From: Actinomycetes bacterium | GTDB taxonomy: Bacteria; Actinomycetota; Actinomycetes; JAKEEW01 | Direction: 5' to 3' | Length of the DNA stretch: 46,528 bases | Assembly: GCA_036001885.1 (NCBI GenBank) | Contig: DASYTV010000008.1 | Span: forward strand, 1-46,528 | Part shown: one piece after another, positions 1 through 46,528 of the stretch | Numbering within the stretch: position 1 is the stretch's first letter | Layout: each line of letters starts with the position of its first letter | Translations under genes and position numbers: made by a program | The notes under the pieces: generated by a model | What the model was told of the DNA's origin: nothing | Seen by the model: the letters and a program-made list of their open reading frames with translations, nothing else | Databases searched by the model: none

Positions 1-4
1 GCGG

Positions 5-310
5 GTGCAGCAACTGCTGGCCGACCTCGACTCTGCCCAAACGGATGACCGTGAGGCCGAACGCGAGACGGGCGACATGGCTGATCCGGCGCAGCCACTG
101 GCTGAACAAGGCGTCGACGACGCCGTGGCCGCTGGTCTGCGGGACCGACTCGCGGCCCTCGATCGTGCTCTCCAACGGCTTGAAGACGGCACCTACGGCC
201 GGTCGATCCGCACCGGCGTGCCCATCCCGGACGAACGCTTGGAGGCAGACCCGGCGGCCGAGCTCACCGTCCAGGAGGCCGACAACGACCAAGCGGCCGA
301 CCGATGGTGA
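5..310 (+). CDS. DksA/TraR-family protein, C-terminal part (5' end probably outside the window); zinc-finger cysteines absent
   Basis: The ORF runs to the left window edge. 'LEDGTYGRSIRTGVPIPDERLEADPAAELTVQEA' follows the DksA/TraR C4 signature (GTYGxCxxCGxxIxxxRLxAxPxAxxCxxC), but S, T, T and E sit at the four Cys positions. Confidence 0.55.
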   Translation: MQQLLADLDSAQTDDREAERETGDMADPAQPLAEQGVDDAVAAGLRDRLAALDRALQRLEDGTYGRSIRTGVPIPDERLEADPAAELTVQEADNDQAADRW

Positions 311-320
311 GACTGGCCGC

Positions 321-1169
321 CTAGTCCGCAACGCGTCGATACCCGCCGCTGACCCAGTCGGCGACCAGTCGGCCGTATTCCTCCGCTGCTTCTTCCCACG
401 CGAAGTGGCCGGCGTCGAGAGGATGTATCTCGCTGTTGGGGAGGAGGTCGTCCAGGTACTCGCTGTTCGACCACGGCACGAGGTCATCGTGGCGGCCCGC
501 CACGATCTGGGTCGGCGTGGTGATGGACGGCAGCAGATCATGCAGCACCGGGTTCTGCTCGGGGTAGGTCCGCACAAACCGCGCCGACTCTGCGAAGCGC
601 CCGAGGTCGTAGGCGCTGACGTAGTCCTCGTGGACCTCCGGCTCGCTGACGCTCGGGGCGGCCGGCTCGACCGCGTAGCCGATATTCGTTCTGGCGTCGA
701 GAGCGCGCACGTCATCCAGAGTCGGCGCTTCGATGATCTCCTTGAGCGCGCCGCCCGCGTCGATCGGAAAGCAGACCGCACCGCCGCCGATGGTCAGGCT
801 CGTGACCCGCTCTGGAGCCTTCGCAGCAAGGAAAAGCGCCGCGGCCGTGCCAACGTCCGGGCCGACGACGTGCGGAGCTCCCAGGCCCCATTCATCGATC
901 AGGCGGGCCAGGAACGCTCCGGAGCGGTCCGGGGCGATCAACTCCGGGCGACCATCTGAGTGGCCGAATCCCGGCATGTCGATGGCGACCACCCGCCCGA
1001 CTGCCGCAACCCGGTTCCAGATGCGGCGGAAGGCCCAAAGGCTTTCCGGCCACGGCGCCAGCAGCAGCATGGTGATGTCCGAGTCTGCCTTGTTGTCCGC
1101 GAACCTCACACGCACCCCGTCACAGACTCGGAAGTACGTGCTGATCGTCGGAACCGCCTCGGCACCCAT
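321..1169 (-). CDS. alpha/beta-fold hydrolase (epoxide hydrolase / haloalkane dehalogenase-like, Asp nucleophile)
   Basis: The maximal ORF is 321..1214; the internal ATG at 1169 (MGAEAV..) gives a more typical N-terminus. Motifs: 'AIDMPGFGHSDG', nucleophile elbow 'VGPDVG' (Sm-X-Asp-X-Sm), and 'APWPES' where HGxP normally sits. It is divergent from a TetR gene. Confidence 0.75.
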   Translation of the reverse strand: MGAEAVPTISTYFRVCDGVRVRFADNKADSDITMLLLAPWPESLWAFRRIWNRVAAVGRVVAIDMPGFGHSDGRPELIAPDRSGAFLARLIDEWGLGAPHVVGPDVGTAAALFLAAKAPERVTSLTIGGGAVCFPIDAGGALKEIIEAPTLDDVRALDARTNIGYAVEPAAPSVSEPEVHEDYVSAYDLGRFAESARFVRTYPEQNPVLHDLLPSITTPTQIVAGRHDDLVPWSNSEYLDDLLPNSEIHPLDAGHFAWEEAAEEYGRLVADWVSGGYRRVAD

Positions 1170-1243
1170 CTGACAACTCTCTTCGTTGAACCCGCTATCG
1201 GCCGGATCGCCCACCTGATCTGTCCCGACACGCTGCCTGGAGC

Positions 1244-1281
1244 GATCGCTCTAGTAGTTTCTAGACCAATCGCTCCAGTAG
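1244..1281. promoter_or_regulatory. candidate TetR operator in the divergent promoter
   Basis: Direct repeat ATCGCTCTAGTAGT (1244-1257) / ATCGCTCCAGTAGT (1268-1281). The perfect palindrome AGCGATCGCT (1241-1250) overlaps it. All lie between the hydrolase and TetR starts. Confidence 0.3.
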
Positions 1282-1291
1282 TGTCAAGGCT

Positions 1292-1879
1292 GTGGTGCGC
1301 GGTCGTGACACTCGGGCGGAGCTGGTGCAGACAATGGCGGGGTTGCTGCGCGCCCAGGGGTACACCGCGACCGGACGGGCACAGTTGCTGGCGGAAAGCG
1401 GCGTCTCCAACGGGTCGCTGTACCACCATTTCCCGGGCGGCATGGAAGAGGTGGCCGAAGTTGCCCTCGAGGCGTCCGGCTGCTTCGTTGCCGACGCGCT
1501 CCGCGAAGCGTTGGACGGGGCACCCAACGCAGGGGCAGGCGTCGCCCGATTCCTCGACATCGCGCAGGAAGCGGCGATCGACGAACAATGCGTCGGTTGC
1601 CCAGTGGCGCCGACCGCACTCGAATCACCCATTATCAGCCCCCGTCTCCGGGCGGTCGCAGCGCGGTGCTTCGATCAATGGGAGGCACTGATCGCCGCGC
1701 GGCTACGCGCGGACGGATGGCCCGAAGACTCGCTCTCGACGGCGGCCTCGGCGGCCCTCGCCCTCATTGAAGGTGCGCTCCTGCTCGCTCGGGTGAGCGG
1801 GCAACTGAGCCACCTCGCCCACGCCAAGCACGCAGCACTGACTCTCCTCGCCGCGCCACCCGCCCAGGACGACAGCTGA
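1292..1879 (+). CDS. TetR/AcrR family transcriptional regulator
   Basis: GTG start. The N-terminal HTH 'ELVQTMAGLLRAQGYTATGRAQLLAESGVSNGSLYHHFPGGMEEV' is the classic TetR_N signature. Length is 195 aa. Confidence 0.85.
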   Translation: MVRGRDTRAELVQTMAGLLRAQGYTATGRAQLLAESGVSNGSLYHHFPGGMEEVAEVALEASGCFVADALREALDGAPNAGAGVARFLDIAQEAAIDEQCVGCPVAPTALESPIISPRLRAVAARCFDQWEALIAARLRADGWPEDSLSTAASAALALIEGALLLARVSGQLSHLAHAKHAALTLLAAPPAQDDS

Positions 1880-2341
1880 ACCTATCGGCGCCGCAGTACC
1901 ACTTCACAACCCGTCCTCACATCGGCATCACGTGGGGATCCGTGTCAAGTGGATCATGATGCTTGGTTCTCGTTGAGTCGTCCCCAAAACTTCGAACTGT
2001 CGGCCTCGCGATCCTCCTCCGCCGGCTTGACCAGCTCGTCGGCGGCTGCCGATCGACAAAACGCAGCGCACTCGGATGGTGGAGATCCGCAAGCCTTCGC
2101 TTGCAACGTGTGTCGGCTAACCCTTCACGGCCCCCAAGAGCTGACCGAAGGTCAGCTCCCGACTTCTCAGCACTCAGTCGACCCAGAAGATCTCGGCGAG
2201 GACTTCGACCCGGAGTACTTCGCTGAGTCCGAGTACGGACTCCAGCACTAACCCGGAGCAAGATAACGGCTCTCCTACGCGACAAGAAACTGGCCAAGCG
2301 GTCGGCCGTACTGTGGGCGGCAGAAGAGTGCTTGCTCGACG

Positions 2342-2950
2342 ATGTCCGCGATGGGCCTGTATCTTCCGCCATCCGCGGTGGTCGATGACGTCGAGGCCGT
2401 CGGAACGCTCGCGGGCGTTCTCGAAGGGCTACTGTTTCGTGCCATGAGCATCGACGAACCTCCGTCGGGCCAAGGCTCGCCACCGCCCCCCGAGACCTCA
2501 GGGCCGCCCCCCGAGACGCCAAAGCCGCCCCCGCCACCGGCGCCGCCCGTCGCGCCGGCCCAGCCGTGGCGGCAGGTTGGTGTCGTGCCGGAGGGGCTAA
2601 GTGACGTCTACTACCGCACCGGCCTCACAATCTTCCTAACCATCATCACGTTCGGGATCTGGGGCTTCTTGTGGACCTACCGAACGAGCGAGGACCTCAA
2701 GAGGTACAACGGCGACGGCCTTGGTGGCGTTCTTGGCATCGTCCTCTATCTGTTGATCTCCATCGTCCTTATGTTCACGATCCCGAACGAGATCAAGAAC
2801 ATGTACGAGCGAGACGGTCGGCCGAGCCCGATCACGGCCGTGTGGGGCCTATGGTTCCTGCTCCCGCTTATCGGCAACATTGTCTGGTACGTCAAGGTGC
2901 AGCGGGTGCTGAACGAGTTCTGGTTGAGCAAAGGTTCACGACCCGCCTGA
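2342..2950 (+). CDS. DUF4234-like membrane protein with Pro-rich N-terminal region
   Basis: 'IITFGIWGFLWTYRTSEDLKRY' plus a second TM pair and 'NIVWYVKVQRVLNEFW' match the DUF4234 pattern. The N-terminal low-complexity stretch is 'PPPPETSGPPPETPKPPPPPAPP'. Codon use (cta, ctt, tat, ttg) and GC are visibly lower than in neighbours. An alternative start is the ATG at 2444. Confidence 0.7.
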   Translation: MSAMGLYLPPSAVVDDVEAVGTLAGVLEGLLFRAMSIDEPPSGQGSPPPPETSGPPPETPKPPPPPAPPVAPAQPWRQVGVVPEGLSDVYYRTGLTIFLTIITFGIWGFLWTYRTSEDLKRYNGDGLGGVLGIVLYLLISIVLMFTIPNEIKNMYERDGRPSPITAVWGLWFLLPLIGNIVWYVKVQRVLNEFWLSKGSRPA

Positions 2951-4030
2951 CGCGGCCCGGTCGCAAGCGCGATGAGCGAGGCCACGCGGCCTGGTGGATG
3001 CGCTGGACGCCTGGAGATGATCCACGATCGTCTCCGCCGTCGCTGTATCGACCGAGTCGACGAACATCGTGCGGACTGCCGACCTCGGGTGGTAGCTCTC
3101 CTCATCCGGCGGATAGATCTCCGGGTAGGGCATCGGGCGGAGCATGTCGGCGATCGGCGTGGCAAGCGCGCGGAAGGGCGCCATGGCGCGCTCTCCAGCC
3201 TCGGGCGGTCCCGCGAAGCACATCAGCGCCAAAATGGAGAGCTGTCCGTGCTGCTCGGCGGGCACGAATGGCATCGGCGGCGCCGGCATGACGTTGGCGA
3301 TCGTCGACAGCTCGACCGGCGCAGCTTCGGCCTCGGCGATGAAGGACTGGATGATCTGCGGCGTGGCCGGCAGCATGAGCATGCCACCGACGATCGAATC
3401 GACCGGGTGCAGCCGGAACTGGAATCGGGTTGCCACTCCGAAGTTGCCCCCACCACCACGGAGGGCCCAGAAGAGGTCGGGATGTGACTCCGCGTCCGCC
3501 CGGAGCAGATTGCCGTCCGCGGTGACGATGTCAACCGCGAGGAGGTCGTCGATGGTGAGGCCGTACTTGCGGACGAGGTAGCCGATGCCGCCGCCCAGCG
3601 TGATGCCGCCGATGCCGACCGAGCCGGTGTCGCCGAAGCCGGTCGCGAGACCATGCTCCGCGGCTGCCGATGAGTACTCGACCGCCGTTAGGCCGGTCTC
3701 CGCCCACGCGGTGCGACCGTCAACGTCGATGTCCAGGGCACGCATATCGGCGAGATCGATCACGATGCCGCCGTCGGTGACGCCATGGCCCGCGGTGCTG
3801 TGGCCGCCGCTGCGCACGGCGAGCTCGAAACCCCTCTGTCCGGCGAGCGCCACGATGCGCGAGATGTCCATGGCGTCGGCGACCCGGACGATGGCGGCCG
3901 GTCGCCGATCGATCCCGCCAGGGAAGACTGTCCGCGCGTCGTCGTAGTCGGCGTCCTCAGGGCCGATCACCCGACCCTTCACCTCGCCCTGAAGCTGCGG
4001 GATCGAGATGGTGGCGCTCTTAGAAGGCAT
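2936..4030 (-). CDS. FAD-binding PCMH-type (VAO/BBE-like) oxidoreductase, apparently 3'-truncated
   Basis: 'RPAAIVRVADAMDISRIVALAGQRGFELAVRSGGHSTAGH', 'GIGGITLGGGIGYLVRKYGL' and 'DLFWALRGGGGNFGVATRFQFRLHP' are FAD_binding_4 motifs. The ORF ends about 90 aa short of typical family members, with no C-terminal BBE-like segment. It overlaps the convergent DUF4234 gene by 15 nt. The likely start is the ATG at 4030 (maximal ORF to 4075). Confidence 0.8.
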   Translation of the reverse strand: MPSKSATISIPQLQGEVKGRVIGPEDADYDDARTVFPGGIDRRPAAIVRVADAMDISRIVALAGQRGFELAVRSGGHSTAGHGVTDGGIVIDLADMRALDIDVDGRTAWAETGLTAVEYSSAAAEHGLATGFGDTGSVGIGGITLGGGIGYLVRKYGLTIDDLLAVDIVTADGNLLRADAESHPDLFWALRGGGGNFGVATRFQFRLHPVDSIVGGMLMLPATPQIIQSFIAEAEAAPVELSTIANVMPAPPMPFVPAEQHGQLSILALMCFAGPPEAGERAMAPFRALATPIADMLRPMPYPEIYPPDEESYHPRSAVRTMFVDSVDTATAETIVDHLQASSASTRPRGLAHRACDRAASGGS

Positions 4031-4236
4031 GGATGTCACAAGGAACCCCTTTGATGGTCTGTGGTTTGCGATCAACCGCCTGGCGGCATCGCGTGACTGT
4101 TCACGCGTCGGCGGGCATAGGTGCGTGTGCCTGAGCGTACGAGGGACAAGGGACCAGTACGAGAGCCAATTTGGGCCGGACCTACCAGACCAATTCAGTT
4201 TTACGCAACCTGGCCGCGGTCGAGCTGGGCCACGAA

Positions 4237-5730
4237 CTATCCCGCCGCTTCGAGCACCGGCTCGGTGATCGCTGCCTCCTCCGGCCGCAGATCGCGACCC
4301 CGGACGAGGAAGATCGAGACCAGGATGCCGGCGAACGCGATGACCGCACCAGCCCAGAACGCAGCCTGGAAGCCGTCCGTCAGCGCGAAGCGCAGGTCGT
4401 CACCGGTCGCCAAGCGATCGTCTGTCGTCGACACCGCGATGGTCGAGAGCAACGCGATACCGACCGCGCCGCCGATCTGCTGACTCGTATTGATCAGCCC
4501 GGATGCGAGACCGGCTTCGTGCGGTTTCGTTCCGGCGAGTGCCGCGATCGTGATGGGGACGAACGCGAACGGGATCCCCACACCGAGAAGCAGGAACCCG
4601 GGGAAGAGATCGGCCCAGTAGGAGCCGTCGACGGATACCTGGGTGAAGTACAGGAGTCCGGCGGTGAGCAGCGTCATGCCGAGGATGAGCGCCGGCTTGA
4701 CGCCGACCCGATTCACCGCGGCCGCTGCGACGTTCGCCCAGATCACGGCAGTGCCCGCGACAGCGAGATAGCCCACGCCGGTCTTCAAGGCGGAGAACCC
4801 GAGCACCTGCTGCATGTACAGCGTGAGCATCAGGAACATCGAGAAAAGTGCCGTGCCCATGATGAAGCCGGCGATGTTCGCCGCTGTCAGCGTCCGCAGG
4901 CGGAAGATCGAGAACGGCAGCAGCGGATCCCGCTCTCGCTGCTCCCAGAGAGCGAAGGCGACGAGGAGGACTGCCGCGGCGGCGAACGTACCGGCCGTCT
5001 TCAGCGACCCCCAGCCCCACTGCTGGCCCTGGGTGATGGCAAGCACCAGGAGGCTGAGCCCGCCGGTGACGAGTACGGCTCCGGGCACGTCGTGGCTCTG
5101 GCCGTGCGCATCGCGGCTCTCGCCGAGCAGGATCGGAGCGAGAACGAGCCCCGCAACGCCGACAGGAACGTTCACGAAGAAGATCCATTCCCAGGAAAGG
5201 AGGTCGGTGAGAATGCCGCCCATCAGGACACCGGCGGCTGCGCCGAAGCCTCCGACCGCCCCCCAAGCACCGAGCGCGATGTTCCGCTCCCGGCCCTCGT
5301 CGAAGGTCGTCGTCAGGATCGAAAGCGCAGATGGCGTGATCGTTGCGGCACCGAGGCCTTGGATGGCGCGGGCGCCGATCAGCGACGCCTCATTCCAGGC
5401 GAATCCGCAGAGGAGCGAGCCGAGCGAGAAGACGACGAGACCGGCCATGAAGATCTTCCGGCGCCCGATAATGTCCGCCAGCCTTCCACCGAGCAGCAGA
5501 AAGCCGCCGAAGACAAGGGCGTACGCGCTAATGACCCACTGCAGGTTCTCCTGCGAGAAATGCAGATCCACCTGGATCGACGGAAGTGCGACGTTCACGA
5601 TCGCAACATCGAGCACCACCATGAACTGAACGGCGCAGAGCAGCGCCAAAGCAAACCATTTCATCCGTCCCGAGCCGCTCACCGCGATCCCGGAGCCGGC
5701 GCGCCCTGGCCGGCCACGCGTGTCCACCAT
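4237..5730 (-). CDS. MFS transporter, DHA2 (EmrB/QacA, 14-TMS) family
   Basis: 'FMVVLDVAIVNVALPSIQVDLHFSQENLQWVISAYALVFGGFLLLGGRLADIIGRRK' is the DHA2 N-terminal signature. The protein is 497 aa and multi-TM throughout. A strong RBS (TAGGAGGACGAC) precedes the ATG at 5730. Confidence 0.85.
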   Translation of the reverse strand: MVDTRGRPGRAGSGIAVSGSGRMKWFALALLCAVQFMVVLDVAIVNVALPSIQVDLHFSQENLQWVISAYALVFGGFLLLGGRLADIIGRRKIFMAGLVVFSLGSLLCGFAWNEASLIGARAIQGLGAATITPSALSILTTTFDEGRERNIALGAWGAVGGFGAAAGVLMGGILTDLLSWEWIFFVNVPVGVAGLVLAPILLGESRDAHGQSHDVPGAVLVTGGLSLLVLAITQGQQWGWGSLKTAGTFAAAAVLLVAFALWEQRERDPLLPFSIFRLRTLTAANIAGFIMGTALFSMFLMLTLYMQQVLGFSALKTGVGYLAVAGTAVIWANVAAAAVNRVGVKPALILGMTLLTAGLLYFTQVSVDGSYWADLFPGFLLLGVGIPFAFVPITIAALAGTKPHEAGLASGLINTSQQIGGAVGIALLSTIAVSTTDDRLATGDDLRFALTDGFQAAFWAGAVIAFAGILVSIFLVRGRDLRPEEAAITEPVLEAAG

Positions 5731-5810
5731 GTCGTCCTCCTAGAGCTGGGTCCTCATGACGACGAACAGTAGGCGCGGGCGGGGACACTTTCGGCGAGAT
5801 GTGCCGACCC

Positions 5811-6989
5811 CTACTGACTGACTTCTGCCACGCGGCGACGCAGGAAGCGACGCTCGTGTTCGCTGCGCGCAAGCTCGAGCGCACGCTCGTACTCCAGGCG
5901 CGCCTCTTGTGTCCGGCCTACGCGGCGGAGCAGGTCAGCGCGCGTCGAGTGGAAGTATTGGTAGCCGTCCAGGTCGAGCTGATCGATGAGGGCGAGAGCC
6001 GCCTCGGTGCCGTCCGCGTATGCAACCGCGATCGCCCGGTTCAGCTCGACGACGGCGGAGCCGGTCAAGAGCGCGAGCTCGCCGTACAGCGCCGCGATCT
6101 GCGGCCAGTCGCGAGGCTCCTCGGTATGCAGCGACGCGATGGCTGCCTGGATCACATATGGTCCGCGACCCTGCAGGGCGAACGCACGGGCAAGCGCTTG
6201 ACGACCGCGGGCGATCTGGGCGTCGTTCCACCGCGACGGGTCCTGGTCGGCAAGGAGGACAAGCTCCCCGTTCTCGAACCGGGCATCGCGGCGGGCATCG
6301 TTGAGCAGCATCAGCGCGTGGAGACCATGCACTTCGGCCTCGTCTGGCATCAATTTGGTGAGTGCGTCTCCGAGCCGGATCGCCTCCGCTGCCAGGTCTA
6401 CCCGGCCGCCGTACCCCTCGTTGAAGATCAGATAGACGACGGCGAGCACGTCAGCAAGCCGGTCGGGGAGCAGGTGGTCCGCGGGGATCCGGAAGGGGAT
6501 GCCCGCATCCCTGATCTTGCGTTTGGCCCGCGACAGCCGGCGCTTCATCGTTGGCGCGGGAACGAGGAAGGCACGGGCGATGCCCTCGGTGCTCAGGCCG
6601 CCGAGGGCGCGCAGGGTAAGCGCGACCTGGGCATCGAGCGCGAGTGCTGGGTGGCAGCAAGTGAAGATGAGCCCCAGCCGCTCGTCGCGGAAGATCGTCC
6701 CATCCATCTCGTCCTCCACGGCTTCCTGGCGGTCGAGCAGGCGGAGCTTCGCGGCCAGCGTTTGGTCGCGGCGGATCCGGTCGATCGCACGATTGCGAGC
6801 CGTGGTGACCAGCCAGGCGCCCGGGTTCGCTGGAGATCCGTCACGCGGCCAACGTTCGGCTGCGACAGTGAAGGCCTCCTGGGCGGACTCCTCCGCGAGG
6901 TCGAAGTCGCCCAGGAACCCGACGAGGGCGGCGATCACTCGGCCCCACTCGTCGCGGAAGACCTGCTCGAGCGGCGTGCTAGCGCTCAA
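5811..6989 (-). CDS. ECF-type sigma-70 family RNA polymerase sigma factor with long C-terminal helical (TPR-like) extension
   Basis: Region 2 is '[30 protein letters not shown]' and the region 4 HTH is '[28 protein letters not shown]'. A C-terminal extension of about 200 aa follows. The ATG at 7061 would overlap yciI by 83 nt, so TTG 6989 or GTG 7013 is the more likely start. Confidence 0.8.
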
Positions 6990-7326
6990 CGATCGGACGC
7001 ACCTCGATCGCACCGCCCATACGAGCGGCGGGGATCCGGGCCGCAAAGTCGATCGCGGCATCGAGGTTGTCTGCCTCGTAGACGAAATAGCCGCCCAGGG
7101 CTTCCTTCGCCTCGATGAACGGGCCGTCCGTCGTCAACGTCCGGCCGTCCTGCACACGCACGGTCGTCGCCGTGTCCGCGGGATGCAGCTGGTTGTTGTC
7201 ACCGACCCCGGGCATCTGAGAGAGGGCGAGGTACTCGCGCATGATCTGCTCCTGCTCCGCCTCGCTCAGGCTGTCGTAGTGGGCCCAGGCCTCGCCGCCG
7301 GAGTGGATCAGCAGCAGATATTTCAT
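6979..7326 (-). CDS. YciI-family (DGPF domain) protein
   Basis: 'MKYLLLIH...[35 protein letters not shown]' carries the DGPF motif and YCII fold pattern. The start is the ATG at 7326. It lies immediately upstream of the sigma factor and overlaps it. Confidence 0.8.
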
Positions 7327-7422
7327 GGCCACCTCCTGGAGTCTATTTTCGCCCCTACGACGAACGGCGAAGCCGAAAGGGGACACCTCCCGGACCACAA
7401 CGATCCCGCCGGCATTCAGCCG

Positions 7423-7836
7423 CTAGCGCTCGAGTTCCTGGCGCGCTCGATCGACGAGCTGTCTCGACCAGCGCACGGAGTCACGAGCCTTCCGCGGACT
7501 TAGAACCATGGCGCCGTAGTGGGCTTCATCCTTGACGTCGATCAGACGAAGGAATGTCGCGGCCACCTTCGCACCGTCCGGCGTGGATTGTTCAAGCAGT
7601 GACGAGGCCGCGCGGTGGTCGTCGCCGCGGTGGATCTGGCCAAGTCGACGCGCGCAGATCGCATCCGAGGCCGCTACTCCGGCGAGCACTGCAAGGCCAG
7701 CAGCAACGCCACGGAATTCCGCTCGACCCCGTTCGTCGAGAACCAGATCCGCGACCTCAAGGTAAGCCTCCGCCGACCGCAGACGGCCGCGCGCATCGTG
7801 AAGACTCGCCGCTCTCGTCTGCTTGCGCTTAGCCAT
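7423..7836 (-). CDS. HEPN-domain protein (putative toxin of a HEPN/MNT pair)
   Basis: 137 aa from the ATG at 7836, with an 8-nt overlap (ATGGCTAA) with the stop of the upstream gene. The protein is predicted helical. 'ASDAICARRLGQIHRGDDH' contains an Rx4-6H HEPN motif. Confidence 0.6.
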   Translation of the reverse strand: MAKRKQTRAASLHDARGRLRSAEAYLEVADLVLDERGRAEFRGVAAGLAVLAGVAASDAICARRLGQIHRGDDHRAASSLLEQSTPDGAKVAATFLRLIDVKDEAHYGAMVLSPRKARDSVRWSRQLVDRARQELER

Positions 7837-8542
7837 TCGCTGCCTCGACTGCCCGCGAGGACGCCATGGCGTCCGACCTGATGAGTTCGATGCCGTCGCG
7901 CTGAATCTCTGCGAGCAACGGCTGATGTGCCTTGGCCCGGTGACGCCACTCTTGGAAGGACAGGTCGACAACCTGGAGTGGGTTACCTGTCCAGCGCGGA
8001 ACCAGGTTCCTCAAGCGGTCGACCTGACTCTGCCATTGCCCGGCGGCTTCTGGACCGCCGGGCGGAGCGCCGAGGGCATCGGCGAGCTGGGAGACGACGC
8101 TGGGCGACAGTCGCGGTGGCTTCTTCTCACCCGCCAAGGGCGGATGAACCAGGAGGAGGTCGATGTCGCTCGTCTCGTCGCCGTCACCTCTCGCGGCGGA
8201 GCCGAAGACGCACGCGTACAAGGGCCGCGGCCGCCAACCCGCAAGTTCTTCACGGAATCGCCGCCACAGCTCGGGGCGAAGGTTCGCAAGCATGTCAGCC
8301 ACACCGGCCGCGACGTGCTCGCGGTTGAGCTCATGGACCAGGTTGCGGCCCATCATTGTGGCGTGGACAATGCCTTGCTCGACCAACCGCGCGAGGCTGC
8401 GCCGGATTCCTATTTCGGACCCTCGCACAGCCTGATCGGCGACCTGGCCGACCGTAAGCGGCTTGCCTGCAACTGCGAGCACCGCGAGAACCGTACCGTC
8501 CAGGGTAGGGGTGACACTACGTGTCGGATCAGATAGATCCAT
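7829..8542 (-). CDS. winged-HTH + minimal nucleotidyltransferase (MNT-like, putative antitoxin)
   Basis: N-terminal wHTH 'LTVGQVADQAVRGSEIGIRRSLARLVEQGIV'. Polymerase-beta-type NTase signature 'FGSAARGDGDETSDIDLLLV' (GS...DxD). Confidence 0.7.
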   Translation of the reverse strand: MDLSDPTRSVTPTLDGTVLAVLAVAGKPLTVGQVADQAVRGSEIGIRRSLARLVEQGIVHATMMGRNLVHELNREHVAAGVADMLANLRPELWRRFREELAGWRPRPLYACVFGSAARGDGDETSDIDLLLVHPPLAGEKKPPRLSPSVVSQLADALGAPPGGPEAAGQWQSQVDRLRNLVPRWTGNPLQVVDLSFQEWRHRAKAHQPLLAEIQRDGIELIRSDAMASSRAVEAANG

Positions 8543-8600
8543 ATCAAATATTGTACGGAGCTATCTTATTAGATACCAGCCTAGTTAAACGTGACGCTAT
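8543..8600 (-). promoter_or_regulatory. AT-rich promoter/operator region of the MNT-HEPN pair
   Basis: This is the most AT-rich stretch seen in the window. It holds the inverted repeat TATCT-TATT-AGATA (8562-8575), and a further AGATA lies at 8531-8535, directly upstream of the wHTH gene start. Confidence 0.3.
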
Positions 8601-8646
8601 GCGACTTGGCCGAAACCGCACTCTTTGACGGGCTCGCAGCAGGACA

Positions 8647-8856
8647 TCACCCATAGGTCGAGTTGAGATCGGGGAGAAGTCCGAGCAGCTCCTCCATTGC
8701 CTGCATGTACTGCTCGGCGCCACGGACAGTCCTCGCGCCAGGCCAATAGCCGACGACGTCGTCGGTAATGATCGACGGGATGTACGTCAAATCGGGGACG
8801 CTGGACGTGGGCGTCGGCCAAACCGTCCACCCCGCCGGCCAAACCGCCAGCGTCAT
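8647..8856 (-). pseudogene. NTF2/SnoaL-like domain fragment (N-terminal half only)
   Basis: 'IITDDVVGYWPGARTVRGAEQYMQAMEELLGLLPDLN' resembles the first half of SnoaL/NTF2-like proteins. The ORF stops after 69 aa and no continuation exists in any frame. Confidence 0.4.
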
Positions 8857-8929
8857 TTGTGGCCGGTGTCATTGCAGTCGCCTTTCGCCGCCGCTATCCC
8901 TGAGCGCTCCAGCATCGCCCGGCTCCCTC

Positions 8930-10429
8930 TCACGCCAGGTCGAGCGTCCGATCGACACCTTTTCGCCAGGCGGCGACACCGCGAGCGCGTTCATCCTCGC
9001 CCATCTGAGATTGCCAGCGGCGGGTGATCGTGTACTTGGCACGCAGCTCGTCGAGGCCTGACCAGAATCCGGTTGCAAGCCCCGCGGCAAAGGCGGCGCC
9101 GGTGGCGGTCATCTCGGTGACGGCGGGGACCGCCACCGGAGAGCCGAGAATGTCGGCTTGGAACTGCATCAGCAGGTCGTTCTGGGTCATGCCTCCGTCC
9201 ACGCGCAACTCCCCGAGCTGCGCGAGTCCCGTGTCGGCGAGCATGGCCTGCGCCAGGTCATACGTTTGGTACGCGGTCGCCTCCAGCGCAGCCCGCGCAA
9301 TGTGTCCCTTGGTGGCGAAACGCGTCAGGCCGACGATCACGCCGCGCGCGTCGTCGCGCCAGTACGGTGCGAACAAACCGGAGAAGGCAGGAACGAAGAC
9401 CACGCCTGCTGAGCCATCGACCGAACGTGCGAGGGCCTCGACCTCACGAGCGTCGTCGATGATTCCGAGGTTGTCACGCAGCCATTGGACAAGCGCGCCG
9501 GCCATGGCGACCGAGCCCTCGAGGGCGTAGACCGGGTCCGCATCGCCGAGCTTCCACGCGACCGTCGTGACCAGGCCGTGCTTGGACATCAGCGGTTCGT
9601 TCCCCAGCGTGAAGAGCAGGAAGGCGCCGGTGCCGTAGGTGTTCTTCATGTCGCCGTGGTCGAAGCAGGTGTGCCCGAACAGCGAAGCCTGCTGGTCGCC
9701 GAGGATGCTCGCGACAGGCACGCCGGCCAAATCGCCGACCGCCGTGCCGTACACCTCGCTGGACGAGCGGATCTCCGGAAGACCCTGACGCGGGATCTCC
9801 ATCACGTCGAGGAGGTCTTCGTCCCATTCGAGCGTCTGCAGGTTCATCAAGAGGGTCCGGCTTGCGTTGGTCGGATCGGTGGCGTGCACCCCTCCCTCAG
9901 GACCCCCTGTGAGGTTCCAGAGGAGCCACGAGTCCGGCGTGCCGAAGAGAAGCTCCCCGCGTCTGGCCGCCTCCCGCCTGGTTGGGTCTTGGTCGAGCAG
10001 CCAGGCAAGCTTCAGTGCAGACGAATACGTCGAGATCGGCAGGCCGGTCCGCTGCTGGAACCGATGGATGCCTCCGTCGGCCGCGAGCGCGTCGGCCGCG
10101 GCGGCCGTACGTGTGTCCTGCCAAGTGATAGACCTGGCAACCGGGCGTCCCGTCCGTCGGTCCCAGAGGACAGCGCTCTCGCGTTCGTTCGTGATTCCGA
10201 TTCCCGCCACGTCCGCCGACGAGGCGCCCGTCGAGCCGAGCGCCTCGTGGATGCACTCCTGGGTTCGCTTCCAGACCTCGTCCATGTCGAGCTCGACCCA
10301 CCCCGGCCTTGGGTAGTACATGGTTTGAGCGCGTTGAGCAGTCGCGATTGGGCGGCCTTCCCCGCTGAAGAGCATGCAGCGCGTGCTGGTGGTGCCGTGG
10401 TCGATCGCTGCCACGAACTTGGCGGCCAT
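8930..10429 (-). CDS. glpK: glycerol kinase
   Basis: 499 aa. 'FVAAIDHGTTSTRCMLF', 'GWVELD', 'ITNERESAVLWDRRTGRP' and 'GTGAFLL' are collinear with the bacterial GlpK (FGGY) family. Confidence 0.95.
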   Translation of the reverse strand: MAAKFVAAIDHGTTSTRCMLFSGEGRPIATAQRAQTMYYPRPGWVELDMDEVWKRTQECIHEALGSTGASSADVAGIGITNERESAVLWDRRTGRPVARSITWQDTRTAAAADALAADGGIHRFQQRTGLPISTYSSALKLAWLLDQDPTRREAARRGELLFGTPDSWLLWNLTGGPEGGVHATDPTNASRTLLMNLQTLEWDEDLLDVMEIPRQGLPEIRSSSEVYGTAVGDLAGVPVASILGDQQASLFGHTCFDHGDMKNTYGTGAFLLFTLGNEPLMSKHGLVTTVAWKLGDADPVYALEGSVAMAGALVQWLRDNLGIIDDAREVEALARSVDGSAGVVFVPAFSGLFAPYWRDDARGVIVGLTRFATKGHIARAALEATAYQTYDLAQAMLADTGLAQLGELRVDGGMTQNDLLMQFQADILGSPVAVPAVTEMTATGAAFAAGLATGFWSGLDELRAKYTITRRWQSQMGEDERARGVAAWRKGVDRTLDLA

Positions 10430-10432
10430 CGC

Positions 10433-11410
10433 TCAGGCATCCTTCTGGATCAGTTTCCGGGCCGGTGTGGCTCGGGCCGCCTCGCCGTCCGCAGTCGGTG
10501 TCGCCGCAGAGGGCGCCTCCGATTGCAGTTGCACCTTCGCGGCATTGAGGTCACGGAGTGCATCGTCGCTGAGGGTTGGGTACTGCGGGTCGATGTCGAT
10601 CAGCGTGTGCGCAATTACTGCGCCGGCCGCGATGCGCGCAAACCACTTGCGGTCGGCAGGGATCACGTACCAAGGCGCCCACGCGGTGGCGGTGTGACTG
10701 AACATCTCCGAGAACGCCTCCTGGTAGGCATCCCACGACCGGCGCTCCTCCACGTCGTGCGAAGAGAACTTCCAGTTGTGGTCGGGGAGATCGATGCGCC
10801 TGAGGAAGCGGAGGCGCTGCTCCTCTTTCGAGAGATTCAGGAAGAGCTTGACGATCCGGAACCCGTTCTCGGACAGGTACTGCTCCCAGTCGTTGATCGC
10901 TTCGTACCTGCGTTTCCAGACATGATGTCCGCGTGTCTCGGCCGGGAGCTTTTGGCGCAGGAGGTTCTCCGGGTGCACCCGGACGACCAGCACCTCCTCG
11001 TAGTGCGACCGGTTGAAGATGCCGATCTCGCCGCGCGATGGCAGGCGTTTCTGGTAGCGGCGCAAGAAGTCCTGGTTGAGCTCGAGCGCCGAGGGGACCT
11101 TGAAGCTCTCGACCCGCACGCCCTGCGGGTTGAGGCCGCTCATCACATGGCGGATCGTCCCGTCCTTGCCCGCCGCATCGAGCGCTTGAAGCACAACCAG
11201 GACGCCGTACGTGTCCTGAGCAGCGAGCCGCGCCTGGTAATTCACAAGGAGCTCGATGCCCTCGTTCAGCAGTGCGACCCCGTCCTTCTTCCTCTTGACC
11301 CCTCCTTCGAACGCGGGATCGAAGTCCTTCGCCAGATTCACCCTCGAGCCAGGGCTGACTCGGAACGGTTCGATAAAGCGCGCGATTCGACTCGATGCGT
11401 CGTCGATCAT
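10433..11410 (-). CDS. ppk2: polyphosphate kinase 2 family (polyphosphate:nucleotide phosphotransferase)
   Basis: 'VLVVLQALDAAGKDGTIRHVMSGLNPQG' (Walker A-like) and 'FNRSHYEEVLVVRVH' match the PPK2 domain. The stop lies 3 nt from the glpK start. Confidence 0.9.
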   Translation of the reverse strand: MIDDASSRIARFIEPFRVSPGSRVNLAKDFDPAFEGGVKRKKDGVALLNEGIELLVNYQARLAAQDTYGVLVVLQALDAAGKDGTIRHVMSGLNPQGVRVESFKVPSALELNQDFLRRYQKRLPSRGEIGIFNRSHYEEVLVVRVHPENLLRQKLPAETRGHHVWKRRYEAINDWEQYLSENGFRIVKLFLNLSKEEQRLRFLRRIDLPDHNWKFSSHDVEERRSWDAYQEAFSEMFSHTATAWAPWYVIPADRKWFARIAAGAVIAHTLIDIDPQYPTLSDDALRDLNAAKVQLQSEAPSAATPTADGEAARATPARKLIQKDA

Positions 11411-11454
11411 GCGTCAACGCTAGCGCTGGTCGATGCTGTGCGAATCGGTGCAAA

Positions 11455-11640
11455 GTGCCGAACAGTTGCGGAGACCGCGCGTCGAATCGCCTCGCGAGTT
11501 CAAAACCCGACGAGATCGACCTGCACATCGCGCCGGTGCTACTCGGCGATGGGATCCGGCGGTTCGACAACCCCGGGCCCCGGCGACGTCGGACGCGTTA
11601 AGCGCTGGGCTGGCGTTATAGCAGGTTCGCGCGTCGCAAT
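11455..11640 (+). pseudogene. RibD C-terminal / dihydrofolate-reductase-like family fragment
   Basis: '..LASSKPDEIDLHIAPVLLGDGIRRFDNPGPGDV..' matches only the last ~45 aa of RibD_C-type reductases. It needs a frame change, has no N-terminal part, and is overlapped by the convergent 11616 gene. Confidence 0.4.
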
Positions 11641-12623
11641 CGACGCCCCGCCCACAGCCCGACCGGCAGCGGCAGCCAATACGTCGCCGCCCGAAAGATG
11701 ATCACGGAGAGCAGCGCGGAGCCCGAACTGTACCCCCCGAGCACCAACCCGCCGATGAGCGCCGCCTCGGTGACACCGAGGAAGGGTGGCAATGGGGTCG
11801 CGCCCCCGGCCGCGGCCGCGACCAGGTAGATCGCCACCAGCGCGCCGGCGGGCAACGCAGTCATGGCGTGACCCCAGACGTCGACGACGGCGACGAACCC
11901 GGCACTCATCGCCACCGTGGTGGTCATCGATGCAGCGGTCGCCGCAATGACCCGGCGTGGCCGGACCGCAAGGGCGCGCATATGCGCCACGGCGTGCCTG
12001 GTTCCGCGAGCAATACCGGCCATCGCCCGTCCGCGCGAGCGCAGGAGGACAACGGTGGCCAGCACGGCCACGGCTGCCACCAGCACCCAGGGGTTCCGCT
12101 GTCCAGCACGCAGCCCATCCGCGGTCAGAGCGTGTAGTTCCCGAGTGGCCCCGGCGAGTCCGATCGCTGGACCAATGGCGGTGACCGCACCGACGCACAA
12201 CGCATCGGTGGCAGCCCCGACCACACCGAGTGCCGCCACCGCACTCGTGGCGGCGCCGGGAGTAAGGCCGGCCCGCAGCAGGTACCGCAGGTTGACCACG
12301 GCTCCGCCGATCCCGTTCGGCACCATCCGGTTCACCGCGCCGGCGGCGAACTGCACGAACGTGGTCGGCCCAAGCGGGAGCCGTTCGTCACTGACCGCGC
12401 GGAGCGCGAACGCCGCGCTGATGTAGTGGATCGCAACCACCAGCGGCAGCAGCAGCATCGCCGAGATGGCCGGCCATGGCACGTGCGACAACATCTCTGT
12501 GGTGCTGTCGGCGCGATCTTCGCTAACCACCGTCCAGACAGCGAGCGCGGTGGCCGTGATGAGGCTCGCCGTCAGCACGGATTCGGGGCGTGCGGCGACT
12601 CGAGCTGCCTGGCTCCCCCGCAT
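11616..12623 (-). CDS. flippase-like / lysylphosphatidylglycerol-synthase TM-region family membrane protein (UPF0104)
   Basis: Multi-TM. 'NRMVPNGIGGAVVNLRYL' and the C-terminal 'GGATPLPPFLGVTEAALIGGLVLGG...IIFRAATYWLPLPVG' fit the LPG_synthase_TM pattern. The ATG at 12623 is preceded by GGGAGAG; the track's start at 12635 is a TTG. Confidence 0.65.
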   Translation of the reverse strand: MRGSQAARVAARPESVLTASLITATALAVWTVVSEDRADSTTEMLSHVPWPAISAMLLLPLVVAIHYISAAFALRAVSDERLPLGPTTFVQFAAGAVNRMVPNGIGGAVVNLRYLLRAGLTPGAATSAVAALGVVGAATDALCVGAVTAIGPAIGLAGATRELHALTADGLRAGQRNPWVLVAAVAVLATVVLLRSRGRAMAGIARGTRHAVAHMRALAVRPRRVIAATAASMTTTVAMSAGFVAVVDVWGHAMTALPAGALVAIYLVAAAAGGATPLPPFLGVTEAALIGGLVLGGYSSGSALLSVIIFRAATYWLPLPVGLWAGRRLRRANLL

Positions 12624-12699
12624 CTGCTCTCCCAACGCGATTAGCAGTCTGCGGTGTAACTATGTCTGCTCAGCCTGAGAGAAACCTGTGAGACGACGG

Positions 12700-12925
12700 C
12701 TTACTCCTGGTGGCAGCCGTGCTGGCTCCTAGGCGAATACGAGGGGTAGCGCGAGCAAGGCGCTCGCACATGGCCTGCGTGCCCGGCTGCCTCCGAAGCG
12801 CCCGTGGCATCCGGTAAGCAAAGCCCCCTCCGGTCAGGGAAGGGGCTCCCGACTTGGTAGCGGGGGTGGGATTGAACCCGCGACTGCCCTAGGGCCAGAT
12901 CGGCATGTGCACCGATCCTGCAGTG
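12700..12925 (-). promoter_or_regulatory. candidate structured leader RNA (cobalamin-riboswitch-like); alternative reading is a tRNA 3'-end relic
   Basis: On the minus strand: 'UAGGGCAGUCGCGGGUUCAAUCCCACCCCCGCUACCAAGUC' resembles the AGGGAA..GGUGxxAAUCC..CCCGCxACxGU core. A 10-bp stem runs AGCCCCUUCC/GGAGGGGGCU (12822-12847). 'UGCCACGG' follows. 'GAGCCAGCACGGCUGCCA' (12711-12728) matches 12 of 16 positions of the B12 box. The whole element is ~200 nt and ends ~90 nt upstream of the 12623 start. Confidence 0.35.
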
Positions 12926-12961
12926 GGAGGCCCGTCGGGCGGTGGGCGCGGGCATGGCGCC

Positions 12962-14452
12962 TTACAGGCCGGTTTGCGCGGTTAGCCGGCCCGAGTTCAC
13001 GGCCGCGGTGAACGCGTCGTAATCCCGCTCGTTCTGGTCGGCATAGGCCGCGGAGAAGTCCGCGATCGCCTGGTCGAAGGCATCTCCTTTGCCGAAATAT
13101 GAGGCGATGGCGATGCGGTCACCCCAGCGGGCGTGCGCACGGGCGAGGGTCGCCCCGCAGATGCGCGCGTACAGGGTGGCTCCCGGCCCCAGCAGATTGT
13201 CCACCTCCGCGCCACCTTTCCAGTCGTGGAACTGCCGCACGTAGTAGTCGCGGGTCACGCCGTCTAGCCCCTTGATGCGCTGCCAGCCCAGGAAGATGTC
13301 AGTCGCGGCCTGCATCAGCCGCTGGCCCGTCACGACCCGCTCACCGTGGTGGGCATACCGGCTCTTGCCGACGAACCGCTCAAGCACCGAGGCTTGCGCC
13401 TCTTTCACCTGCAGGAATAGCGGGTCGGCGTGGTCGCGGCCGAGCAGCAGCAGGATGTAGCAGCGGGTCCCGACGCTGCCCACGCCGACGACTTTGCGGG
13501 CGGCGTGGACGTAACTGAACTCCTCCACCGGATGGCCATGGCGGCCAAGGGTGCGCCGGTAGGAGGCGAGCAGCTTCTTGATCAGCGGAGCTGGGTCCTC
13601 CCACTCCGACCCCCGCGCGATGATGTCCTCGATCGGGACGATCAGCGGCGGGTCGGGCACGATCCGCAGCTCACCGCCGGACTCGCTGGCCCGCTTGGCG
13701 AACACTCGGGTGCTGTCGCGGGTGTAGGCCTCGGCTACGCGCCGCCTGGCCGTCCGCCGCTCCCTCTTGCTCACTCGCTTCACCCGGACCTCCTGGCGGA
13801 CCAGGTTCAGCAGCACGCCTGCTTCGAGCTGGTCGTACCATGCGTCCAGGGTCCCCATTCCAGCGGCCTGGCGCATGCGGCCCCGGTACTCGGCGACCCC
13901 AGCCATAACCACGGCCCGCCGGTCGGCGGGCGAGAAGCCCCGGGCACGGCCCATCACCTCGAAGCTCGCCGCCATCCGCTTGATGTCCCACTCCCACGGG
14001 CCGGGCAGAGTCTCGTCGAAGTCGTTGATGTCGAACAGCATCCGCCGTTCCGGCGTGCCGAACAGGCCGAAGTTCGACAGGTGAGCGTCCCCGCACAGCT
14101 GCGCGGTTATCCCCGACGCCGGGGTCCCCGCTAGGTCGGCGGCCATGATCAGCGCGGCGCCCCGGTAGAACGTGAACGGCGAAACCAGCATCCGCCCATA
14201 ACGGATCGGGACCAGCTCGGGCACCCGGCTGGCCGCCTGCTTTTCCAGCAGAGCGATCGGGTCCGGACGGTCTGGCGCGGGCTCCCACCGCCCGTGCGCC
14301 GCCCGTGGCACCTGCGCGCGGGCCTCCTTCCCCCTGGCGACCCGCTCCGCCACCGTCAGGTGCTCACGCCTCCACCTGGCCATGGACGGGGAAACCGGGG
14401 GGCCAGCGGCCCCCGCCTGGTCTGTCCCGGTCTGGTCCGCACTTATCACCAT
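12962..14452 (-). CDS. DUF2252 domain-containing protein
   Basis: 'GKEARAQVPRAAHGRWEP..RPDPIALLEKQAASRVPELVPIRYGRMLVSPFTFYRGAA' and 'CGDAHLSNFGLFGTPERRMLFDINDFDE' are characteristic of DUF2252. An alternative start is the ATG at 14383. Confidence 0.85.
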   Translation of the reverse strand: MVISADQTGTDQAGAAGPPVSPSMARWRREHLTVAERVARGKEARAQVPRAAHGRWEPAPDRPDPIALLEKQAASRVPELVPIRYGRMLVSPFTFYRGAALIMAADLAGTPASGITAQLCGDAHLSNFGLFGTPERRMLFDINDFDETLPGPWEWDIKRMAASFEVMGRARGFSPADRRAVVMAGVAEYRGRMRQAAGMGTLDAWYDQLEAGVLLNLVRQEVRVKRVSKRERRTARRRVAEAYTRDSTRVFAKRASESGGELRIVPDPPLIVPIEDIIARGSEWEDPAPLIKKLLASYRRTLGRHGHPVEEFSYVHAARKVVGVGSVGTRCYILLLLGRDHADPLFLQVKEAQASVLERFVGKSRYAHHGERVVTGQRLMQAATDIFLGWQRIKGLDGVTRDYYVRQFHDWKGGAEVDNLLGPGATLYARICGATLARAHARWGDRIAIASYFGKGDAFDQAIADFSAAYADQNERDYDAFTAAVNSGRLTAQTGL

Positions 14453-14482
14453 GTGTGCCTCCGACCGCCGCCCATGCTCCCC

Positions 14483-16951
14483 TCAGCCGCCGCCCGGCGG
14501 CCCGGCGGTCGCAGCACCGGGGCTGAGCCCGAACACAGCGCGGTCGCCAGCGCGCAGTTCGCGAACGTCGCCGGGGACTCCGGCCGCGATCGGGCGGCTC
14601 ACGCTCTCGGGGTGGACAGCCAGCGTCAGGTGTTCGCCGGTGACGGTGACCAGTATCGGCGTCTCCCGGAACTGGATCGGGAACGACAAGCCATCCAGCT
14701 GACCCGGGAGACAAGGATCGAAGTACAGCACATCGCCGCGGACCTGGGTGCCCGCGTAACACCGCTGCATGACGTCGAGTGTCCCGGCCATGACACCGAC
14801 GTGGATGCCTTCCTTCGTCGTGCCGCCCTGGATGTCGTCGGCGTCGCTGCCGAGCGCGACCAGGAATCGCTCCCACGAGCTTTCGGGGTCGAGCGTGGCG
14901 AGTACCCCCGCGTGAGTGACAAAGCTCAATGTCGAGCCGTGCGAGGTGCGCCGGTCGTAATAGGCGACGTTCCGCATGGCGGTGTCGTCGCCATAGTCAT
15001 AACGGAGCCGCCCGAAGATCTCGCGGAGCTCGTCGTGCGAGAACAGGAAGAACAGCATCACTGTGTCGGCCTGCTTGGTGATCTTGTACCGGTTCGGGTC
15101 GTCACCATCTGCACGCAGGATCCGGTCGAGCCGCTGGATGTTGCCGTATTTCGCGCGGTATGCGTCCCAGTCGAGTTCCTCCAGCTCGCCGTAGCCCTCG
15201 AACTGGCTGATGATTCCATCGCCGTGGAACGGAACGAACGTCCGGCGGCTCATGTCCTGCCAGAGCGCCAGTTCGTCGGCGCCGATGCCCAGCCGTGCAC
15301 GCAGCGCCTCGACACGGCTGTCAGGCAGCAGCGTCAGCAGCTTGCCGGCGATATCCCACAGCCACGCCACCATGATGTTGGTGTAGGCGTTGTTGCGCAG
15401 CCCGCCCTCCGGCGCATCCGGGTATTTCTCATGGAACTCGTCGGGGCCCATCACGCCGTGGATCTCATAGCGCTCCCGCTCGGGGTTGAAGTGGGCGATC
15501 GATGCCCAGAAGCGCGCGATCTCGAGCATCATCTCCGCGCCGTAGCGGTCGAGGAACTCCAGGTCATTGGTTGTCTGGAAGTAGCGCCAGATGCTGTAGA
15601 AGATGGCGGCGTTGACGTGCCGCTGGTTGTGGCTGAGGTCAGGCTCCCAGCGGCCCGACAGCGGGTTGAGGTGGACGCGCTGAGTTTCCTCGGTACCCTC
15701 GCTTCCGCTTTGCCATGGGAACATCGCGCCCCGCCAGCCTGCCTCCCGGGCCGCTGCCCGCGCCTCCCCCATCCGGCGGTAGCGATACATCAGCAGCCCT
15801 CGCGTGACCTCGGGCAAGCGGAAGTTGAAGAACGGCAACGCATAGATCTCGTCCCAGAACACGTGCCCGCGGTAGGCCTCGCCGTTGAGTCCGCGGGCGG
15901 GCAGCCCCGCGTCCAGGTCGGCGGTGTGCCGGGAGCAGACCTGAAGGAGGTGCGCGATGTGCAGCCGGAGCAGCAGTTGCACCCCACTGTCTCCAGACAC
16001 GCGCACGTCGCACACCCGCCACAGTTCGTCCCACGCCGCACTATGGCGCCGGAACGAGGCGGCGAATTCGTCGTGCCGGGCCGCCGACGTGGCCGCTCTC
16101 ACCAGCGTGTCGCTGACCGCCGGATCCCGTGAGGTGTAGAACGACACCATCTTCTCGACCCGGATGGCCGCGCCCTGATGGACGTCGAAGGCCAGCACCT
16201 GCTGGACGTAGTCCTCCATTTGATAGAGCGTTCGCCTTACCGGCAGCTGTTGGCCGCCGCTGAACACGCGGGTGCGGGTCGCCTGGCTGATGTACAGATT
16301 CGACTGCCGGGTCTCGGCCTTCAGCGCGATGACCTCGGGCCCGAACGTCCGCGGGGAGACCGGGCTCAGGTGGCGGCCTTCCAGCTGCTCGTAGCGCGCG
16401 ACGCCGCGGTTGCTCACCCGGCCGTCGAGTGCCGAGATCACCTCGACCCGGCCCGACCAGTTCTCCGGGACGAGCGTCCACTCGATCCCCGCGTGGTGAA
16501 CGTCAGCCATGCTGACGAACCGGCGGCTTTTCAGCGTTGTCTCCCTGCCACCGCCATCACGAAACCGGAGCTGGCGGACGAGGGTCACGTTCCGCATGTC
16601 GAGCTCATGGCGGTAGCTGAGCAATGTGACATCGGCGAGCCGGATCGCGTCCTCGCCCTCGATACGCAGCTGGAGGACCAGCCAGTTCGGCAGGTTGACC
16701 AGGTCCTCGTTGAGCACGGGCTGGCCACCCAGGATCGTCGTCTCACGGTTGTAGCCGCCGTGCGCATAGGTGCCCGGATAGTGCACGCCGTCGGCGTCTT
16801 CCCACTCCGCCGCGCCACGTGTGCACAGGTAGCCGTTGCCCGTCGAGGTCAGCGCCTCCCGCAGCCCCTCATTCCCGGGATCGAAGCCGTCATAGGCGAG
16901 CAAGAAAGCGTCCACGGCACCTCCTGCCGGCGCGGCCGACTTTGCGGTCAC
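14483..16951 (-). CDS. glycoside hydrolase family 65 protein (disaccharide phosphorylase-like)
   Basis: 822 aa with a GTG start. N-domain 'GNGYLCTRGAAEWEDADGVHYPGTYAHGGYN'. Catalytic region 'IHGVMGPDEFHEKYPD..LRNNAYTNIMVAW'. Confidence 0.9.
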   Translation of the reverse strand: MTAKSAAPAGGAVDAFLLAYDGFDPGNEGLREALTSTGNGYLCTRGAAEWEDADGVHYPGTYAHGGYNRETTILGGQPVLNEDLVNLPNWLVLQLRIEGEDAIRLADVTLLSYRHELDMRNVTLVRQLRFRDGGGRETTLKSRRFVSMADVHHAGIEWTLVPENWSGRVEVISALDGRVSNRGVARYEQLEGRHLSPVSPRTFGPEVIALKAETRQSNLYISQATRTRVFSGGQQLPVRRTLYQMEDYVQQVLAFDVHQGAAIRVEKMVSFYTSRDPAVSDTLVRAATSAARHDEFAASFRRHSAAWDELWRVCDVRVSGDSGVQLLLRLHIAHLLQVCSRHTADLDAGLPARGLNGEAYRGHVFWDEIYALPFFNFRLPEVTRGLLMYRYRRMGEARAAAREAGWRGAMFPWQSGSEGTEETQRVHLNPLSGRWEPDLSHNQRHVNAAIFYSIWRYFQTTNDLEFLDRYGAEMMLEIARFWASIAHFNPERERYEIHGVMGPDEFHEKYPDAPEGGLRNNAYTNIMVAWLWDIAGKLLTLLPDSRVEALRARLGIGADELALWQDMSRRTFVPFHGDGIISQFEGYGELEELDWDAYRAKYGNIQRLDRILRADGDDPNRYKITKQADTVMLFFLFSHDELREIFGRLRYDYGDDTAMRNVAYYDRRTSHGSTLSFVTHAGVLATLDPESSWERFLVALGSDADDIQGGTTKEGIHVGVMAGTLDVMQRCYAGTQVRGDVLYFDPCLPGQLDGLSFPIQFRETPILVTVTGEHLTLAVHPESVSRPIAAGVPGDVRELRAGDRAVFGLSPGAATAGPPGGG

Positions 16952-17092
16952 CGACGGCGGACCGGCCGCGTCGAAGGTGTACCCACTCCACCCGTTCTAC
17001 ATGTGCTGGACGGAGGCGCCCACGGCCCCGCATCGCTGTAGGCCTCACCTTGATCGGCACGCCACCGAGACGGGTGTTCAGGGAACTTCCTC

Positions 17093-18100
17093 CTACGATC
17101 GAGGGCCGTACGCCGCGAGGATCTGCCGCTCCGTTTCCTCTCGTGGCAGGTAGACGTTCAGATCCGTGCCGGTACAGCGCTGAGCGCCCATTGCATTCCC
17201 GTACTGGCAGGCCACGACGTAATCCCGGTACGCGAGGTAGCCGTAGGCCAGTCCGCCGGCGAACGAGTCGCCGGCACCGGTCGTGTCCACGACGTTCTCC
17301 ACCTCGATGCGATCGACGAACTCCTCGGCGACCCGGCCAGAGCCGTCCCGGAAGAAGACTACGCAGCCACGCTCGTCGAGGGTTACGCATACCGCCCCGA
17401 CACCGCGGTCCAGACAGTGATGCCCCAGGTCGCGCAACTGTTCATCGCTCAGCCTCGGCGGATCAGCCGTCATCTCCGCTGACTCACCGAGCCACGTCGA
17501 GTTCGCTTCGTCAAGGTTCATCTTCAGGATGTCGATGTACGGAAGCCATACGTCCTGGTCAGCCCACACCCTTGGACGGCGCTCGCCGCTACGGGTCAGC
17601 GTCGTCGCCGGGCCGTGGGCATCCAGCACTACGGTTGCGCGGCTGTGCTCCTTGATGTGCCGCAGCGTTGGCTGTCCCACCTCATAGTCCGTGATCGGGA
17701 CACAGACAAACACGTCGGCATCGAGCACCTTGTCGAGGTCGGCCGGCAGGACCGGGCTCATGAAACTCGTCTGCCGCTCGACCCGACGATTCTGGTCGAT
17801 ATAACGCAGCTCGACGACGTCCCCCTGGTCAGCCAGCGACGTGATACCGGAGGTGTCGATATTCGGGAAGGACCCCAGGATCTGCTTGATCGGACCCTCG
17901 TCCTGCCTACGGACGTGTGAAATCGGGACGATCGTGTCGCCAACATCCAGCAGAGACGAGAGGGCAGCCGCCGTATACATGACGCATCCGTACTTGTGGA
18001 ACCGCTCACCGGCATGGGTCACGATCTGGTCGCTCGGGATCGGGCCCAGCACCGCAACTTTGCGACTCGCCCGGCTTTTCATGTCATTCATCACGAACAC
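17093..18100 (-). CDS. PfkB-family carbohydrate kinase
   Basis: The C-terminal PfkB signature is 'VVDTTGAGDSFAGGLAYGYL'. The protein is 335 aa with a ribokinase-like layout. Confidence 0.85.
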   Translation of the reverse strand: MFVMNDMKSRASRKVAVLGPIPSDQIVTHAGERFHKYGCVMYTAAALSSLLDVGDTIVPISHVRRQDEGPIKQILGSFPNIDTSGITSLADQGDVVELRYIDQNRRVERQTSFMSPVLPADLDKVLDADVFVCVPITDYEVGQPTLRHIKEHSRATVVLDAHGPATTLTRSGERRPRVWADQDVWLPYIDILKMNLDEANSTWLGESAEMTADPPRLSDEQLRDLGHHCLDRGVGAVCVTLDERGCVVFFRDGSGRVAEEFVDRIEVENVVDTTGAGDSFAGGLAYGYLAYRDYVVACQYGNAMGAQRCTGTDLNVYLPREETERQILAAYGPRS

Positions 18101-18114
18101 CTCCGGCGCCTATC

Positions 18115-18445
18115 GGCATCGCACCACGCGATGCAAGGCCAGTTGCGCTGTGGGGCTTGCCGGCTGTGCCGCATGGGCTTGTGGCCACCAGCGACCGCTC
18201 CTTTGATCGAACCGCTCTGCGGGACCACCCACGTTACGTCTCCAGCCAACCTCCGATGGGCTCATGACGCTAGGCGGTGTCCTGTAGATCATGGTAGGTC
18301 CCGGAGGTGGTCTTTCTGGTCTTCTTTGACCGGGATGACCGCCCTGATGCCGCGGGTGGTGCGGTAGGCGCAGTTGACCGCGGGTGAGTAAGCCTTCTCG
18401 CCCAGGGCCGCACCGGCCGGGTGCGGGGTCGGCACTCGTCCCGCC
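18115..18445 (-). mobile_element. IS5-family transposase remnant (C-terminal ~110 codons, frameshifted with stops)
   Basis: 'GEKAYSPAVNCAYRTTRGIRAVIPVKEDQK' resembles the '..DKAYSSxAxRxxLRRRGIRAVIP..ADQ' block of IS5/IS427-group DDE transposases. The downstream part is readable only across two other frames with in-frame stops. No N-terminal part and no inverted repeats were identified. Confidence 0.45.
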
Positions 18446-18463
18446 GTACGATGTGGATCCGGC

Positions 18464-18815
18464 TCATCCGGCCAGGGGCTGGTCCCCGCCGAACAGGACC
18501 TGCGTGAAGCCTTCCGCGGTTTCCTGGCGGGCCCAGTCCCGCTGCAGCTCACACCCGACCTGGGTCACGCTGGTCGGTTGGCCGCCGGCCTGGGCGATGC
18601 GGCCCAGCCCGGCCTGGTGCGCCTCGGGCGATGTCCCGCCGACGGCGTCGGTCACCGGGTAGGTCTCAAACCCCTCGCGCATCGCATCCAGCGAGGGGAA
18701 GGTCAGGCAGGCCTCGGTCCACAGGGCGGCCATGAGCAGCTTGCGGCGGGTCAGGCTCGAATGGCCGGCCACGTCGATCTCATATCCTCGGATGGCCTCG
18801 CTGGTGACAGGTCAG
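18464..18815 (-). pseudogene. isochorismatase-family (YcaC-like) hydrolase, 5'-truncated fragment
   Basis: '..EAIRGYEIDVAGHSSLTRRKLLMAALWTEACLTFPSLDAMREGFETYPVTDAVGGTSPEAHQAGLGRIAQAGGQPTSVTQVGCELQRDWAR' is the C-terminal ~115 aa of the family. An upstream in-frame stop removes the N-terminal ~90 aa, including the catalytic Asp/Lys region. Confidence 0.65.
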
Positions 18816-18832
18816 TAGCGGCGCATCAGCTC

Positions 18833-18873
18833 GTGATCGCCTCAGCGGGTTCAACCTGTCCGTGGTTCGGAGC
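18833..18873 (+). repeat. 41-nt repeat, copy 1 (GTGATCGCCTCAGCGGGTTCAACCTGTCCGTGGTTCGGAGC)
   Basis: Identical to 42224-42265 apart from 1 indel and 1 mismatch, and in the same orientation. It starts right where the isochorismatase fragment breaks off. Confidence 0.85.
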
Positions 18874-19245
18874 AATGCCGTTTCGCGATCAACAGCGCCG
18901 ACATCGTGGCGCAAAGCAGCAACAGCCAGATCAGCCACGCGGTGTGAGTGGCCAGTCCCGCGCGGGAAAGGTCGCCCACAAGCAAGCGGTTGGACGGTTG
19001 GTCAAACCCCCTACGCGGCCCGTCTCCTGCAGCGACTGGGTCCAGTACCGTGACACCGCGGGCAAGCGCATAGCGTTCGCGGCTGTTATCGCCGCCGCGA
19101 ACAGGCCGGCCAGACCGGCTACCCGCACGCGGCCGCGCAACAGCGCGACGCCGCCGATGAATGCCGGAGTGATCAGTGCAGCGGCCGCTCCTTACCGGCG
19201 GTGAGTGCGATGTCCATTCCTCGTCGCCACCCACCGGCTGGAAGG

Positions 19246-20214
19246 TCAGGACTGCATCGCACGCTCGACGTCCTCGGCGATCCGCTCGATCGACGGGATG
19301 ACCAGATCCTCCAGCGAGTCGGCGGAGGGAAGGGGGACGTGTGGGGTCGTGATGCGGATGACGGGCCCGTCGAGGTGCCAGAACCCCTCGTCGACGGCGA
19401 TGGCGGCGATCTCCGCTCCCCACCCGAGCAACCGGGGATTCTCCTCGACGGTGAAAAGCCGGCTCGTGCGACTCAGCGATTCGAGCACCGTCGTGACGTC
19501 GAGCGGAACCAGTGACCGGAGGTCTAGCACTTCGCAATCGATGCCGCGCGAGGCGAGCCGCTCCGCTGCTTTGAGAGCGCGGGGCACCATGAGCCCCAGG
19601 GCGACGATCGTGGCATCGGTGCCGGGCCGGCGGATTCGCGCCTTGCCGAGTTCGTCGACGATCGGTCCGTCCGGCACCTCGTCCTTGGTGGCGTAAAGGC
19701 CTTTGTGCTCGAAGAAGAGCACCGGATCGTCGCAGCGGATGGCGGCGGCCATCAAACCGACCACGTCGACCGGTGTCGAGGGTGTCACGACCTTGAGGCC
19801 AGGAACCGCCATCGCCCAGTTCTCGACGGACTGCGAGTGCTGGGCGCCGAATCGCAGGGTCCCGCCGTTGCCGCTCTTCACCACCAGCGGCAGGCTTACT
19901 TGGCCGTTCGTCATGTAGCGGGTTTTCGCCATCTGGTTCGCGACCAGATCCCAGCAGACGGCGAAGAAGTCGGAGAACATGATCTCGCCCACCGGCCGCA
20001 GCCCGGTCATCGCCGCTCCCATGACCGCCCCGAGGATCGCCTGTTCCGCGATGGGTGTATCGATGACCCGTTTCGGGCCGAACCGCTCGAGCAGGCCCAC
20101 GGTCGTCTTGAACACGCCACCCGCCCCCGCCACGTCTTCGCCGACCAGCACGACCCGCTCGTCGCGTTCCATTTCTTGCGCGATGCCATGCGCAACGGCG
20201 TCGCGGTAGGTCAT
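19246..20214 (-). CDS. TPP-dependent 2-oxoacid/acetoin dehydrogenase E1 component, beta subunit
   Basis: 'VIDTPIAEQAILGAVMGAAMTGLRPVGEIMFSDF' and the C-terminal transketolase-C-like domain. The start at 20214 overlaps the alpha-subunit stop (ATGA). Confidence 0.9.
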   Translation of the reverse strand: MTYRDAVAHGIAQEMERDERVVLVGEDVAGAGGVFKTTVGLLERFGPKRVIDTPIAEQAILGAVMGAAMTGLRPVGEIMFSDFFAVCWDLVANQMAKTRYMTNGQVSLPLVVKSGNGGTLRFGAQHSQSVENWAMAVPGLKVVTPSTPVDVVGLMAAAIRCDDPVLFFEHKGLYATKDEVPDGPIVDELGKARIRRPGTDATIVALGLMVPRALKAAERLASRGIDCEVLDLRSLVPLDVTTVLESLSRTSRLFTVEENPRLLGWGAEIAAIAVDEGFWHLDGPVIRITTPHVPLPSADSLEDLVIPSIERIAEDVERAMQS

Positions 20215-21275
20215 GACCGCCACGAGGAGCCTCCGTCCGCCCAAACCTCGGTGAACGCGGACGCGGGGTCGGGCAGCGCTCCGTTCTTCGCGGCGTCGGT
20301 CGCCGCGTCGACCGCCTGCGCCACCTCCGACTCGATCCGGTCCAGTTGCGCCGCCTCGACACCCAGCCGCTCCAGCCGTCCCCGGTAGACCTTGAGCGGG
20401 TCGTATGCCAGCCAGGCCTCCAGCTCGCCCGGGGGTTTGTACTTGCCGGGGTCGGCCCGGGAGTGGCCACCGTGGCGATAGGTGAGCGCCTCGATGAGCA
20501 CCGGCCCGGCGCCCGAGCGGGCGCGCGCCAGCGCCTCCTCGGCTGCGAGGTAGCAGGCGTCGGCGTCGTTGCCGTCGACCTCGACGGGGTCGAGTCCGTA
20601 CGCGGCGGCGCGGTCGGCGGCCGGGCGCCGTACCGCTGTGATGTCGGAAATGGCGGTGTACTCCATGTAGAGGTTGTTCTCGCAGACGAAAACCACCGGA
20701 AGCGCGAAGACGGCGGCGTAATTCAGCGCCTCGTGGAACGCCCCTATATTCGTGGTGCCGTCCCCGAAGAAGCACACCGCGACCTGCCCGCTGCCCCGGT
20801 ACTGCGCAGACCAGGCAGCCCCGTTCGCGATGGTCAGGTGCGCGCCGATGATCGCGTAGGAGCCCATGACCCCGTGCTCCACGCTCGTCAGATGCATCGA
20901 TCCGCCCTTGCCGCCCAGCAGTCCGTTGCTGCGCCCGAGCAATTCCGCGAGTACCGCCTCCATCGGCACGCCGCGCGCCAAGGTGTGCGCGTGGCCTCGA
21001 TAGGTCGCAAACGTGTAGTCGTCGGACCGCATCGCCGTGGCGAATCCGGCGGCGATCGCCTCCATGCCGAGCGACAAATGGGAGGTGCCCTTAACCAGCT
21101 GCTGCATGAAAAGGTCGTAGGCGCGCTTCTCGAACTGCCGCAACTCATGGAGCACGCGGTACATCCGCAGCCGCACGTCGAGCGGAACGTCCGACTGGTC
21201 GTGCGCCGTGGGGTTGTTCGGTGGCATGACGACGTCGTGTTCGCCGTACGGATGCGTCTCCAACGGCAGCGTCAT
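20211..21275 (-). CDS. TPP-dependent 2-oxoacid/acetoin dehydrogenase E1 component, alpha subunit
   Basis: The TPP-binding motif is 'GDGTTNIGAFHEALNYAAVFALPVVFVCENN'. 'YRGH' is also present. The RBS GGAAGGGA precedes the ATG at 21275; the maximal ORF reaches 21332. Confidence 0.9.
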   Translation of the reverse strand: MTLPLETHPYGEHDVVMPPNNPTAHDQSDVPLDVRLRMYRVLHELRQFEKRAYDLFMQQLVKGTSHLSLGMEAIAAGFATAMRSDDYTFATYRGHAHTLARGVPMEAVLAELLGRSNGLLGGKGGSMHLTSVEHGVMGSYAIIGAHLTIANGAAWSAQYRGSGQVAVCFFGDGTTNIGAFHEALNYAAVFALPVVFVCENNLYMEYTAISDITAVRRPAADRAAAYGLDPVEVDGNDADACYLAAEEALARARSGAGPVLIEALTYRHGGHSRADPGKYKPPGELEAWLAYDPLKVYRGRLERLGVEAAQLDRIESEVAQAVDAATDAAKNGALPDPASAFTEVWADGGSSWRS

Positions 21276-21303
21276 GCCGATCCCTTCCTGGTCATTTCCG
21301 GTG

Positions 21304-22665
21304 TTATTTCCCGTCCTCCGAGGGTGGCTCAACCGACGTCCGCCCGCGGGTGTTGATGTGCGACTGGCTATCCCGCTCGAGGGTGAGCGGGCCGGCGGTC
21401 GTGTAGTAGCGGCGCCCGGCCACGAGCAGGTCCTCGGCAGGGAACTTCGTGATCACCTCCGCGCCGTCCGCGGTCACGATCACCTCCTCCTCGATGCGCG
21501 CCGCGCCCCAGCCGTCGGAGGCCGGCCAGTAGGTCTCCAGGGCGAAGACCATGCCCTCCTCGAGCACCTCCGGCGCATCGAAGGAGGTCATCCGGCTGAA
21601 GATCGGCCGCTCCCAGATCGACAGGCCGACGCCGTGCCCGTACTGCAGGGCGAACGCGGCCTCCTCATCGGCGAAGCCGAACTCCTCGGCGCGCGGCCAC
21701 AGCTCGACGATGTCCGCAGTGGTGACGCCGGGCTTCACCATCTCGATGGCCTTGTCCATGTACTCGCGGCAGATCCGATAGGCATCGCGCTGGGCGCGAG
21801 AGGCGCTGCCGACGGCGAAGGTCCGGTAGTAGCACGTCCTGTAGCCCATGAAGCTGTGCAGGATGTCGAAGAACGCCGGGTCCCCTGGGCGGATCAGCCG
21901 GTCGGAGAACACGTGCGGATGGGGTGAGCACCGCTCGCCGGAAATGGCATTGACGCCCTCGACGTGCTCCGATCCCAGGTCGTAGAGCACCTTGCTGACC
22001 AGTCCGACGCACTCGTTCTCGCGGACGCCCGGCCTGAGGAACTCGTACAGCTCTTCGTAGGCTGCGTCGACCATCGAAGCCGCCTGCGTGAGCAACCCGA
22101 TCTCGTCGGCGGTCTTGATGCGGCGAGCCCCCAGGAACACCTGCTGCCCGTCGGCCACGGTGATGCCGAGCTCCTGGAGGGCGAACATCACCGGCGGCTC
22201 GATGATGTCCACCCCCACCGGTTCGTTCTGCAGGCCGTGCTCGGCCAGCACGGCATGTACCTTCGCGGCGACGTCCTGCGCGCGCCCGGCCGAGGGCGAG
22301 ATCGCGCCCCGCAGCGTCGAGATCCCTGCGCGCGCACCGTAGTGCTGGCCGCGCTCGCCCGGGTGAGCCTCGTCGAGCCACGGCGTCTGCAACTGGTGGT
22401 GCCGGGCAGCGGAGCCGAAGTCCCACAGCACCGGGTCGCCGCCGCGCGGCAGCACAGCGAAGCGGATCATTTTGTCCATCGCCCAGGTGCCGATGTGCGT
22501 CGCCGTCATGTAGCGAATGTTGTGGAAGTCGAAGGTCAGCAGCGCGCCAAGATCGGAGCGCTCGAGTTCGGCCTTCAGCCGATCGAGGCGTTCTCGGCGC
22601 AGTCGCGGCATGCTGAGCCGGTCCTCCCAGTCGACGCCGGTGACTCCATATGTGGGCGAACCCAT
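21304..22665 (-). CDS. M24-family (creatinase/prolidase fold) metalloenzyme-like protein
   Basis: The N-terminal creatinase_N-like domain is followed by a pita-bread domain: 'RPGDPAFFDILHSFMGYRTCYYRTF', 'YGHGVGLSIWERP', 'ALETYW', 'RIEEEVIVT'. Four of the five canonical metal ligands are recognisable. The second Asp position reads Cys. Confidence 0.8.
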   Translation of the reverse strand: MGSPTYGVTGVDWEDRLSMPRLRRERLDRLKAELERSDLGALLTFDFHNIRYMTATHIGTWAMDKMIRFAVLPRGGDPVLWDFGSAARHHQLQTPWLDEAHPGERGQHYGARAGISTLRGAISPSAGRAQDVAAKVHAVLAEHGLQNEPVGVDIIEPPVMFALQELGITVADGQQVFLGARRIKTADEIGLLTQAASMVDAAYEELYEFLRPGVRENECVGLVSKVLYDLGSEHVEGVNAISGERCSPHPHVFSDRLIRPGDPAFFDILHSFMGYRTCYYRTFAVGSASRAQRDAYRICREYMDKAIEMVKPGVTTADIVELWPRAEEFGFADEEAAFALQYGHGVGLSIWERPIFSRMTSFDAPEVLEEGMVFALETYWPASDGWGAARIEEEVIVTADGAEVITKFPAEDLLVAGRRYYTTAGPLTLERDSQSHINTRGRTSVEPPSEDGK

Positions 22666-22683
22666 CGGGACCTCCGTGAAAGG

Positions 22684-22703
22684 CGCTGCTCGGCAGAGCA
22701 GCG
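22684..22703 (-). terminator. 8-bp GC hairpin between the VOC and M24 genes (possible attenuator or weak terminator)
   Basis: CGCTGCTC-GGCA-GAGCAGCG forms a perfect stem. On the minus strand it is followed by CCUUUCAC and then the M24 RBS (GGAGG). There is no clear U-tract. Confidence 0.25.
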
Positions 22704-22749
22704 GTGGACGTTCGCCGGGCCCGCTGCCGGGACCGGCCCGGCTCCGGTT

Positions 22750-23301
22750 TCAGGCGAGCCTGGCCTCGATCTCTTCCAGTCGAGCGCGGGTGCGGAGGTA
22801 CTCCTCCGCTGCCGCCTCCCGCTTTTCCTTTTCGTAGTAGGCAATCTCCACCAGCTCCAGCGCAAGGCCGTCCGGGTCGCTGAAATAGCACCAACGCCAG
22901 CCGGCAAGCGGCCCGTCGTCGATGACGTTGACATCCGAATAGAACTGCACGCCCTTGCTTTCCAGCTCCGCCTTCCTTGCCGTAATGTCGTCGACCAGCA
23001 GGCAGACGTGAGCGGCGCCCAGGTAGTTGTTCGGGACCGGCTCGGTGCTCGATTCTGGCCGGTTGGCGTACTCGAGCAGCTCCAGGGTGGAATGCTCGCC
23101 CACCCAGAGGCAGACCTGCCGCAGCTCGGCGCCCGGCACGCCGACGCCCTTTTCGAGCTGGGGCCCGGAGAACCACGGCGTCGGCTCGTTGGCGAACGGC
23201 AGCCCGAGGATGTCGTGGTAGAAGTAGATCGATCGGTCGAGGTCGCGGATCACCAGCCCGGCATGGTGGATCGCTTTCGGCGGCGGCTGCATTGATTGCA
23301 T
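22750..23301 (-). CDS. VOC-family (glyoxalase/bleomycin-resistance/dioxygenase) protein
   Basis: 'IHHAGLVIRDLDRSIYFYHDILGL' and a second 'GAAHVCLLVDDITA..LESKGV' module. It carries a charged coiled C-terminal tail. Confidence 0.8.
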   Translation of the reverse strand: MQSMQPPPKAIHHAGLVIRDLDRSIYFYHDILGLPFANEPTPWFSGPQLEKGVGVPGAELRQVCLWVGEHSTLELLEYANRPESSTEPVPNNYLGAAHVCLLVDDITARKAELESKGVQFYSDVNVIDDGPLAGWRWCYFSDPDGLALELVEIAYYEKEKREAAAEEYLRTRARLEEIEARLA

Positions 23302-23314
23302 CCTTCCTGAGGCG

Positions 23315-24382
23315 CTACGCAGCGGTGGGGCTGATCAGGACCTTGAGCTGATCGCCCTTGGGGTCGACGAGGACCTCGAAGCCCTTCTCCACGACGTCCT
23401 GCAGCGGCACCCGCGCGGTCACGGCCTTGGTGACCGGATAGCGGCCGGTGGCGACCAGTCGGATGACCCGCGGCCAGTCGGTGAGCCCGTAGCACCAGCT
23501 GCCGTAGAGCGTGGCGTCCTTCTCGGCGAGCGTCATGGCGTCGAGCTGCGCCGGCTTGGTGTGCAGCCCGGTCTGCACGATGGCTCCGCCGCGGCGGACG
23601 TGCGTCACGCAGGCGCCGAGCCCGGGGCTGGTCCCCGAGCACTCGACCGCGAGGTCAACCCCGAACCCGTCGGTCAGCTCTGCCAACAGGTCGCCGAATC
23701 CCTTCCCCGTCGGATCGAGCACCGGGCCGACATCCAGCTCACGGGCCAGCGCGGCCCGGTTCGGGTTGGGCTCTGCGATCACGACGGCGCCCGCGCCGAT
23801 CGCGCTTGCGTAGAGAGCGGAAAGCGCGCCGATCGGACCGGCTCCGGTCACCAGCACGATGTCGCCGCCGGAGATGCCCGCTCGCTCCACGCCGTAGGCC
23901 GCCACCGCTGCCGGCTCGATGAGGGCGCCCTCGAGGTCGGACACCTCATCCGGCAGGCGATTCACCTGGTACTCCTTCAGCACGGCGAATCTCGCGAGCC
24001 CGCCGGTCGATGCCGACAGCCCCGTGCAGGCCATGGTCACGCAGAGGTGGCCCTGCCCACGCCGGCAGTAGCGGCAGCGGCCGCAGATGATGAGCGGCAT
24101 GACGGAGACCCGGTCTCCGATGCCGGCATCTCTGACCTCCGCTCCGGTCTCGACCACAGTGGCCGAGAATTCGTGGCCCAACGTCTGGGGCAGGCTGGCG
24201 CCGGTGAGGGGGTGCGGCTTGACGGCGGTGACGATCGGCCCGACGGAGTACTCATGCAGGTCGGTGCCGCAGATGCCGCACCAGTGCACCTCAACCAGCA
24301 AGTCGTCGGGTGCCGACAGCTGGGGGGTGGGCACCTCCTCGACCCGGATATCCTTCTGGCCGTAGAACCGTGCAGCGAGCAC
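23315..24382 (-). CDS. zinc-dependent MDR alcohol dehydrogenase (2,3-butanediol / polyol dehydrogenase-like)
   Basis: 'MLAARFYGQKDIRVEEV..VEVHWCGICGTDLHEY', 'GHEFSATVVETG', structural-Zn 'CGRCRYCRRGQGHLC', and Rossmann 'VLVTGAGPIGAL'. Confidence 0.85.
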   Translation of the reverse strand: MLAARFYGQKDIRVEEVPTPQLSAPDDLLVEVHWCGICGTDLHEYSVGPIVTAVKPHPLTGASLPQTLGHEFSATVVETGAEVRDAGIGDRVSVMPLIICGRCRYCRRGQGHLCVTMACTGLSASTGGLARFAVLKEYQVNRLPDEVSDLEGALIEPAAVAAYGVERAGISGGDIVLVTGAGPIGALSALYASAIGAGAVVIAEPNPNRAALARELDVGPVLDPTGKGFGDLLAELTDGFGVDLAVECSGTSPGLGACVTHVRRGGAIVQTGLHTKPAQLDAMTLAEKDATLYGSWCYGLTDWPRVIRLVATGRYPVTKAVTARVPLQDVVEKGFEVLVDPKGDQLKVLISPTAA

Positions 24383-24391
24383 GTCCTGCTC

Positions 24392-26992
24392 CTATCTGCC
24401 TTGGGTGAATGAGACGCGGGTGCCGCGCACCTGGCTGTAGAGGACGGCAGCCACGACGATGAGGCCGCCCTGGAAGATGTACTGCCAGGTCTGCGTGAGA
24501 CCCAGGAACGTCGTGGCGTTGAGCGCCTGGACGATGAGGCACGCGCCCAGCAGCGTGCCGATGAACGTCCCGCGGCCGCCGAGCAGGCTAGTGCCGCCGA
24601 GGACGACCGCGGTGATGCTGCTCAGCGTGTAGGTGACGCCCTGGGCCGGGTCGCCGATCCCGAGCTGGGCGAGCAGCACGATCGCGCCGAGGAAGGTGAA
24701 CAGCGAGCTCAACACATAGGCGAGCACCACGGTGCGGTTGATCCGCACGCCGACCGCCCGTGCCGATTCCTCATTCGACCCCGCGGCGCGAAGCCGGTGA
24801 CCCCACTCGGACCGGCGCAGCAGCCATTCCATCGCCAGTGTGATGACCACCAGCACGATGAAGGCCCACGGGATCGGTCCGATCTTGCGGGTGATGAAAT
24901 CCGTGACGCTCGCCCGGATGATCCCCTCGGGCGCGTCGCGCAGCAGGAAGCTCAGGCCCTGCAGGCCGATGTAGGTGACCAGCGTCGCGGCCACCGGCGT
25001 GAACCTGCCGAACCGGATCAGGGATCCGTTGAGCGTGCCGACCGCCGTGGCCGCGACCAGCATCAGGACGAGACCGAGGATCACCACCCCTGCGGATTTG
25101 TCGTCGTTGACGAAGAACGACGCCAGCACCACAAGGAAGCCGGCGAGTGGTCCCACGGAAAGGTCGATGCCCCCGACGAGCAATGCGACCGTCTGTCCCA
25201 GGGAAATGAATCCCAACGCCGCGACGAGCAGCATCATCGAGGTGATGTTGAAGGAATTCAGGTACCTGTCATTGTGCGCGTAGACATACGCGCCCAGCCC
25301 GACGATCATTGCGGCGAGAACGGCGACCGGCGCGTAGTCGCCGGCCAAGAATCGGCGCAGTCCGGGACGCATCCGCGTCGCGGTGCGTTCTGCTGCCTGC
25401 CTGGTATGCCGGGTGGCGGCCACCGCGGCGCGGATCATCCGCTCCTCGGTGACATCGTCCCCCGTGAGCTCCTCCACGACGTGTCCCCGCGACATCACGA
25501 CGACCCGGTCGCACAGGCCCTCGAGCTCCTTCGCGTCCGACGAGGCGACGACCACCGGCACGCCGCTGTCCGCCACCTCCCGCAGAATCCGGTATATCTC
25601 GGCGCGTGCTCCGACGTCCACACCTTGCGTCGGCTCGTCCGCCACCAGGATCGCCGGTTTGGACAGCAGCGCGCGCGTCACCACGACCTTCTGCTGGTTA
25701 CCGCCGGAAAGCGCGGTGACGACCGCCTCCATTGTCGGCGCCTTCACACCCAGGCTGCTGAGCTCGCGGCCCACTGCCGAAAGCTCCCGTGGCCTGCTGA
25801 GCAGCGGGCCGCGCGCGAAGTCCCCGAGTGCCATCACCGCGGAGTTCTCCCGGACCGACAGCGACATCATCAGCCCCTCGCGGTACCGGTCCGCCGGCAG
25901 GTAGGCCGAGTCACGCTGCAGCTGCCGTGAGCTCCTCGCCTTCCCCGTGACGAGAACCTCACCGTTGAACGGCTTCAGGCCCGCGAGCGCCCGTAGGAGG
26001 TCGCTCTGCCCGTTGCCGACGACGCCGGAGACCCCGAGGATCTCGCCCTTCCGAGCCGTGAGTGTGACATCGGAAAATCCGTCGCCGCCCAGCTCGCGGA
26101 CCGTGAGCGCGTCGGGATCGCCCTCTGTCGGCTCGTGTTTGGGAGGGAACGTCGACTCCAGCTGCCGGCCGACAATGAGCGCCAGCAGCTCGTCGTCGGT
26201 CACCTCGTCGACGCTCATGGTGCCGCGCAGCCGACCGTCGCGGAGCACCGTGACGCGGTCGGCCAGGACGCGGACCTCGGCAAGGCGGTGAGTGATGTAG
26301 ACGACGGCGGTGCCGGCGCGAGTGGCCGCTCGCACGCGATCGAAAAGCAGGTCGACGGACTCGGGGCCGAACGGCGCCGTCGGCTCGTCGAGGATGAGCA
26401 GCTTGGGTTCGAGCGCCAGCGCCTTGGCCAGCTCGAGCAGATGTGTCTGGGCGACGCTGAGATCGCTGACACGGTCTTCAAGGTGGCGCCGGAATCCCAC
26501 GTCGTCGAGCAGCGCCCGCATCGACGATTTCTCGTCGCCGGCGAACCTCAGCCGCTCCCTTGGAACGGCTACCCGAAGGTTCTCCGCGACCGTCATGTCC
26601 GGGAGTACAGCCGGGTGCTGGTGCACGATCGCGATGCCGAGTTCGGTGGCTCGCGCGGGGGTGAGACCGTCGATCTCCTGGCCTTCGAACTGCATGGAGC
26701 CGCCGTCGGGGCGCGTCGTGCCCGAGGCGACTGCCATGAGCGTGGACTTCCCGGCGCCGTTCTCACCCAACAGCGCATGCACCTCGCCGGGCACGACCTC
26801 GAGCGACACATCTGAGAGCGCCCTGACGCCGCCGTAACTCTTCGAGATACCGGAAAGCACCATGGTCGGCTGCTGGAGGGCAACCTTCGTCGCCTCTGTC
26901 ACTTCGTCGTCCTTCATCGGGCCCAGGGTCTCTCCGCTCGCCGGGTTGGAGGGCGGCCGGCCCGCGACGTCAGCTCCGGCCGCCCTCCACAT
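24392..26992 (-). CDS. CUT2-type sugar ABC transporter, fused tandem-ATPase + permease polypeptide
   Basis: A single uninterrupted 866-codon ORF. It has two NBDs (Walker A 'GENGAGKST', second-NBD P-loop 'GVVGNGQSD', signature 'LSGGNQQK'). A C-terminal RbsC/AraH-like permease of about 330 aa follows ('GQTVALLVGGIDLSVGPLAGFLVV'). The start could be 26992 or the ATG at 26917. Confidence 0.85.
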   Translation of the reverse strand: MWRAAGADVAGRPPSNPASGETLGPMKDDEVTEATKVALQQPTMVLSGISKSYGGVRALSDVSLEVVPGEVHALLGENGAGKSTLMAVASGTTRPDGGSMQFEGQEIDGLTPARATELGIAIVHQHPAVLPDMTVAENLRVAVPRERLRFAGDEKSSMRALLDDVGFRRHLEDRVSDLSVAQTHLLELAKALALEPKLLILDEPTAPFGPESVDLLFDRVRAATRAGTAVVYITHRLAEVRVLADRVTVLRDGRLRGTMSVDEVTDDELLALIVGRQLESTFPPKHEPTEGDPDALTVRELGGDGFSDVTLTARKGEILGVSGVVGNGQSDLLRALAGLKPFNGEVLVTGKARSSRQLQRDSAYLPADRYREGLMMSLSVRENSAVMALGDFARGPLLSRPRELSAVGRELSSLGVKAPTMEAVVTALSGGNQQKVVVTRALLSKPAILVADEPTQGVDVGARAEIYRILREVADSGVPVVVASSDAKELEGLCDRVVVMSRGHVVEELTGDDVTEERMIRAAVAATRHTRQAAERTATRMRPGLRRFLAGDYAPVAVLAAMIVGLGAYVYAHNDRYLNSFNITSMMLLVAALGFISLGQTVALLVGGIDLSVGPLAGFLVVLASFFVNDDKSAGVVILGLVLMLVAATAVGTLNGSLIRFGRFTPVAATLVTYIGLQGLSFLLRDAPEGIIRASVTDFITRKIGPIPWAFIVLVVITLAMEWLLRRSEWGHRLRAAGSNEESARAVGVRINRTVVLAYVLSSLFTFLGAIVLLAQLGIGDPAQGVTYTLSSITAVVLGGTSLLGGRGTFIGTLLGACLIVQALNATTFLGLTQTWQYIFQGGLIVVAAVLYSQVRGTRVSFTQGR

Positions 26993-26995
26993 CGA

Positions 26996-28114
26996 CTACT
27001 TCTTGATGACCTTTGCCTGCTGCTCGGGCGGCATCTGGGCCGAGAGGTAGATGTCCCCAGGAAGATCCTTGCGGCATTCGACCTTGTTGGGCTGCCCGCT
27101 GACCGAGTTCTCGAACGGCGCGTGCTTGTGGACCGTATCGGTCGGGACCTGCCCGCCGGTGGCCTCCGCGATTGCGTAGTCCATGGCAGTGCGGACGTGG
27201 TCGTTGCCGGTCGCGATCGTGTACAGCTTGAAGTTCGGGTTCTTCGCCTGGTTGTCCTGCCAGAAGCAGCCCAGGACATTGCCGTCAGACGTGGCGATCG
27301 GCGGGATGGACCGCCCGGCTTTGGTGAAGGCGGACAGCGCGCCGACCAGAGAGGGGCCGAAGTCGGAGGCGATCACGTCGATCTTGGAGTTCTTGGCGAT
27401 GGCCGCGGTAAGCACCTGCTGTGTCAGCGCCGGATCCCAATTGGTCACCTCGAACGGCTTCTCACCGATGAAGGTGTACTTGCCCGTCGGGTCGAGGACC
27501 TCGTGCAAGCCCTGCGCCTCGCCCTCACCCTGGCTGTTGCCTTTGGGACCACTCAGGAAGAGAACATTGCCGCCGTTGGGCACCACTTCCTTGATCCAGT
27601 TCGCCCAGTTGTGGCCGTCGTTGACCGAGTCGAGCGCTATGTATTTCGTGTAGTCCTTGCCGTCCTCACCACCGGGAAATACGCGGTAGGGAACCGTGAC
27701 GACGCCGGCCTGGAATGCCGAGCGCAGGGCGGGCAGCATTGCCTGCCCGGCATCAGGGAATACCACGAGCGCATCGACGCCCTTGGCGGCCATGCCCTGG
27801 ATGTCGGAGATCGCCTTCTGCGTATTGCCCTGGCCATCGGCGTACAGGAACTCCTTCACGCTCGGGCACTTCGCGGCCTCTTCCTTGCCGGATGCAGTCG
27901 TGATCAAGCGCCAGCTGTTGCCCCCGAACCCATCGGTCATGCCGAGAGTGATCTCCTTGGGTCCGCACCAGGCGGGCACGTTGGCGGCGCCGGAGGCGCT
28001 GCCGGACGGTTGGCTCCCCGAAGCTTCGTCTGAGCCGCCTCCACAGGCGGCCAGCACGAAGGTCGCCGCGGCGACGCCCGCAACCAAGCGTGCGAGCGAA
28101 AGCGGTCGGATCAT
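26996..28114 (-). CDS. sugar ABC transporter substrate-binding lipoprotein (periplasmic-binding-protein type I)
   Basis: Signal peptide with lipobox 'FVLAACGG'. 'QGNTQKAISDIQGMAAKGVDALVVFP' is typical of RbsB-like SBPs. Confidence 0.85.
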   Translation of the reverse strand: MIRPLSLARLVAGVAAATFVLAACGGGSDEASGSQPSGSASGAANVPAWCGPKEITLGMTDGFGGNSWRLITTASGKEEAAKCPSVKEFLYADGQGNTQKAISDIQGMAAKGVDALVVFPDAGQAMLPALRSAFQAGVVTVPYRVFPGGEDGKDYTKYIALDSVNDGHNWANWIKEVVPNGGNVLFLSGPKGNSQGEGEAQGLHEVLDPTGKYTFIGEKPFEVTNWDPALTQQVLTAAIAKNSKIDVIASDFGPSLVGALSAFTKAGRSIPPIATSDGNVLGCFWQDNQAKNPNFKLYTIATGNDHVRTAMDYAIAEATGGQVPTDTVHKHAPFENSVSGQPNKVECRKDLPGDIYLSAQMPPEQQAKVIKK

Positions 28115-28192
28115 TGAGGTTTCCCTTCTCGCGTCGTCGGGTTGTTGTCGAGGACTTGCACTCGGTCGTGCCGCCCGGTCAGGTGCTTGCGG

Positions 28193-29218
28193 CTAGGTGC
28201 TGGAACCGGGCGACGGCGCTGGCGCGGCATTGACCAGCCGCTGTTTGATAGCCCGCCAGTTGACCGAGTACAGGGCGACACCGACGGCGAGCGCCCCGGC
28301 CTCGACGAGACTGCGGACGGCGGTATCCACACCGAGAGCCAGTACGAACTGCTGCAACTGGCTGAGGAACAGAGCTGCGACAGCGGTCGCAACCAGAAAG
28401 CCGCGGCCCCCGAGCAGCGACGTGCCGCCCAGGACGACCGCTGCCACAGACGGCAGGAGGTACGCATCGCCCTGGAAAGCAGTGGGCTGGGCGAGAATGC
28501 CGGCGAGGAGGACGCCGCCCAGCCAGTAGAACACCATCGCCCATACGTAGGCGGCCGCGCGATGGCGCACCACGTGCAACCCGGCCGTCCAAGCGGCCGG
28601 CGGACTCGCGCCGACGGCCTCGAACCGGCGCCCGACCGCGGTGAGCTTCACCGCGACCGTTACGATCACGGTGGCGGCGACCGCGAAGTAAACCGAGTTC
28701 GGAATCCCGAGAGTCGTCCCGCCGGCAATGTCGGCCAGCAGATTGGTCGTGCGCCTGGGGGAGCCGCCAGAAATGCCGAGAACACCGGCGTAGAGCAGGG
28801 CGCTCATGCCCAGCGTTGCGACGATCGGATTCAGACCCAGCCGGCCGATGAGAATGCCGTTCGCCAGGCCGGCGACAATCGCCACGACGAGGGCCAGGAG
28901 CACCGCGCCGAGCAGCTTGCTGTCGTCCCCGTTCGGTTCGTGGCTGACGATCACCACCATGAGCGAGACCGCACCCGGCACTGAGAGGTCGATTCCGCCC
29001 TGTTGCACCACGAGTGTCTGGCCGAGCGAGATGATCGCGAGTACCGCCGCGAACGGAAGCATTCCGAGGAGCGCGCCCTTGCTGACGCTGGTCGACGCGA
29101 ACAGCCAGCTCGCCAGGAACAGCGCCACAGTCGCGACGGTGATGGTGAGCAGCCCACGGGAAACAGTGATGCGGGGGCCCGGCCGGACCACCGTCCGCTC
29201 GGGTGCAGTCACGGCCAT
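28193..29218 (-). CDS. sugar ABC transporter permease (RbsC/AraH-like)
   Basis: 'LGQTLVVQQGGIDLSVPGAVSLMVV'; multi-TM. The ATG at 29218 is the sensible start; the maximal ORF reaches 29299. Confidence 0.85.
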   Translation of the reverse strand: MAVTAPERTVVRPGPRITVSRGLLTITVATVALFLASWLFASTSVSKGALLGMLPFAAVLAIISLGQTLVVQQGGIDLSVPGAVSLMVVIVSHEPNGDDSKLLGAVLLALVVAIVAGLANGILIGRLGLNPIVATLGMSALLYAGVLGISGGSPRRTTNLLADIAGGTTLGIPNSVYFAVAATVIVTVAVKLTAVGRRFEAVGASPPAAWTAGLHVVRHRAAAYVWAMVFYWLGGVLLAGILAQPTAFQGDAYLLPSVAAVVLGGTSLLGGRGFLVATAVAALFLSQLQQFVLALGVDTAVRSLVEAGALAVGVALYSVNWRAIKQRLVNAAPAPSPGSST

Positions 29219-29319
29219 CACGCCTCCACAGCACGAATCGGGCGTCCAATCCGGGTCGGTCCGCACGTCGCGTTCCTGCCCAGCCGCGTTGCGCGGCACT
29301 GTACAAGCGACCTCCAGGT

Positions 29320-29337
29320 GTTCACAAGAGGTTCACA
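29320..29337. promoter_or_regulatory. candidate operator upstream of the ABC operon
   Basis: GTTCACA (29320-29326) and GTTCACA (29331-29337) are spaced 11 nt start to start. They lie ~100 nt upstream of the permease start, in a 185-nt intergenic gap. Confidence 0.25.
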
Positions 29338-29403
29338 TCACATTCGGGCAACATCGCGGGATCAGGCTCTGCGGCGCGGCCGGCTTGGCCCGTGAGCGAA
29401 CAC

Positions 29404-30453
29404 TCAGCCGCGGCGGGGGTCGACCAGGATCTTCCCGGCCGCCAGCCCGGCGACCAGCGGCTCGAAGCCCTGCGTGACGACGTCCTCCAGCGGCACGATC
29501 CGGTCGAGCAGCCCGGAAAGCGAGCCGCCGGCCAGTCGCCGCAATGCCTCCGGCATGTCCTGTGCGCACACGTGCGCGACCGTCGTTATCAGGTCGACCT
29601 CGCGCAGCACGACCTCCGCGAGATTCAGCGGCTGAGGCGTCTGGTTGAGCCCGACCTGCACGACCGTGCCGCCTGGTGCCGCACCACGGAAGGCGCGTGC
29701 TGCCGCGCCCGTCACTCCGGACGTCTCGAACACCACGTCCGCGCCACCCGGCACGACGTCTCGCAGCGCGTCCGGACCGGCGTCGCGCGGCAGCAGGATG
29801 CTGCTAGTGGCGCCGAGGCTTTCGGCGACGACCAGCCGGTCCTGGTCGATGTCGGCGGCGATGACCGGGCCGTCGTGACTACCCAGGCCGGAAAGGATGA
29901 AAGCGCCGATCGCCCCCGCACCGGCGACGACCACGGTGTCTCCCGGATGAATCCCGGCTCGCCGGACGGCGTGCAGGCCCACTGCGAGCGGCTGCGCGAG
30001 GGCGGCGTCCGAATCGGCACAGTCGTCGGGAATGGCCACGCACGTGCTAGCCGGCGCGGCGACGAATTCCGCCAGCCCGCCGTGCGTATTCAGCCCCAGG
30101 GTGTAATAGGCGGCGCAGAGGTTGGTGCGTCCCTGGCGGCAGCGCCGGCAAGAACCACAGGAAACCCCTGCTCCGCTTGCTATTCGCTGCCCGACCAGAT
30201 GGCGTGCATCGCTGCCGGCGTCGACCACGGCGCCGATGAATTCATGGCCGAGCACGGTAGGCCCGACGTGGCCGCTGCCGGGGTGTCGGCGATGGAGCGG
30301 AACCATCATCGGGCCCTTGGCGTACTCGGTGGCATCCGTCCCGCACAAGCCGTTGTAGGTCACGCGGACGACGACATCGGCCGGGCCGGGGATGGGTTCG
30401 GCGCGTTCCTCGACTCTCAGGTCGCCCTGGCCGTAGAGGACACCAGCTCGCAC
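29404..30453 (-). CDS. zinc-dependent MDR alcohol/polyol dehydrogenase
   Basis: 'GLCGTDATEY', 'GHEFIGAVVDAG', structural-Zn 'CGSCRRCRQGRTNLC', and Rossmann 'VVVAGAGAIGAF'. Confidence 0.85.
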   Translation of the reverse strand: MRAGVLYGQGDLRVEERAEPIPGPADVVVRVTYNGLCGTDATEYAKGPMMVPLHRRHPGSGHVGPTVLGHEFIGAVVDAGSDARHLVGQRIASGAGVSCGSCRRCRQGRTNLCAAYYTLGLNTHGGLAEFVAAPASTCVAIPDDCADSDAALAQPLAVGLHAVRRAGIHPGDTVVVAGAGAIGAFILSGLGSHDGPVIAADIDQDRLVVAESLGATSSILLPRDAGPDALRDVVPGGADVVFETSGVTGAAARAFRGAAPGGTVVQVGLNQTPQPLNLAEVVLREVDLITTVAHVCAQDMPEALRRLAGGSLSGLLDRIVPLEDVVTQGFEPLVAGLAAGKILVDPRRG

Positions 30454-30469
30454 AGCAGCTCCTGCGGGG

Positions 30470-31450
30470 TCAGACGGCGACGTCGGAGGTGATGTGCACC
30501 TTCACCTGCGTTCGATCGTCTAGAACGGTGCGGACGGCCTGGTCGGCGAGGGCCAGCGGGAACGAGGCTGTGACGAGCGGGGTCAGATCCAGCCCGGTCC
30601 GGGCCAGGAACCGCAGGGTCCGCGGCCAAACGCCGGGGGAACCGATGATTCCGCGCAACTGCAGTTCCTTCGATTGGATGAGCCCCAATGCGGCCGGAGC
30701 CCGGCCGCCAACGTCGATGCCGATGTAGACCAGCCGAGCCCGGAAACTGGCGATCTCCATGGCGCCGGCCATCGCTGCGGGCTTGCCGCTGGCCTCGAAG
30801 ACCACGTCGGCGCCGGCGCCGCGCGTGCTTTCGCTCACACGGTCGTGGAAGTCCGGCTGTGTCGGGTCCACGACCTCGTCGGCGCCCAACTGCCGCGCCA
30901 GCTCCCCGCGGTCGAGTGCCGGTTCCGCCACGATGACGCGCGCGCCCTTCCCCGCCGCGGCGGCCACCACGCCGAGCCCGATCGGTCCGGCGCCGAGTAC
31001 CACGACGGTGTCGCCGGCGTCGAGATCGTCGGCCCGGATGGTCGCGTAGTAACCACAGCTGAACGGCTCGACCAGTGCACCCTGGGTCCAGCTGAGGTCG
31101 TCGGGTAGCTGGTGCAGCCAGGATTCCTTCGCGACGAACAGTTCTGCGGCAGCGCCGCTGATGCTGAAACCGAAGTGCTCGGTGCCGATCACGCATTCTC
31201 CGACCACGCGATCACCGCGGGCGAACCTCGTCACGTTCCGCCCGACGTCGACGACCTCGGCCGCCCATTCGTGGCCGGGAATGACCGGATACTCGAACGG
31301 AATGATGTATCGCCCGGCGAGCAGCTCGATATCGGAGTGGCAGATTCCTACGCTACGCGCCGCGAGCAGGACCTCGTCGTCCTCGATTCCCGGCGGGTCG
31401 ATCTCCTTGACGGCGAATTTCTCGTCGCCGAGGAACTGCAGTGCTTTCAT
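30470..31450 (-). CDS. zinc-dependent MDR alcohol/polyol dehydrogenase
   Basis: The start is the ATG at 31450 (MKALQFLG..). 'VGICHSDIELL', 'PGHEWAAEVVDVG', 'VVVLGAGPIGLGVVAAA'. The upstream part of the 392-aa ORF is Arg-rich and non-coding-like. Confidence 0.85.
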   Translation of the reverse strand: MKALQFLGDEKFAVKEIDPPGIEDDEVLLAARSVGICHSDIELLAGRYIIPFEYPVIPGHEWAAEVVDVGRNVTRFARGDRVVGECVIGTEHFGFSISGAAAELFVAKESWLHQLPDDLSWTQGALVEPFSCGYYATIRADDLDAGDTVVVLGAGPIGLGVVAAAAGKGARVIVAEPALDRGELARQLGADEVVDPTQPDFHDRVSESTRGAGADVVFEASGKPAAMAGAMEIASFRARLVYIGIDVGGRAPAALGLIQSKELQLRGIIGSPGVWPRTLRFLARTGLDLTPLVTASFPLALADQAVRTVLDDRTQVKVHITSDVAV

Positions 31451-31488
31451 GGGCCGACCTCGCATAGCTGTTGTGCAGTGAGGAGCAT

Positions 31489-32250
31489 TCAGTGGGCATG
31501 GCCGACACACCAGACGCCCCGCGCGTCCACGGTGCCGTGATTCCGGAAAAGGTGTGGCGTGGCTGAATCGAATCCGATCGCGTCGCCTGCTCGGAGCACG
31601 AAGCTGTCGAAGCCGACGATCACCTCGAGCTCGCCGTCCAGCAGCCACCCGTATTCGAAGCCTGCATGGCGCATCATGCGGCCGTCGTTCGTGGAGCTGC
31701 TGCCGGCGGGGTAGATGATCTCGATGAAGTCCATGTCGTTGGCAGTGCTGACCAGCTGCTCCCAGATGACGCCGGAATCCATCACCAGCCGCGGACGCTT
31801 TCCCGGATGAGTGACAGACAACCGCTTGGGCGCTTCACGCGACCACGCGTTTGCCGGGGAACCCAGCTCCGACCTGCTGATCCGGGCTGGTTCACCGGGC
31901 GGCATGGGCAGGCCATCCGGCGCTTCGGCCGTTGCCGGCACGATGGCGGCGGAACTCGGGGCCGGGCCCGAGGGTCCGGCGGCCAGATCGAAGAGCTGGT
32001 CGATCGACACATCGAGAAGCTGCGCCATCGAGTAGAGCGTGGCCACCGACGGCCGGTTCTTGCCGTTCTCGAGCTGGGAGACGAAAGAAGGGGAAACGCC
32101 GAGTTCACGAGCCAGCGCACGCAGCGAGATCCCGCGCTTGACCCGAGCCTGCCGCAGCCGGCCGCCGAGGAGCAAGGCCGCCTCGGTGCTGGCGGCAGTA
32201 TCCGCCGGGTTACTCGCCACGTTCTTCCTGCGCATTCCTGAGTGCGTCAT
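31489..32250 (-). CDS. XRE-family HTH transcriptional regulator with C-terminal cupin domain
   Basis: HTH 'LRQARVKRGISLRALARELGVSPSFVSQLENGKNRPSVATLYSMAQLL'. A long Pro/Ala linker follows. The cupin is 'MMRHAGFEYGWLLDGELEVIVGFDSFVLRAGDAIGFDSATPHLFRN'. Confidence 0.85.
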   Translation of the reverse strand: MTHSGMRRKNVASNPADTAASTEAALLLGGRLRQARVKRGISLRALARELGVSPSFVSQLENGKNRPSVATLYSMAQLLDVSIDQLFDLAAGPSGPAPSSAAIVPATAEAPDGLPMPPGEPARISRSELGSPANAWSREAPKRLSVTHPGKRPRLVMDSGVIWEQLVSTANDMDFIEIIYPAGSSSTNDGRMMRHAGFEYGWLLDGELEVIVGFDSFVLRAGDAIGFDSATPHLFRNHGTVDARGVWCVGHAH

Positions 32251-32303
32251 GACAGGTCGTCAGTCCCGTTGTCCGGCGTCTCGTTGATGACGCCCTAGCC
32301 TGT

Positions 32304-33086
32304 TCAAACGAGCACCATGCCGCCGTCGATCATGATGATCTGCCCGGTGAGGTAGTCGGAATCGTGAGAGGCGAGGTAGAGGGCTGTGCCGACGATGTCG
32401 TCGGGCGTTGCCGCCCGGCCGCGCAGAATTCCCGCGGAGAAATCGGCCATGGCCTGCCCCGGCGCCTTCGAATCACCGATCTCGATGAGGTCTTCGTCCA
32501 GTTGCGTCCACAGCGGCGTGGCGACGACGCCCGGAGCGAACGCATTGCACGTGATGTTGTGCTCGGCGAGCGCCCGTGCGGCCGCTTGGGTGAGTGCGTT
32601 GACGGCGAATTTGCTTGCGCAGTACGGCGTAAAGCTCGGATAACCCTGCCGCCCCGCGATGGACGAAGTGTTGACGATCTTGCCGCTCTTGTTGGGAATC
32701 ATCCGCCGAGCGCCTTCCTGGATGCCTATCAGCGTCCCGAGCGCGTTGACGTTCATGATCGAGTGCCAGTTCTCCTCGGTCACGTCCATCAAGTGCATCG
32801 GCCGGTTGAAACCGGCGTTGTTGAACAGGACATCGAGCCGACCGGCGGTCTCCACAAAAGAGTCCAGCGCCGCAGCTACCTGATCGCGTCGGCTCACGTC
32901 AGCGCACAGCGCTATTGCCTTTCCGCCCGCGGCGACGACTTCGTCGCGCACGCCTTCTGCCGCATCGGGCCTCATGTCGAGAACCCCCACGGTCGCACCT
33001 TCGCGCGCGAGCGCGAGCACGAAGGCGCGACCCATCCCGCTGCCCGAGCCCGTGACGACGATCGACTTGCCCGCAACTCGTCCCAT
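32304..33086 (-). CDS. classical SDR-family oxidoreductase
   Basis: 'VVTGSGSGMGRA' (TGxxxGxG), 'NNAG' and 'YCASKFAV' (YxxxK). The RBS AGGAGG lies 8 nt before the ATG at 33086. Confidence 0.9.
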   Translation of the reverse strand: MGRVAGKSIVVTGSGSGMGRAFVLALAREGATVGVLDMRPDAAEGVRDEVVAAGGKAIALCADVSRRDQVAAALDSFVETAGRLDVLFNNAGFNRPMHLMDVTEENWHSIMNVNALGTLIGIQEGARRMIPNKSGKIVNTSSIAGRQGYPSFTPYCASKFAVNALTQAAARALAEHNITCNAFAPGVVATPLWTQLDEDLIEIGDSKAPGQAMADFSAGILRGRAATPDDIVGTALYLASHDSDYLTGQIIMIDGGMVLV

Positions 33087-33250
33087 GAACGTGCGCCTCC
33101 TGGACACCCATGGCTGATCTGCGGTACCGGACACGACGCAAGATCAGGGCCAAACGTTAACCAATACTTGACGCCCTGTCCACGGTAGACCAGGATGCGG
33201 GCGAACCGCACGCGGCGCGTGAGGCCCGAGCCGCCCGTCGTAAAGGAGCC

Positions 33251-34327
33251 ATGGCCGTGGAACGGACCGCATTGGTCGTGGGGGCGACCGGCATCGCGGG
33301 ATACAACACCTCCCGCGCGCTCGCCCGAGCAGGGTGGAACACCGTCGGTCTGTCGCGATCACACCGCTACGAGGTGCCGCAGGTGCGGCACGTGCACGCG
33401 GACGTGCTCGACCCGGAATCCCTGGCGCGAGCACTCGCCGGCATCGACATCACGCACCTGGTGTTCACGACGTGGTCGCGGCAGCAGACCGAGGCCGAGA
33501 ACTGCCGCGTGAACGGGGCGATGCTGTCGAACGTCCTCACCGTCCTGGGACAGACGACGAGGCTGACCCACGCGGCACTGGTGACCGGCCTGAAGCATTA
33601 CCTGGGGCCGTTCGAGGCCTACGCCTCGACGCCCGCGGAGACGCCTTTCCGGGAATCGCAGGATCGGCTGCCGCACCAGAACTTCTACTACGACCAGGAG
33701 GACATTCTCTTCGCCGAGGCCGACCGCCAGGGCTTCACCTGGTCGGTGCACCGGCCGCACACGCTGATCGGCTATGCGCTGGGCAACGTCATGAACATGG
33801 GCGTGACGCTTGCGGTGTACGGCTCGATCTGCCGTGCCACGGGCGAGCCCTTCGTGTTCCCGGGCAGCCCCCAGCAACTCAACGGCGTGACCGACCTTAC
33901 CGACGCCAGGCTGCTCGGCCGGCACGTCCTGTGGTCGTCGACCGAGGAGCGCGCGCAAAACCAGGCGTTCAACACCGTCAACGGCGAAGTGTTCCGGTGG
34001 CGCCAACTGTGGCCCGAGGTCGCTGCGGGGCTCGGCATCGAAGCGGCGAAGTATCCCGGCTCGCCGACGCCCCTCGAAGGCAGGATGGACCACGCCGACG
34101 AGGTGTGGGCCCGGCTCGTGGATCAGCACGATCTCATGCCCTACAAGGCCTCCGAGCTGGCGTCCTGGTGGCACACCGACGCCGACCTCGGCCGCGAGGT
34201 GGAGACGTTCGCCGCCATGACCAAGAGCCGCGAGATGGGATTCCTCGACCACCAGAGCACCGTCGCGTCGTTCCTCGATCTGTTCGCGCAGCTGCGCGAG
34301 GCGAGAGTCATCCCGTCGCGTGCCTAG
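33251..34327 (+). CDS. NAD-dependent epimerase/dehydratase-type (extended/atypical SDR, 5-beta-reductase-like) protein
   Basis: 'ALVVGATGIAGYN' (GxxGxxG) and 'HYLGPFEAY'. The RBS AAAGGAG precedes the ATG. Length is 358 aa. Confidence 0.75.
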   Translation: MAVERTALVVGATGIAGYNTSRALARAGWNTVGLSRSHRYEVPQVRHVHADVLDPESLARALAGIDITHLVFTTWSRQQTEAENCRVNGAMLSNVLTVLGQTTRLTHAALVTGLKHYLGPFEAYASTPAETPFRESQDRLPHQNFYYDQEDILFAEADRQGFTWSVHRPHTLIGYALGNVMNMGVTLAVYGSICRATGEPFVFPGSPQQLNGVTDLTDARLLGRHVLWSSTEERAQNQAFNTVNGEVFRWRQLWPEVAAGLGIEAAKYPGSPTPLEGRMDHADEVWARLVDQHDLMPYKASELASWWHTDADLGREVETFAAMTKSREMGFLDHQSTVASFLDLFAQLREARVIPSRA

Positions 34328-34336
34328 GCCGGATGC

Positions 34337-35554
34337 TCAGAGCGGTTCCGGGTCTGCCTCGAGCTCGTCGCGCACCCACTCCAATTCTCGCGTGACGTAC
34401 TCGGTGATGTCGCCGGTCTTGAGGTGCGCCGGCAGGACGTCCCAGGTGTAGGTCTCGATCTCGAGCTGGTCGGACAACGGAGTCTCGACATGCACGCGCA
34501 GCGCATCCTCGATCGCGAAGCGCGTCGTGCGGAAGGCCCCTAGATCGTCCAGGAAAACCGGCACGTGAAAATGCGTGCGCCATTCCCGCGATCCGCCCGG
34601 AGCTTGTTTCCACGCATCGATGGCATCGCCCAGATTGAGAAATCGCGTGAGTTCGCCGTCGCGCAGCTCGGTCGTCTGGCTCACATAGATGGTGTCCGTG
34701 AAGCGTTCCAGCTCGTGAACCGTCTCCGGCGTCACCTCCGGGACCCACAGCGCCGACGCCTCCTGCAATTTGAAGATCGGGATGCCGGCAGCCACCAGCA
34801 ACGCCAGTGAAGCGGGAATGTCCTCGAATTCCACGGCCAGATGGCAGATGTCGAATACCACGCCGAGGTGCCGCCGGATCAGGCCGTGCACCTGCGAGAC
34901 CGGCAGCCCGGTCAGCGAAGCCAGCCGGGCGGTGCCCTCGGCCGAATACACGCGTTCCTCGAAATACCGCACGGTTTCCCGGGTGGTTTCGAGGAAGCAG
35001 TGTGGCTCGGGCTCCAGTCCGAGCTTGACCCGCCGCCCGGTGCGCCGCTCCAGCTCGACGAGGTGAGCGACCACGCGGAACAGGTTCTGGGTGAAGGCAG
35101 CGACGTACTCGGGCCCCGAAACCTTCGGTTTGTATGCCAGCGGGGCCGTCTGGATCGCCGGCTCCACCCCGTCAGCGGCGATGTCGGCGAGGACGTCCGC
35201 AACGTCCGTCGTGTAGCCGGTCCGCGAGTCGGTCGACCAGTCCGGTTCGTAGACCTCCTCCATCACACGACGACCCTTGAACGGTCCCTGCGGGAACGCG
35301 TTGACGGTGTAGACGTAGAGGTCGTTTGTCGCCAGGAACTCCTTGAGCCTTGCTCGCTCGACCGGATCGCCGGCGAGGGTGGCAGCCGAGGCGCCGGACA
35401 GGCGCAGGGAGACGCCGAATGGCGCGTCCGGCGAGACGTTCGCCTTCACGGCCGGTGCGTATGTGGTGAGGCTCTCCCACATTTCCGGCCAGGTGTCTCC
35501 GGGATGGACGAGCGTGCTGTAGGTCAGGTGGCCGAGCCCGTCACCTAGCTGCAT
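34337..35554 (-). CDS. xylose-isomerase-like TIM-barrel protein, EboE-like
   Basis: From the ATG at 35554 (RBS GGGAGAAG): 'GHLTYSTLVHPGDTWPEMWESL..VSPDAPFGVSLRLSGASAATL' and 'VYEPDWSTDSRTGYT'. These match my recollection of the EboE family N-terminal pattern (HLTYCTNIHPGExW..PFGIGLRLS..YxPDW). Length is 405 aa. Confidence 0.6.
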   Translation of the reverse strand: MQLGDGLGHLTYSTLVHPGDTWPEMWESLTTYAPAVKANVSPDAPFGVSLRLSGASAATLAGDPVERARLKEFLATNDLYVYTVNAFPQGPFKGRRVMEEVYEPDWSTDSRTGYTTDVADVLADIAADGVEPAIQTAPLAYKPKVSGPEYVAAFTQNLFRVVAHLVELERRTGRRVKLGLEPEPHCFLETTRETVRYFEERVYSAEGTARLASLTGLPVSQVHGLIRRHLGVVFDICHLAVEFEDIPASLALLVAAGIPIFKLQEASALWVPEVTPETVHELERFTDTIYVSQTTELRDGELTRFLNLGDAIDAWKQAPGGSREWRTHFHVPVFLDDLGAFRTTRFAIEDALRVHVETPLSDQLEIETYTWDVLPAHLKTGDITEYVTRELEWVRDELEADPEPL

Positions 35555-35666
35555 GGGACTTCTCCCGCCTCGCCGCCCTCCGCCCGGGCGGCCGGCGTGG
35601 GTGTTCTGTGACAAACGCACACTCAAACACCGGGTCGTCTGCCGGTCAAGGTCCGAGGGACCGGAT

Positions 35667-36737
35667 TCACGACGACAAGGCGGACGTTCCCTCGGCCAGA
35701 ACGCGCACCCCGAGCTCTGCCAGTGCCGGGGCGGCACCACTCATGTCCACCTGCGTGGCGGTGCCGAGTTGCCGGCCCGAAATCGTGCGGAAATGGATGG
35801 ACTCAACGATGACCGCGAGCTTGAAGCAGGCTAGGCCGACGCAGGTGTCCAGATTGGCGAGGTCGCGGCCGCTGCTGCGTGCGTAGCCGTCGATGATCTG
35901 GTCCCGTTCCCAGAACCCGGGGCCGTCGGTGACGCCGATGGCGACCGGCACCTGCCGGCGCAGGTTCTCACCCTGCCTCGACCAGTACACGAGCATCACC
36001 GCGAGGTCGGCGACGGGGTCGCCGAGGGTGGACATCTCCCAATCCACCAGGGCACGGACCTGCGGGGCGTGCTCGGCGAGGATCGCATTGTCGAGCCGGT
36101 AGTCGCCGTGCACGATCGACCAGGGCAAGGAGTCGGGCAGCGCCTCGATGCGTCGGGCGAGCGCGCTGGCGAGCGCGTCGAGTGCCGGGAGGTCGCGCGT
36201 GCGGCTGTGCTGCCACTGCTGTGACCAGCGCACCACCTGACGGCCGAGGTAGCCGTCGGGCCGGCCCAGCTTTTCCAGCCCGGCCGCTTTCGCGTCCACG
36301 GCGTGCAGCGCCACCAGCGTGTCCACTAGTGACCCGCAGATGGCCCAGGCGTCAGCCGGGTCCAGGCTCGCCGCCGCCGCGGCGTCGCCCACGACGCGGC
36401 CCTCGACATAGTCCATGAGCAGGAACGTCACGCCGGTGACGCTCTCGTCTGTGCAGAGCAGCACCGGCCGGGGGACCGGGAACCCTACCGAGGCGAGACC
36501 GGAAAGCACTCGATACTCGCGGCTCATGTCATGGGCGCTGGGCATGACATGGCCGAGGGGCGGCCGACGGAGCACCCACTTCTCGTCCCCCTGTTGGAGG
36601 ACATAGCTGAGATTGGAGTGACCTCCGGTCAGCAGCGCCGCGGACAGCGGGCGGTCGCTGTCCAGCACGCCGGCCGACGCCAGGTGGCCGCGGAGCCGCT
36701 CGAGGTCCAGGCCGGGTACGCCGGTTGGGATTGTCAC
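35667..36737 (-). CDS. phosphotransferase-family protein (APH/choline-kinase fold)
   Basis: 'LTGGHSNLSYVL..WVLRRPP', catalytic 'IVHGDYRLDNAIL', and 'LVDWEMSTLGDPVADL'. The GTG start at 36737 overlaps the synthetase stop (GTGA). Confidence 0.8.
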   Translation of the reverse strand: MTIPTGVPGLDLERLRGHLASAGVLDSDRPLSAALLTGGHSNLSYVLQQGDEKWVLRRPPLGHVMPSAHDMSREYRVLSGLASVGFPVPRPVLLCTDESVTGVTFLLMDYVEGRVVGDAAAAASLDPADAWAICGSLVDTLVALHAVDAKAAGLEKLGRPDGYLGRQVVRWSQQWQHSRTRDLPALDALASALARRIEALPDSLPWSIVHGDYRLDNAILAEHAPQVRALVDWEMSTLGDPVADLAVMLVYWSRQGENLRRQVPVAIGVTDGPGFWERDQIIDGYARSSGRDLANLDTCVGLACFKLAVIVESIHFRTISGRQLGTATQVDMSGAAPALAELGVRVLAEGTSALSS

Positions 36738-38317
36738 CGGGGCCGCCTTGCGGCCTCGCGTAGGACGTTCTTCTGGATCTTGCCGGTCGAGGTCTTGGGG
36801 AGATCTCCGAACACGATCTCCTTCGGTGCCTTGAAGCGGGCCAGCCGGGACTTGACGTGCGCCACGAGGTCGTCCGGCTGCACTGCGGCGCCGGGCGCCA
36901 GCGTGACGAACGCGACCGGAACCTCGCCCCACTTATCGTCAGGGCGCCCCACGACGGCGGCATCGACGACGCCGGGCACGCTCATCAGGACGTTCTCGAC
37001 CTCGACCGACGAGACGTTCTCCCCACCCGTGATGATGATGTCCTTCGCCCGGTCGTGGATCTGCATGTAACCGTCGGGATGCCGGACGGCGAGGTCGCCG
37101 GTGAGCAGCCAGCCGTCTTCGATCGCTGCGGCGGTCGCCGCTTCGTCGTCGAGGTAGCCCGCCATTACGGTGTTGGACCGCACGGCCAGCTCGCCAACGG
37201 ACCTGCCGTCCGACGGCACGTCGGCCAGCTTGGCGTCGACGACCCGCACGTCACGCACCGTCAGGGTCCGCACCCCCTGACGGGCCATCGCGGCAGCGAG
37301 CGCTTCGTCGTCCATCTCGCTCCACGAGTCCTGCGGCTCGCACACCAGGGACGGCCCGTAGGTCTCGGTGAGTCCGTACAGGTGGGTGAGCTCGATGCCC
37401 ATCGCCCGCACGCGGGAGATCGTCGACGGGGAAGGCGGGGCGCCGCCGGTCGCGACCCGCACAGGGTGGGAAAGCACGGCGGTGCGCGCGGCGGGATCGT
37501 TGACGATCGCGTTGAGCACCACCGGCGCCGCGCAGAAGTGCGTCACGGCCTGCTCGGCCAGGGCTTTCAGCACCGCCTGCGGCTCCGGGCGCAGCAGGCC
37601 GACGTGCCGCGCGCCGACTGCCGTGACGGCCCAGGTGTAGCACCATCCGTTGCAGTGGAACATGGGCAGCGTCCAGAGGTAGACCGAGTGTGCGGTGAGG
37701 CCGAAGCTGATCGCTGAGCCCAGGGCATTCAGGTAGGCGCCGCGGTGGGTGTAGACGACACCCTTCGGCTTGCCGGTCGTCCCGCTCGTGTAGTTCACCG
37801 CGATGGGCGCCTGCTCAGCGTGGGGATCGGCCAGGCCGGGCCCGGCCGGAGCTGCGTTCAGCCAACGCTCATACGCGGTGGCCCCGCGCAGGGTCAGGTC
37901 GCGGTCGGTGATCTCCACCACCAGCTGCAGCGCGGGCTGGTCGGCCAGCGCTGAGCGGACCGCGTTGGCGAGCAGACGGTGAACGACGAGGACGCGCGCC
38001 TTGGAGTGGCGAAGCATGTAGGCGTACTCGTCCGGGCCGAGCCGCGTGTTCAAGGCGACCAGCACAGCACCCGCACCCGGCACGCCGTAGTGGGCGGCGA
38101 GCAGTTGCAAGGAGTTCGGCGCGAGCACGGCCACCCGGTCGCCGCTGCCGACACCCGAGCCGCGCAGCGCGTCCGCCAACCGCGCCGCGTGCGCATGTAG
38201 TTCGCGGTAGGTGACGGAGTTGCCGCTCTCCTCGACCAGGCCCACCCGGTCTGGGAAGACGTCCGCGGTGCGGCGCAGGAAATTCAGGGGAGTCAGCGGA
38301 ACGTCGTCGGCGCGCAT
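36734..38317 (-). CDS. AMP-dependent acyl-CoA synthetase/ligase
   Basis: The start is the ATG at 38317 (MRADDVPLTPLNFL..). AMP-binding motif 'NYTSGTTGKPKGVVYTHRG', 'YGLTET' and 'GWLLTGD'. Length is 527 aa; the rest of the 831-aa ORF is a spurious upstream extension. Confidence 0.9.
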   Translation of the reverse strand: MRADDVPLTPLNFLRRTADVFPDRVGLVEESGNSVTYRELHAHAARLADALRGSGVGSGDRVAVLAPNSLQLLAAHYGVPGAGAVLVALNTRLGPDEYAYMLRHSKARVLVVHRLLANAVRSALADQPALQLVVEITDRDLTLRGATAYERWLNAAPAGPGLADPHAEQAPIAVNYTSGTTGKPKGVVYTHRGAYLNALGSAISFGLTAHSVYLWTLPMFHCNGWCYTWAVTAVGARHVGLLRPEPQAVLKALAEQAVTHFCAAPVVLNAIVNDPAARTAVLSHPVRVATGGAPPSPSTISRVRAMGIELTHLYGLTETYGPSLVCEPQDSWSEMDDEALAAAMARQGVRTLTVRDVRVVDAKLADVPSDGRSVGELAVRSNTVMAGYLDDEAATAAAIEDGWLLTGDLAVRHPDGYMQIHDRAKDIIITGGENVSSVEVENVLMSVPGVVDAAVVGRPDDKWGEVPVAFVTLAPGAAVQPDDLVAHVKSRLARFKAPKEIVFGDLPKTSTGKIQKNVLREAARRPR

Positions 38318-38319
38318 CC

Positions 38320-39489
38320 TCACGGTCCTCCCGGCGGCGTGCCCGCACGAGCGCGTGCGACCACGCGCCGCGCGATCGACTGGCGATGCACCTCTGACGG
38401 CCCGTCGTACACCCGGAACGGGCGCACCTCGCGGTAGAGCTGGGACACCACCGCGTCGTCCGACACACCTAGCGCACCGCAGAGCTGGACGCAGCGGTCG
38501 ACGACGCGGAACACGGCCTCGGCGACGAAGACTTTCGCGATCGAGGTCTCGTGCCGCCCGGGTGCGCCGGAGTCGAGGACCTCGGCAGCATCGCGGATCA
38601 GCGCCCGGGACGAGGCGATGTCGATCTCGTTGTCGGCGATCATCTGCTGGGCCATCCCGAGGTCGGCCAGCACAGCTCCCCACATGGGCCGGTCGGCGGC
38701 GTAGCGAACAGCCGTCTCGTGTGCCCGTCTCGCGGCGCCGAGCCAGCGCATGCAATGCGTCAGTCGGGCCGGCGCCAAGCGCAGCTGGGCATAGGCGAAG
38801 CCCTCCCCGACGGCACCGAGGACGGCGTCGTCGCCGACCCGGCAGCCGTCGAAGAAGACCTCGCAATGCCCACCGGCGAAGACCGTGTCGAGCGCGCCGA
38901 TCCGCCGGCCGACGCGCAGGCCCGGGTTGTCGGCGGCGACGATGAACATCGTGGCGCCCGGCTCCGTGCGGGCCATCACGATAAGGAAGGCGGCACCGTC
39001 CGCGCCGCTGATGAACCACTTGTGACCGTCGATCACCCAGCCTCCGCTGACCCGCTCGGCACCGGTGGCCAGCTGCGACGGGTCGGACCCGGCACCCGGC
39101 GACTGTTCGGTCATCGCGAAGGCCGAGCGCACCTCGCCGCGGGCGAGCGGCTCGAGATAGCGCTCTCGCTGCCCCGGGCTCGCGATGCGTTGAAGCAGCA
39201 CGACGTTGCCCTCGTCCGGCGCGGCGCACAGCGTGGCCGCCGGTCCCAGCAGGCTGCGCCCGGCCTCCTCGAGCGCGACGGCCTGCTCGCGGTGGCTCAG
39301 CCCGAGGCCGCCGAGCGCCTCCGGCACGGTCGGCGCGAAGACCCCGGCCCGCCGGGCCGCCGCACGCAGCTGCTCGACCAGCGCCTCATCAGGGCCGTGC
39401 GGCGTGGTGCCGGGCGTCGGCTCGGCCGGCACGACCTCCTCGTCGACAAAGGCCCGGAACCGTTTCCTTAGGTCCTCGAGACCCGTCAT
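38320..39489 (-). CDS. acyl-CoA dehydrogenase family protein
   Basis: The start is the ATG at 39489 (MTGLEDLRKRF..). 'SAFAMTEQSPGAGSDPSQLAT', 'GHKWFISGA', and a C-terminal helical domain with 'YEGPSEVHRQSIAR'-type ending ('VYDGPSEVHRQSIARRV'). Confidence 0.9.
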   Translation of the reverse strand: MTGLEDLRKRFRAFVDEEVVPAEPTPGTTPHGPDEALVEQLRAAARRAGVFAPTVPEALGGLGLSHREQAVALEEAGRSLLGPAATLCAAPDEGNVVLLQRIASPGQRERYLEPLARGEVRSAFAMTEQSPGAGSDPSQLATGAERVSGGWVIDGHKWFISGADGAAFLIVMARTEPGATMFIVAADNPGLRVGRRIGALDTVFAGGHCEVFFDGCRVGDDAVLGAVGEGFAYAQLRLAPARLTHCMRWLGAARRAHETAVRYAADRPMWGAVLADLGMAQQMIADNEIDIASSRALIRDAAEVLDSGAPGRHETSIAKVFVAEAVFRVVDRCVQLCGALGVSDDAVVSQLYREVRPFRVYDGPSEVHRQSIARRVVARARAGTPPGGP

Positions 39490-39494
39490 CCGCG

Positions 39495-40409
39495 CTACCG
39501 CCCCAGGTGCTCGGCGAACCAGCTGCCCGCCTCGCGCGCTGCGGTCTCCAGCTTGTCGCGGTCGCTGTAGAGCGTCATGTGCGTGGTGTGCGGAAGTACG
39601 TGCAGTCGCTTCTTGGTCGTCGGCAGCGTGTTGTAGGCGCCGATCTCCAGGTCCCAGAGCGTCAGGTCGTCGCCCTCCGCGACGATCATGAGGGTCGGGG
39701 TGTCGTAGATGCGGCGTGCGAACGGGATGATGTCGTAGTTCAGCAACAGGTCCACGGACTCGACCGTGCTGCTGTTCTGGTAAAGCGGTGCCTCCTTTTC
39801 CTTCAGCGCCGCGAAGGTGTGGAAGGTCTCGGGGAAGGGCCACGTCGAGAGATCCTTGGCCGGCTCGGCAGTGGCGTGCGGAATGTGCAGGCGTTCGCCG
39901 TGCTTTCCGAACCGCAGCGCACGATCTTCGAGAATGCGCGACCACAGCGCCCGGTAGCCCAGGGTCCCGTGGACCCGCCGCATGTTCTCGTATCCGTCGA
40001 CCACTGGAATCTGGCTGACGATGACCTGGATCCTCGGGTCGATGGCCGCCAACACGACCACGTGGCCGCCCGAGTAGGAGATGCCCCAGGCGCCGAGACG
40101 GTCGGGGTCCACGTCGTGGCGGGTTTCGAGGAAGCTCAGCGCGTTCTGGTAGTCGCGGATCTGCATCCAGGGATCAAGGTGCTGGCGCGGCTCGCCGTCG
40201 GATAGTCCCAGGTTGCGGTAGTCGATGATCAGGGCCGCGATCCCTCGCGATGCGAATTCCTCCGCGTAATAGGGCATCACCAGCTCGCGCACATAGCACC
40301 AGCCCCCCGCAAGGACGACGGCCGCGTAGGGGCCCGGGCCTTCCGGTGTGTACAACCATCCCCGCACGGTCGTTCCCTCCGACCGGAAATCGATGTCCTC
40401 GCGTGCCAC
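39495..40409 (-). CDS. alpha/beta hydrolase (Ser nucleophile)
   Basis: The nucleophile elbow is 'AWGISYSGGHVV'. The GTG at 40409 is preceded by GGAGG. The track's TTG start at 40463 lies inside the operator palindrome. Confidence 0.75.
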   Translation of the reverse strand: MAREDIDFRSEGTTVRGWLYTPEGPGPYAAVVLAGGWCYVRELVMPYYAEEFASRGIAALIIDYRNLGLSDGEPRQHLDPWMQIRDYQNALSFLETRHDVDPDRLGAWGISYSGGHVVVLAAIDPRIQVIVSQIPVVDGYENMRRVHGTLGYRALWSRILEDRALRFGKHGERLHIPHATAEPAKDLSTWPFPETFHTFAALKEKEAPLYQNSSTVESVDLLLNYDIIPFARRIYDTPTLMIVAEGDDLTLWDLEIGAYNTLPTTKKRLHVLPHTTHMTLYSDRDKLETAAREAGSWFAEHLGR

Positions 40410-40457
40410 GGGGCCTCCTCGAGAGACTGTTCGACGCTCCAGGAACCGTAGGCAGCT

Positions 40458-40473
40458 TTGCAATCGGTTGCAA
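40458..40473. promoter_or_regulatory. LacI/GalR-type operator palindrome
   Basis: In TTGCAATCGGTTGCAA, the inner 14-mer TGCAATCGGTTGCA fits TGnAAnCGnTTnCA at every constrained position. It sits between the hydrolase operon start and the LacI remnant. Confidence 0.55.
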
Positions 40474-40504
40474 TAGTCTGCCGTCGCTGCTATCCCACTG
40501 CTAG

Positions 40505-40954
40505 ATGAAAGCTCGTCGGATGCCTCCTACGATGCGCGAACTGGCCGCGGATCTCGGGTTGGACGTGGCCCACGTCCCCCTGCGCTCGATCCCGCCAAGG
40601 CTCACCTGGTAGCGGCGCAAGGTGGAATTGCTCTTCGCGCGCTCCCGCGTCACCGCCGCATTCGCTCACAACGACGACCTGGCTCTCGGCGTACGCCAGT
40701 TTCCGAGGGAACGCGGTCTGGACTGCCCGGGCGACGTGGGAGTTTCCGGCTACAACGACACCTTTCTGGGCAGCCACATCACTCCAGCGCTGACCACCGT
40801 CCGCTGGCCGGTCGAAGAGGTCGGCCCGTGTGTCGCCGAGCTCGCTTTGTCGGCCGTCGCAGGTCAGCCGAATTCGGGGCCGGAATTGGTGTCCGTCGGT
40901 GCCCGAGCTCGTCGCGCGCGTCGACCGATTCACGGCAGACTTCCGGGGCAATAA
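40505..40954 (+). pseudogene. LacI-family regulator with internal deletion/frameshift (HTH piece + C-terminal piece only)
   Basis: 40505: 'MKARRMPPTMRELAADLGLDVAHVP..' is a degenerate LacI HTH ending at a stop after 36 codons. 40622-40954: 'TAAFAHNDDLALGVRQFPRERGLDCPGDVGVSGYNDTFLGSHITPALTTVRWPVEEVG' is the last third of the LacI ligand domain. About 150 central residues are missing. Confidence 0.7.
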
Positions 40955-40963
40955 GGTGGCGCG

Positions 40964-41797
40964 ATGAATGAGCAAGAACTCACCCACGAGGTGACGGCAC
41001 GAATGGCAACGACCCCCGATGACCGCATTCGGTTCCTGATGGAGGCGCTGGTCCGGCACCTGCATTCTTTCGCATGCGAAGTGCGACTGACCGAAGCCGA
41101 GTGGCTGCAAGGGATTCGATTCCTTACCGAAACCGGGCAGATGTGCGACGCGACGCGACAAGAGTTCATTCTCCTGTCGGACACGCTGGGCTTGTCATCC
41201 CTAGTCGACATCATCAACCACGGCAATCAGAATCCAGAGGTGACCGCCACGACCGTTCTGGGCCCGTTCTATGTGCCGGATTCACCCCGGCGGGCATTCG
41301 GCGCGTCCATGGTCGAATACGAGGACGGAGGTCGGCCGGCGATTGTTGGCGGCACCGTCCGATCCGCCAGTGGCGTGCCGATCCCGGGCGCCGAGATCGA
41401 CGTCTGGCAGAACGCGGCGACCGGCTTCTACGCGGTTCAGGTACCTGACGAGCAGCCGGCCACGAACCTCCGCGGGATATACAGCACCGACCACAGGGGA
41501 AGGTATGAGATTCGGACGGTCCGCCCGGTGCCCTATCCGATCCCGGCCGACGGGCCGGTCGGCCGTAGCCTCGCGGTCACCGGGCGGCACCCATGGCGCG
41601 CGGCACACATTCACGCGATCGTCAGTGCCCCAGGTCACGTGACCCTGACAACGCACATCTTCGACAGCGCAAGCGACTACCTGGACAGCGACGCCGTTTT
41701 CGGCGTGAGCTCCGCGTTGGTGCGAGACTTCGTCCCCGACCCGACGGGGACTCTCGTCTGTGAGCACGACTTCGTGCTCGACGTGGCTGGAGGATAG
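40964..41797 (+). CDS. intradiol ring-cleavage dioxygenase (hydroxyquinol/catechol 1,2-dioxygenase type)
   Basis: N-terminal helical domain 'RIRFLMEALVRHLHSFACEVRLTEAEWLQGIRFL'. 'VLGPFY', 'DVWQNAATGFY', 'YEIRTVRPVPYPIPADGP' and 'HPWRAAHIHAIV' carry the Tyr/Tyr/His/His iron ligands. Confidence 0.9.
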   Translation: MNEQELTHEVTARMATTPDDRIRFLMEALVRHLHSFACEVRLTEAEWLQGIRFLTETGQMCDATRQEFILLSDTLGLSSLVDIINHGNQNPEVTATTVLGPFYVPDSPRRAFGASMVEYEDGGRPAIVGGTVRSASGVPIPGAEIDVWQNAATGFYAVQVPDEQPATNLRGIYSTDHRGRYEIRTVRPVPYPIPADGPVGRSLAVTGRHPWRAAHIHAIVSAPGHVTLTTHIFDSASDYLDSDAVFGVSSALVRDFVPDPTGTLVCEHDFVLDVAGG

Positions 41798-41819
41798 GGG
41801 TGTCTCGCGGCTGGTGAAC

Positions 41820-42222
41820 CGCAAGGTTCAGGGTTGGCTTCAGCCGCGCGGCACGCTGTCAGCGCACTCGCGAGATTCGGAGGCAAGCCATGAACCGCAT
41901 GACGCGTTGGACGATAGCGGGGCTCGCCACGGCGATCTCCGTCGGAGCAGGGGCCGGCATCGCCGCGGCACGTCGCGCGGACGCGACCAGTCGACGCGAC
42001 CAGCACCTTAAGCCGTTCCGCCGGGCGCTGGTGGAGACCGGTCTTATAGTCCCGATGATCACCACGAACCTGTTCTCCAGCCAGTCCTCCGCGACGGCGG
42101 GTTCACCAATAACGACCGTGACGTACGCCGGTTCGCGATCCGCAAGGTGTGCCGACAACCTGGATGTGGCCGCCTAGCTCGGGGGCTAACACGTTCGTCG
42201 CCTGGGGCTGGCGTGAGGGAGG
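41820..42222 (+). pseudogene. xylA: xylose isomerase remnant (about the first 140 codons, multiple frameshifts, one in-frame stop)
   Basis: Across three frames: 'HLKPFRRALVETGLIVPMITTNLFS', 'QPVLRDGGFTNNDRDVRRFAIRKV', 'DNLDVAA*LG', 'GANTFVAWGWREG'. These match actinobacterial XylA ('[69 protein letters not shown]'). The similarity stops exactly at the 42224 repeat. Confidence 0.75.
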
Positions 42223-42223
42223 C

Positions 42224-42265
42224 GTGATCGCCTCAGCGGGGTTCAACCTGTCCGTGCTTCGGAGC
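42224..42265 (+). repeat. 41/42-nt repeat, copy 2 (GTGATCGCCTCAGCGGGGTTCAACCTGTCCGTGCTTCGGAGC)
   Basis: A direct-orientation copy of 18833-18873. It begins at the break point of the xylA remnant. Confidence 0.85.
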
Positions 42266-42381
42266 CGCGCCGGGATACCCGGTTGCGGCCCGGCAGGTCC
42301 TCGATGTCGTATTGACATGCCCTGACCTGCGCAGTCCGATGACAGGGTCGCCGTATCGGCGGCACGGCCAGGGGAGGTTCT

Positions 42382-43059
42382 ATGAGCTCGTACGAGAACG
42401 ACCTGCACATCCTCGATGCGGAGCTCCAGGTAGTGGCTCAAGCCTTCGACGAGCTATCCGATGAACAATGGGCGTTGCCGACGCTCTTGCGCCCACTCGA
42501 CGAGAACCTGCCGAACTGGACACTCTTCGAGCTGGCCGGCCACTTCGACATCTCAATCGGGCTGACTCGAATGCTGATCGCGGATCAGGAGAACACCACC
42601 GGCCAGGTCGGCCGCGACCGGGCCAGTTTCTTCATCTTCCCGCGCTCCGAGGTCGCGCCGGTCGTATACGACTACGCCTACACGATGGTCGAAGGAAAAA
42701 CACCGGCGCAGATGCCCGACGTGCTACGCGAGACGTTCACCCGCACCGTCGAGGAGTCCCGGGAGACTGGCCCGGACAAGATCGGGTCCGGATACTACGC
42801 GCTCATGCAGCTCGGCGAGTTCGTGCCGAGCCGTGTCGTCGAGGCGGTAGTGCACGGGATGGATCTGACCGACGCGCTTGGCAAGCCGATCATGGCCACG
42901 CCCGAGGGCATCGCTCTTACCGCGTCGATCCTCGACCAGCTGCTGGCGCGCCGGACCGTCGGCGGACGCCCGGTCGATCTGTCCGACGATGTGGCCTGGA
43001 TTCGGGCGGCGTCCGGCCGTAGCGAACATCGCGATCCGCGGCTGCCCCTGATCGGCTAG
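42382..43059 (+). CDS. DinB-like / maleylpyruvate-isomerase N-terminal-domain (mycothiol-dependent enzyme family) protein
   Basis: 225 aa. The N-terminal four-helix-like region with 'FDELSDEQWALPT' and 'LFELAGHF' resembles actinobacterial MDMPI_N/TIGR03083 proteins. The assignment is weak. Confidence 0.45.
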   Translation: MSSYENDLHILDAELQVVAQAFDELSDEQWALPTLLRPLDENLPNWTLFELAGHFDISIGLTRMLIADQENTTGQVGRDRASFFIFPRSEVAPVVYDYAYTMVEGKTPAQMPDVLRETFTRTVEESRETGPDKIGSGYYALMQLGEFVPSRVVEAVVHGMDLTDALGKPIMATPEGIALTASILDQLLARRTVGGRPVDLSDDVAWIRAASGRSEHRDPRLPLIG

Positions 43060-43090
43060 GTACGAGTGCGGCCGCTCGCTTTGCGCTCGC

Positions 43091-44511
43091 TCAGGACACG
43101 GCTGGTTGGCGCAGTGCGGCTCGCTGTCCCCCCAGTTGGTGCTCGCGTGTCCAGGACTGGGTCGCCCCCTGCACTGCGTCCCAGGGCGAGCCCAGAGGCG
43201 GGCTATAGGAAAGGTCGAGGTCGGAGAGTGCGGCGACCGTCATGTTGTGGAACAGCGCGGCGGCGTAGGTGTCCACTCGCTTGGCGGTCTCGGTGCCTCG
43301 CGCTCCGACGAGCTGGGCGCCCAGGAGCCTGCCGGTGGCCACGTCGCCGGTGATGCGAATCGCGATGGGCTGCGCCCCGGGGTAGTACGCCTTGTGGTCG
43401 TCGGGAGTGGCCTGCGTGGTCGCTGGTGTGTACCCGGCTGCTTGGGCTTCCTGGTGGCGCAGGCCCGTACGCGCGGCGACGAGGTCGAAGACCTTCACGA
43501 CCTGGGTACCCAAACGGCCGGCGAATCGGGCGGTCCCGCCCACTGCGTTCTCGCCCGCCACCCGGCCCTGCTTGTGAGCGGTCGTGCCGAGCGGGAGGTA
43601 GGTGACGCCGAGGAGCCGGTGATGGGTGTGCACGCAGTCGCCGGCCGCCCAGACGTGCGGAAGCCCGGTGCGCATGGCCTCGTCGACGACGACGGCGCCC
43701 CGGGCGCCGGTGCGTGCACCGGCGCCGACGAGAAGGCTGGTGTCTGGTCGGACCCCGACCACCACCAGCACCAGGTCGACGTCCCAGCCCAGCGGCTGGC
43801 CGTCAGCACCTTTGCCGTCGACGTGCAGTCGGGCATCTCCCACACCCGTGTGGGCGATCCGCGTCACGCTGGCATGCGTTCGGACCTGAACACCGTTGCG
43901 CCGCAGCTCCTCCCGCACCAGCACGCCAAGCTCGGGATCGACGGTCGGCAGTACCTCCTGCAGCATCTCGATCTGGGTGACGGCGATGCCCCGACTGGTC
44001 AGCCCTTCGGCCATCTCCAGCCCGACGTATCCAGCGCCGACGATCAGCGCGGTTTCCGGCCGGAGGCGTTCCAGGCTTGCGGTCAGGGCGAACGTGTCTC
44101 CCATCGAGTGCAGCAGGTGCACCCCGTCCTCCACTCCCAGTTCGTCGAGGCCGCCGATGGGTGGGTGAACTGGAAGAGCGCCGGTCCCGACGACCAGCTC
44201 GTCATACGTGAGCCACTTTTCCGACCCGCCTGGCTCTCGCACCGCGACTCGCCGGCCGAGGACATCGATCGCGGGGCCACCGTGTCCAGGCGCAGGGTCA
44301 GCCCGGCCCCTTCGAGGTCGGCGACACTTCGGTGCGCAAGGTTGCGCCAGTGGGTCACCTCGCCGGAGATGTAGTACGGGATGCCGCAGATAGAGAAGTT
44401 CGGGTAGGCGTCGGCGACCACGACGGTGACCTCGGCGGTCGGGTCGAGCTCGCGGGCGCGCAGCCCCGCGGAGATGCCGGCGTCGCTTCCGCCGACGGCC
44501 ACCAGGTGCAT
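43091..44511 (-). pseudogene. FAD-dependent pyridine nucleotide-disulfide oxidoreductase (CoA-disulfide reductase / NADH oxidase type) with a 1-nt frameshift
   Basis: The N-terminal frame (ATG 44511, RBS GGAAGGA) reads 'LVAVGGSDAGISAG' and 'YPNFSICGIPYYISG' (single redox Cys). It leaves the family pattern after 'LTLRLDTVAP'. The pattern resumes in the -1 frame with 'AIDVLGRRVAVREPGG..YDELVVGTGA..LIVGAGYVGLEMAE'. The junction is the G4 run at 44273-44276. Confidence 0.8.
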
Positions 44512-44571
44512 TTCGCTCGGTCCTTCCCGGCGTCGGCGATCGCTCTTCCCCGCGGACGTGCAGGTCCCCAC

Positions 44572-44600
44572 CTTGACGGGTCGAGAATTACTCAGTCAAG
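44572..44600. promoter_or_regulatory. inverted repeat in the ars divergent promoter (candidate ArsR operator)
   Basis: CTTGAC (44572-44577) and GTCAAG (44595-44600) flank an AT-rich 17-nt spacer. They lie 10 nt upstream of the ArsR-fusion ATG. TTGAC(-35-like) boxes occur at 44573 and 44602. Confidence 0.25.
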
Positions 44601-44609
44601 ATTGACACA

Positions 44610-45284
44610 ATGAACACTAAGCAAAGCGGCGCGTTGCAGCGTCGGGTGGCCGTTCATGCAGCCCTGTCCGACCCGGCCCGCCTGACGATCGTCGACACCC
44701 TGGTCCTCGGGGACGCCTCCCCGTCGGAGTTGCAGGCCGCGCTGGCGATGCCGTCGAACCTACTCGCCCATCACATCAAGGTCCTGGAGGACGAGGGCAT
44801 CCTGGTGCGTCGCCGGTCCGAGGGCGACCGGCGCCGCACCTACCTGCGGCTAGTGCCCTCGGCACTCGACGGGCTTGTGCCCGGGGACGTGCAGATCGCG
44901 GCCTGTGTGCTCTTTGTTTGTACGGCGAACTCTGCCCGCTCGCAGCTTGCCGCCGCGCTGTGGCGTCGCACCAGCTCTGTTCCGGCCACATCCGCCGGCA
45001 CCAAGCCCGCGGCCCGGATCGATCCGGGTGCGGTCGCATCCGCTCACCGGCACGGCCTGCGGCTGCGCATCGTCCGACCCCGTCCGATCGATGACGTCCT
45101 GACCGCGGACAGCCTGATCATCACCGTCTGCGACCACGCGCACGAGGAACTCGCGCGTACCCCGACCCTGCACTGGTCCGTCCCGGACCCCGCACGGGTC
45201 GGCACCGACGCCGCATACGACGCGGCCTTCGACGAACTCGCCCTCCGGGTCAACGAGCTTGCCCCACGCCTGGCCGCCTCCTGA
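44610..45284 (+). CDS. ArsR-family HTH fused to a low-molecular-weight phosphatase/ArsC-like domain
   Basis: N-terminal 'LSDPARLTIVDTLVLGDASPSELQAALAMPSNLLAHHIKVLEDEGILVRRRSEGDRRRTYLRL' is an ArsR/SmtB wHTH without the CVC metal site. C-terminal 'VLFVCTANSARSQLAAALW' is a CX5R(S) P-loop, followed by 'IITVCDHAHEE'. Confidence 0.8.
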   Translation: MNTKQSGALQRRVAVHAALSDPARLTIVDTLVLGDASPSELQAALAMPSNLLAHHIKVLEDEGILVRRRSEGDRRRTYLRLVPSALDGLVPGDVQIAACVLFVCTANSARSQLAAALWRRTSSVPATSAGTKPAARIDPGAVASAHRHGLRLRIVRPRPIDDVLTADSLIITVCDHAHEELARTPTLHWSVPDPARVGTDAAYDAAFDELALRVNELAPRLAAS

Positions 45285-45297
45285 TGGGAGCACTGAC

Positions 45298-45951
45298 ATG
45301 CCCGAGACCTATCCCCGACCTGTGATCACGCTCGACCAGCAGGTGGCGCTGAAGACCGCCGCGAGCCTTCTGACCCGCGACTTCGACGGCACCTTCGGCG
45401 TCGAGACCATCGAACGGTTCCTTTACTCCTCCTATGAGCAGTTTGCAGGCGGCGCCACAATCGCGAACTTCCTCCCTTTGCTGGCTGAACGGTTCGCCCG
45501 TCAGCGGCTCCAGGCTTTGGCGCGGGTGGAAGGCAAGGGACACGACGGTCGACAGATCGTGCTGTTCCTGTGCGTGCACAACGCTGGGCGATCGCAGATG
45601 GCCATGGGGTTCTTCCAGCACTTGGCCGGCGACCAGGCAGTCGCGTGGTCCGGCGGATCGGAGCCGAGCAGTGAGGTGAACCCAGCGGCGGTTGCGGCGA
45701 TGGCCGAGCGCGGCATCGACATCTCAAAGGAATTTCCCAAGCCGTGGACCGACGAGGTGGTGCGCGCCGCCGACGCGGTCATCAGCATGGGTTGCGGCGA
45801 CGCCTGCCCGATCTTCCCGGGCAAGCGGTACGAGGAGTGGACCCTCGACGACCCCGCAGGCCAAGGCCTTGAACAAGTCCGTTCGATCCGTGACGAAATC
45901 GAACAACGCGTGCGCCGCCTACTCGACGAACTCCACGTCACCACTGGCTGA
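45298..45951 (+). CDS. arsC: arsenate reductase (LMW-PTPase/thioredoxin-coupled type) with a ~90-aa N-terminal extension
   Basis: 'VLFLCVHNAGRSQMAMGFF' is the CX5R P-loop. 'ISMGCGDACP' is the distal Cys pair. 'WTLDDPAG' is also present. The ATG at 45298 is preceded by GGGAG. Confidence 0.8.
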   Translation: MPETYPRPVITLDQQVALKTAASLLTRDFDGTFGVETIERFLYSSYEQFAGGATIANFLPLLAERFARQRLQALARVEGKGHDGRQIVLFLCVHNAGRSQMAMGFFQHLAGDQAVAWSGGSEPSSEVNPAAVAAMAERGIDISKEFPKPWTDEVVRAADAVISMGCGDACPIFPGKRYEEWTLDDPAGQGLEQVRSIRDEIEQRVRRLLDELHVTTG

Positions 45952-46416
45952 CTGCGACCAGGAGGTAGGACGGGTGCGGAGGCTCCGCGCCAGGGTGGGG
46001 ATCATCACCGTCGCAGCGACGAGGTGTAGCCCGAGGAGGGCGGTGATAGTGGCGGGGGCTGCCTCAGAGAGGAGGGGCGGGAGCAACGAGATCGCGGTCA
46101 GCGTCACTGCCGTCCGCACGAATCGCTCGGCTGGGCGAGCGCTCCAACGAAGAAGAGCGGCGGCAATGACGATGCCCACGACCGAGAAGAAGCCGGTCAC
46201 CACGGCGAACCCGGACAACGGGATCGTCTCGCCACCATCGGGGACCTCGAAGTCGACGCCAACGGCCTGGGCAAGCGCAGCGGCGAGGGTGGTGGCGACC
46301 ATCGCCGCGAGCGCGGCAATGAAGCCGGTGCCGACGAGCCCCCGGAGTCGGTGGGTGTGGCTGGTCTGACCCGATGCCGGGCCTGCGACGACCCCGGTGT
46401 CATTCATGCTGTTCAT
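45919..46416 (-). CDS. DUF6069-like small membrane protein
   Basis: It has four predicted TM segments. 'AALAQAVGVDFEVPDGGETIPLSGFAVVT' and 'TALLGLHLVAATVMIPTL' fit the actinobacterial DUF6069 pattern. The RBS GGAGGA precedes the ATG at 46416. The 3' end overlaps arsC by 33 nt. Confidence 0.55.
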   Translation of the reverse strand: MNSMNDTGVVAGPASGQTSHTHRLRGLVGTGFIAALAAMVATTLAAALAQAVGVDFEVPDGGETIPLSGFAVVTGFFSVVGIVIAAALLRWSARPAERFVRTAVTLTAISLLPPLLSEAAPATITALLGLHLVAATVMIPTLARSLRTRPTSWSQSASGDVEFVE

Positions 46417-46528
46417 GTCGTTCCTCCATCATTCGGTGACTGGCGTGCGGGGGGTATGTTGACTGGCATGTGACGGTCCTGGCCCCGGGGTGTCATTCAG
46501 TCGGGTCGACCGGAGTACGCCGGTCGGT

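What the first reader, a model, noticed from the sequence alone, without database searches (positions are those of the whole stretch)
12636..12961. Highly structured ~200-nt element upstream of a flippase-like membrane protein: cobalamin-riboswitch-like, or a tRNA 3'-end relic
The 326-nt gap upstream of the 11616-12623 gene is unusually long for this window. Read on the minus strand it contains a T-loop-like hairpin GGG-UUCAAU-CCC followed by CCCCCGCUAC (compare the cobalamin core GGUGxxAAUCC..CCCGCxACxGU). It also holds a perfect 10-bp stem (12822-12847), 'UGCCACGG', and a 12/16 match to the B12 box (GAGCCAGCACGGCUGCCA, 12711-12728). Spacing and total length (~200 nt) are appropriate for that class. 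A CUCUC tract downstream could pair with the GGGAGAG Shine-Dalgarno. If real, it would place a UPF0104/LPG-synthase-TM-like protein in a B12 regulon, which I do not know to be described, and would make it a candidate corrinoid- or cobalt-related transporter. The competing reading is that GCGGGUUCAAUCCCAC-CCCCGCU-A-CCA (12855-12882) has the exact 5+7+1+3 geometry of a tRNA T-arm, acceptor and CCA end. That could be an integrase att-site relic marking an island edge.
Basis: partly seen in the sequence, partly recalled or inferred. Interest (0 to 1): 0.62.

Follow-up and report, generated by a model that had tools for sequence, protein, structure and literature searches.

The report
Decayed initiator-tRNA gene fragment, not riboswitch
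The gap holds no B12 riboswitch, only a dead 30-base leftover of the 3' end of an initiator tRNA-Met gene followed by a terminator-like hairpin, which is an ordinary scar of past DNA rearrangement at a tRNA locus.

Summary
Rfam finds nothing at gathering score, and no cobalamin-class hit even at E<=10. The gap folds little better than shuffles (z -1.9). Only the 69 nt next to the start codon are conserved upstream of the 87% orthologue. Strains 98% identical carry 1-nt indels and T-arm-breaking changes in the gap.

The competing reading is right. Window 12855-12884 (minus strand) matches the last 31 nt of the initiator tRNA-Met gene of the closest sequenced relative at 29 of 31 positions. The match runs from the T stem to CCA and has one T-loop deletion and one T-stem mismatch. 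No 5' half occurs anywhere in the window.

The fragment and its hairpin form a roughly 120-nt orphan piece between two synteny breakpoints. In the 87% relative, the intact tRNA-fMet gene lies 7 kb upstream of the orthologous membrane-protein gene on the same strand. Core genes lie on its 5' side and variable genes on its 3' side.

The piece is most likely the displaced 3' fragment of an old insertion at that tRNA. No integrase lies in the 46.5-kb window, so a live island edge is not shown. This is an ordinary, known kind of feature and of low interest.

The parts
12855..12884 (-). 30-nt 3' fragment of an initiator tRNA-Met (tRNA-fMet) gene. It covers the last variable-loop bases, the T arm, the 3' acceptor strand, the discriminator A and CCA. 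It has a 1-nt deletion in the T loop and a G->A change in the T stem. It is not a functional tRNA.
   Evidence: It matches 29 of 31 positions of tRNA positions 47-77 of L001 2896-2972. The best phage-database matches are annotated tRNA-Met. ARAGORN finds no tRNA in the window, and RF00005 is not listed even at E<=10. The 60 nt upstream are not tRNA-like (p=0.73). No 5' half occurs anywhere in the window. The T arm decays further in 3 of the 6 strains that are 98% identical.
12815..12847 (-). GC-rich hairpin with a 10-bp stem (one G.U pair) and a 6-nt loop, followed by UUGCUU. It is intrinsic-terminator-like and is probably the terminator of the DUF2252 transcript. It may originally have belonged to the tRNA gene.
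   Evidence: The terminator scan finds it. It folds at -21.7 kcal/mol in the window and a hairpin is kept in all six strains (-14.3 to -22.6 kcal/mol) although 25% of its columns vary. The function itself is inferred.
12889..12961 (-). 3' flank that travels with the DUF2252 gene.
   Evidence: It is homologous (82% over 12889-13057) to the DUF2252 3' flank of L141, which lies in a different genomic context. The homology stops at CCCTAG, 4 nt before the tRNA fragment.
12770..12814 (-). Spacer found only in the window's own strains. Together with the tRNA fragment and the hairpin it forms the roughly 120-nt orphan piece 12770-12888.
   Evidence: It is absent from the 93% relative L013, where homology resumes at 12769. 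It is present in the 98% strains.
12693..12769 (-). Upstream block shared only with the 93% relative. It holds the 'B12-box-like' string at 12711-12728.
   Evidence: It aligns with L013 but not with L001. Among the strains, 14% of its columns vary and there is a 1-nt indel inside the supposed B12 box.
12624..12692 (-). The only upstream block conserved with the gene in all three lineages. It is the inferred promoter (CATAGT -10-like hexamer), short 5' UTR and GGGAGAG Shine-Dalgarno of the UPF0104 gene.
   Evidence: It is 90% identical to L001-L004 and also conserved in L013. The promoter assignment is inference only; the sigma-70 consensus scan found none.
11616..12623 (-). UPF0104 / YbhN-like membrane protein gene (PF03706, LPG_synthase_TM), 335 aa.
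   Evidence: Pfam E = 1.3e-14. Orthologues of 335 aa have 99%, 93% and 87% identity.
12962..14452 (-). DUF2252 gene, 496 aa. Together with 12770-12961 it forms the 1.7-kb segment that the 93% relative lacks.
   Evidence: Pfam E = 8e-136. Window 12770-14481 is replaced by 4.26 kb of other genes in L013.

Best explanation
The element is a non-functional, decaying remnant of the 3' end of an initiator tRNA-Met gene, followed by a terminator-like hairpin.

[quoted passage not shown] The incoming DNA restored the gene. The original T arm, acceptor strand and CCA, with the native downstream hairpin, were pushed to the far end of the insert, next to the UPF0104 gene. The integrase was then lost or lies outside the window. 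Later rearrangements placed the DUF2252 gene against the fragment.

The fragment does nothing now. The hairpin probably terminates DUF2252 transcription. The UPF0104 gene is driven from its own 69-nt proximal region, so the tRNA-like piece is not in its leader.

Shown: the identity of the fragment, the lack of a 5' half, the breakpoints on both sides, the decay among strains, and the absence of any riboswitch signal. Inferred: the integrase-mediated origin, the terminator function and the promoter position.
For: Identity of the fragment:
- The match has a sharp 5' boundary at the start of the T stem and runs to CCA. This is the terminal-fragment signature used to map tDNA islands (PMC4383910).
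- The upstream 60 nt are unrelated to the tRNA 5' half, and the 5' half is absent from the window.

Position:
- In the 87% species the intact tRNA-fMet lies 7 kb upstream of the orthologous UPF0104 gene on the same strand.
- In that species conserved genes (UPF0182, PDZ-Lon, MoaE) lie on the tRNA's 5' side and variable genes on its 3' side.

Breakpoints:
- Homology to the 87% relative stops at 12692.
- Homology to the 93% relative stops at 12769 and resumes at 14482.
- The flank that travels with DUF2252 stops 4 nt before the fragment.

No selection on a fold:
- Among 98% strains, 9-25% of gap columns vary and there are 1-nt indels. In the two coding regions 2-2.5% vary and there are no indels.
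- The T arm is broken in 3 of the 6 strains.

The initiator-tRNA 3' end is a real integration target:
- Partial tRNA-fMet 3' ends occur in many viral contigs.
- One such fragment lies 110 nt from a Phage_integrase gene.

No riboswitch signal.
Against: - No integrase, excisionase, transposase or phage/conjugation gene was found among the window's main ORFs, including the 33.6 kb on the supposed island side.
- GC content is uniform.
- The intact tRNA-fMet of this genome was not found, so the direct-repeat partner is unproven.
- The DNA that abuts the fragment on its 5' side is an ordinary DUF2252 3' flank seen elsewhere (L141). It is not an integrase arm region. That junction is therefore secondary or was made by illegitimate recombination.
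- Neither relative shows a clean empty site. Their homology ends 85-160 nt short of the fragment.
Confidence: 0.6

Rival explanations
1. A truncated tRNA gene copy, not an att duplicate. A second tRNA-fMet gene, or the only one before a duplication, once stood here with its terminator. Illegitimate recombination then inserted or replaced DNA (the DUF2252 module) and removed everything 5' of the T stem. No integrase was involved.
For: The 5' junction joins the fragment to an ordinary chromosomal DUF2252 3' flank, with 4 unassigned bases (GGCA) between them. That looks like illegitimate joining rather than an attP arm. There is no integrase in the window. The GH65 to UPF0104 interval is replaced wholesale in the 93% relative without any att-like repeat.
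Against: The boundary at the start of the T stem and the extension to CCA are what integrase-made fragments look like (PMC4383910). In the sister species the tRNA-fMet locus has the classic layout of core genes on the 5' side and variable genes on the 3' side. The 87% species shows one tRNA-fMet in the roughly 40 kb seen around the locus, not two.
Confidence: 0.3
2. A cobalamin-class or other riboswitch or leader RNA in the 5' UTR of the UPF0104 gene, sensing a ligand and masking the Shine-Dalgarno sequence.
For: There are only loose string resemblances (GGGUUCAAUCCC..CCCGCUAC, a 12/16 'B12 box') and a long gap. A weak match to the unrelated rnk_pseudo leader reaches 25.4 bits against a gathering score of 55, E = 0.059.
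Against: No Rfam family reaches its gathering score. No cobalamin, AdoCbl or AdoCbl-variant hit appears at E<=10. The fold z-score is only -1.9. The region beyond 69 nt is not conserved upstream of the 87% orthologue, and beyond 146 nt not upstream of the 93% orthologue. There is no riboswitch upstream of the 62-64% orthologues either. Among 98% strains there are indels and stem-breaking changes, including inside the 'B12 box'. A terminator-like hairpin separates the piece from the gene. The 'T-loop-like hairpin' is fully explained as a tRNA T arm.
Confidence: 0.02
3. A retained functional tRNA-like element. It could be a secondary attB hot spot that drives the cassette exchange seen between the GH65 and UPF0104 genes, or a 3'-UTR processing signal for the DUF2252 mRNA.
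For: The interval carrying it differs in content among close relatives. The hairpin is kept in all strains.
Against: The T arm and acceptor bases drift and carry indels in sister strains. The 93% relative has a different cassette but no tRNA fragment at all. No integrase lies nearby. The 5' acceptor strand needed for a minihelix is absent.
Confidence: 0.05

Closest known systems
Displaced tDNA 3' fragments (attR-type direct repeats) of genomic islands and prophages integrated in tRNA genes, as catalogued by Islander (PMC4383910)
   Same: It is a terminal 3' fragment of a tRNA gene running to CCA, about 30 nt long and starting at the T stem (the 'T-stem region' class). It lies in an intergenic region at a synteny breakpoint. 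In the sister species the cognate tRNA is upstream in the same orientation.
   Different: No integrase lies in the 33.6 kb available on the island side. The cognate intact tRNA of the same genome has not been seen. The fragment is mutated (one deletion, one substitution). Its 5' neighbour is an ordinary gene flank rather than an attP arm.
Bacterial initiator tRNA-Met gene (tRNA-fMet; Rfam RF00005)
   Same: The last 31 nt are 29/31 identical to the gene in the closest relative. That gene has the 1:72 mismatch and three G-C pairs in the anticodon stem, read directly from the sequence.
   Different: Only the 3' 40% is present. There is no D arm, anticodon arm or 5' acceptor strand. ARAGORN and the Rfam tRNA model do not detect it.
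Cobalamin riboswitch (Rfam RF00174 and AdoCbl variants)
   Same: Only short string resemblances and a comparable length.
   Different: There is no covariance-model match at any threshold tried, no conserved B12 box and no conservation with the downstream gene. The piece lies upstream of a terminator-like hairpin and of the conserved promoter-proximal block.
Rho-independent (intrinsic) terminators
   Same: It has a GC-rich 10-bp stem, a 6-nt loop and a short U-rich tail, and lies 114 nt after the DUF2252 stop codon.
   Different: The U tract is short and interrupted (UUUGCUU), which I recall is common in high-GC actinobacteria. Termination was not measured.

Membership tests
Cobalamin riboswitch (RF00174 / AdoCbl variants) | Covariance-model score at or above the Rfam gathering threshold | tested here: not met
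   There are no matches at gathering score in the whole window. No cobalamin-class model is listed even at E<=10 on 12400-13200 with permissive filters.
Cobalamin riboswitch (RF00174 / AdoCbl variants) | Conserved B12 box and core, kept among relatives | tested here: not met
   The 'B12 box' string differs by a 1-nt indel from all six 98% strains and from L013. It is not alignable in L001.
Cobalamin riboswitch (RF00174 / AdoCbl variants) | Conserved in the 5' leader of orthologous genes | tested here: not met
   Only 69 nt (87% orthologue) or 146 nt (93% orthologue) upstream of the ATG are shared. No Rfam riboswitch is found in the orthologous loci L001, L011, L012 and L013.
Functional tRNA gene (RF00005) | Complete cloverleaf detected by tRNA finders | tested here: not met
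   ARAGORN finds 0 genes in the window. RF00005 is not listed at E<=10. The 5' 46 nt are absent.
tDNA island scar (Islander criteria, PMC4383910) | Fragment is a terminal (3'-end) piece of a tDNA, not an internal one | tested here: met
   The alignment covers tRNA positions 47-77 up to the terminal CCA.
tDNA island scar (Islander criteria, PMC4383910) | Fragment does not overlap a conserved protein-coding domain | tested here: met
   It lies in the intergenic gap. The only overlapping ORF (12701-12955, 84 aa) has no Pfam hit and is broken by 1-nt indels in sister strains.
tDNA island scar (Islander criteria, PMC4383910) | Cognate full-length tDNA in the same replicon, upstream of the 3' fragment and in the same orientation, 2-200 kb away | not testable with these tools
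   There is no tRNA in the 46.5-kb window, and the rest of this genome was not retrievable. In the 87% species the tRNA-fMet is upstream of the orthologous gene in the same orientation, which is supportive but indirect.
tDNA island scar (Islander criteria, PMC4383910) | Tyrosine integrase gene inside the interval | tested here: not met
   No PF00589 hit or other mobility domain appears among 39 window ORFs scanned. Only the 33.6 kb of the interval that lies inside the window could be examined.
Intrinsic terminator | GC-rich stem-loop followed by a U-rich tract downstream of a gene | tested here: met
   The consensus scan finds it (2 overlapping sites against 0.3 expected). The hairpin folds at -21.7 kcal/mol and is kept in the strains. 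Activity was not measured.

The most novel reading that the evidence does not exclude
The tRNA-fMet fragment may be a still-recognised secondary attachment site. It would make the interval between the GH65 and UPF0104 genes a hot spot where unrelated gene cassettes are swapped among very close relatives. The two cassettes seen are DUF2252, and hemerythrin/Holin-X/DUF3618/hydrolase. The integrase would be supplied in trans from elsewhere in the genome.
Probability: 0.05. Interest if true: 0.4.

Novelty: new member of a known kind. Interest (0 to 1): 0.1.

Why it matters
It matters mainly as a correction. The UPF0104/LPG-synthase-TM-like gene should not be placed in a B12 regulon or proposed as a corrinoid or cobalt transporter on this evidence.

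The positive result is modest. A tRNA-fMet 3' fragment marks a variable junction in an uncultured soil actinobacterium. It hints that the genes from DUF2252/GH65 onward lie on the variable 3' side of the initiator-tRNA locus. Such scars are common and well described, so the finding has no wider consequence unless the fragment proves to be an active attachment site.

Tried and rejected
- Rfam at gathering score on the window and on five related loci, and at E<=10 on the region, gave no riboswitch. I rejected the rnk_pseudo hit (25 bits against a gathering score of 55). It is a Pseudomonas family and only aligns the two hairpins.
- I tested whether the 60 nt upstream of the fragment are a decayed tRNA 5' half. 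They are not (p = 0.73). I also searched the window and L013 for the 5' half and found only background scores.
- I looked for a second copy of the fragment in the window as a direct-repeat partner. There is none with up to 3 mismatches.
- I looked for repeats flanking the 1.7-kb window-specific segment and found only short chance-level repeats.
- I searched metagenome contigs for an intact tRNA-fMet followed by the window's downstream flank. There were 4 hits: three unrelated complete tRNAs sharing only AGTCGG, and one other orphan fragment. The flanks of L001's tRNA and of L018's fragment are not significantly similar to the window's (p = 0.14-0.19).
- I checked whether the fragment travels with DUF2252. 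It does not. The orthologues in L019, L020, L021, L141 and L142 lack it.
- I tried to reach the tRNA-fMet locus of the window's own lineage through the 199-aa neighbour gene. The only close hit lies on a 2.8-kb contig that ends before the tRNA.
- Metatranscriptome contigs (X12, X13) cover the gap at the same low depth as the genes and are unstranded, so they do not locate transcript ends.
- Exact look-ups of the window's own proteins found nothing.
- Searches of the plasmid and viral collections with the gap or its conserved spacer found nothing relevant.
- RNAalifold on the conserved 5' region gave a covariation term of 0.

Full report
**What is at the coordinates.** The gap 12624-12961 separates a DUF2252 gene (12962-14452) from a 335-aa PF03706 (LPG_synthase_TM / UPF0104, YbhN-like) gene (11616-12623). 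Both are on the minus strand. The tRNA-like string GTCGCGGGTTCAATCCCACCCCCGCTACCA occupies 12855-12884. It is unique in the window, and no match with up to 3 mismatches is expected by chance. A 10-bp hairpin (12838-12847 / 12822-12831, one G.U pair, 6-nt loop) followed by TTGCTT is flagged as terminator-like. The claim of unusual structure does not hold. The gap folds at -151.3 kcal/mol against -139.6 +/- 6.1 for dinucleotide shuffles (z = -1.9; 4 of 100 shuffles do as well). By my rough ORF map the gap length is not exceptional.

**Riboswitch reading.** cmscan of the whole window against Rfam 15 gives no match at gathering score. With permissive filters and E<=10 on 12400-13200, no cobalamin, AdoCbl-variant or other riboswitch model appears. 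The best hit is the unrelated Pseudomonas rnk leader at 25.4 bits (gathering score 55), which merely aligns two hairpins.

Orthologous loci were recovered at 99%, 93%, 87%, 64% and 62% protein identity.
- The 87% relative (L001-L004) shares only window 11604-12692, that is the gene plus 69 nt upstream.
- The 93% relative (L013) shares 11607-12769.
- The 62-64% relatives share only coding sequence, and no riboswitch is found in any of these loci.

Six metagenomic strains about 98% identical keep the whole gap, but it evolves fast there. In its sub-blocks upstream of 12692, 9-25% of columns vary (except the short 12770-12814 spacer, 2%) and 1-nt indels are scattered through them. The two coding regions vary at 2-2.5% with no indels. 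The supposed B12 box carries a C in the window that all six strains and L013 lack. The same indels rule out the 84-aa ORF 12701-12955 as a gene.

**tRNA reading.** ARAGORN finds no tRNA in the window. In the 87% relative it finds a tRNA-Met (CAT) at L001 2896-2972. Its sequence shows a 1:72 mismatch and three G-C pairs closing the anticodon stem, so it is an initiator tRNA. That assignment is read from the sequence using textbook identity elements.

The window fragment aligns to the last 31 nt of this gene at 29 identities, with one deleted T-loop base and one G->A change in the T stem. Independent BLAST hits in the phage collection fall on genes annotated tRNA-Met. The similarity ends sharply at the start of the T stem. 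The 60 nt upstream score no better than shuffles against the tRNA 5' half (p = 0.73). No 5' half exists anywhere in the window. In three of the six strains the T arm is degraded further (TCCC->AACC, plus indels). The element is therefore a dead 3' fragment of a tRNA-fMet gene.

**Context.** The fragment and hairpin form a roughly 120-nt orphan piece (12770-12888) bounded by breakpoints.
- Upstream, 12889-12961 belongs with DUF2252. It is homologous to the 3' flank of a DUF2252 orthologue in an unrelated context (L141). That homology stops at CCCTAG, 4 nt before the fragment. Other DUF2252 orthologues lack the fragment.
- Downstream, homology to the 93% relative resumes at 12769.
- In that relative the whole segment 12770-14481 (DUF2252, fragment and hairpin) is replaced by 4.26 kb encoding hemerythrin, Holin-X, DUF3618 and an alpha/beta hydrolase. 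The GH65 gene beyond it is shared.

In the 87% species the intact tRNA-fMet lies 7 kb upstream of the orthologous UPF0104 gene on the same strand. Conserved genes (two-component system, ABC transporter, UPF0182, PDZ-Lon, MoaE) lie on its 5' side. A variable set (HD, beta-propeller, amino-acid permease, glyoxalase, PycTM, EamA, DUF2461) lies on its 3' side. That is the usual layout of a tRNA integration hot spot.

**Mechanism.** Tyrosine integrases that target tRNA genes leave a regenerated tRNA at one end of the island and the displaced 3' fragment at the other end, in the same orientation, followed by the original downstream flank (PMC4383910). The window's fragment fits this as the displaced end. 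It is terminal, starts at the T stem, and is followed by a terminator hairpin and then the gene that neighbours the tRNA locus in the sister species.

Initiator-tRNA 3' ends are used this way. Of 121 matches to this 3' end in viral contigs, 39 lacked the exact initiator anticodon-loop string upstream. Some of these are clearly partial fragments preceded by non-tRNA sequence; others are complete divergent tRNAs or are cut by a contig end. One partial fragment lies 110 nt from a Phage_integrase gene. Another orphan fragment turned up in a metagenome contig (L018).

Several points count against a clean island.
- No integrase or other mobility gene is among the window's ORFs.
- GC content is flat.
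- The 5' junction abuts an ordinary gene flank.

I therefore put about 0.95 on 'tRNA-fMet 3' fragment', about 0.6 on an integration-derived scar later reshaped by rearrangements, and about 0.3 on simple truncation of a tRNA gene copy by illegitimate recombination.

The hairpin is kept in all strains (-14 to -23 kcal/mol) and most likely terminates DUF2252 transcription (inferred). The UPF0104 gene is most likely expressed from the conserved 69-nt block 12624-12692. This is inferred; the consensus promoter scan found nothing and the RNA contigs are uninformative.

**Verdict.** The favoured interpretation is refuted and the alternative is confirmed as to identity, but only circumstantially as an island edge. 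This is an ordinary instance of a well-known genomic scar, in an uncultured soil actinobacterium whose relatives are labelled Actinomycetes, Frankiales or Mycobacteriales MAGs. Interest is low.

Noticed in passing
window 7499-11603: There are indel hot spots downstream of the UPF0104 gene. Window 7758-11603 (an NTP_transf_2-like ORF, an FGGY sugar kinase and PPK2) is absent from the 87% relative, where the UPF0104 gene abuts the YCII, sigma-70/DUF6596 and MFS genes. Window 7499-8886 is absent from the 93% relative.
   Followed up: partly
window 12624-12670 (minus strand): A small hairpin, CCGCAgaCUGCU...AGCAGaUGCGG, would enclose the Shine-Dalgarno sequence and start codon of the UPF0104 gene. 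One pair changes on both sides (U-A to C-G) in the 87% relative. With five sequences this is too little to call.
   Followed up: no
L141 1-377: A bacterial RNase P RNA gene (RF00010, 241 bits, cut at the contig end) lies directly upstream of a DUF2252 orthologue in another actinobacterial contig.
   Followed up: no
L142 2092-7152 and 7183-12234: There is a tandem duplication of an FtsX/MacB permease, DUF2252 and Zn-ribbon module, giving two DUF2252 genes 5 kb apart.
   Followed up: no
L019 7031-7375 and L020 8144-9180: An 87-88% DUF2252 orthologue sits near a 114-aa Phage_integrase fragment and near IS110-type and ISAzo13-type transposase genes. DUF2252 genes therefore occur in mobile-element-rich regions elsewhere.
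   Followed up: no
L018 146-170 (minus strand): This is another orphan tRNA-fMet 3' fragment (GGCGGGTTCAAATCCCGCCCCCGCTACCA). It is preceded by AT-rich non-tRNA sequence and followed by a terminator-like hairpin, and ARAGORN finds no full tRNA. No integrase lies in the 3.1 kb held; a YaaC-like gene is nearby.
   Followed up: partly
L068 11560-12528: In a viral contig of 62% GC, a Phage_integrase gene lies 110 nt from a partial tRNA-fMet 3' end with an adjacent inverted copy of the T-arm sequence. This is a likely attP.
   Followed up: partly
window 11159-12353: The metatranscriptome contigs of runs X12 and X13 contain a joint linking 12353 to 11159 with 33 unplaced letters. This may be a chimeric contig or a strain variant.
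   Followed up: no
L012 4587-8101: The 62% UPF0104 orthologue also lies about 2 kb downstream of a tRNA cluster (Val, Gly, Cys, Val). This may be coincidence, or this gene family may tend to sit near tRNA loci.
   Followed up: no

What the first reader, a model, noticed from the sequence alone, without database searches (positions are those of the whole stretch)
18833..42265. A ~23.4-kb catabolic block bracketed by a 41-nt direct repeat, each copy sitting at the break point of a truncated gene
GTGATCGCCTCAGCGGG(G)TTCAACCTGTCCGTG(G/C)TTCGGAGC occurs at 18833-18873 and at 42224-42265, in the same orientation, with one indel and one mismatch. Copy 1 starts ~17 nt beyond the point where an isochorismatase-family gene loses its N-terminal part. 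Copy 2 starts at the codon where similarity to xylose isomerase ends (after ..FVAWGWREG). Both inner and outer flanks are littered with dead genes (IS5-like remnant, membrane-protein debris, dead LacI, dead xylA). The 23 kb in between consists entirely of accessory-type catabolic and transport genes. This looks like the scar of a mobile or recombination-delivered module (IS or MITE end, or a recombination site). No integrase or intact transposase remains, and the two interrupted genes are not halves of one target. A simple single insertion therefore does not explain it.
Basis: seen in the sequence. Interest (0 to 1): 0.7.

Follow-up and report, generated by a model that had tools for sequence, protein, structure and literature searches.

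The report
Gene block inserted with 42-bp target duplication
A 23-kb block of catabolic and transport genes in an uncultured soil actinobacterium is present in some strains and missing, exactly between the two repeat copies, in others, and it looks like an insertion that duplicated 42 bp of ordinary spacer DNA rather than the work of a mobile element.

Summary
The repeat is real: 18833-18873 and 42224-42265, direct orientation, one G-run indel and one mismatch. It is the only significant repeat in the window (self-BLAST E 2.5e-11).

Two independent metagenome contigs (L004, L126) carry the empty site. There the left flank of copy 1, one 42-nt copy and the right flank of copy 2 are contiguous, between an intact isochorismatase gene and the MDMPI-family gene. 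So the 23.35 kb is gained or lost exactly at the repeat.

Both inner ends are broken genes cut within 3 nt of the repeat: an internal GT87 glycosyltransferase fragment and xylose isomerase residues ~69-142. No integrase, transposase, tRNA or terminal inverted repeats are present. The repeat has no significant fold. It was not found in 185,579 reference genomes or in plasmids; viral contigs gave only chance half-matches.

Best reading: "insertion with long target duplication" (Nobusato 2000; Furuta 2010), probably recombinase-independent capture of a random-ended DNA fragment.

One correction: the isochorismatase break lies 84 nt from copy 1 and comes from a separate 479-nt deletion.

Other strains have lost copy 1 through further deletions. 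This is a new member of a known but mechanistically unexplained kind, of moderate interest.

The parts
18833..18873 (+). Repeat copy 1 (R1): GTGATCGCCTCAGCGGGTTCAACCTGTCCGTGGTTCGGAGC. It has one G fewer than the population consensus. The C at 18832 is also shared with copy 2.
   Evidence: The same junction is seen in L005 (99.94% identical contig) and L134.
42224..42265 (+). Repeat copy 2 (R2), 42 nt. The window carries a G->C change at 42257, shared with L001 and L116. The consensus of the other strains equals the single copy at the empty site.
   Evidence: 10 distinct contigs, each from a different sample, carry xylA-fragment | R2 | MDMPI.
18874..42223 (.). The inserted block, about 23.35 kb. 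Gene content:
- 2-oxoacid dehydrogenase E1 alpha and beta
- M24 peptidase-family protein
- glyoxalase/VOC protein
- three Zn-dependent alcohol dehydrogenases
- sugar-type ABC transporter (binding protein, permease, ATPase-permease fusion)
- HTH-cupin regulator
- SDR and a PRISE-like reductase
- TIM-barrel protein
- APH-family kinase
- acyl-CoA synthetase and acyl-CoA dehydrogenase
- alpha/beta hydrolase
- LacI-type fragment
- intradiol dioxygenase
   Evidence: Pfam; gene calls of L005, L111 and L131. The block is absent as a unit in L004 and L126.
18874..19245 (-). Left inner end: a frameshifted internal fragment of a GT87-family membrane glycosyltransferase, truncated at both ends. Its similarity to the family stops 2 nt from the right edge of R1.
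   Evidence: (PF09594, profile positions 107-212 of 237, E 5.6e-8) and the translations.
41800..42223 (+). Right inner end: a decayed 5' fragment of xylose isomerase. Residues about 69-142 are recognisable, with two frameshifts. It ends at ...WREG(G), directly at the left edge of R2.
   Evidence: (PDB xylose isomerases, E 1e-22).
18750..18832 (.). Native spacer DNA to the left of R1. In empty-site strains it is contiguous with R and the MDMPI promoter side.
18464..18749 (-). C-terminal remnant of the isochorismatase-family gene. The window lacks 479 nt (the N-terminal part of the gene plus 147 nt upstream) that are present in L004 and L126.
18297..18441 (-). IS5-family transposase remnant outside the block. 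It is a hybrid of two 89%-identical remnants that flank a 2.86-kb LuxR/GDSL segment in L004.
42266..43059 (+). Right outer flank: a 116-nt spacer with the conserved promoter region, then the intact MDMPI_N-family gene (42382-43059).

Best explanation
The two copies are a target-site duplication of unique, ordinary intergenic DNA. They are not part of a mobile element.

Proposed history:
- In the ancestral arrangement, still present in some strains, an isochorismatase-family gene and an MDMPI-family gene are transcribed divergently. They are separated by about 390 nt that contain one 42-nt copy of the sequence.
- A DNA fragment of about 23.35 kb was inserted there. Its ends lay at arbitrary points inside a GT87 glycosyltransferase gene and a xylose isomerase gene. 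The 42-43 bp of target DNA ended up on both sides. This is the pattern called 'insertion with long target duplication'.
- I infer that the event did not use a dedicated recombinase. It would have been illegitimate capture of a fragment at a staggered break or stalled fork, with the overhang filled in (end-joining or replicative repair).
- Afterwards the locus kept decaying. There was a 479-nt deletion in the isochorismatase gene, loss of a neighbouring 2.86-kb segment by recombination between IS5 remnants, and, in other strains, deletions that removed copy 1 altogether.
- The two direct copies now also allow precise loss of the block by recombination between them.

Shown: the repeat, the exact presence/absence polymorphism, the broken genes at both inner edges, and the absence of mobility genes.
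Inferred: that the original event was an insertion, and the repair-type mechanism.
For: 1. Empty-site alleles. L004 and L126 come from different samples and assemblers. Both have left flank of R1 + one R + right flank of R2, with both neighbouring genes intact.
2. Both inner junctions are unrelated gene fragments cut within 3 nt of the repeat edges. That is expected for a random-ended fragment, not for an element with defined ends.
3. No integrase, transposase, tRNA or Rfam family was found in the window.
4. R appears to be unique. There is no other copy in the window, 0 matches in 185,579 species genomes, and only this locus in JGI metagenome contigs. Homologous genes in sister lineages lack R and the surrounding 305 nt.
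5. The ancestral R1 and R2 were essentially identical. The consensus R2 equals the empty-site R, and R1 differs by one G.
6. The intact isochorismatase gene is seen only with the empty site (2 of 2). The 479-nt deletion is seen only with R1 plus the block (3 of 3). So the sampled empty alleles do not derive from the sampled occupied haplotype.
7. The block's dioxygenase has no homolog above 72% identity outside its own cluster. The flanking genes have many homologs at 92-97%.
8. Precedents. Furuta et al. 2010 (PMC2853133) define this class: direct repeats over 30 bp, unique in the genome, one copy at the empty site, no mobility genes. They include 46-bp cases and one in the actinobacterium Clavibacter. 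Hoff et al. 2018 (PMC5869714) saw NHEJ repair in Streptomyces capture 30 bp to 18.8 kb of DNA at a break.
Against: - No known end-joining reaction is documented to produce a 42-bp duplication, so the mechanism is an inference.
- The block's base composition and GC3 cannot be distinguished from the flanks, so a foreign origin is not shown by composition.
- The right flanks of the empty alleles differ by only 0-2 nt per 190-200 nt from some occupied alleles, and block diversity (96.8-99.9%) is as large as flank diversity. The polymorphism is therefore old or reshuffled by recombination, and some empty alleles could be secondary R1 x R2 deletions.
- The number of R copies in the whole genome is unknown, because only the window and short related contigs were available.
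- The 23.35-kb insert exceeds the 20-kb operational limit used by Furuta et al.
Confidence: 0.6

Rival explanations
1. R is the identity segment (attL/attR) of a decayed integrative element. The block entered as a circle by site-specific recombination between an attP and this attB. The integrase was encoded on the element and later lost, or it acts in trans from elsewhere in the genome.
For: - A direct repeat of about 42 bp flanks an accessory block, and there is one copy at the empty site. That geometry and length are typical of tyrosine-integrase islands and actinomycete integrative elements (my own knowledge).
- Empty and occupied junctions co-occur in one sample, ERZ27267944 (L116 and L126).
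Against: - There is no integrase, excisionase, relaxase or replication gene, and almost no non-coding room for a remnant.
- R is not in a tRNA, tmRNA or other known RNA gene.
- The attP arms would have to be broken GT87 and xylA genes abutting the core within 3 nt.
- R has no dyad symmetry or significant fold.
- No other R-bordered locus was found, and there were no meaningful matches in IMG/VR.
Confidence: 0.13
2. The occupied arrangement is the older state in this population. The empty alleles are secondary, produced by homologous recombination between R1 and R2. On this view the repeat matters only as a deletion substrate, and its origin is left open.
For: - The right flank of L126 is identical, and that of L004 differs by 1-2 nt, compared with occupied alleles L111 and L115, while the window differs from L004 by 5 nt.
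- The block is present in strains as divergent as 97% (L121).
- The same locus shows a proven deletion between direct repeats. The window's IS5 remnant is a chimera of the two copies that flank 2.86 kb in L004.
Against: - This reading does not explain how two identical 42-mers came to abut two unrelated broken genes 23 kb apart. An insertion with duplication is still needed first.
- Both empty alleles carry the intact isochorismatase gene, whereas all three R1-bearing contigs carry the 479-nt deletion.
- 42 bp is a short substrate for RecA-dependent recombination (my own knowledge).
Confidence: 0.15
3. The duplication was originally much longer. It could have arisen from Campbell-type homologous integration of a circle that shared a long stretch of the isochorismatase-MDMPI region, or from a kb-scale target duplication. 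Two later deletions from the inside then trimmed it, and the 42 nt are just the leftover overlap.
For: - The locus is riddled with deletions: 479 nt, 923 nt (L121), 2.86 kb, and three different truncation points of the GT87 fragment (18875, 19032, 19207).
- Both inner junctions look like deletion junctions.
- Lim et al. 2012 (PMC3457768) discuss tandem duplication plus recombination as an alternative route to such patterns.
Against: - It needs two independent deletions, each ending inside the duplicated segment and leaving a 42-nt overlap.
- All 10 R2-bearing contigs from diverged strains share exactly the same xylA | R2 boundary, and no longer version was seen.
Confidence: 0.09
4. R is the end of an insertion sequence or MITE, or a REP-like dispersed repeat. 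The truncated genes would then result from IS-mediated adjacent deletions.
For: - An IS5-family remnant lies 390 nt to the left of R1.
- Genes abutting an element end are typical of IS-mediated adjacent deletion (my own knowledge).
Against: - The two copies are direct, and R has no terminal inverted repeat, no short flanking duplication and no hairpin.
- R is not contiguous with the IS5 remnant. It is absent from the longer IS5-like copy seen in L125 and L132 and from plasmid records.
- No further copies exist in any fetched locus or collection.
Confidence: 0.03

Closest known systems
Insertion with long target duplication (Nobusato et al. 2000, Gene 259:99; Furuta, Abe & Kobayashi 2010, NAR, PMC2853133)
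   Same: - Direct repeats longer than 30 bp flank the inserted DNA.
- The repeat is unique sequence, and a related strain has one copy at the empty site.
- The insert carries no integrase or transposase.
- The repeat length is close to the 46-bp Haemophilus influenzae cases.
- One described case is in an actinobacterium (Clavibacter).
- The mechanism is unknown there too.
   Different: - The described cases carry restriction-modification genes and were screened with a limit of under 20 kb. Here the cargo is a 23.35-kb catabolic and ABC-transport block with no RM genes.
- Both ends of this insert are demonstrably broken genes, which points to a random-ended fragment.
- The evidence here comes from a natural population sampled by metagenomics, not from two finished genomes.
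NHEJ-associated capture of DNA at double-strand breaks in Streptomyces (Hoff et al. 2018, Sci Rep, PMC5869714)
   Same: - An actinobacterial chromosome.
- Recombinase-independent insertion of arbitrary DNA fragments up to 18.8 kb at a repair site.
- The authors propose it as a route for horizontal acquisition.
   Different: - Those events followed I-SceI cuts and show fill-in or microhomology of a few nucleotides, not a 42-bp duplication.
- Whether this organism has Ku/LigD is unknown.
Tyrosine-integrase genomic islands and actinomycete integrative and conjugative elements (attL/attR direct repeats)
   Same: - Direct repeats of tens of bp border a strain-variable accessory block.
- The empty site has one copy.
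- The geometry allows precise excision.
   Different: - There is no integrase or excisionase.
- The site is not in a tRNA or a conserved gene end.
- The inner edges are broken genes rather than attP arms.
- No second R-bordered island is known.

Membership tests
Insertion with long target duplication (criteria of Furuta et al. 2010) | Direct repeats longer than 30 bp flank the insert | tested here: met
   41 and 42 nt (43 with the shared C), 95% identical in the window. The population consensus of R2 differs from R1 by one G.
Insertion with long target duplication (criteria of Furuta et al. 2010) | A related genome has the empty site: one copy of the repeat, contiguous with both outer flanks | tested here: met
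   L004 (Ga0184625_10009571) and L126 (ERZ27267944 k141_553566).
Insertion with long target duplication (criteria of Furuta et al. 2010) | No mobility-related genes in or next to the insert | tested here: met
   Pfam on all block ORFs and on the main ORFs of the flanks found no integrase, resolvase or transposase. Caveat: a 145-nt IS5-family pseudogene remnant lies 390 nt outside R1.
Insertion with long target duplication (criteria of Furuta et al. 2010) | The repeat sequence is unique in the genome, not a dispersed repeat | tested here: inconclusive
   No other copy was found in the 46.5-kb window, in any of the fetched loci, in 185,579 species genomes or in JGI metagenome contigs outside this locus. 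The complete genome of this organism was not available.
Insertion with long target duplication (criteria of Furuta et al. 2010) | Operational screen criteria: insert under 20 kb and containing R and M genes | tested here: not met
   The insert is about 23.35 kb and no RM genes were found. These were filters of that survey, not properties of the rearrangement. Lim et al. 2012 note that the pattern also occurs for 'other DNAs'.
Site-specific integrative element (genomic island, ICE/AICE, prophage) | Encodes a tyrosine or serine integrase, usually next to one att site | tested here: not met
   No integrase-family Pfam domain in any ORF of the block or in the flank ORFs scanned.
Site-specific integrative element (genomic island, ICE/AICE, prophage) | attB lies in a tRNA or tmRNA gene or in the end of a conserved gene | tested here: not met
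   ARAGORN found 0 genes and Rfam 0 hits in the window. At the empty site R lies in a lineage-specific divergent spacer.
Site-specific integrative element (genomic island, ICE/AICE, prophage) | A circular excised form (attP junction) exists | tested here: inconclusive
   No contig with xylA-fragment | R | GT87-fragment was among the 3 metagenome matches. Raw reads could not be searched.
Insertion sequence, composite transposon or MITE | Terminal inverted repeats, a short (2-14 bp) target duplication, and a transposase or multiple genomic copies | tested here: not met
   The copies are direct. No inverted repeat lies at the block ends, no transposase was found, and no extra copies exist.
REP-like or other dispersed intergenic repeat | Many copies per genome and a stable hairpin | tested here: not met
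   The fold z-score is -1.1. Only this locus was found in every collection searched. Copy number in the complete genome was not testable.

The most novel reading that the evidence does not exclude
R could be the recognition site of an unrecognised, trans-acting recombination system in Trebonia-like actinobacteria. Such a system would insert and excise integrase-less gene cassettes at short unique spacers. The broken genes at the cassette ends would then be relics of how the cassette was first packaged. The coexistence of empty and occupied alleles in one sample would reflect ongoing excision and integration, not old polymorphism.
Probability: 0.06. Interest if true: 0.75.

Novelty: new member of a known kind. 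Interest (0 to 1): 0.38.

Why it matters
"Insertion with long target duplication" has been described mainly for restriction-modification genes, in a few mostly naturally competent bacteria, and its mechanism is still unexplained.

This case adds several things:
- The same signature borders a 23-kb catabolic and transport block in an uncultured soil actinobacterium.
- Both states, and further decay products, are captured in natural populations.
- The inserted DNA has random ends inside genes.

That last point argues for repair-type capture of DNA rather than a selfish element. It supports the idea that end-joining or replication repair helps actinobacteria acquire accessory genes without integrases.

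On the practical side, the locus offers a defined pair of junctions. These could be followed by PCR or long reads to measure how often such blocks are gained and lost.

Tried and rejected
- IS2404-type or other IS terminal repeat: BLAST of the repeat and of the 340-nt spacer against 72,556 plasmids gave only chance hits.
- Widespread element: an exact 22-nt core scan of 185,579 species genomes gave 0 hits.
- Phage or AICE att site: two IMG/VR scans matched only half of the repeat, inside unrelated coding sequence.
- tRNA or structured RNA: ARAGORN and Rfam were negative, and the fold was not significant.
- Cross-species synteny to decide whether insertion or deletion came first:
  - The closest cultured relative found, Trebonia kvetii (90% identical isochorismatase), shares only the gene itself.
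  - MDMPI and isochorismatase homologs at 92-94% identity sit in unrelated contexts. Homology stops at the gene and promoter edges.
  - So synteny was uninformative.
- Compositional foreignness of the block: tetranucleotide and GC3 values are not distinguishable from the flanks.
- Assembly chimera at the repeat: rejected. R1 and R2 junctions recur in independent assemblies. The isochorismatase deletion is perfectly linked to the occupied state (3 of 3 versus 0 of 2).
- Pfam did not recognise the short IS5 fragment. tblastn against plasmids did.

Full report
**1. The observation**

The window has GTGATCGCCTCAGCGGGTTCAACCTGTCCGTGGTTCGGAGC at 18833-18873. At 42224-42265 it has the same sequence with one extra G in the G-run and one G->C change, in the same orientation. 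A self-BLAST of the window finds this pair as its only significant repeat (E 2.5e-11). Shuffled sequence gives no match. The window is about 67% G+C and contains no tRNA and no Rfam family.

**2. What lies around the copies**

Pfam annotation shows that the 23.35 kb between the copies is densely packed with accessory genes:
- 2-oxoacid dehydrogenase E1 alpha and beta
- an M24-family protein and a glyoxalase-fold protein
- three Zn-dependent alcohol dehydrogenases
- a sugar-type ABC transporter
- an HTH-cupin regulator
- an SDR and a PRISE-like reductase
- an APH-family kinase
- an acyl-CoA synthetase and an acyl-CoA dehydrogenase
- an alpha/beta hydrolase
- an intradiol dioxygenase

No integrase, resolvase or transposase domain occurs in the block or in the flank ORFs scanned.

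The inner edge next to copy 1 (18874-19245, minus strand) is a frameshifted internal fragment of a GT87 membrane glycosyltransferase (profile positions 107-212 of 237, E 5.6e-8). Its similarity ends 2 nt from the repeat. The inner edge next to copy 2 is a decayed 5' part of xylose isomerase. After frameshift correction it matches solved xylose isomerases over residues 69-142 at E 1e-22 and stops at ...WREG, immediately before the repeat. A LacI-type C-terminal fragment lies at about 40626-40967.

**3. The key result: empty sites**

A scan of JGI metagenome contigs for the central 23-24 nt of the repeat found three contigs, all from this locus. Two of them (L002, L003) reproduce xylA-fragment | R | MDMPI.

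The third, L004, has window 18747-18832, then one 42-nt copy, then window 42266-42423, with the whole block absent. A look-up with the window's PfkB protein recovered a second empty-site contig, L126, from a different project and assembler.

In both empty alleles the isochorismatase-family gene is intact (205 aa). It is transcribed divergently from the MDMPI-family gene across about 390 nt that contain R once.

The occupied junctions are also independently confirmed. The isochorismatase-remnant | R1 | GT87-fragment junction is in L005 (99.94% identical over 15.6 kb) and L134. The xylA-fragment | R2 | MDMPI junction is in 10 distinct contigs, each from a different sample. The consensus R2 of these strains is identical to the empty-site copy. 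R1 differs from it only by one G. The G->C change in the window's R2 is shared only with L001 and L116.

**4.

The isochorismatase gene is not broken at copy 1. Relative to L004 and L126, the window lacks 479 nt (the N-terminal part of the gene plus 147 nt upstream), with 3-nt microhomology at 18747-18749. That point is 84 nt to the left of copy 1. The 83 nt in between are native spacer. All three R1-bearing contigs carry this deletion and both empty alleles lack it.

**5. Is R a mobile-element end, an att site or a dispersed repeat?**

- The 22-nt core is absent from one genome of each of 185,579 species.
- The repeat and the spacer around it have no meaningful match in 72,556 plasmids.
- IMG/VR matches cover only half of the repeat and lie inside unrelated genes.
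- R has no inverted repeats and no significant fold (z = -1.1).
- Close homologs of the two flanking genes in sister lineages (92-94% identical proteins) sit in unrelated contexts. Their DNA homology stops at the gene or promoter edge, so R and about 305 nt around it are specific to this lineage.
- The nearest cultured relative found is Trebonia kvetii (isochorismatase 90% identical). It shares only that gene.

R is therefore best described as unique spacer DNA.

**6. Reconstruction**

The outer flanks plus one R form an undamaged spacer between two intact genes. The inner flanks are two unrelated genes, each cut at the repeat edge.

One event explains all of this. A fragment of about 23.35 kb with arbitrary ends was inserted into the spacer, and 42-43 bp of target were duplicated. 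Any scenario that starts from the occupied state still needs such an event to create the two copies.

Two further observations support insertion as the original direction:
- The intact isochorismatase gene is linked only to the empty alleles.
- The block's dioxygenase has no homolog above 72% identity outside its own cluster, whereas the flanking genes have many at 92-97%.

Composition does not discriminate.

The polymorphism is not recent. Block and flank diversity are similar (about 97-99.9%), and the right flanks of the empty alleles are nearly or fully identical to those of some occupied alleles. So recombination within the population, or occasional precise R1 x R2 deletion, must also be at work.

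**7. A decaying, rearranging neighbourhood**

- The window's IS5-family remnant (18297-18441) is a chimera of two 89%-identical remnants. In L004 these flank a 2.86-kb segment with a GAF-LuxR regulator and a GDSL lipase. The window therefore lost that segment by recombination between direct repeats.
- In L121 a 923-nt deletion (window 18284-19206) removed the IS5 remnant, the isochorismatase remnant, R1 and most of the GT87 fragment.
- In L125 and L132, window 18307-19031 is replaced by 623 nt. These carry a longer IS5-like pseudogene and the 3' half of a tRNA-Met-like sequence.
- The GT87 remnant thus ends at three different points (18875, 19032, 19207) in different strains, and the window retains the most. 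This is consistent with the R1-bearing form being ancestral to the other block-bearing forms.

**8. Comparison with what is known**

Furuta, Abe and Kobayashi (2010, PMC2853133), following Nobusato et al. (2000), define 'insertion with long target duplication'. Its features are direct repeats over 30 bp that are unique in the genome, one copy at the empty site of a related strain, and no mobility genes. Their examples include 46-bp duplications in Haemophilus influenzae and a case in Clavibacter. No mechanism is established. Lim et al. (2012, PMC3457768) note the pattern for 'other DNAs' and discuss a tandem-duplication alternative. Hoff et al. (2018, PMC5869714) showed that end-joining repair in Streptomyces can capture 30 bp to 18.8 kb of DNA at a break.

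The present case meets the defining structural features of the first class. It differs in cargo (no restriction-modification genes), in size (23.35 kb) and in showing broken genes at both insert ends. It fails the defining features of integrase-driven islands, of IS, MITE and composite transposons, and of REP-like repeats.

**9. Verdict**

- The IS, MITE or att-site interpretation and the claim about the isochorismatase break are not supported.
- The most likely explanation (about 0.6) is a recombinase-independent insertion with a 42-43-bp target duplication, followed by local decay. The repeats now serve as a substrate for precise loss.
- The main uncertainties are the mechanism that makes so long a duplication, the genome-wide copy number of R, and whether today's empty alleles are ancestral or secondary.
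- This is a new member of a known but poorly understood kind, and its interest is moderate.

Noticed in passing
window 18297-18441; L004 1074-1215 and 4078-4220: The window's IS5-family transposase remnant is a chimera of two 89%-identical remnants. In L004 (and in L123 and L130) these flank a 2.86-kb segment that encodes a GAF-LuxR regulator and a GDSL lipase. The window and L126 lost that segment by recombination between the remnants. L124 and L127 show different mosaic patterns.
   Followed up: yes
window 18747-18749 (L004 287-765): A 479-nt deletion with 3-nt microhomology removes the N-terminal part of the isochorismatase-family gene and 147 nt upstream. It is seen only in contigs that also carry R1 and the block.
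   Followed up: yes
L121 (ERZ25039591 contig_102865); L125 and L132 (ERZ27267898, ERZ27267921); equivalent to window 18284-19206 and 18307-19031: Two further versions of the block's left junction lack R1.
- One is a 923-nt deletion.
- The other is a 623-nt replacement carrying a longer IS5-like pseudogene and the 3' half of a tRNA-Met-like sequence (CTCATAGCCCAGAGGTCGCGGGTTCATCCCGCCCCCGCTAC), which ARAGORN does not call.
The origin of the tRNA half is unexplained. It could be the relic of an att site of some other element.
   Followed up: partly
window 43078-43104; L002 3476-3876; L111 5726-5911: There is a small hypervariable spot just downstream of the MDMPI gene. L002 has a 401-nt, lower-GC insertion that encodes a resolvase or homeodomain-type HTH peptide (Pfam HTH_23 and HTH_7, E about 1e-5). 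L111 has about 186 nt where the window has 25.
   Followed up: partly
window 43091-44540 (minus strand): The pyridine nucleotide-disulphide oxidoreductase gene is frameshifted near codon 80 in the window and in L001 (called as 337 + 142 aa). It is intact (484 aa) in L111. This is either a pseudogene in this strain or a shared sequencing error.
   Followed up: partly
L093-L110 (sister lineages): The MDMPI-family gene with about 85-125 nt of its promoter, and the isochorismatase gene, each recur at 92-94% protein identity in completely different gene neighbourhoods. DNA homology ends sharply at the gene edges. That suggests very fluid, gene-sized mosaicism in the accessory genome of these Trebonia-like actinobacteria.
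   Followed up: partly
window 40964-41797: The intradiol (hydroxyquinol or catechol 1,2-) dioxygenase of the block is phylogenetically isolated. Its best non-self hit among 5.8 billion proteins is 72% identical.
   Followed up: no

What the first reader, a model, noticed from the sequence alone, without database searches (positions are those of the whole stretch)
19246..29337. Nine-gene minus-strand operon mixing a sugar ABC importer with orphan TPP-E1 alpha/beta, an M24-fold enzyme, a VOC protein and a butanediol-dehydrogenase-like ADH
The gene order is permease, SBP, fused ATPase-permease, Zn-ADH, VOC, M24-like, E1 alpha, E1 beta. Gaps are 3-80 nt and one pair overlaps at ATGA, so co-transcription is likely. 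The E1 alpha/beta pair has an intact GDG..NN TPP motif, but no E2 or E3 component lies anywhere in the window. That is the pattern of C-C-cleaving acetoin-dehydrogenase-like enzymes acting outside a classical complex. I do not recognise the combination of a CUT2 sugar/polyol importer, three MDR dehydrogenases nearby, a creatinase-fold protein and a VOC protein as a described pathway. It may be a route for a polyol or deoxy-ketose that ends in thiamine-dependent cleavage.
Basis: inference. Interest (0 to 1): 0.6.

Follow-up and report, generated by a model that had tools for sequence, protein, structure and literature searches.

The report
Truncated sugar-alcohol breakdown operon with M24–E1 core
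This is a shortened copy of a gene cluster shared by many soil and freshwater actinobacteria that probably imports a sugar-like alcohol and breaks it down without phosphorylation; its conserved, uncharacterised core is an unusual M24-fold metalloenzyme paired with a thiamine-dependent E1 enzyme.

Summary
The genes are real and were called correctly, but 19246-29337 holds eight genes, not nine. With two more MDR dehydrogenases and an XRE-cupin regulator upstream, the cluster has eleven co-directional genes (19246-32250).

The same gene order recurs in at least eight other actinobacterial genomes, so it is not a chance juxtaposition. The conserved core is a DddP-like M24 protein with an invariant Asp-Cys-His-Glu-Glu site. 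Relatives were confirmed at 586 loci in a one-genome-per-species collection, and the 80 kept are 73-85% identical. E1 alpha/beta lies directly downstream in 44 of 74 loci. VOC is confined to the importer-type cluster.

The "orphan E1" reading holds only partly. In all seven comparable clusters E1 beta is followed by an E2 gene, often without a lipoyl domain or with an altered catalytic motif. A Phaeobacter plasmid version carries a lipoyl protein, an aldehyde dehydrogenase, E2 and E3. In this window that position holds gene debris. Streptomyces-type clusters, however, have no E2 nearby.

Best reading: non-phosphorylative breakdown of a polyol or cyclitol that ends in lipoyl-dependent, acetoin-dehydrogenase-like C-C cleavage, with lipoyl/E2/E3 supplied in trans. 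The substrate is unknown and I found no paper on it. Other first-stage readers of this scan noted the same M24-E1 module in other genomes.

The parts
31489..32250 (-). XRE-family HTH + cupin regulator (PuuR-like architecture)
   Evidence: Pfam HTH_3 and Cupin_2. An orthologue sits next to M24 in 49 of 84 loci.
30470..31450 (-). MDR Zn-dehydrogenase A (326 aa)
   Evidence: Pfam ADH_N and ADH_zinc_N. ATG start at 31450. 72-78% identical orthologues at the same position in L011, L013, L014, L015, L022 and L024.
29404..30453 (-). MDR Zn-dehydrogenase B (349 aa)
   Evidence: Pfam ADH_N and ADH_zinc_N. 62-67% identical orthologues in the same order.
28193..29299 (-). CUT2-type ABC permease
   Evidence: Pfam BPD_transp_2. 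NCBIfam best hits are AraH, LsrD and RbsC, all below cut-off.
26996..28114 (-). Periplasmic sugar-type binding protein
   Evidence: Pfam Peripla_BP_4. Only weak PDB relatives, E about 1e-13: allose, inositol, xylose, ribose and polyol binders.
24392..26992 (-). Fused tandem ABC ATPase + permease (866 aa)
   Evidence: Pfam ABC_tran x2 and BPD_transp_2. RbsA/XylG/AraG-like, about 385-395 bits, below cut-offs. The same fusion (833-866 aa) occurs in L011, L013 and L128.
23315..24382 (-). MDR Zn-dehydrogenase C, polyol-dehydrogenase type (355 aa)
   Evidence: Pfam. Best solved relative is (R,R)-butanediol dehydrogenase 6ie0 (210 bits), then ketose reductase and sorbitol dehydrogenase.
22750..23301 (-). 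VOC (glyoxalase-fold) protein, 183 aa
   Evidence: Pfam Glyoxalase. Directly upstream of M24 only in the importer-type clusters.
21304..22665 (-). DddP-like M24 (pita-bread) enzyme with an Asp267-Cys278-His344-Glu377-Glu392 site; conserved core of the system
   Evidence: Pfam Peptidase_M24. DddP model scores 120 bits against a cut-off of 600. Alignment to prolidases shows the second Asp ligand replaced by Cys. All five residues are invariant in 81 orthologues. AlphaFold model pLDDT 88.6, best fold match DddP with TM 0.75-0.77.
20211..21275 (-). ThDP-dependent E1 alpha (354 aa from ATG 21275; a TTG at 21332 is also open)
   Evidence: Pfam E1_dh. GDG...NN and YRHGGHSRADP motifs present. PDH_E1_alph_y scores 308 bits against a cut-off of 394.
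19246..20214 (-). E1 beta (322 aa), start overlaps the E1 alpha stop (ATGA)
   Evidence: Pfam Transket_pyr and Transketolase_C. NCBIfam PRK09212 E1 beta subfamily scores 341 bits against a cut-off of 321. GAQHSQ motif present.
18101..19245 (.). Degenerate stretch where orthologous clusters carry E2 (and an aldehyde dehydrogenase)
   Evidence: Only a C-terminal isochorismatase fragment at 18464-18772, matching profile positions 112-174 of 175. No tblastn trace of E2, ALDH or HIBDH.
34337..35554 (-). EboE-family TIM-barrel protein; a recurrent partner of M24 in importer-type clusters, displaced by about 12 kb here
   Evidence: NCBIfam TIM_EboE scores 400 bits against a cut-off of 250. 67% identical to the gene that follows M24 in Acidothermaceae L013. 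Also next to M24 or E1 in L016, L022, L023 and L024.
32304..33134 (-). SDR dehydrogenase (acetoin-reductase / iditol-dehydrogenase-like); possible member
   Evidence: Pfam adh_short. TIGR02415 scores 248 bits against a cut-off of 304. Orthologues lie beside M24 in L026, L039 and L076.

Best explanation
The stretch is a copy, truncated at its 3' end, of a conserved actinobacterial catabolic operon controlled by an XRE-cupin regulator.

Proposed route:
- The CUT2 ABC system imports a sugar-like polyol or cyclitol.
- Three MDR polyol dehydrogenases, and probably the nearby SDR, oxidise secondary alcohols. This gives an alpha-hydroxy-ketone or dione without any phosphorylation.
- The VOC protein and the DddP-like M24 metalloenzyme (Asp-Cys-His-Glu-Glu site) rework that intermediate by isomerisation, hydrolysis or elimination.
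- The ThDP-dependent E1 alpha/beta then cleaves the C-C bond next to the carbonyl, as acetoin dehydrogenase does. The acyl half goes to a lipoyl group and on to CoA. The other half leaves as an aldehyde.
- Complete clusters oxidise that aldehyde with a succinate-semialdehyde-dehydrogenase-like enzyme or reduce it with a 3-hydroxyisobutyrate-dehydrogenase-like enzyme.

This copy has lost the dedicated E2 and lacks the HIBDH and ALDH genes. Lipoyl domains, acyltransferase and E3 would therefore have to come from the housekeeping complexes on contigs C57 and C490, or the last step is impaired.

Shown: gene content, conserved order, the M24-E1 linkage, E2 genes in orthologous clusters, and motif conservation. 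Inferred: the substrate class, the order of reactions, the M24 chemistry, and lipoyl supply in trans.
For: - Domains and tight spacing are confirmed.
- The same gene order occurs in L011, L013, L014, L015, L022, L024 and L128/L129.
- M24 has relatives at 586 confirmed loci in a one-genome-per-species collection, and E1 alpha/beta lies immediately downstream in 44 of 74 loci.
- E1 pairs of unrelated lineages sit beside M24 orthologues. These are 33-40% identical fused E1 with a full E2 in L017, L020, L064 and L084, and a 37% identical E1 in Phaeobacter. This points to a functional coupling, not inherited synteny.
- An E2 follows E1 beta in 7 of 7 comparable clusters.
- The Phaeobacter plasmid cluster reads M24-E1a-E1b-lipoyl protein-ALDH-E2-lpdA, next to a CUT2 importer, SDRs and an HIBDH-like gene.
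- An aldehyde dehydrogenase inside or just after the complex genes fits acyloin cleavage, which releases an aldehyde. 2-Oxoacid decarboxylation does not.
- The E1 alpha YRxxGHSxxDP and E1 beta GAQHSQ motifs are invariant in 47 and 45 orthologues.
- No kinase or aldolase occurs in any importer-type cluster.
- The dehydrogenases are polyol/butanediol-dehydrogenase-like.
- Supplying lipoyl groups in trans has an actinobacterial precedent in OdhA/AceF (PMC10415282).
- The genome has Lpd plus a two-lipoyl-domain E2 on C57 and an E1-E2 set on C490.
Against: - No substrate can be named. The binding protein has only weak solved relatives.
- No enzyme of the cluster reaches an NCBIfam equivalog cut-off.
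- Three importer-type clusters (L013, L016, L022) have EboE in place of E1 alpha/beta, so the E1 step is not obligatory.
- The M24-E1 pair also sits in Streptomyces-type clusters with a deaminase-like amidohydrolase, a bicupin, an SDR and an HIBDH, and without E2. This hints at a different, nitrogen-containing substrate.
- Dedicated E2s are lipoyl-less, and the DHR motif reads DPR in L011 and L015 and THDLR in L128. E2-independent chemistry is therefore not excluded.
- This copy lacks E2, ALDH and HIBDH, and may not run the pathway to completion.
Confidence: 0.5

Rival explanations
1. One reading: E1 alpha/beta works without any E2/E3, as a stand-alone ThDP lyase, transketolase-like enzyme or carboligase. 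It would cleave a ketose or deoxy-ketose and release both fragments without lipoyl or CoA chemistry.
For: - The window has no E2 or E3.
- 38 of the 74 scorable loci have M24-E1ab with none of the importer-type marker genes; these are mostly Streptomyces-type, and no E2 was found within about 10 kb in them.
- The dedicated E2s of importer-type clusters mostly lack a lipoyl domain. The catalytic DHR motif is DPR in L011 and L015 and shifted in L128.
Against: - An E2-like gene follows E1 beta in 7 of 7 comparable clusters, three of them with a lipoyl domain plus an E3-binding domain.
- The Phaeobacter cluster has a complete lipoyl protein/E2/E3 set.
- The His-bearing loops of lipoyl-dependent E1s are invariant in all orthologues, including those without E2.
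- Actinobacteria are known to share lipoyl domains between complexes.
Confidence: 0.2
2. The E1 is the first component of a 2-oxoacid dehydrogenase. The upstream enzymes, including M24, would produce a 2-oxo acid that is oxidatively decarboxylated to an acyl-CoA, as in PDH or BCKDH.
For: - E1 beta passes the NCBIfam PDH E1 beta subfamily cut-off (341 against 321 bits).
- The closest solved E1 alpha is human PDH E1 alpha (174 bits).
- In L017-type loci a full E1-E2 set sits next to an HIBDH-like gene and M24, which resembles valine catabolism.
- M24 enzymes usually act on carboxylate-bearing substrates (established knowledge: creatinase, DddP, ectoine hydrolase, prolidase).
Against: - E1 alpha is below both PDH E1 alpha cut-offs (308 against 394 bits).
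- No dehydratase, transaminase or oxidase that would make a 2-oxo acid is in the importer-type cluster.
- An aldehyde dehydrogenase embedded among the complex genes has no role after a 2-oxoacid dehydrogenase.
Confidence: 0.2
3. The cluster is specifically an acetoin / 2,3-butanediol utilisation system.
For: - Dehydrogenase C is closest to (R,R)-butanediol dehydrogenase (210 bits).
- The nearby SDR is closest to the acetoin reductase model TIGR02415 (248 against 304 bits).
- The E1 pair is of the AcoAB/PDH-y type.
Against: - A sugar-type CUT2 importer, M24, VOC, EboE and HIBDH-like genes are not part of any described aco operon (established knowledge of acoABCL and acoXABC).
- No model reaches its cut-off.
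- The ALDH of complete clusters is succinate-semialdehyde-dehydrogenase-like, not acetaldehyde-dehydrogenase-like.
Confidence: 0.08
4. The genes are a chance juxtaposition of unrelated genes, with no shared pathway.
For: VOC and E1 alpha/beta are each missing from some related clusters.
Against: The order is identical over 10-13 genes in at least eight genomes from different families. The M24-E1 adjacency recurs with different E1 lineages.
Confidence: 0.02

Closest known systems
Acetoin dehydrogenase enzyme system (AcoA/AcoB E1, AcoC E2, AcoL E3)
   Same: Heterotetramer-type ThDP E1 alpha/beta with GDG...NN. Butanediol/polyol-type dehydrogenases are encoded nearby. An aldehyde-oxidising enzyme is associated in complete clusters. 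The proposed chemistry (acyloin to acyl-lipoyl plus aldehyde) is the Aco reaction.
   Different: This window has no lipoyl E2 or E3. Orthologous E2s are mostly lipoyl-less. The cluster is always led by an M24 enzyme and is linked to a sugar-type ABC importer, VOC, EboE and HIBDH-like genes, none of which belong to aco operons. Identity to annotated AcoA is only about 39%, the same as to annotated PdhA.
DddP, the M24-family DMSP lyase (PDB 4s00, 4b28)
   Same: Best structural match over both domains (TM 0.75-0.77) and best NCBIfam hit. Both are non-peptidase members of the pita-bread fold.
   Different: Only 25% identical, and 120 bits against a cut-off of 600. The second metal-binding Asp is an invariant Cys. 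The genomic context is sugar/dehydrogenase/E1 in soil and freshwater actinobacteria, not DMSP metabolism.
Actinobacterial hybrid PDH/ODH complex (OdhA/Kgd using lipoyl domains of AceF/DlaT)
   Same: An E2 catalytic domain without its own lipoyl domain that depends on lipoyl groups supplied in trans (PMC10415282). This is the arrangement seen in L128, L014 and L011.
   Different: There the E2 domain is fused to a homodimer-type E1o of central metabolism. Here it is a separate small gene after a heterotetramer-type E1 in a peripheral catabolic operon, and it is missing altogether from this window.
Inositol catabolism (Bacillus iol pathway with the ThDP hydrolase IolD; Thermotoga IolG/IolM/IolN/IolO)
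   Same: The logic is similar: a CUT2 importer, dehydrogenases that make keto-cyclitols, a TIM-barrel enzyme, a cupin/VOC-type isomerase, a ThDP-dependent C-C cleavage and a semialdehyde dehydrogenase. IolM is the best NCBIfam hit of all three MDR dehydrogenases (158-223 bits).
   Different: All hits are far below the IolM cut-off of 450. The solved structures closest to dehydrogenase C, the only one of the three compared with solved structures, are butanediol, ketose and sorbitol dehydrogenases. There are no IolG, IolD, IolC or IolJ homologues and no kinase or aldolase. This is an analogy only.
Ectoine hydrolase EutD/DoeA with EutE and Ssd
   Same: An M24 non-peptidase hydrolase working in a catabolic cluster alongside a succinate-semialdehyde-dehydrogenase-like enzyme (recalled from the literature). 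It is a structural relative (6twk).
   Different: Only about 20% identical, and the DoeA models score 57-61 bits against cut-offs of 575-613. There is no deacetylase or transaminase, and an E1 alpha/beta is present instead.

Membership tests
Acetoin dehydrogenase / 2-oxoacid dehydrogenase complex | ThDP-binding E1 alpha with the GDG...NN motif, plus E1 beta with pyrimidine-binding and C-terminal domains | tested here: met
   Pfam E1_dh, Transket_pyr and Transketolase_C. Motifs read directly from the translation.
Acetoin dehydrogenase / 2-oxoacid dehydrogenase complex | Dedicated lipoyl-bearing E2 acyltransferase encoded with the E1 | tested here: not met
   No PF00198 or PF00364 hit on the window's contig and no tblastn trace. 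An E2 is present after E1 beta in 7 of 7 comparable clusters elsewhere.
Acetoin dehydrogenase / 2-oxoacid dehydrogenase complex | Dihydrolipoyl dehydrogenase (E3) available | tested here: inconclusive
   None in the window: 43091-44242 is CoA-disulfide-reductase-like, and the Lpd model scores 110 bits against 409. Strong Pyr_redox_dim hits, typical of lipoamide dehydrogenase, lie elsewhere in the genome on C57 and C109. Whether such an enzyme serves this E1 is untested.
Pyruvate dehydrogenase E1 (NCBIfam equivalogs) | Score above the curated cut-off of the PDH E1 alpha models | tested here: not met
   TIGR03182 scores 308 bits against 394, and TIGR03181 scores 234 against 411. E1 beta does pass the subfamily model PRK09212 (341 against 321).
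Xaa-Pro peptidase / aminopeptidase P (M24B) | Five carboxylate/His metal ligands Asp, Asp, His, Glu, Glu | tested here: not met
   The second Asp is Cys278 in the alignment to prolidases 1pv9 and 3q6d. It is invariant in 81 orthologues. All peptidase equivalog models score far below cut-off.
DddP DMSP lyase | Score above the NCBIfam DddP equivalog cut-off | tested here: not met
   120 bits against 600. The fold is the closest match, but identity is 25%. The DddP-specific catalytic residues were not compared.
CUT2 carbohydrate ABC importer | Peripla_BP_4 binding protein, tandem-ATPase subunit and BPD_transp_2 permeases | tested here: met
   Pfam. RbsA/XylG/AraG-like and AraH/RbsC-like hits are below the equivalog cut-offs. 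Substrate specificity cannot be tested with these tools.
EboE (ebo cluster TIM-barrel protein) | Score above the NCBIfam TIM_EboE cut-off; normally accompanied by eboA-F | tested here: met
   400 bits against 250 for 34337-35554. The accompanying ebo genes were not searched for. None appeared among the genes annotated at 29-37 kb.
IolM scyllo-inosose 3-dehydrogenase | Score above the NF041097 cut-off (450 bits) | tested here: not met
   223, 158 and 190 bits for the three MDR dehydrogenases.

The most novel reading that the evidence does not exclude
The DddP-like M24 enzyme with the Asp-Cys-His-Glu-Glu site and a ThDP-dependent E1 form a previously undescribed two-enzyme C-C cleavage module. 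It would be spread over hundreds of species of Actinomycetota, with relatives on roseobacter plasmids. It would plug into at least two upstream routes: a sugar-alcohol or cyclitol route with a CUT2 importer, and a route for a nitrogen-containing substrate with a deaminase-like amidohydrolase and a bicupin. The M24 protein would carry out non-peptidase chemistry on a keto-sugar-derived intermediate and hand its product directly to the E1.
Probability: 0.4. Interest if true: 0.7.

Novelty: new variant of a known kind. Interest (0 to 1): 0.55.

Why it matters
If the reading holds, a very widespread and very strongly conserved enzyme pair marks a catabolic pathway that has not been described. The M24 protein is 73-85% identical across classes of Actinomycetota, and half of its positions are near-invariant. 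The pathway's substrate is probably a common soil or freshwater carbohydrate-like compound.

It would add a new non-peptidase activity to the M24 fold. It would also add a non-phosphorylative, thiamine/lipoyl-dependent way of cutting sugar-derived carbon chains. Finally, it would show peripheral E1 modules borrowing, or losing, E2/E3 partners in actinobacteria.

Cultured strains carry complete clusters, so the question can be tested directly. Examples are Nocardioides sp. Soil805, Phycicoccus sp. 3266, Acidothermaceae B102, many Streptomyces, and Phaeobacter inhibens plasmids.

Tried and rejected
- Literature: five full-text searches aimed at the module or its parts found nothing on it. They covered M24 + E1 + catabolic pathway, IolM, NCBI product names, Phaeobacter plasmid locus tags, and DddP homologues in Actinobacteria. 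A sixth search was for the OdhA/AceF precedent and did find it. This is not proof that no paper exists, because subscription journals are not covered.
- IolM-like annotation of the three dehydrogenases: rejected as a specific lead. Scores are far below cut-off, and the closest solved structures are butanediol, ketose and sorbitol dehydrogenases.
- Binding-protein specificity from solved structures: the hits are too weak to use (E about 1e-13).
- Remnants of E2, ALDH or HIBDH downstream of E1 beta: none found, even at E = 10.
- A dedicated E2 elsewhere in this genome: only the generic E2s turned up. An ALDH 55% identical to the cluster-type one lies on C47, with no related neighbours.
- Window flavoprotein 43091-44242 as a hidden E3: rejected.
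- Promoter and terminator scans were at background level.
- Distant M24 relatives (35-45% identical) gave no named pathway. Their neighbours included GFO/Idh/MocA and Iso_dh genes in one case, a ThDP/ALS-like enzyme on Haloferax pHV4 in another, and uninformative short contigs.
- ESM Atlas returned only generic "M24 metallopeptidase" clusters.
- Same-genus and same-family relatives carry only the paralogous (63-64% identical) E1 beta, so they did not help reconstruct the lost 3' end.

Full report
**What is in the sequence.** The window is the whole of contig C8 of a 3.9-Mb, 490-contig, roughly 89%-complete high-G+C genome. Its closest protein relatives are actinobacterial: Motilibacteraceae, Nocardioides, Jatrophihabitans and Acidothermaceae.

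- permease, 28193-29299
- Peripla_BP_4 binding protein, 26996-28114
- 866-aa ATPase-ATPase-permease fusion, 24392-26992
- MDR dehydrogenase, 23315-24382
- VOC protein, 22750-23301
- M24 protein, 21304-22665
- E1 alpha, 20211-21275
- E1 beta, 19246-20214

The gaps are 78, 3, 9, 13, 84 and 28 nt, and E1 alpha/E1 beta overlap at ATGA. The title says nine genes, but the span holds eight. Two more MDR dehydrogenases (30470-31450 and 29404-30453) and an XRE-cupin regulator (31489-32250) are co-directional just upstream. The unit therefore has eleven genes.

No E2 or E3 is in the window. The genome's E2 catalytic domains lie on C490, C57 and C312 and its lipoyl domains on C490, C57, C109 and C377. 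The only flavoprotein-disulfide-reductase-like gene in the window (43091-44242) is CoA-disulfide-reductase-like, not a lipoamide dehydrogenase.

**Is it a conserved unit?** Yes. The M24 protein has very close relatives: more than 80% identity in over a hundred 90%-identity clusters. A scan of one genome per species confirmed a relative at 586 loci, and the 80 loci kept are 73-85% identical.

I mapped the window's proteins, plus extra proteins from two first loci, onto those loci. I also clustered all neighbouring ORFs without prior labels. Two recurrent architectures emerged.
- **Type A, the window's kind.** The order is regulator, dehydrogenase A, dehydrogenase B, (HIBDH-like), permease, binding protein, ATPase-permease, dehydrogenase C, VOC, M24, and then either E1 alpha/beta or an EboE-family TIM-barrel gene, or both. 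It occurs in Nocardioides sp. Soil805 (L011), Acidothermaceae B102 (L013), Phycicoccus (L024), Nanopelagicales (L022) and several metagenome-assembled genomes (L014, L015, L128/L129), at 60-85% identity per protein.
- **Type B.** The order is regulator, M24, E1 alpha/beta, a PRK08204-type deaminase-like amidohydrolase, a bicupin, an SDR and an HIBDH-like gene. It occurs in dozens of Streptomyces and other genera.

This genome also has a type B copy on contig C340. There the M24 is 76% identical, E1 alpha-beta is fused, and a gamma-glutamyltransferase is added.

Across 74 loci with enough downstream sequence, E1 alpha/beta follows M24 directly in 44. VOC is next to M24 only in type A.

E1 pairs of other lineages also sit beside M24 orthologues. 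One group is a 33-40% identical, fused E1 with a complete lipoyl E2 (L017, L020, L064, L084). Another is a 37% identical pair on Phaeobacter plasmids. This repeated pairing is the strongest sign that M24 and a ThDP-dependent E1 work together.

**The M24 protein.** Alignment to prolidases shows the ligand set Asp267, Cys278, His344, Glu377, Glu392, so the second Asp of M24 peptidases is a Cys. All five residues are invariant in 81 orthologues, and 225 of 453 columns are at least 97% conserved. The Cys persists in at least 90% of relatives down to 33-40% identity.

The DddP model is the best NCBIfam hit but scores only 120 bits against a cut-off of 600, and every peptidase model is far below cut-off. 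An AlphaFold model (pLDDT 88.6) matches the DMSP lyase DddP best (TM 0.75-0.77, 25% identity), ahead of prolidases, ectoine hydrolase and creatinase. It is a non-peptidase pita-bread enzyme of unknown reaction.

In every other type A cluster that carries E1 alpha/beta, an E2-like gene follows E1 beta:
- L023: lipoyl + E3-binding + catalytic domains (383 aa)
- L024: lipoyl + E3-binding domains (409 aa)
- L025: lipoyl + E3-binding + weak catalytic domain, cut by the contig end
- L128/L129: E3-binding + catalytic domains (289 aa)
- L014: catalytic domain only, with DHR intact
- L011 and L015: catalytic domain only, with DHR replaced by DPR; L128 reads THDLR

In Nocardioides, a succinate-semialdehyde-dehydrogenase-like ALDH follows the E2.

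On Phaeobacter inhibens plasmid pP92_e the M24 orthologue (55% identical) leads this series: E1 alpha, E1 beta, a protein with two lipoyl domains, an SSADH-like ALDH, an E2 catalytic subunit and lpdA. Opposite lie a CUT2 importer, two SDRs, an HIBDH-like gene and a ThuA gene.

In the window, the corresponding 1.1 kb after E1 beta holds no intact gene. It contains only a C-terminal isochorismatase fragment and no trace of E2, ALDH or HIBDH. The HIBDH-like gene that sits between dehydrogenase B and the permease in several orthologous clusters is also missing. The window's copy is therefore truncated.

Against this, type B clusters show no E2 within about 10 kb, and the dedicated type A E2s look degenerate. 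A cis-encoded E2 is clearly dispensable in actinobacteria.

Two observations favour lipoyl supply in trans over lipoyl-independent chemistry. First, the E1 alpha YRxxGHSxxDP loop and the E1 beta GAQHSQ motif are invariant in all 47 and 45 orthologues. From general knowledge of PDH-type E1s, these carry the histidines implicated in reductive acylation of lipoyl-lysine. Second, actinobacterial OdhA has an E2 domain without a lipoyl domain and depends on lipoyl groups of E2p (PMC10415282). This genome has an Lpd gene next to a two-lipoyl-domain E2 on C57, and an E1-E2 operon on C490.

**Most likely mechanism.** Type A clusters have an importer of the carbohydrate (CUT2) type. They carry three to four NAD(P)-dependent polyol, butanediol or acetoin-type dehydrogenases and three metal-dependent enzymes suited to enediol or carbonyl chemistry (VOC, M24, EboE). 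They have no kinase and no aldolase.

I therefore propose the following. A sugar-like polyol or cyclitol is imported and oxidised to an alpha-hydroxy-ketone or dione. VOC and M24 rework it. The E1 then cleaves it next to the carbonyl, as acetoin dehydrogenase does, giving an acyl-lipoyl (then acyl-CoA) and an aldehyde.

The ALDH placed among or right after the complex genes in Phaeobacter and Nocardioides fits an aldehyde product. This favours acyloin cleavage over 2-oxoacid decarboxylation.

HIBDH-like and SSADH-like enzymes suggest that the released fragment is a short semialdehyde-type acid. Three type A clusters carry EboE, ALDH, HIBDH and ApbA-like genes instead of E1. The E1 branch therefore appears to be one of two ways of disposing of the M24 product. 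In this window the EboE homologue lies about 12 kb away, at 34337-35554.

The substrate, the reaction order and the M24 chemistry are all inferred. Nothing here identifies the compound. Confidence in the overall picture is about 0.5.

**Rivals.**
- A genuine 2-oxoacid dehydrogenase (about 0.2).
- A specific acetoin/butanediol system (below 0.1).
- Chance juxtaposition, which the synteny excludes.

**Known or new?** No equivalog model names any enzyme of the cluster, and five literature searches aimed at the module found no paper on it. Other first-stage readers of this scan noted the same M24-E1 arrangement in other genomes, without resolving it.

The components belong to known families and the overall logic is familiar: importer, dehydrogenases, an E1 complex. 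The obligatory, highly conserved M24 partner with a Cys ligand, and the non-phosphorylative design, are not part of any described pathway that I could find. I class it as a new variant of a known kind, of moderate to good interest. The "orphan E1" angle that motivated the finding is weakened.

Noticed in passing
G000 contig C340 (L117:1767-11731): A second, paralogous M24-E1 module in the same genome. It comprises an XRE-cupin regulator, M24 (76% identical), a fused E1 alpha-beta (690 aa), a PRK08204-type deaminase-like amidohydrolase, a bicupin, an SDR, an HIBDH-like gene and a gamma-glutamyltransferase, next to an AI-2E family transporter. This is the Streptomyces-type architecture.
   Followed up: partly
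window 34337-35554 (-): An EboE-family TIM-barrel gene (400 bits against a cut-off of 250) with no other ebo genes seen nearby. Its orthologues sit directly after M24 or E1 in several importer-type clusters, which suggests a role for EboE-like proteins outside the ebo operon.
   Followed up: partly
L011:13369-14046, L015:13507-13991, L128:13397-14266, L014:13519-14199: The small E2 genes that follow E1 beta in orthologous clusters lack lipoyl domains and vary at the catalytic DHR motif: DPR in two, THDLR in one, DHR in one. They are either decaying or kept as a scaffold.
   Followed up: partly
L124 (Phaeobacter inhibens plasmid pP92_e, NZ_CP010615.1, 38-56 kb): A plasmid-borne cluster with an M24 orthologue (55% identical), E1 alpha/beta, a separate protein with two lipoyl domains, an SSADH-like ALDH, an E2 catalytic subunit and lpdA. 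It also has a CUT2 importer, SDRs, an HIBDH-like gene and ThuA. The same cluster is on 60-82 kb plasmids of several Phaeobacter, Tritonibacter and Marinovum strains.
   Followed up: partly
L125 (Haloferax volcanii pHV4, 531-538 kb): A distant M24 relative (34% identical) lies near an ALS-type ThDP-binding protein, an NAD(P) oxidoreductase, a cupin, EthD proteins and a hydantoinase/oxoprolinase pair. This is another M24-ThDP enzyme neighbourhood of unknown function.
   Followed up: no
window 12962-18100 (-): A GH65 phosphorylase (14483-16951), a DUF2252 protein (12962-14482) and a PfkB kinase (17093-18100) lie downstream of the debris. They are not found next to the cluster in any related locus, so they are probably unrelated neighbours.
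   Followed up: partly
window 43091-44242 (-): A truncated-looking (383 aa) CoA-disulfide-reductase / NADH-oxidase-like flavoprotein. The match starts at about model position 100, so the N-terminal part may be missing or the start may be miscalled.
   Followed up: no
L127 (farmland metagenome contig, M24 87% identical): Here the closest M24 relative found on a contig long enough to show its neighbours stands without the importer or E1 alpha/beta. It lies next to a glycerate kinase, an MDR dehydrogenase and an AceE/transketolase-type homodimeric E1-like gene.
   Followed up: no
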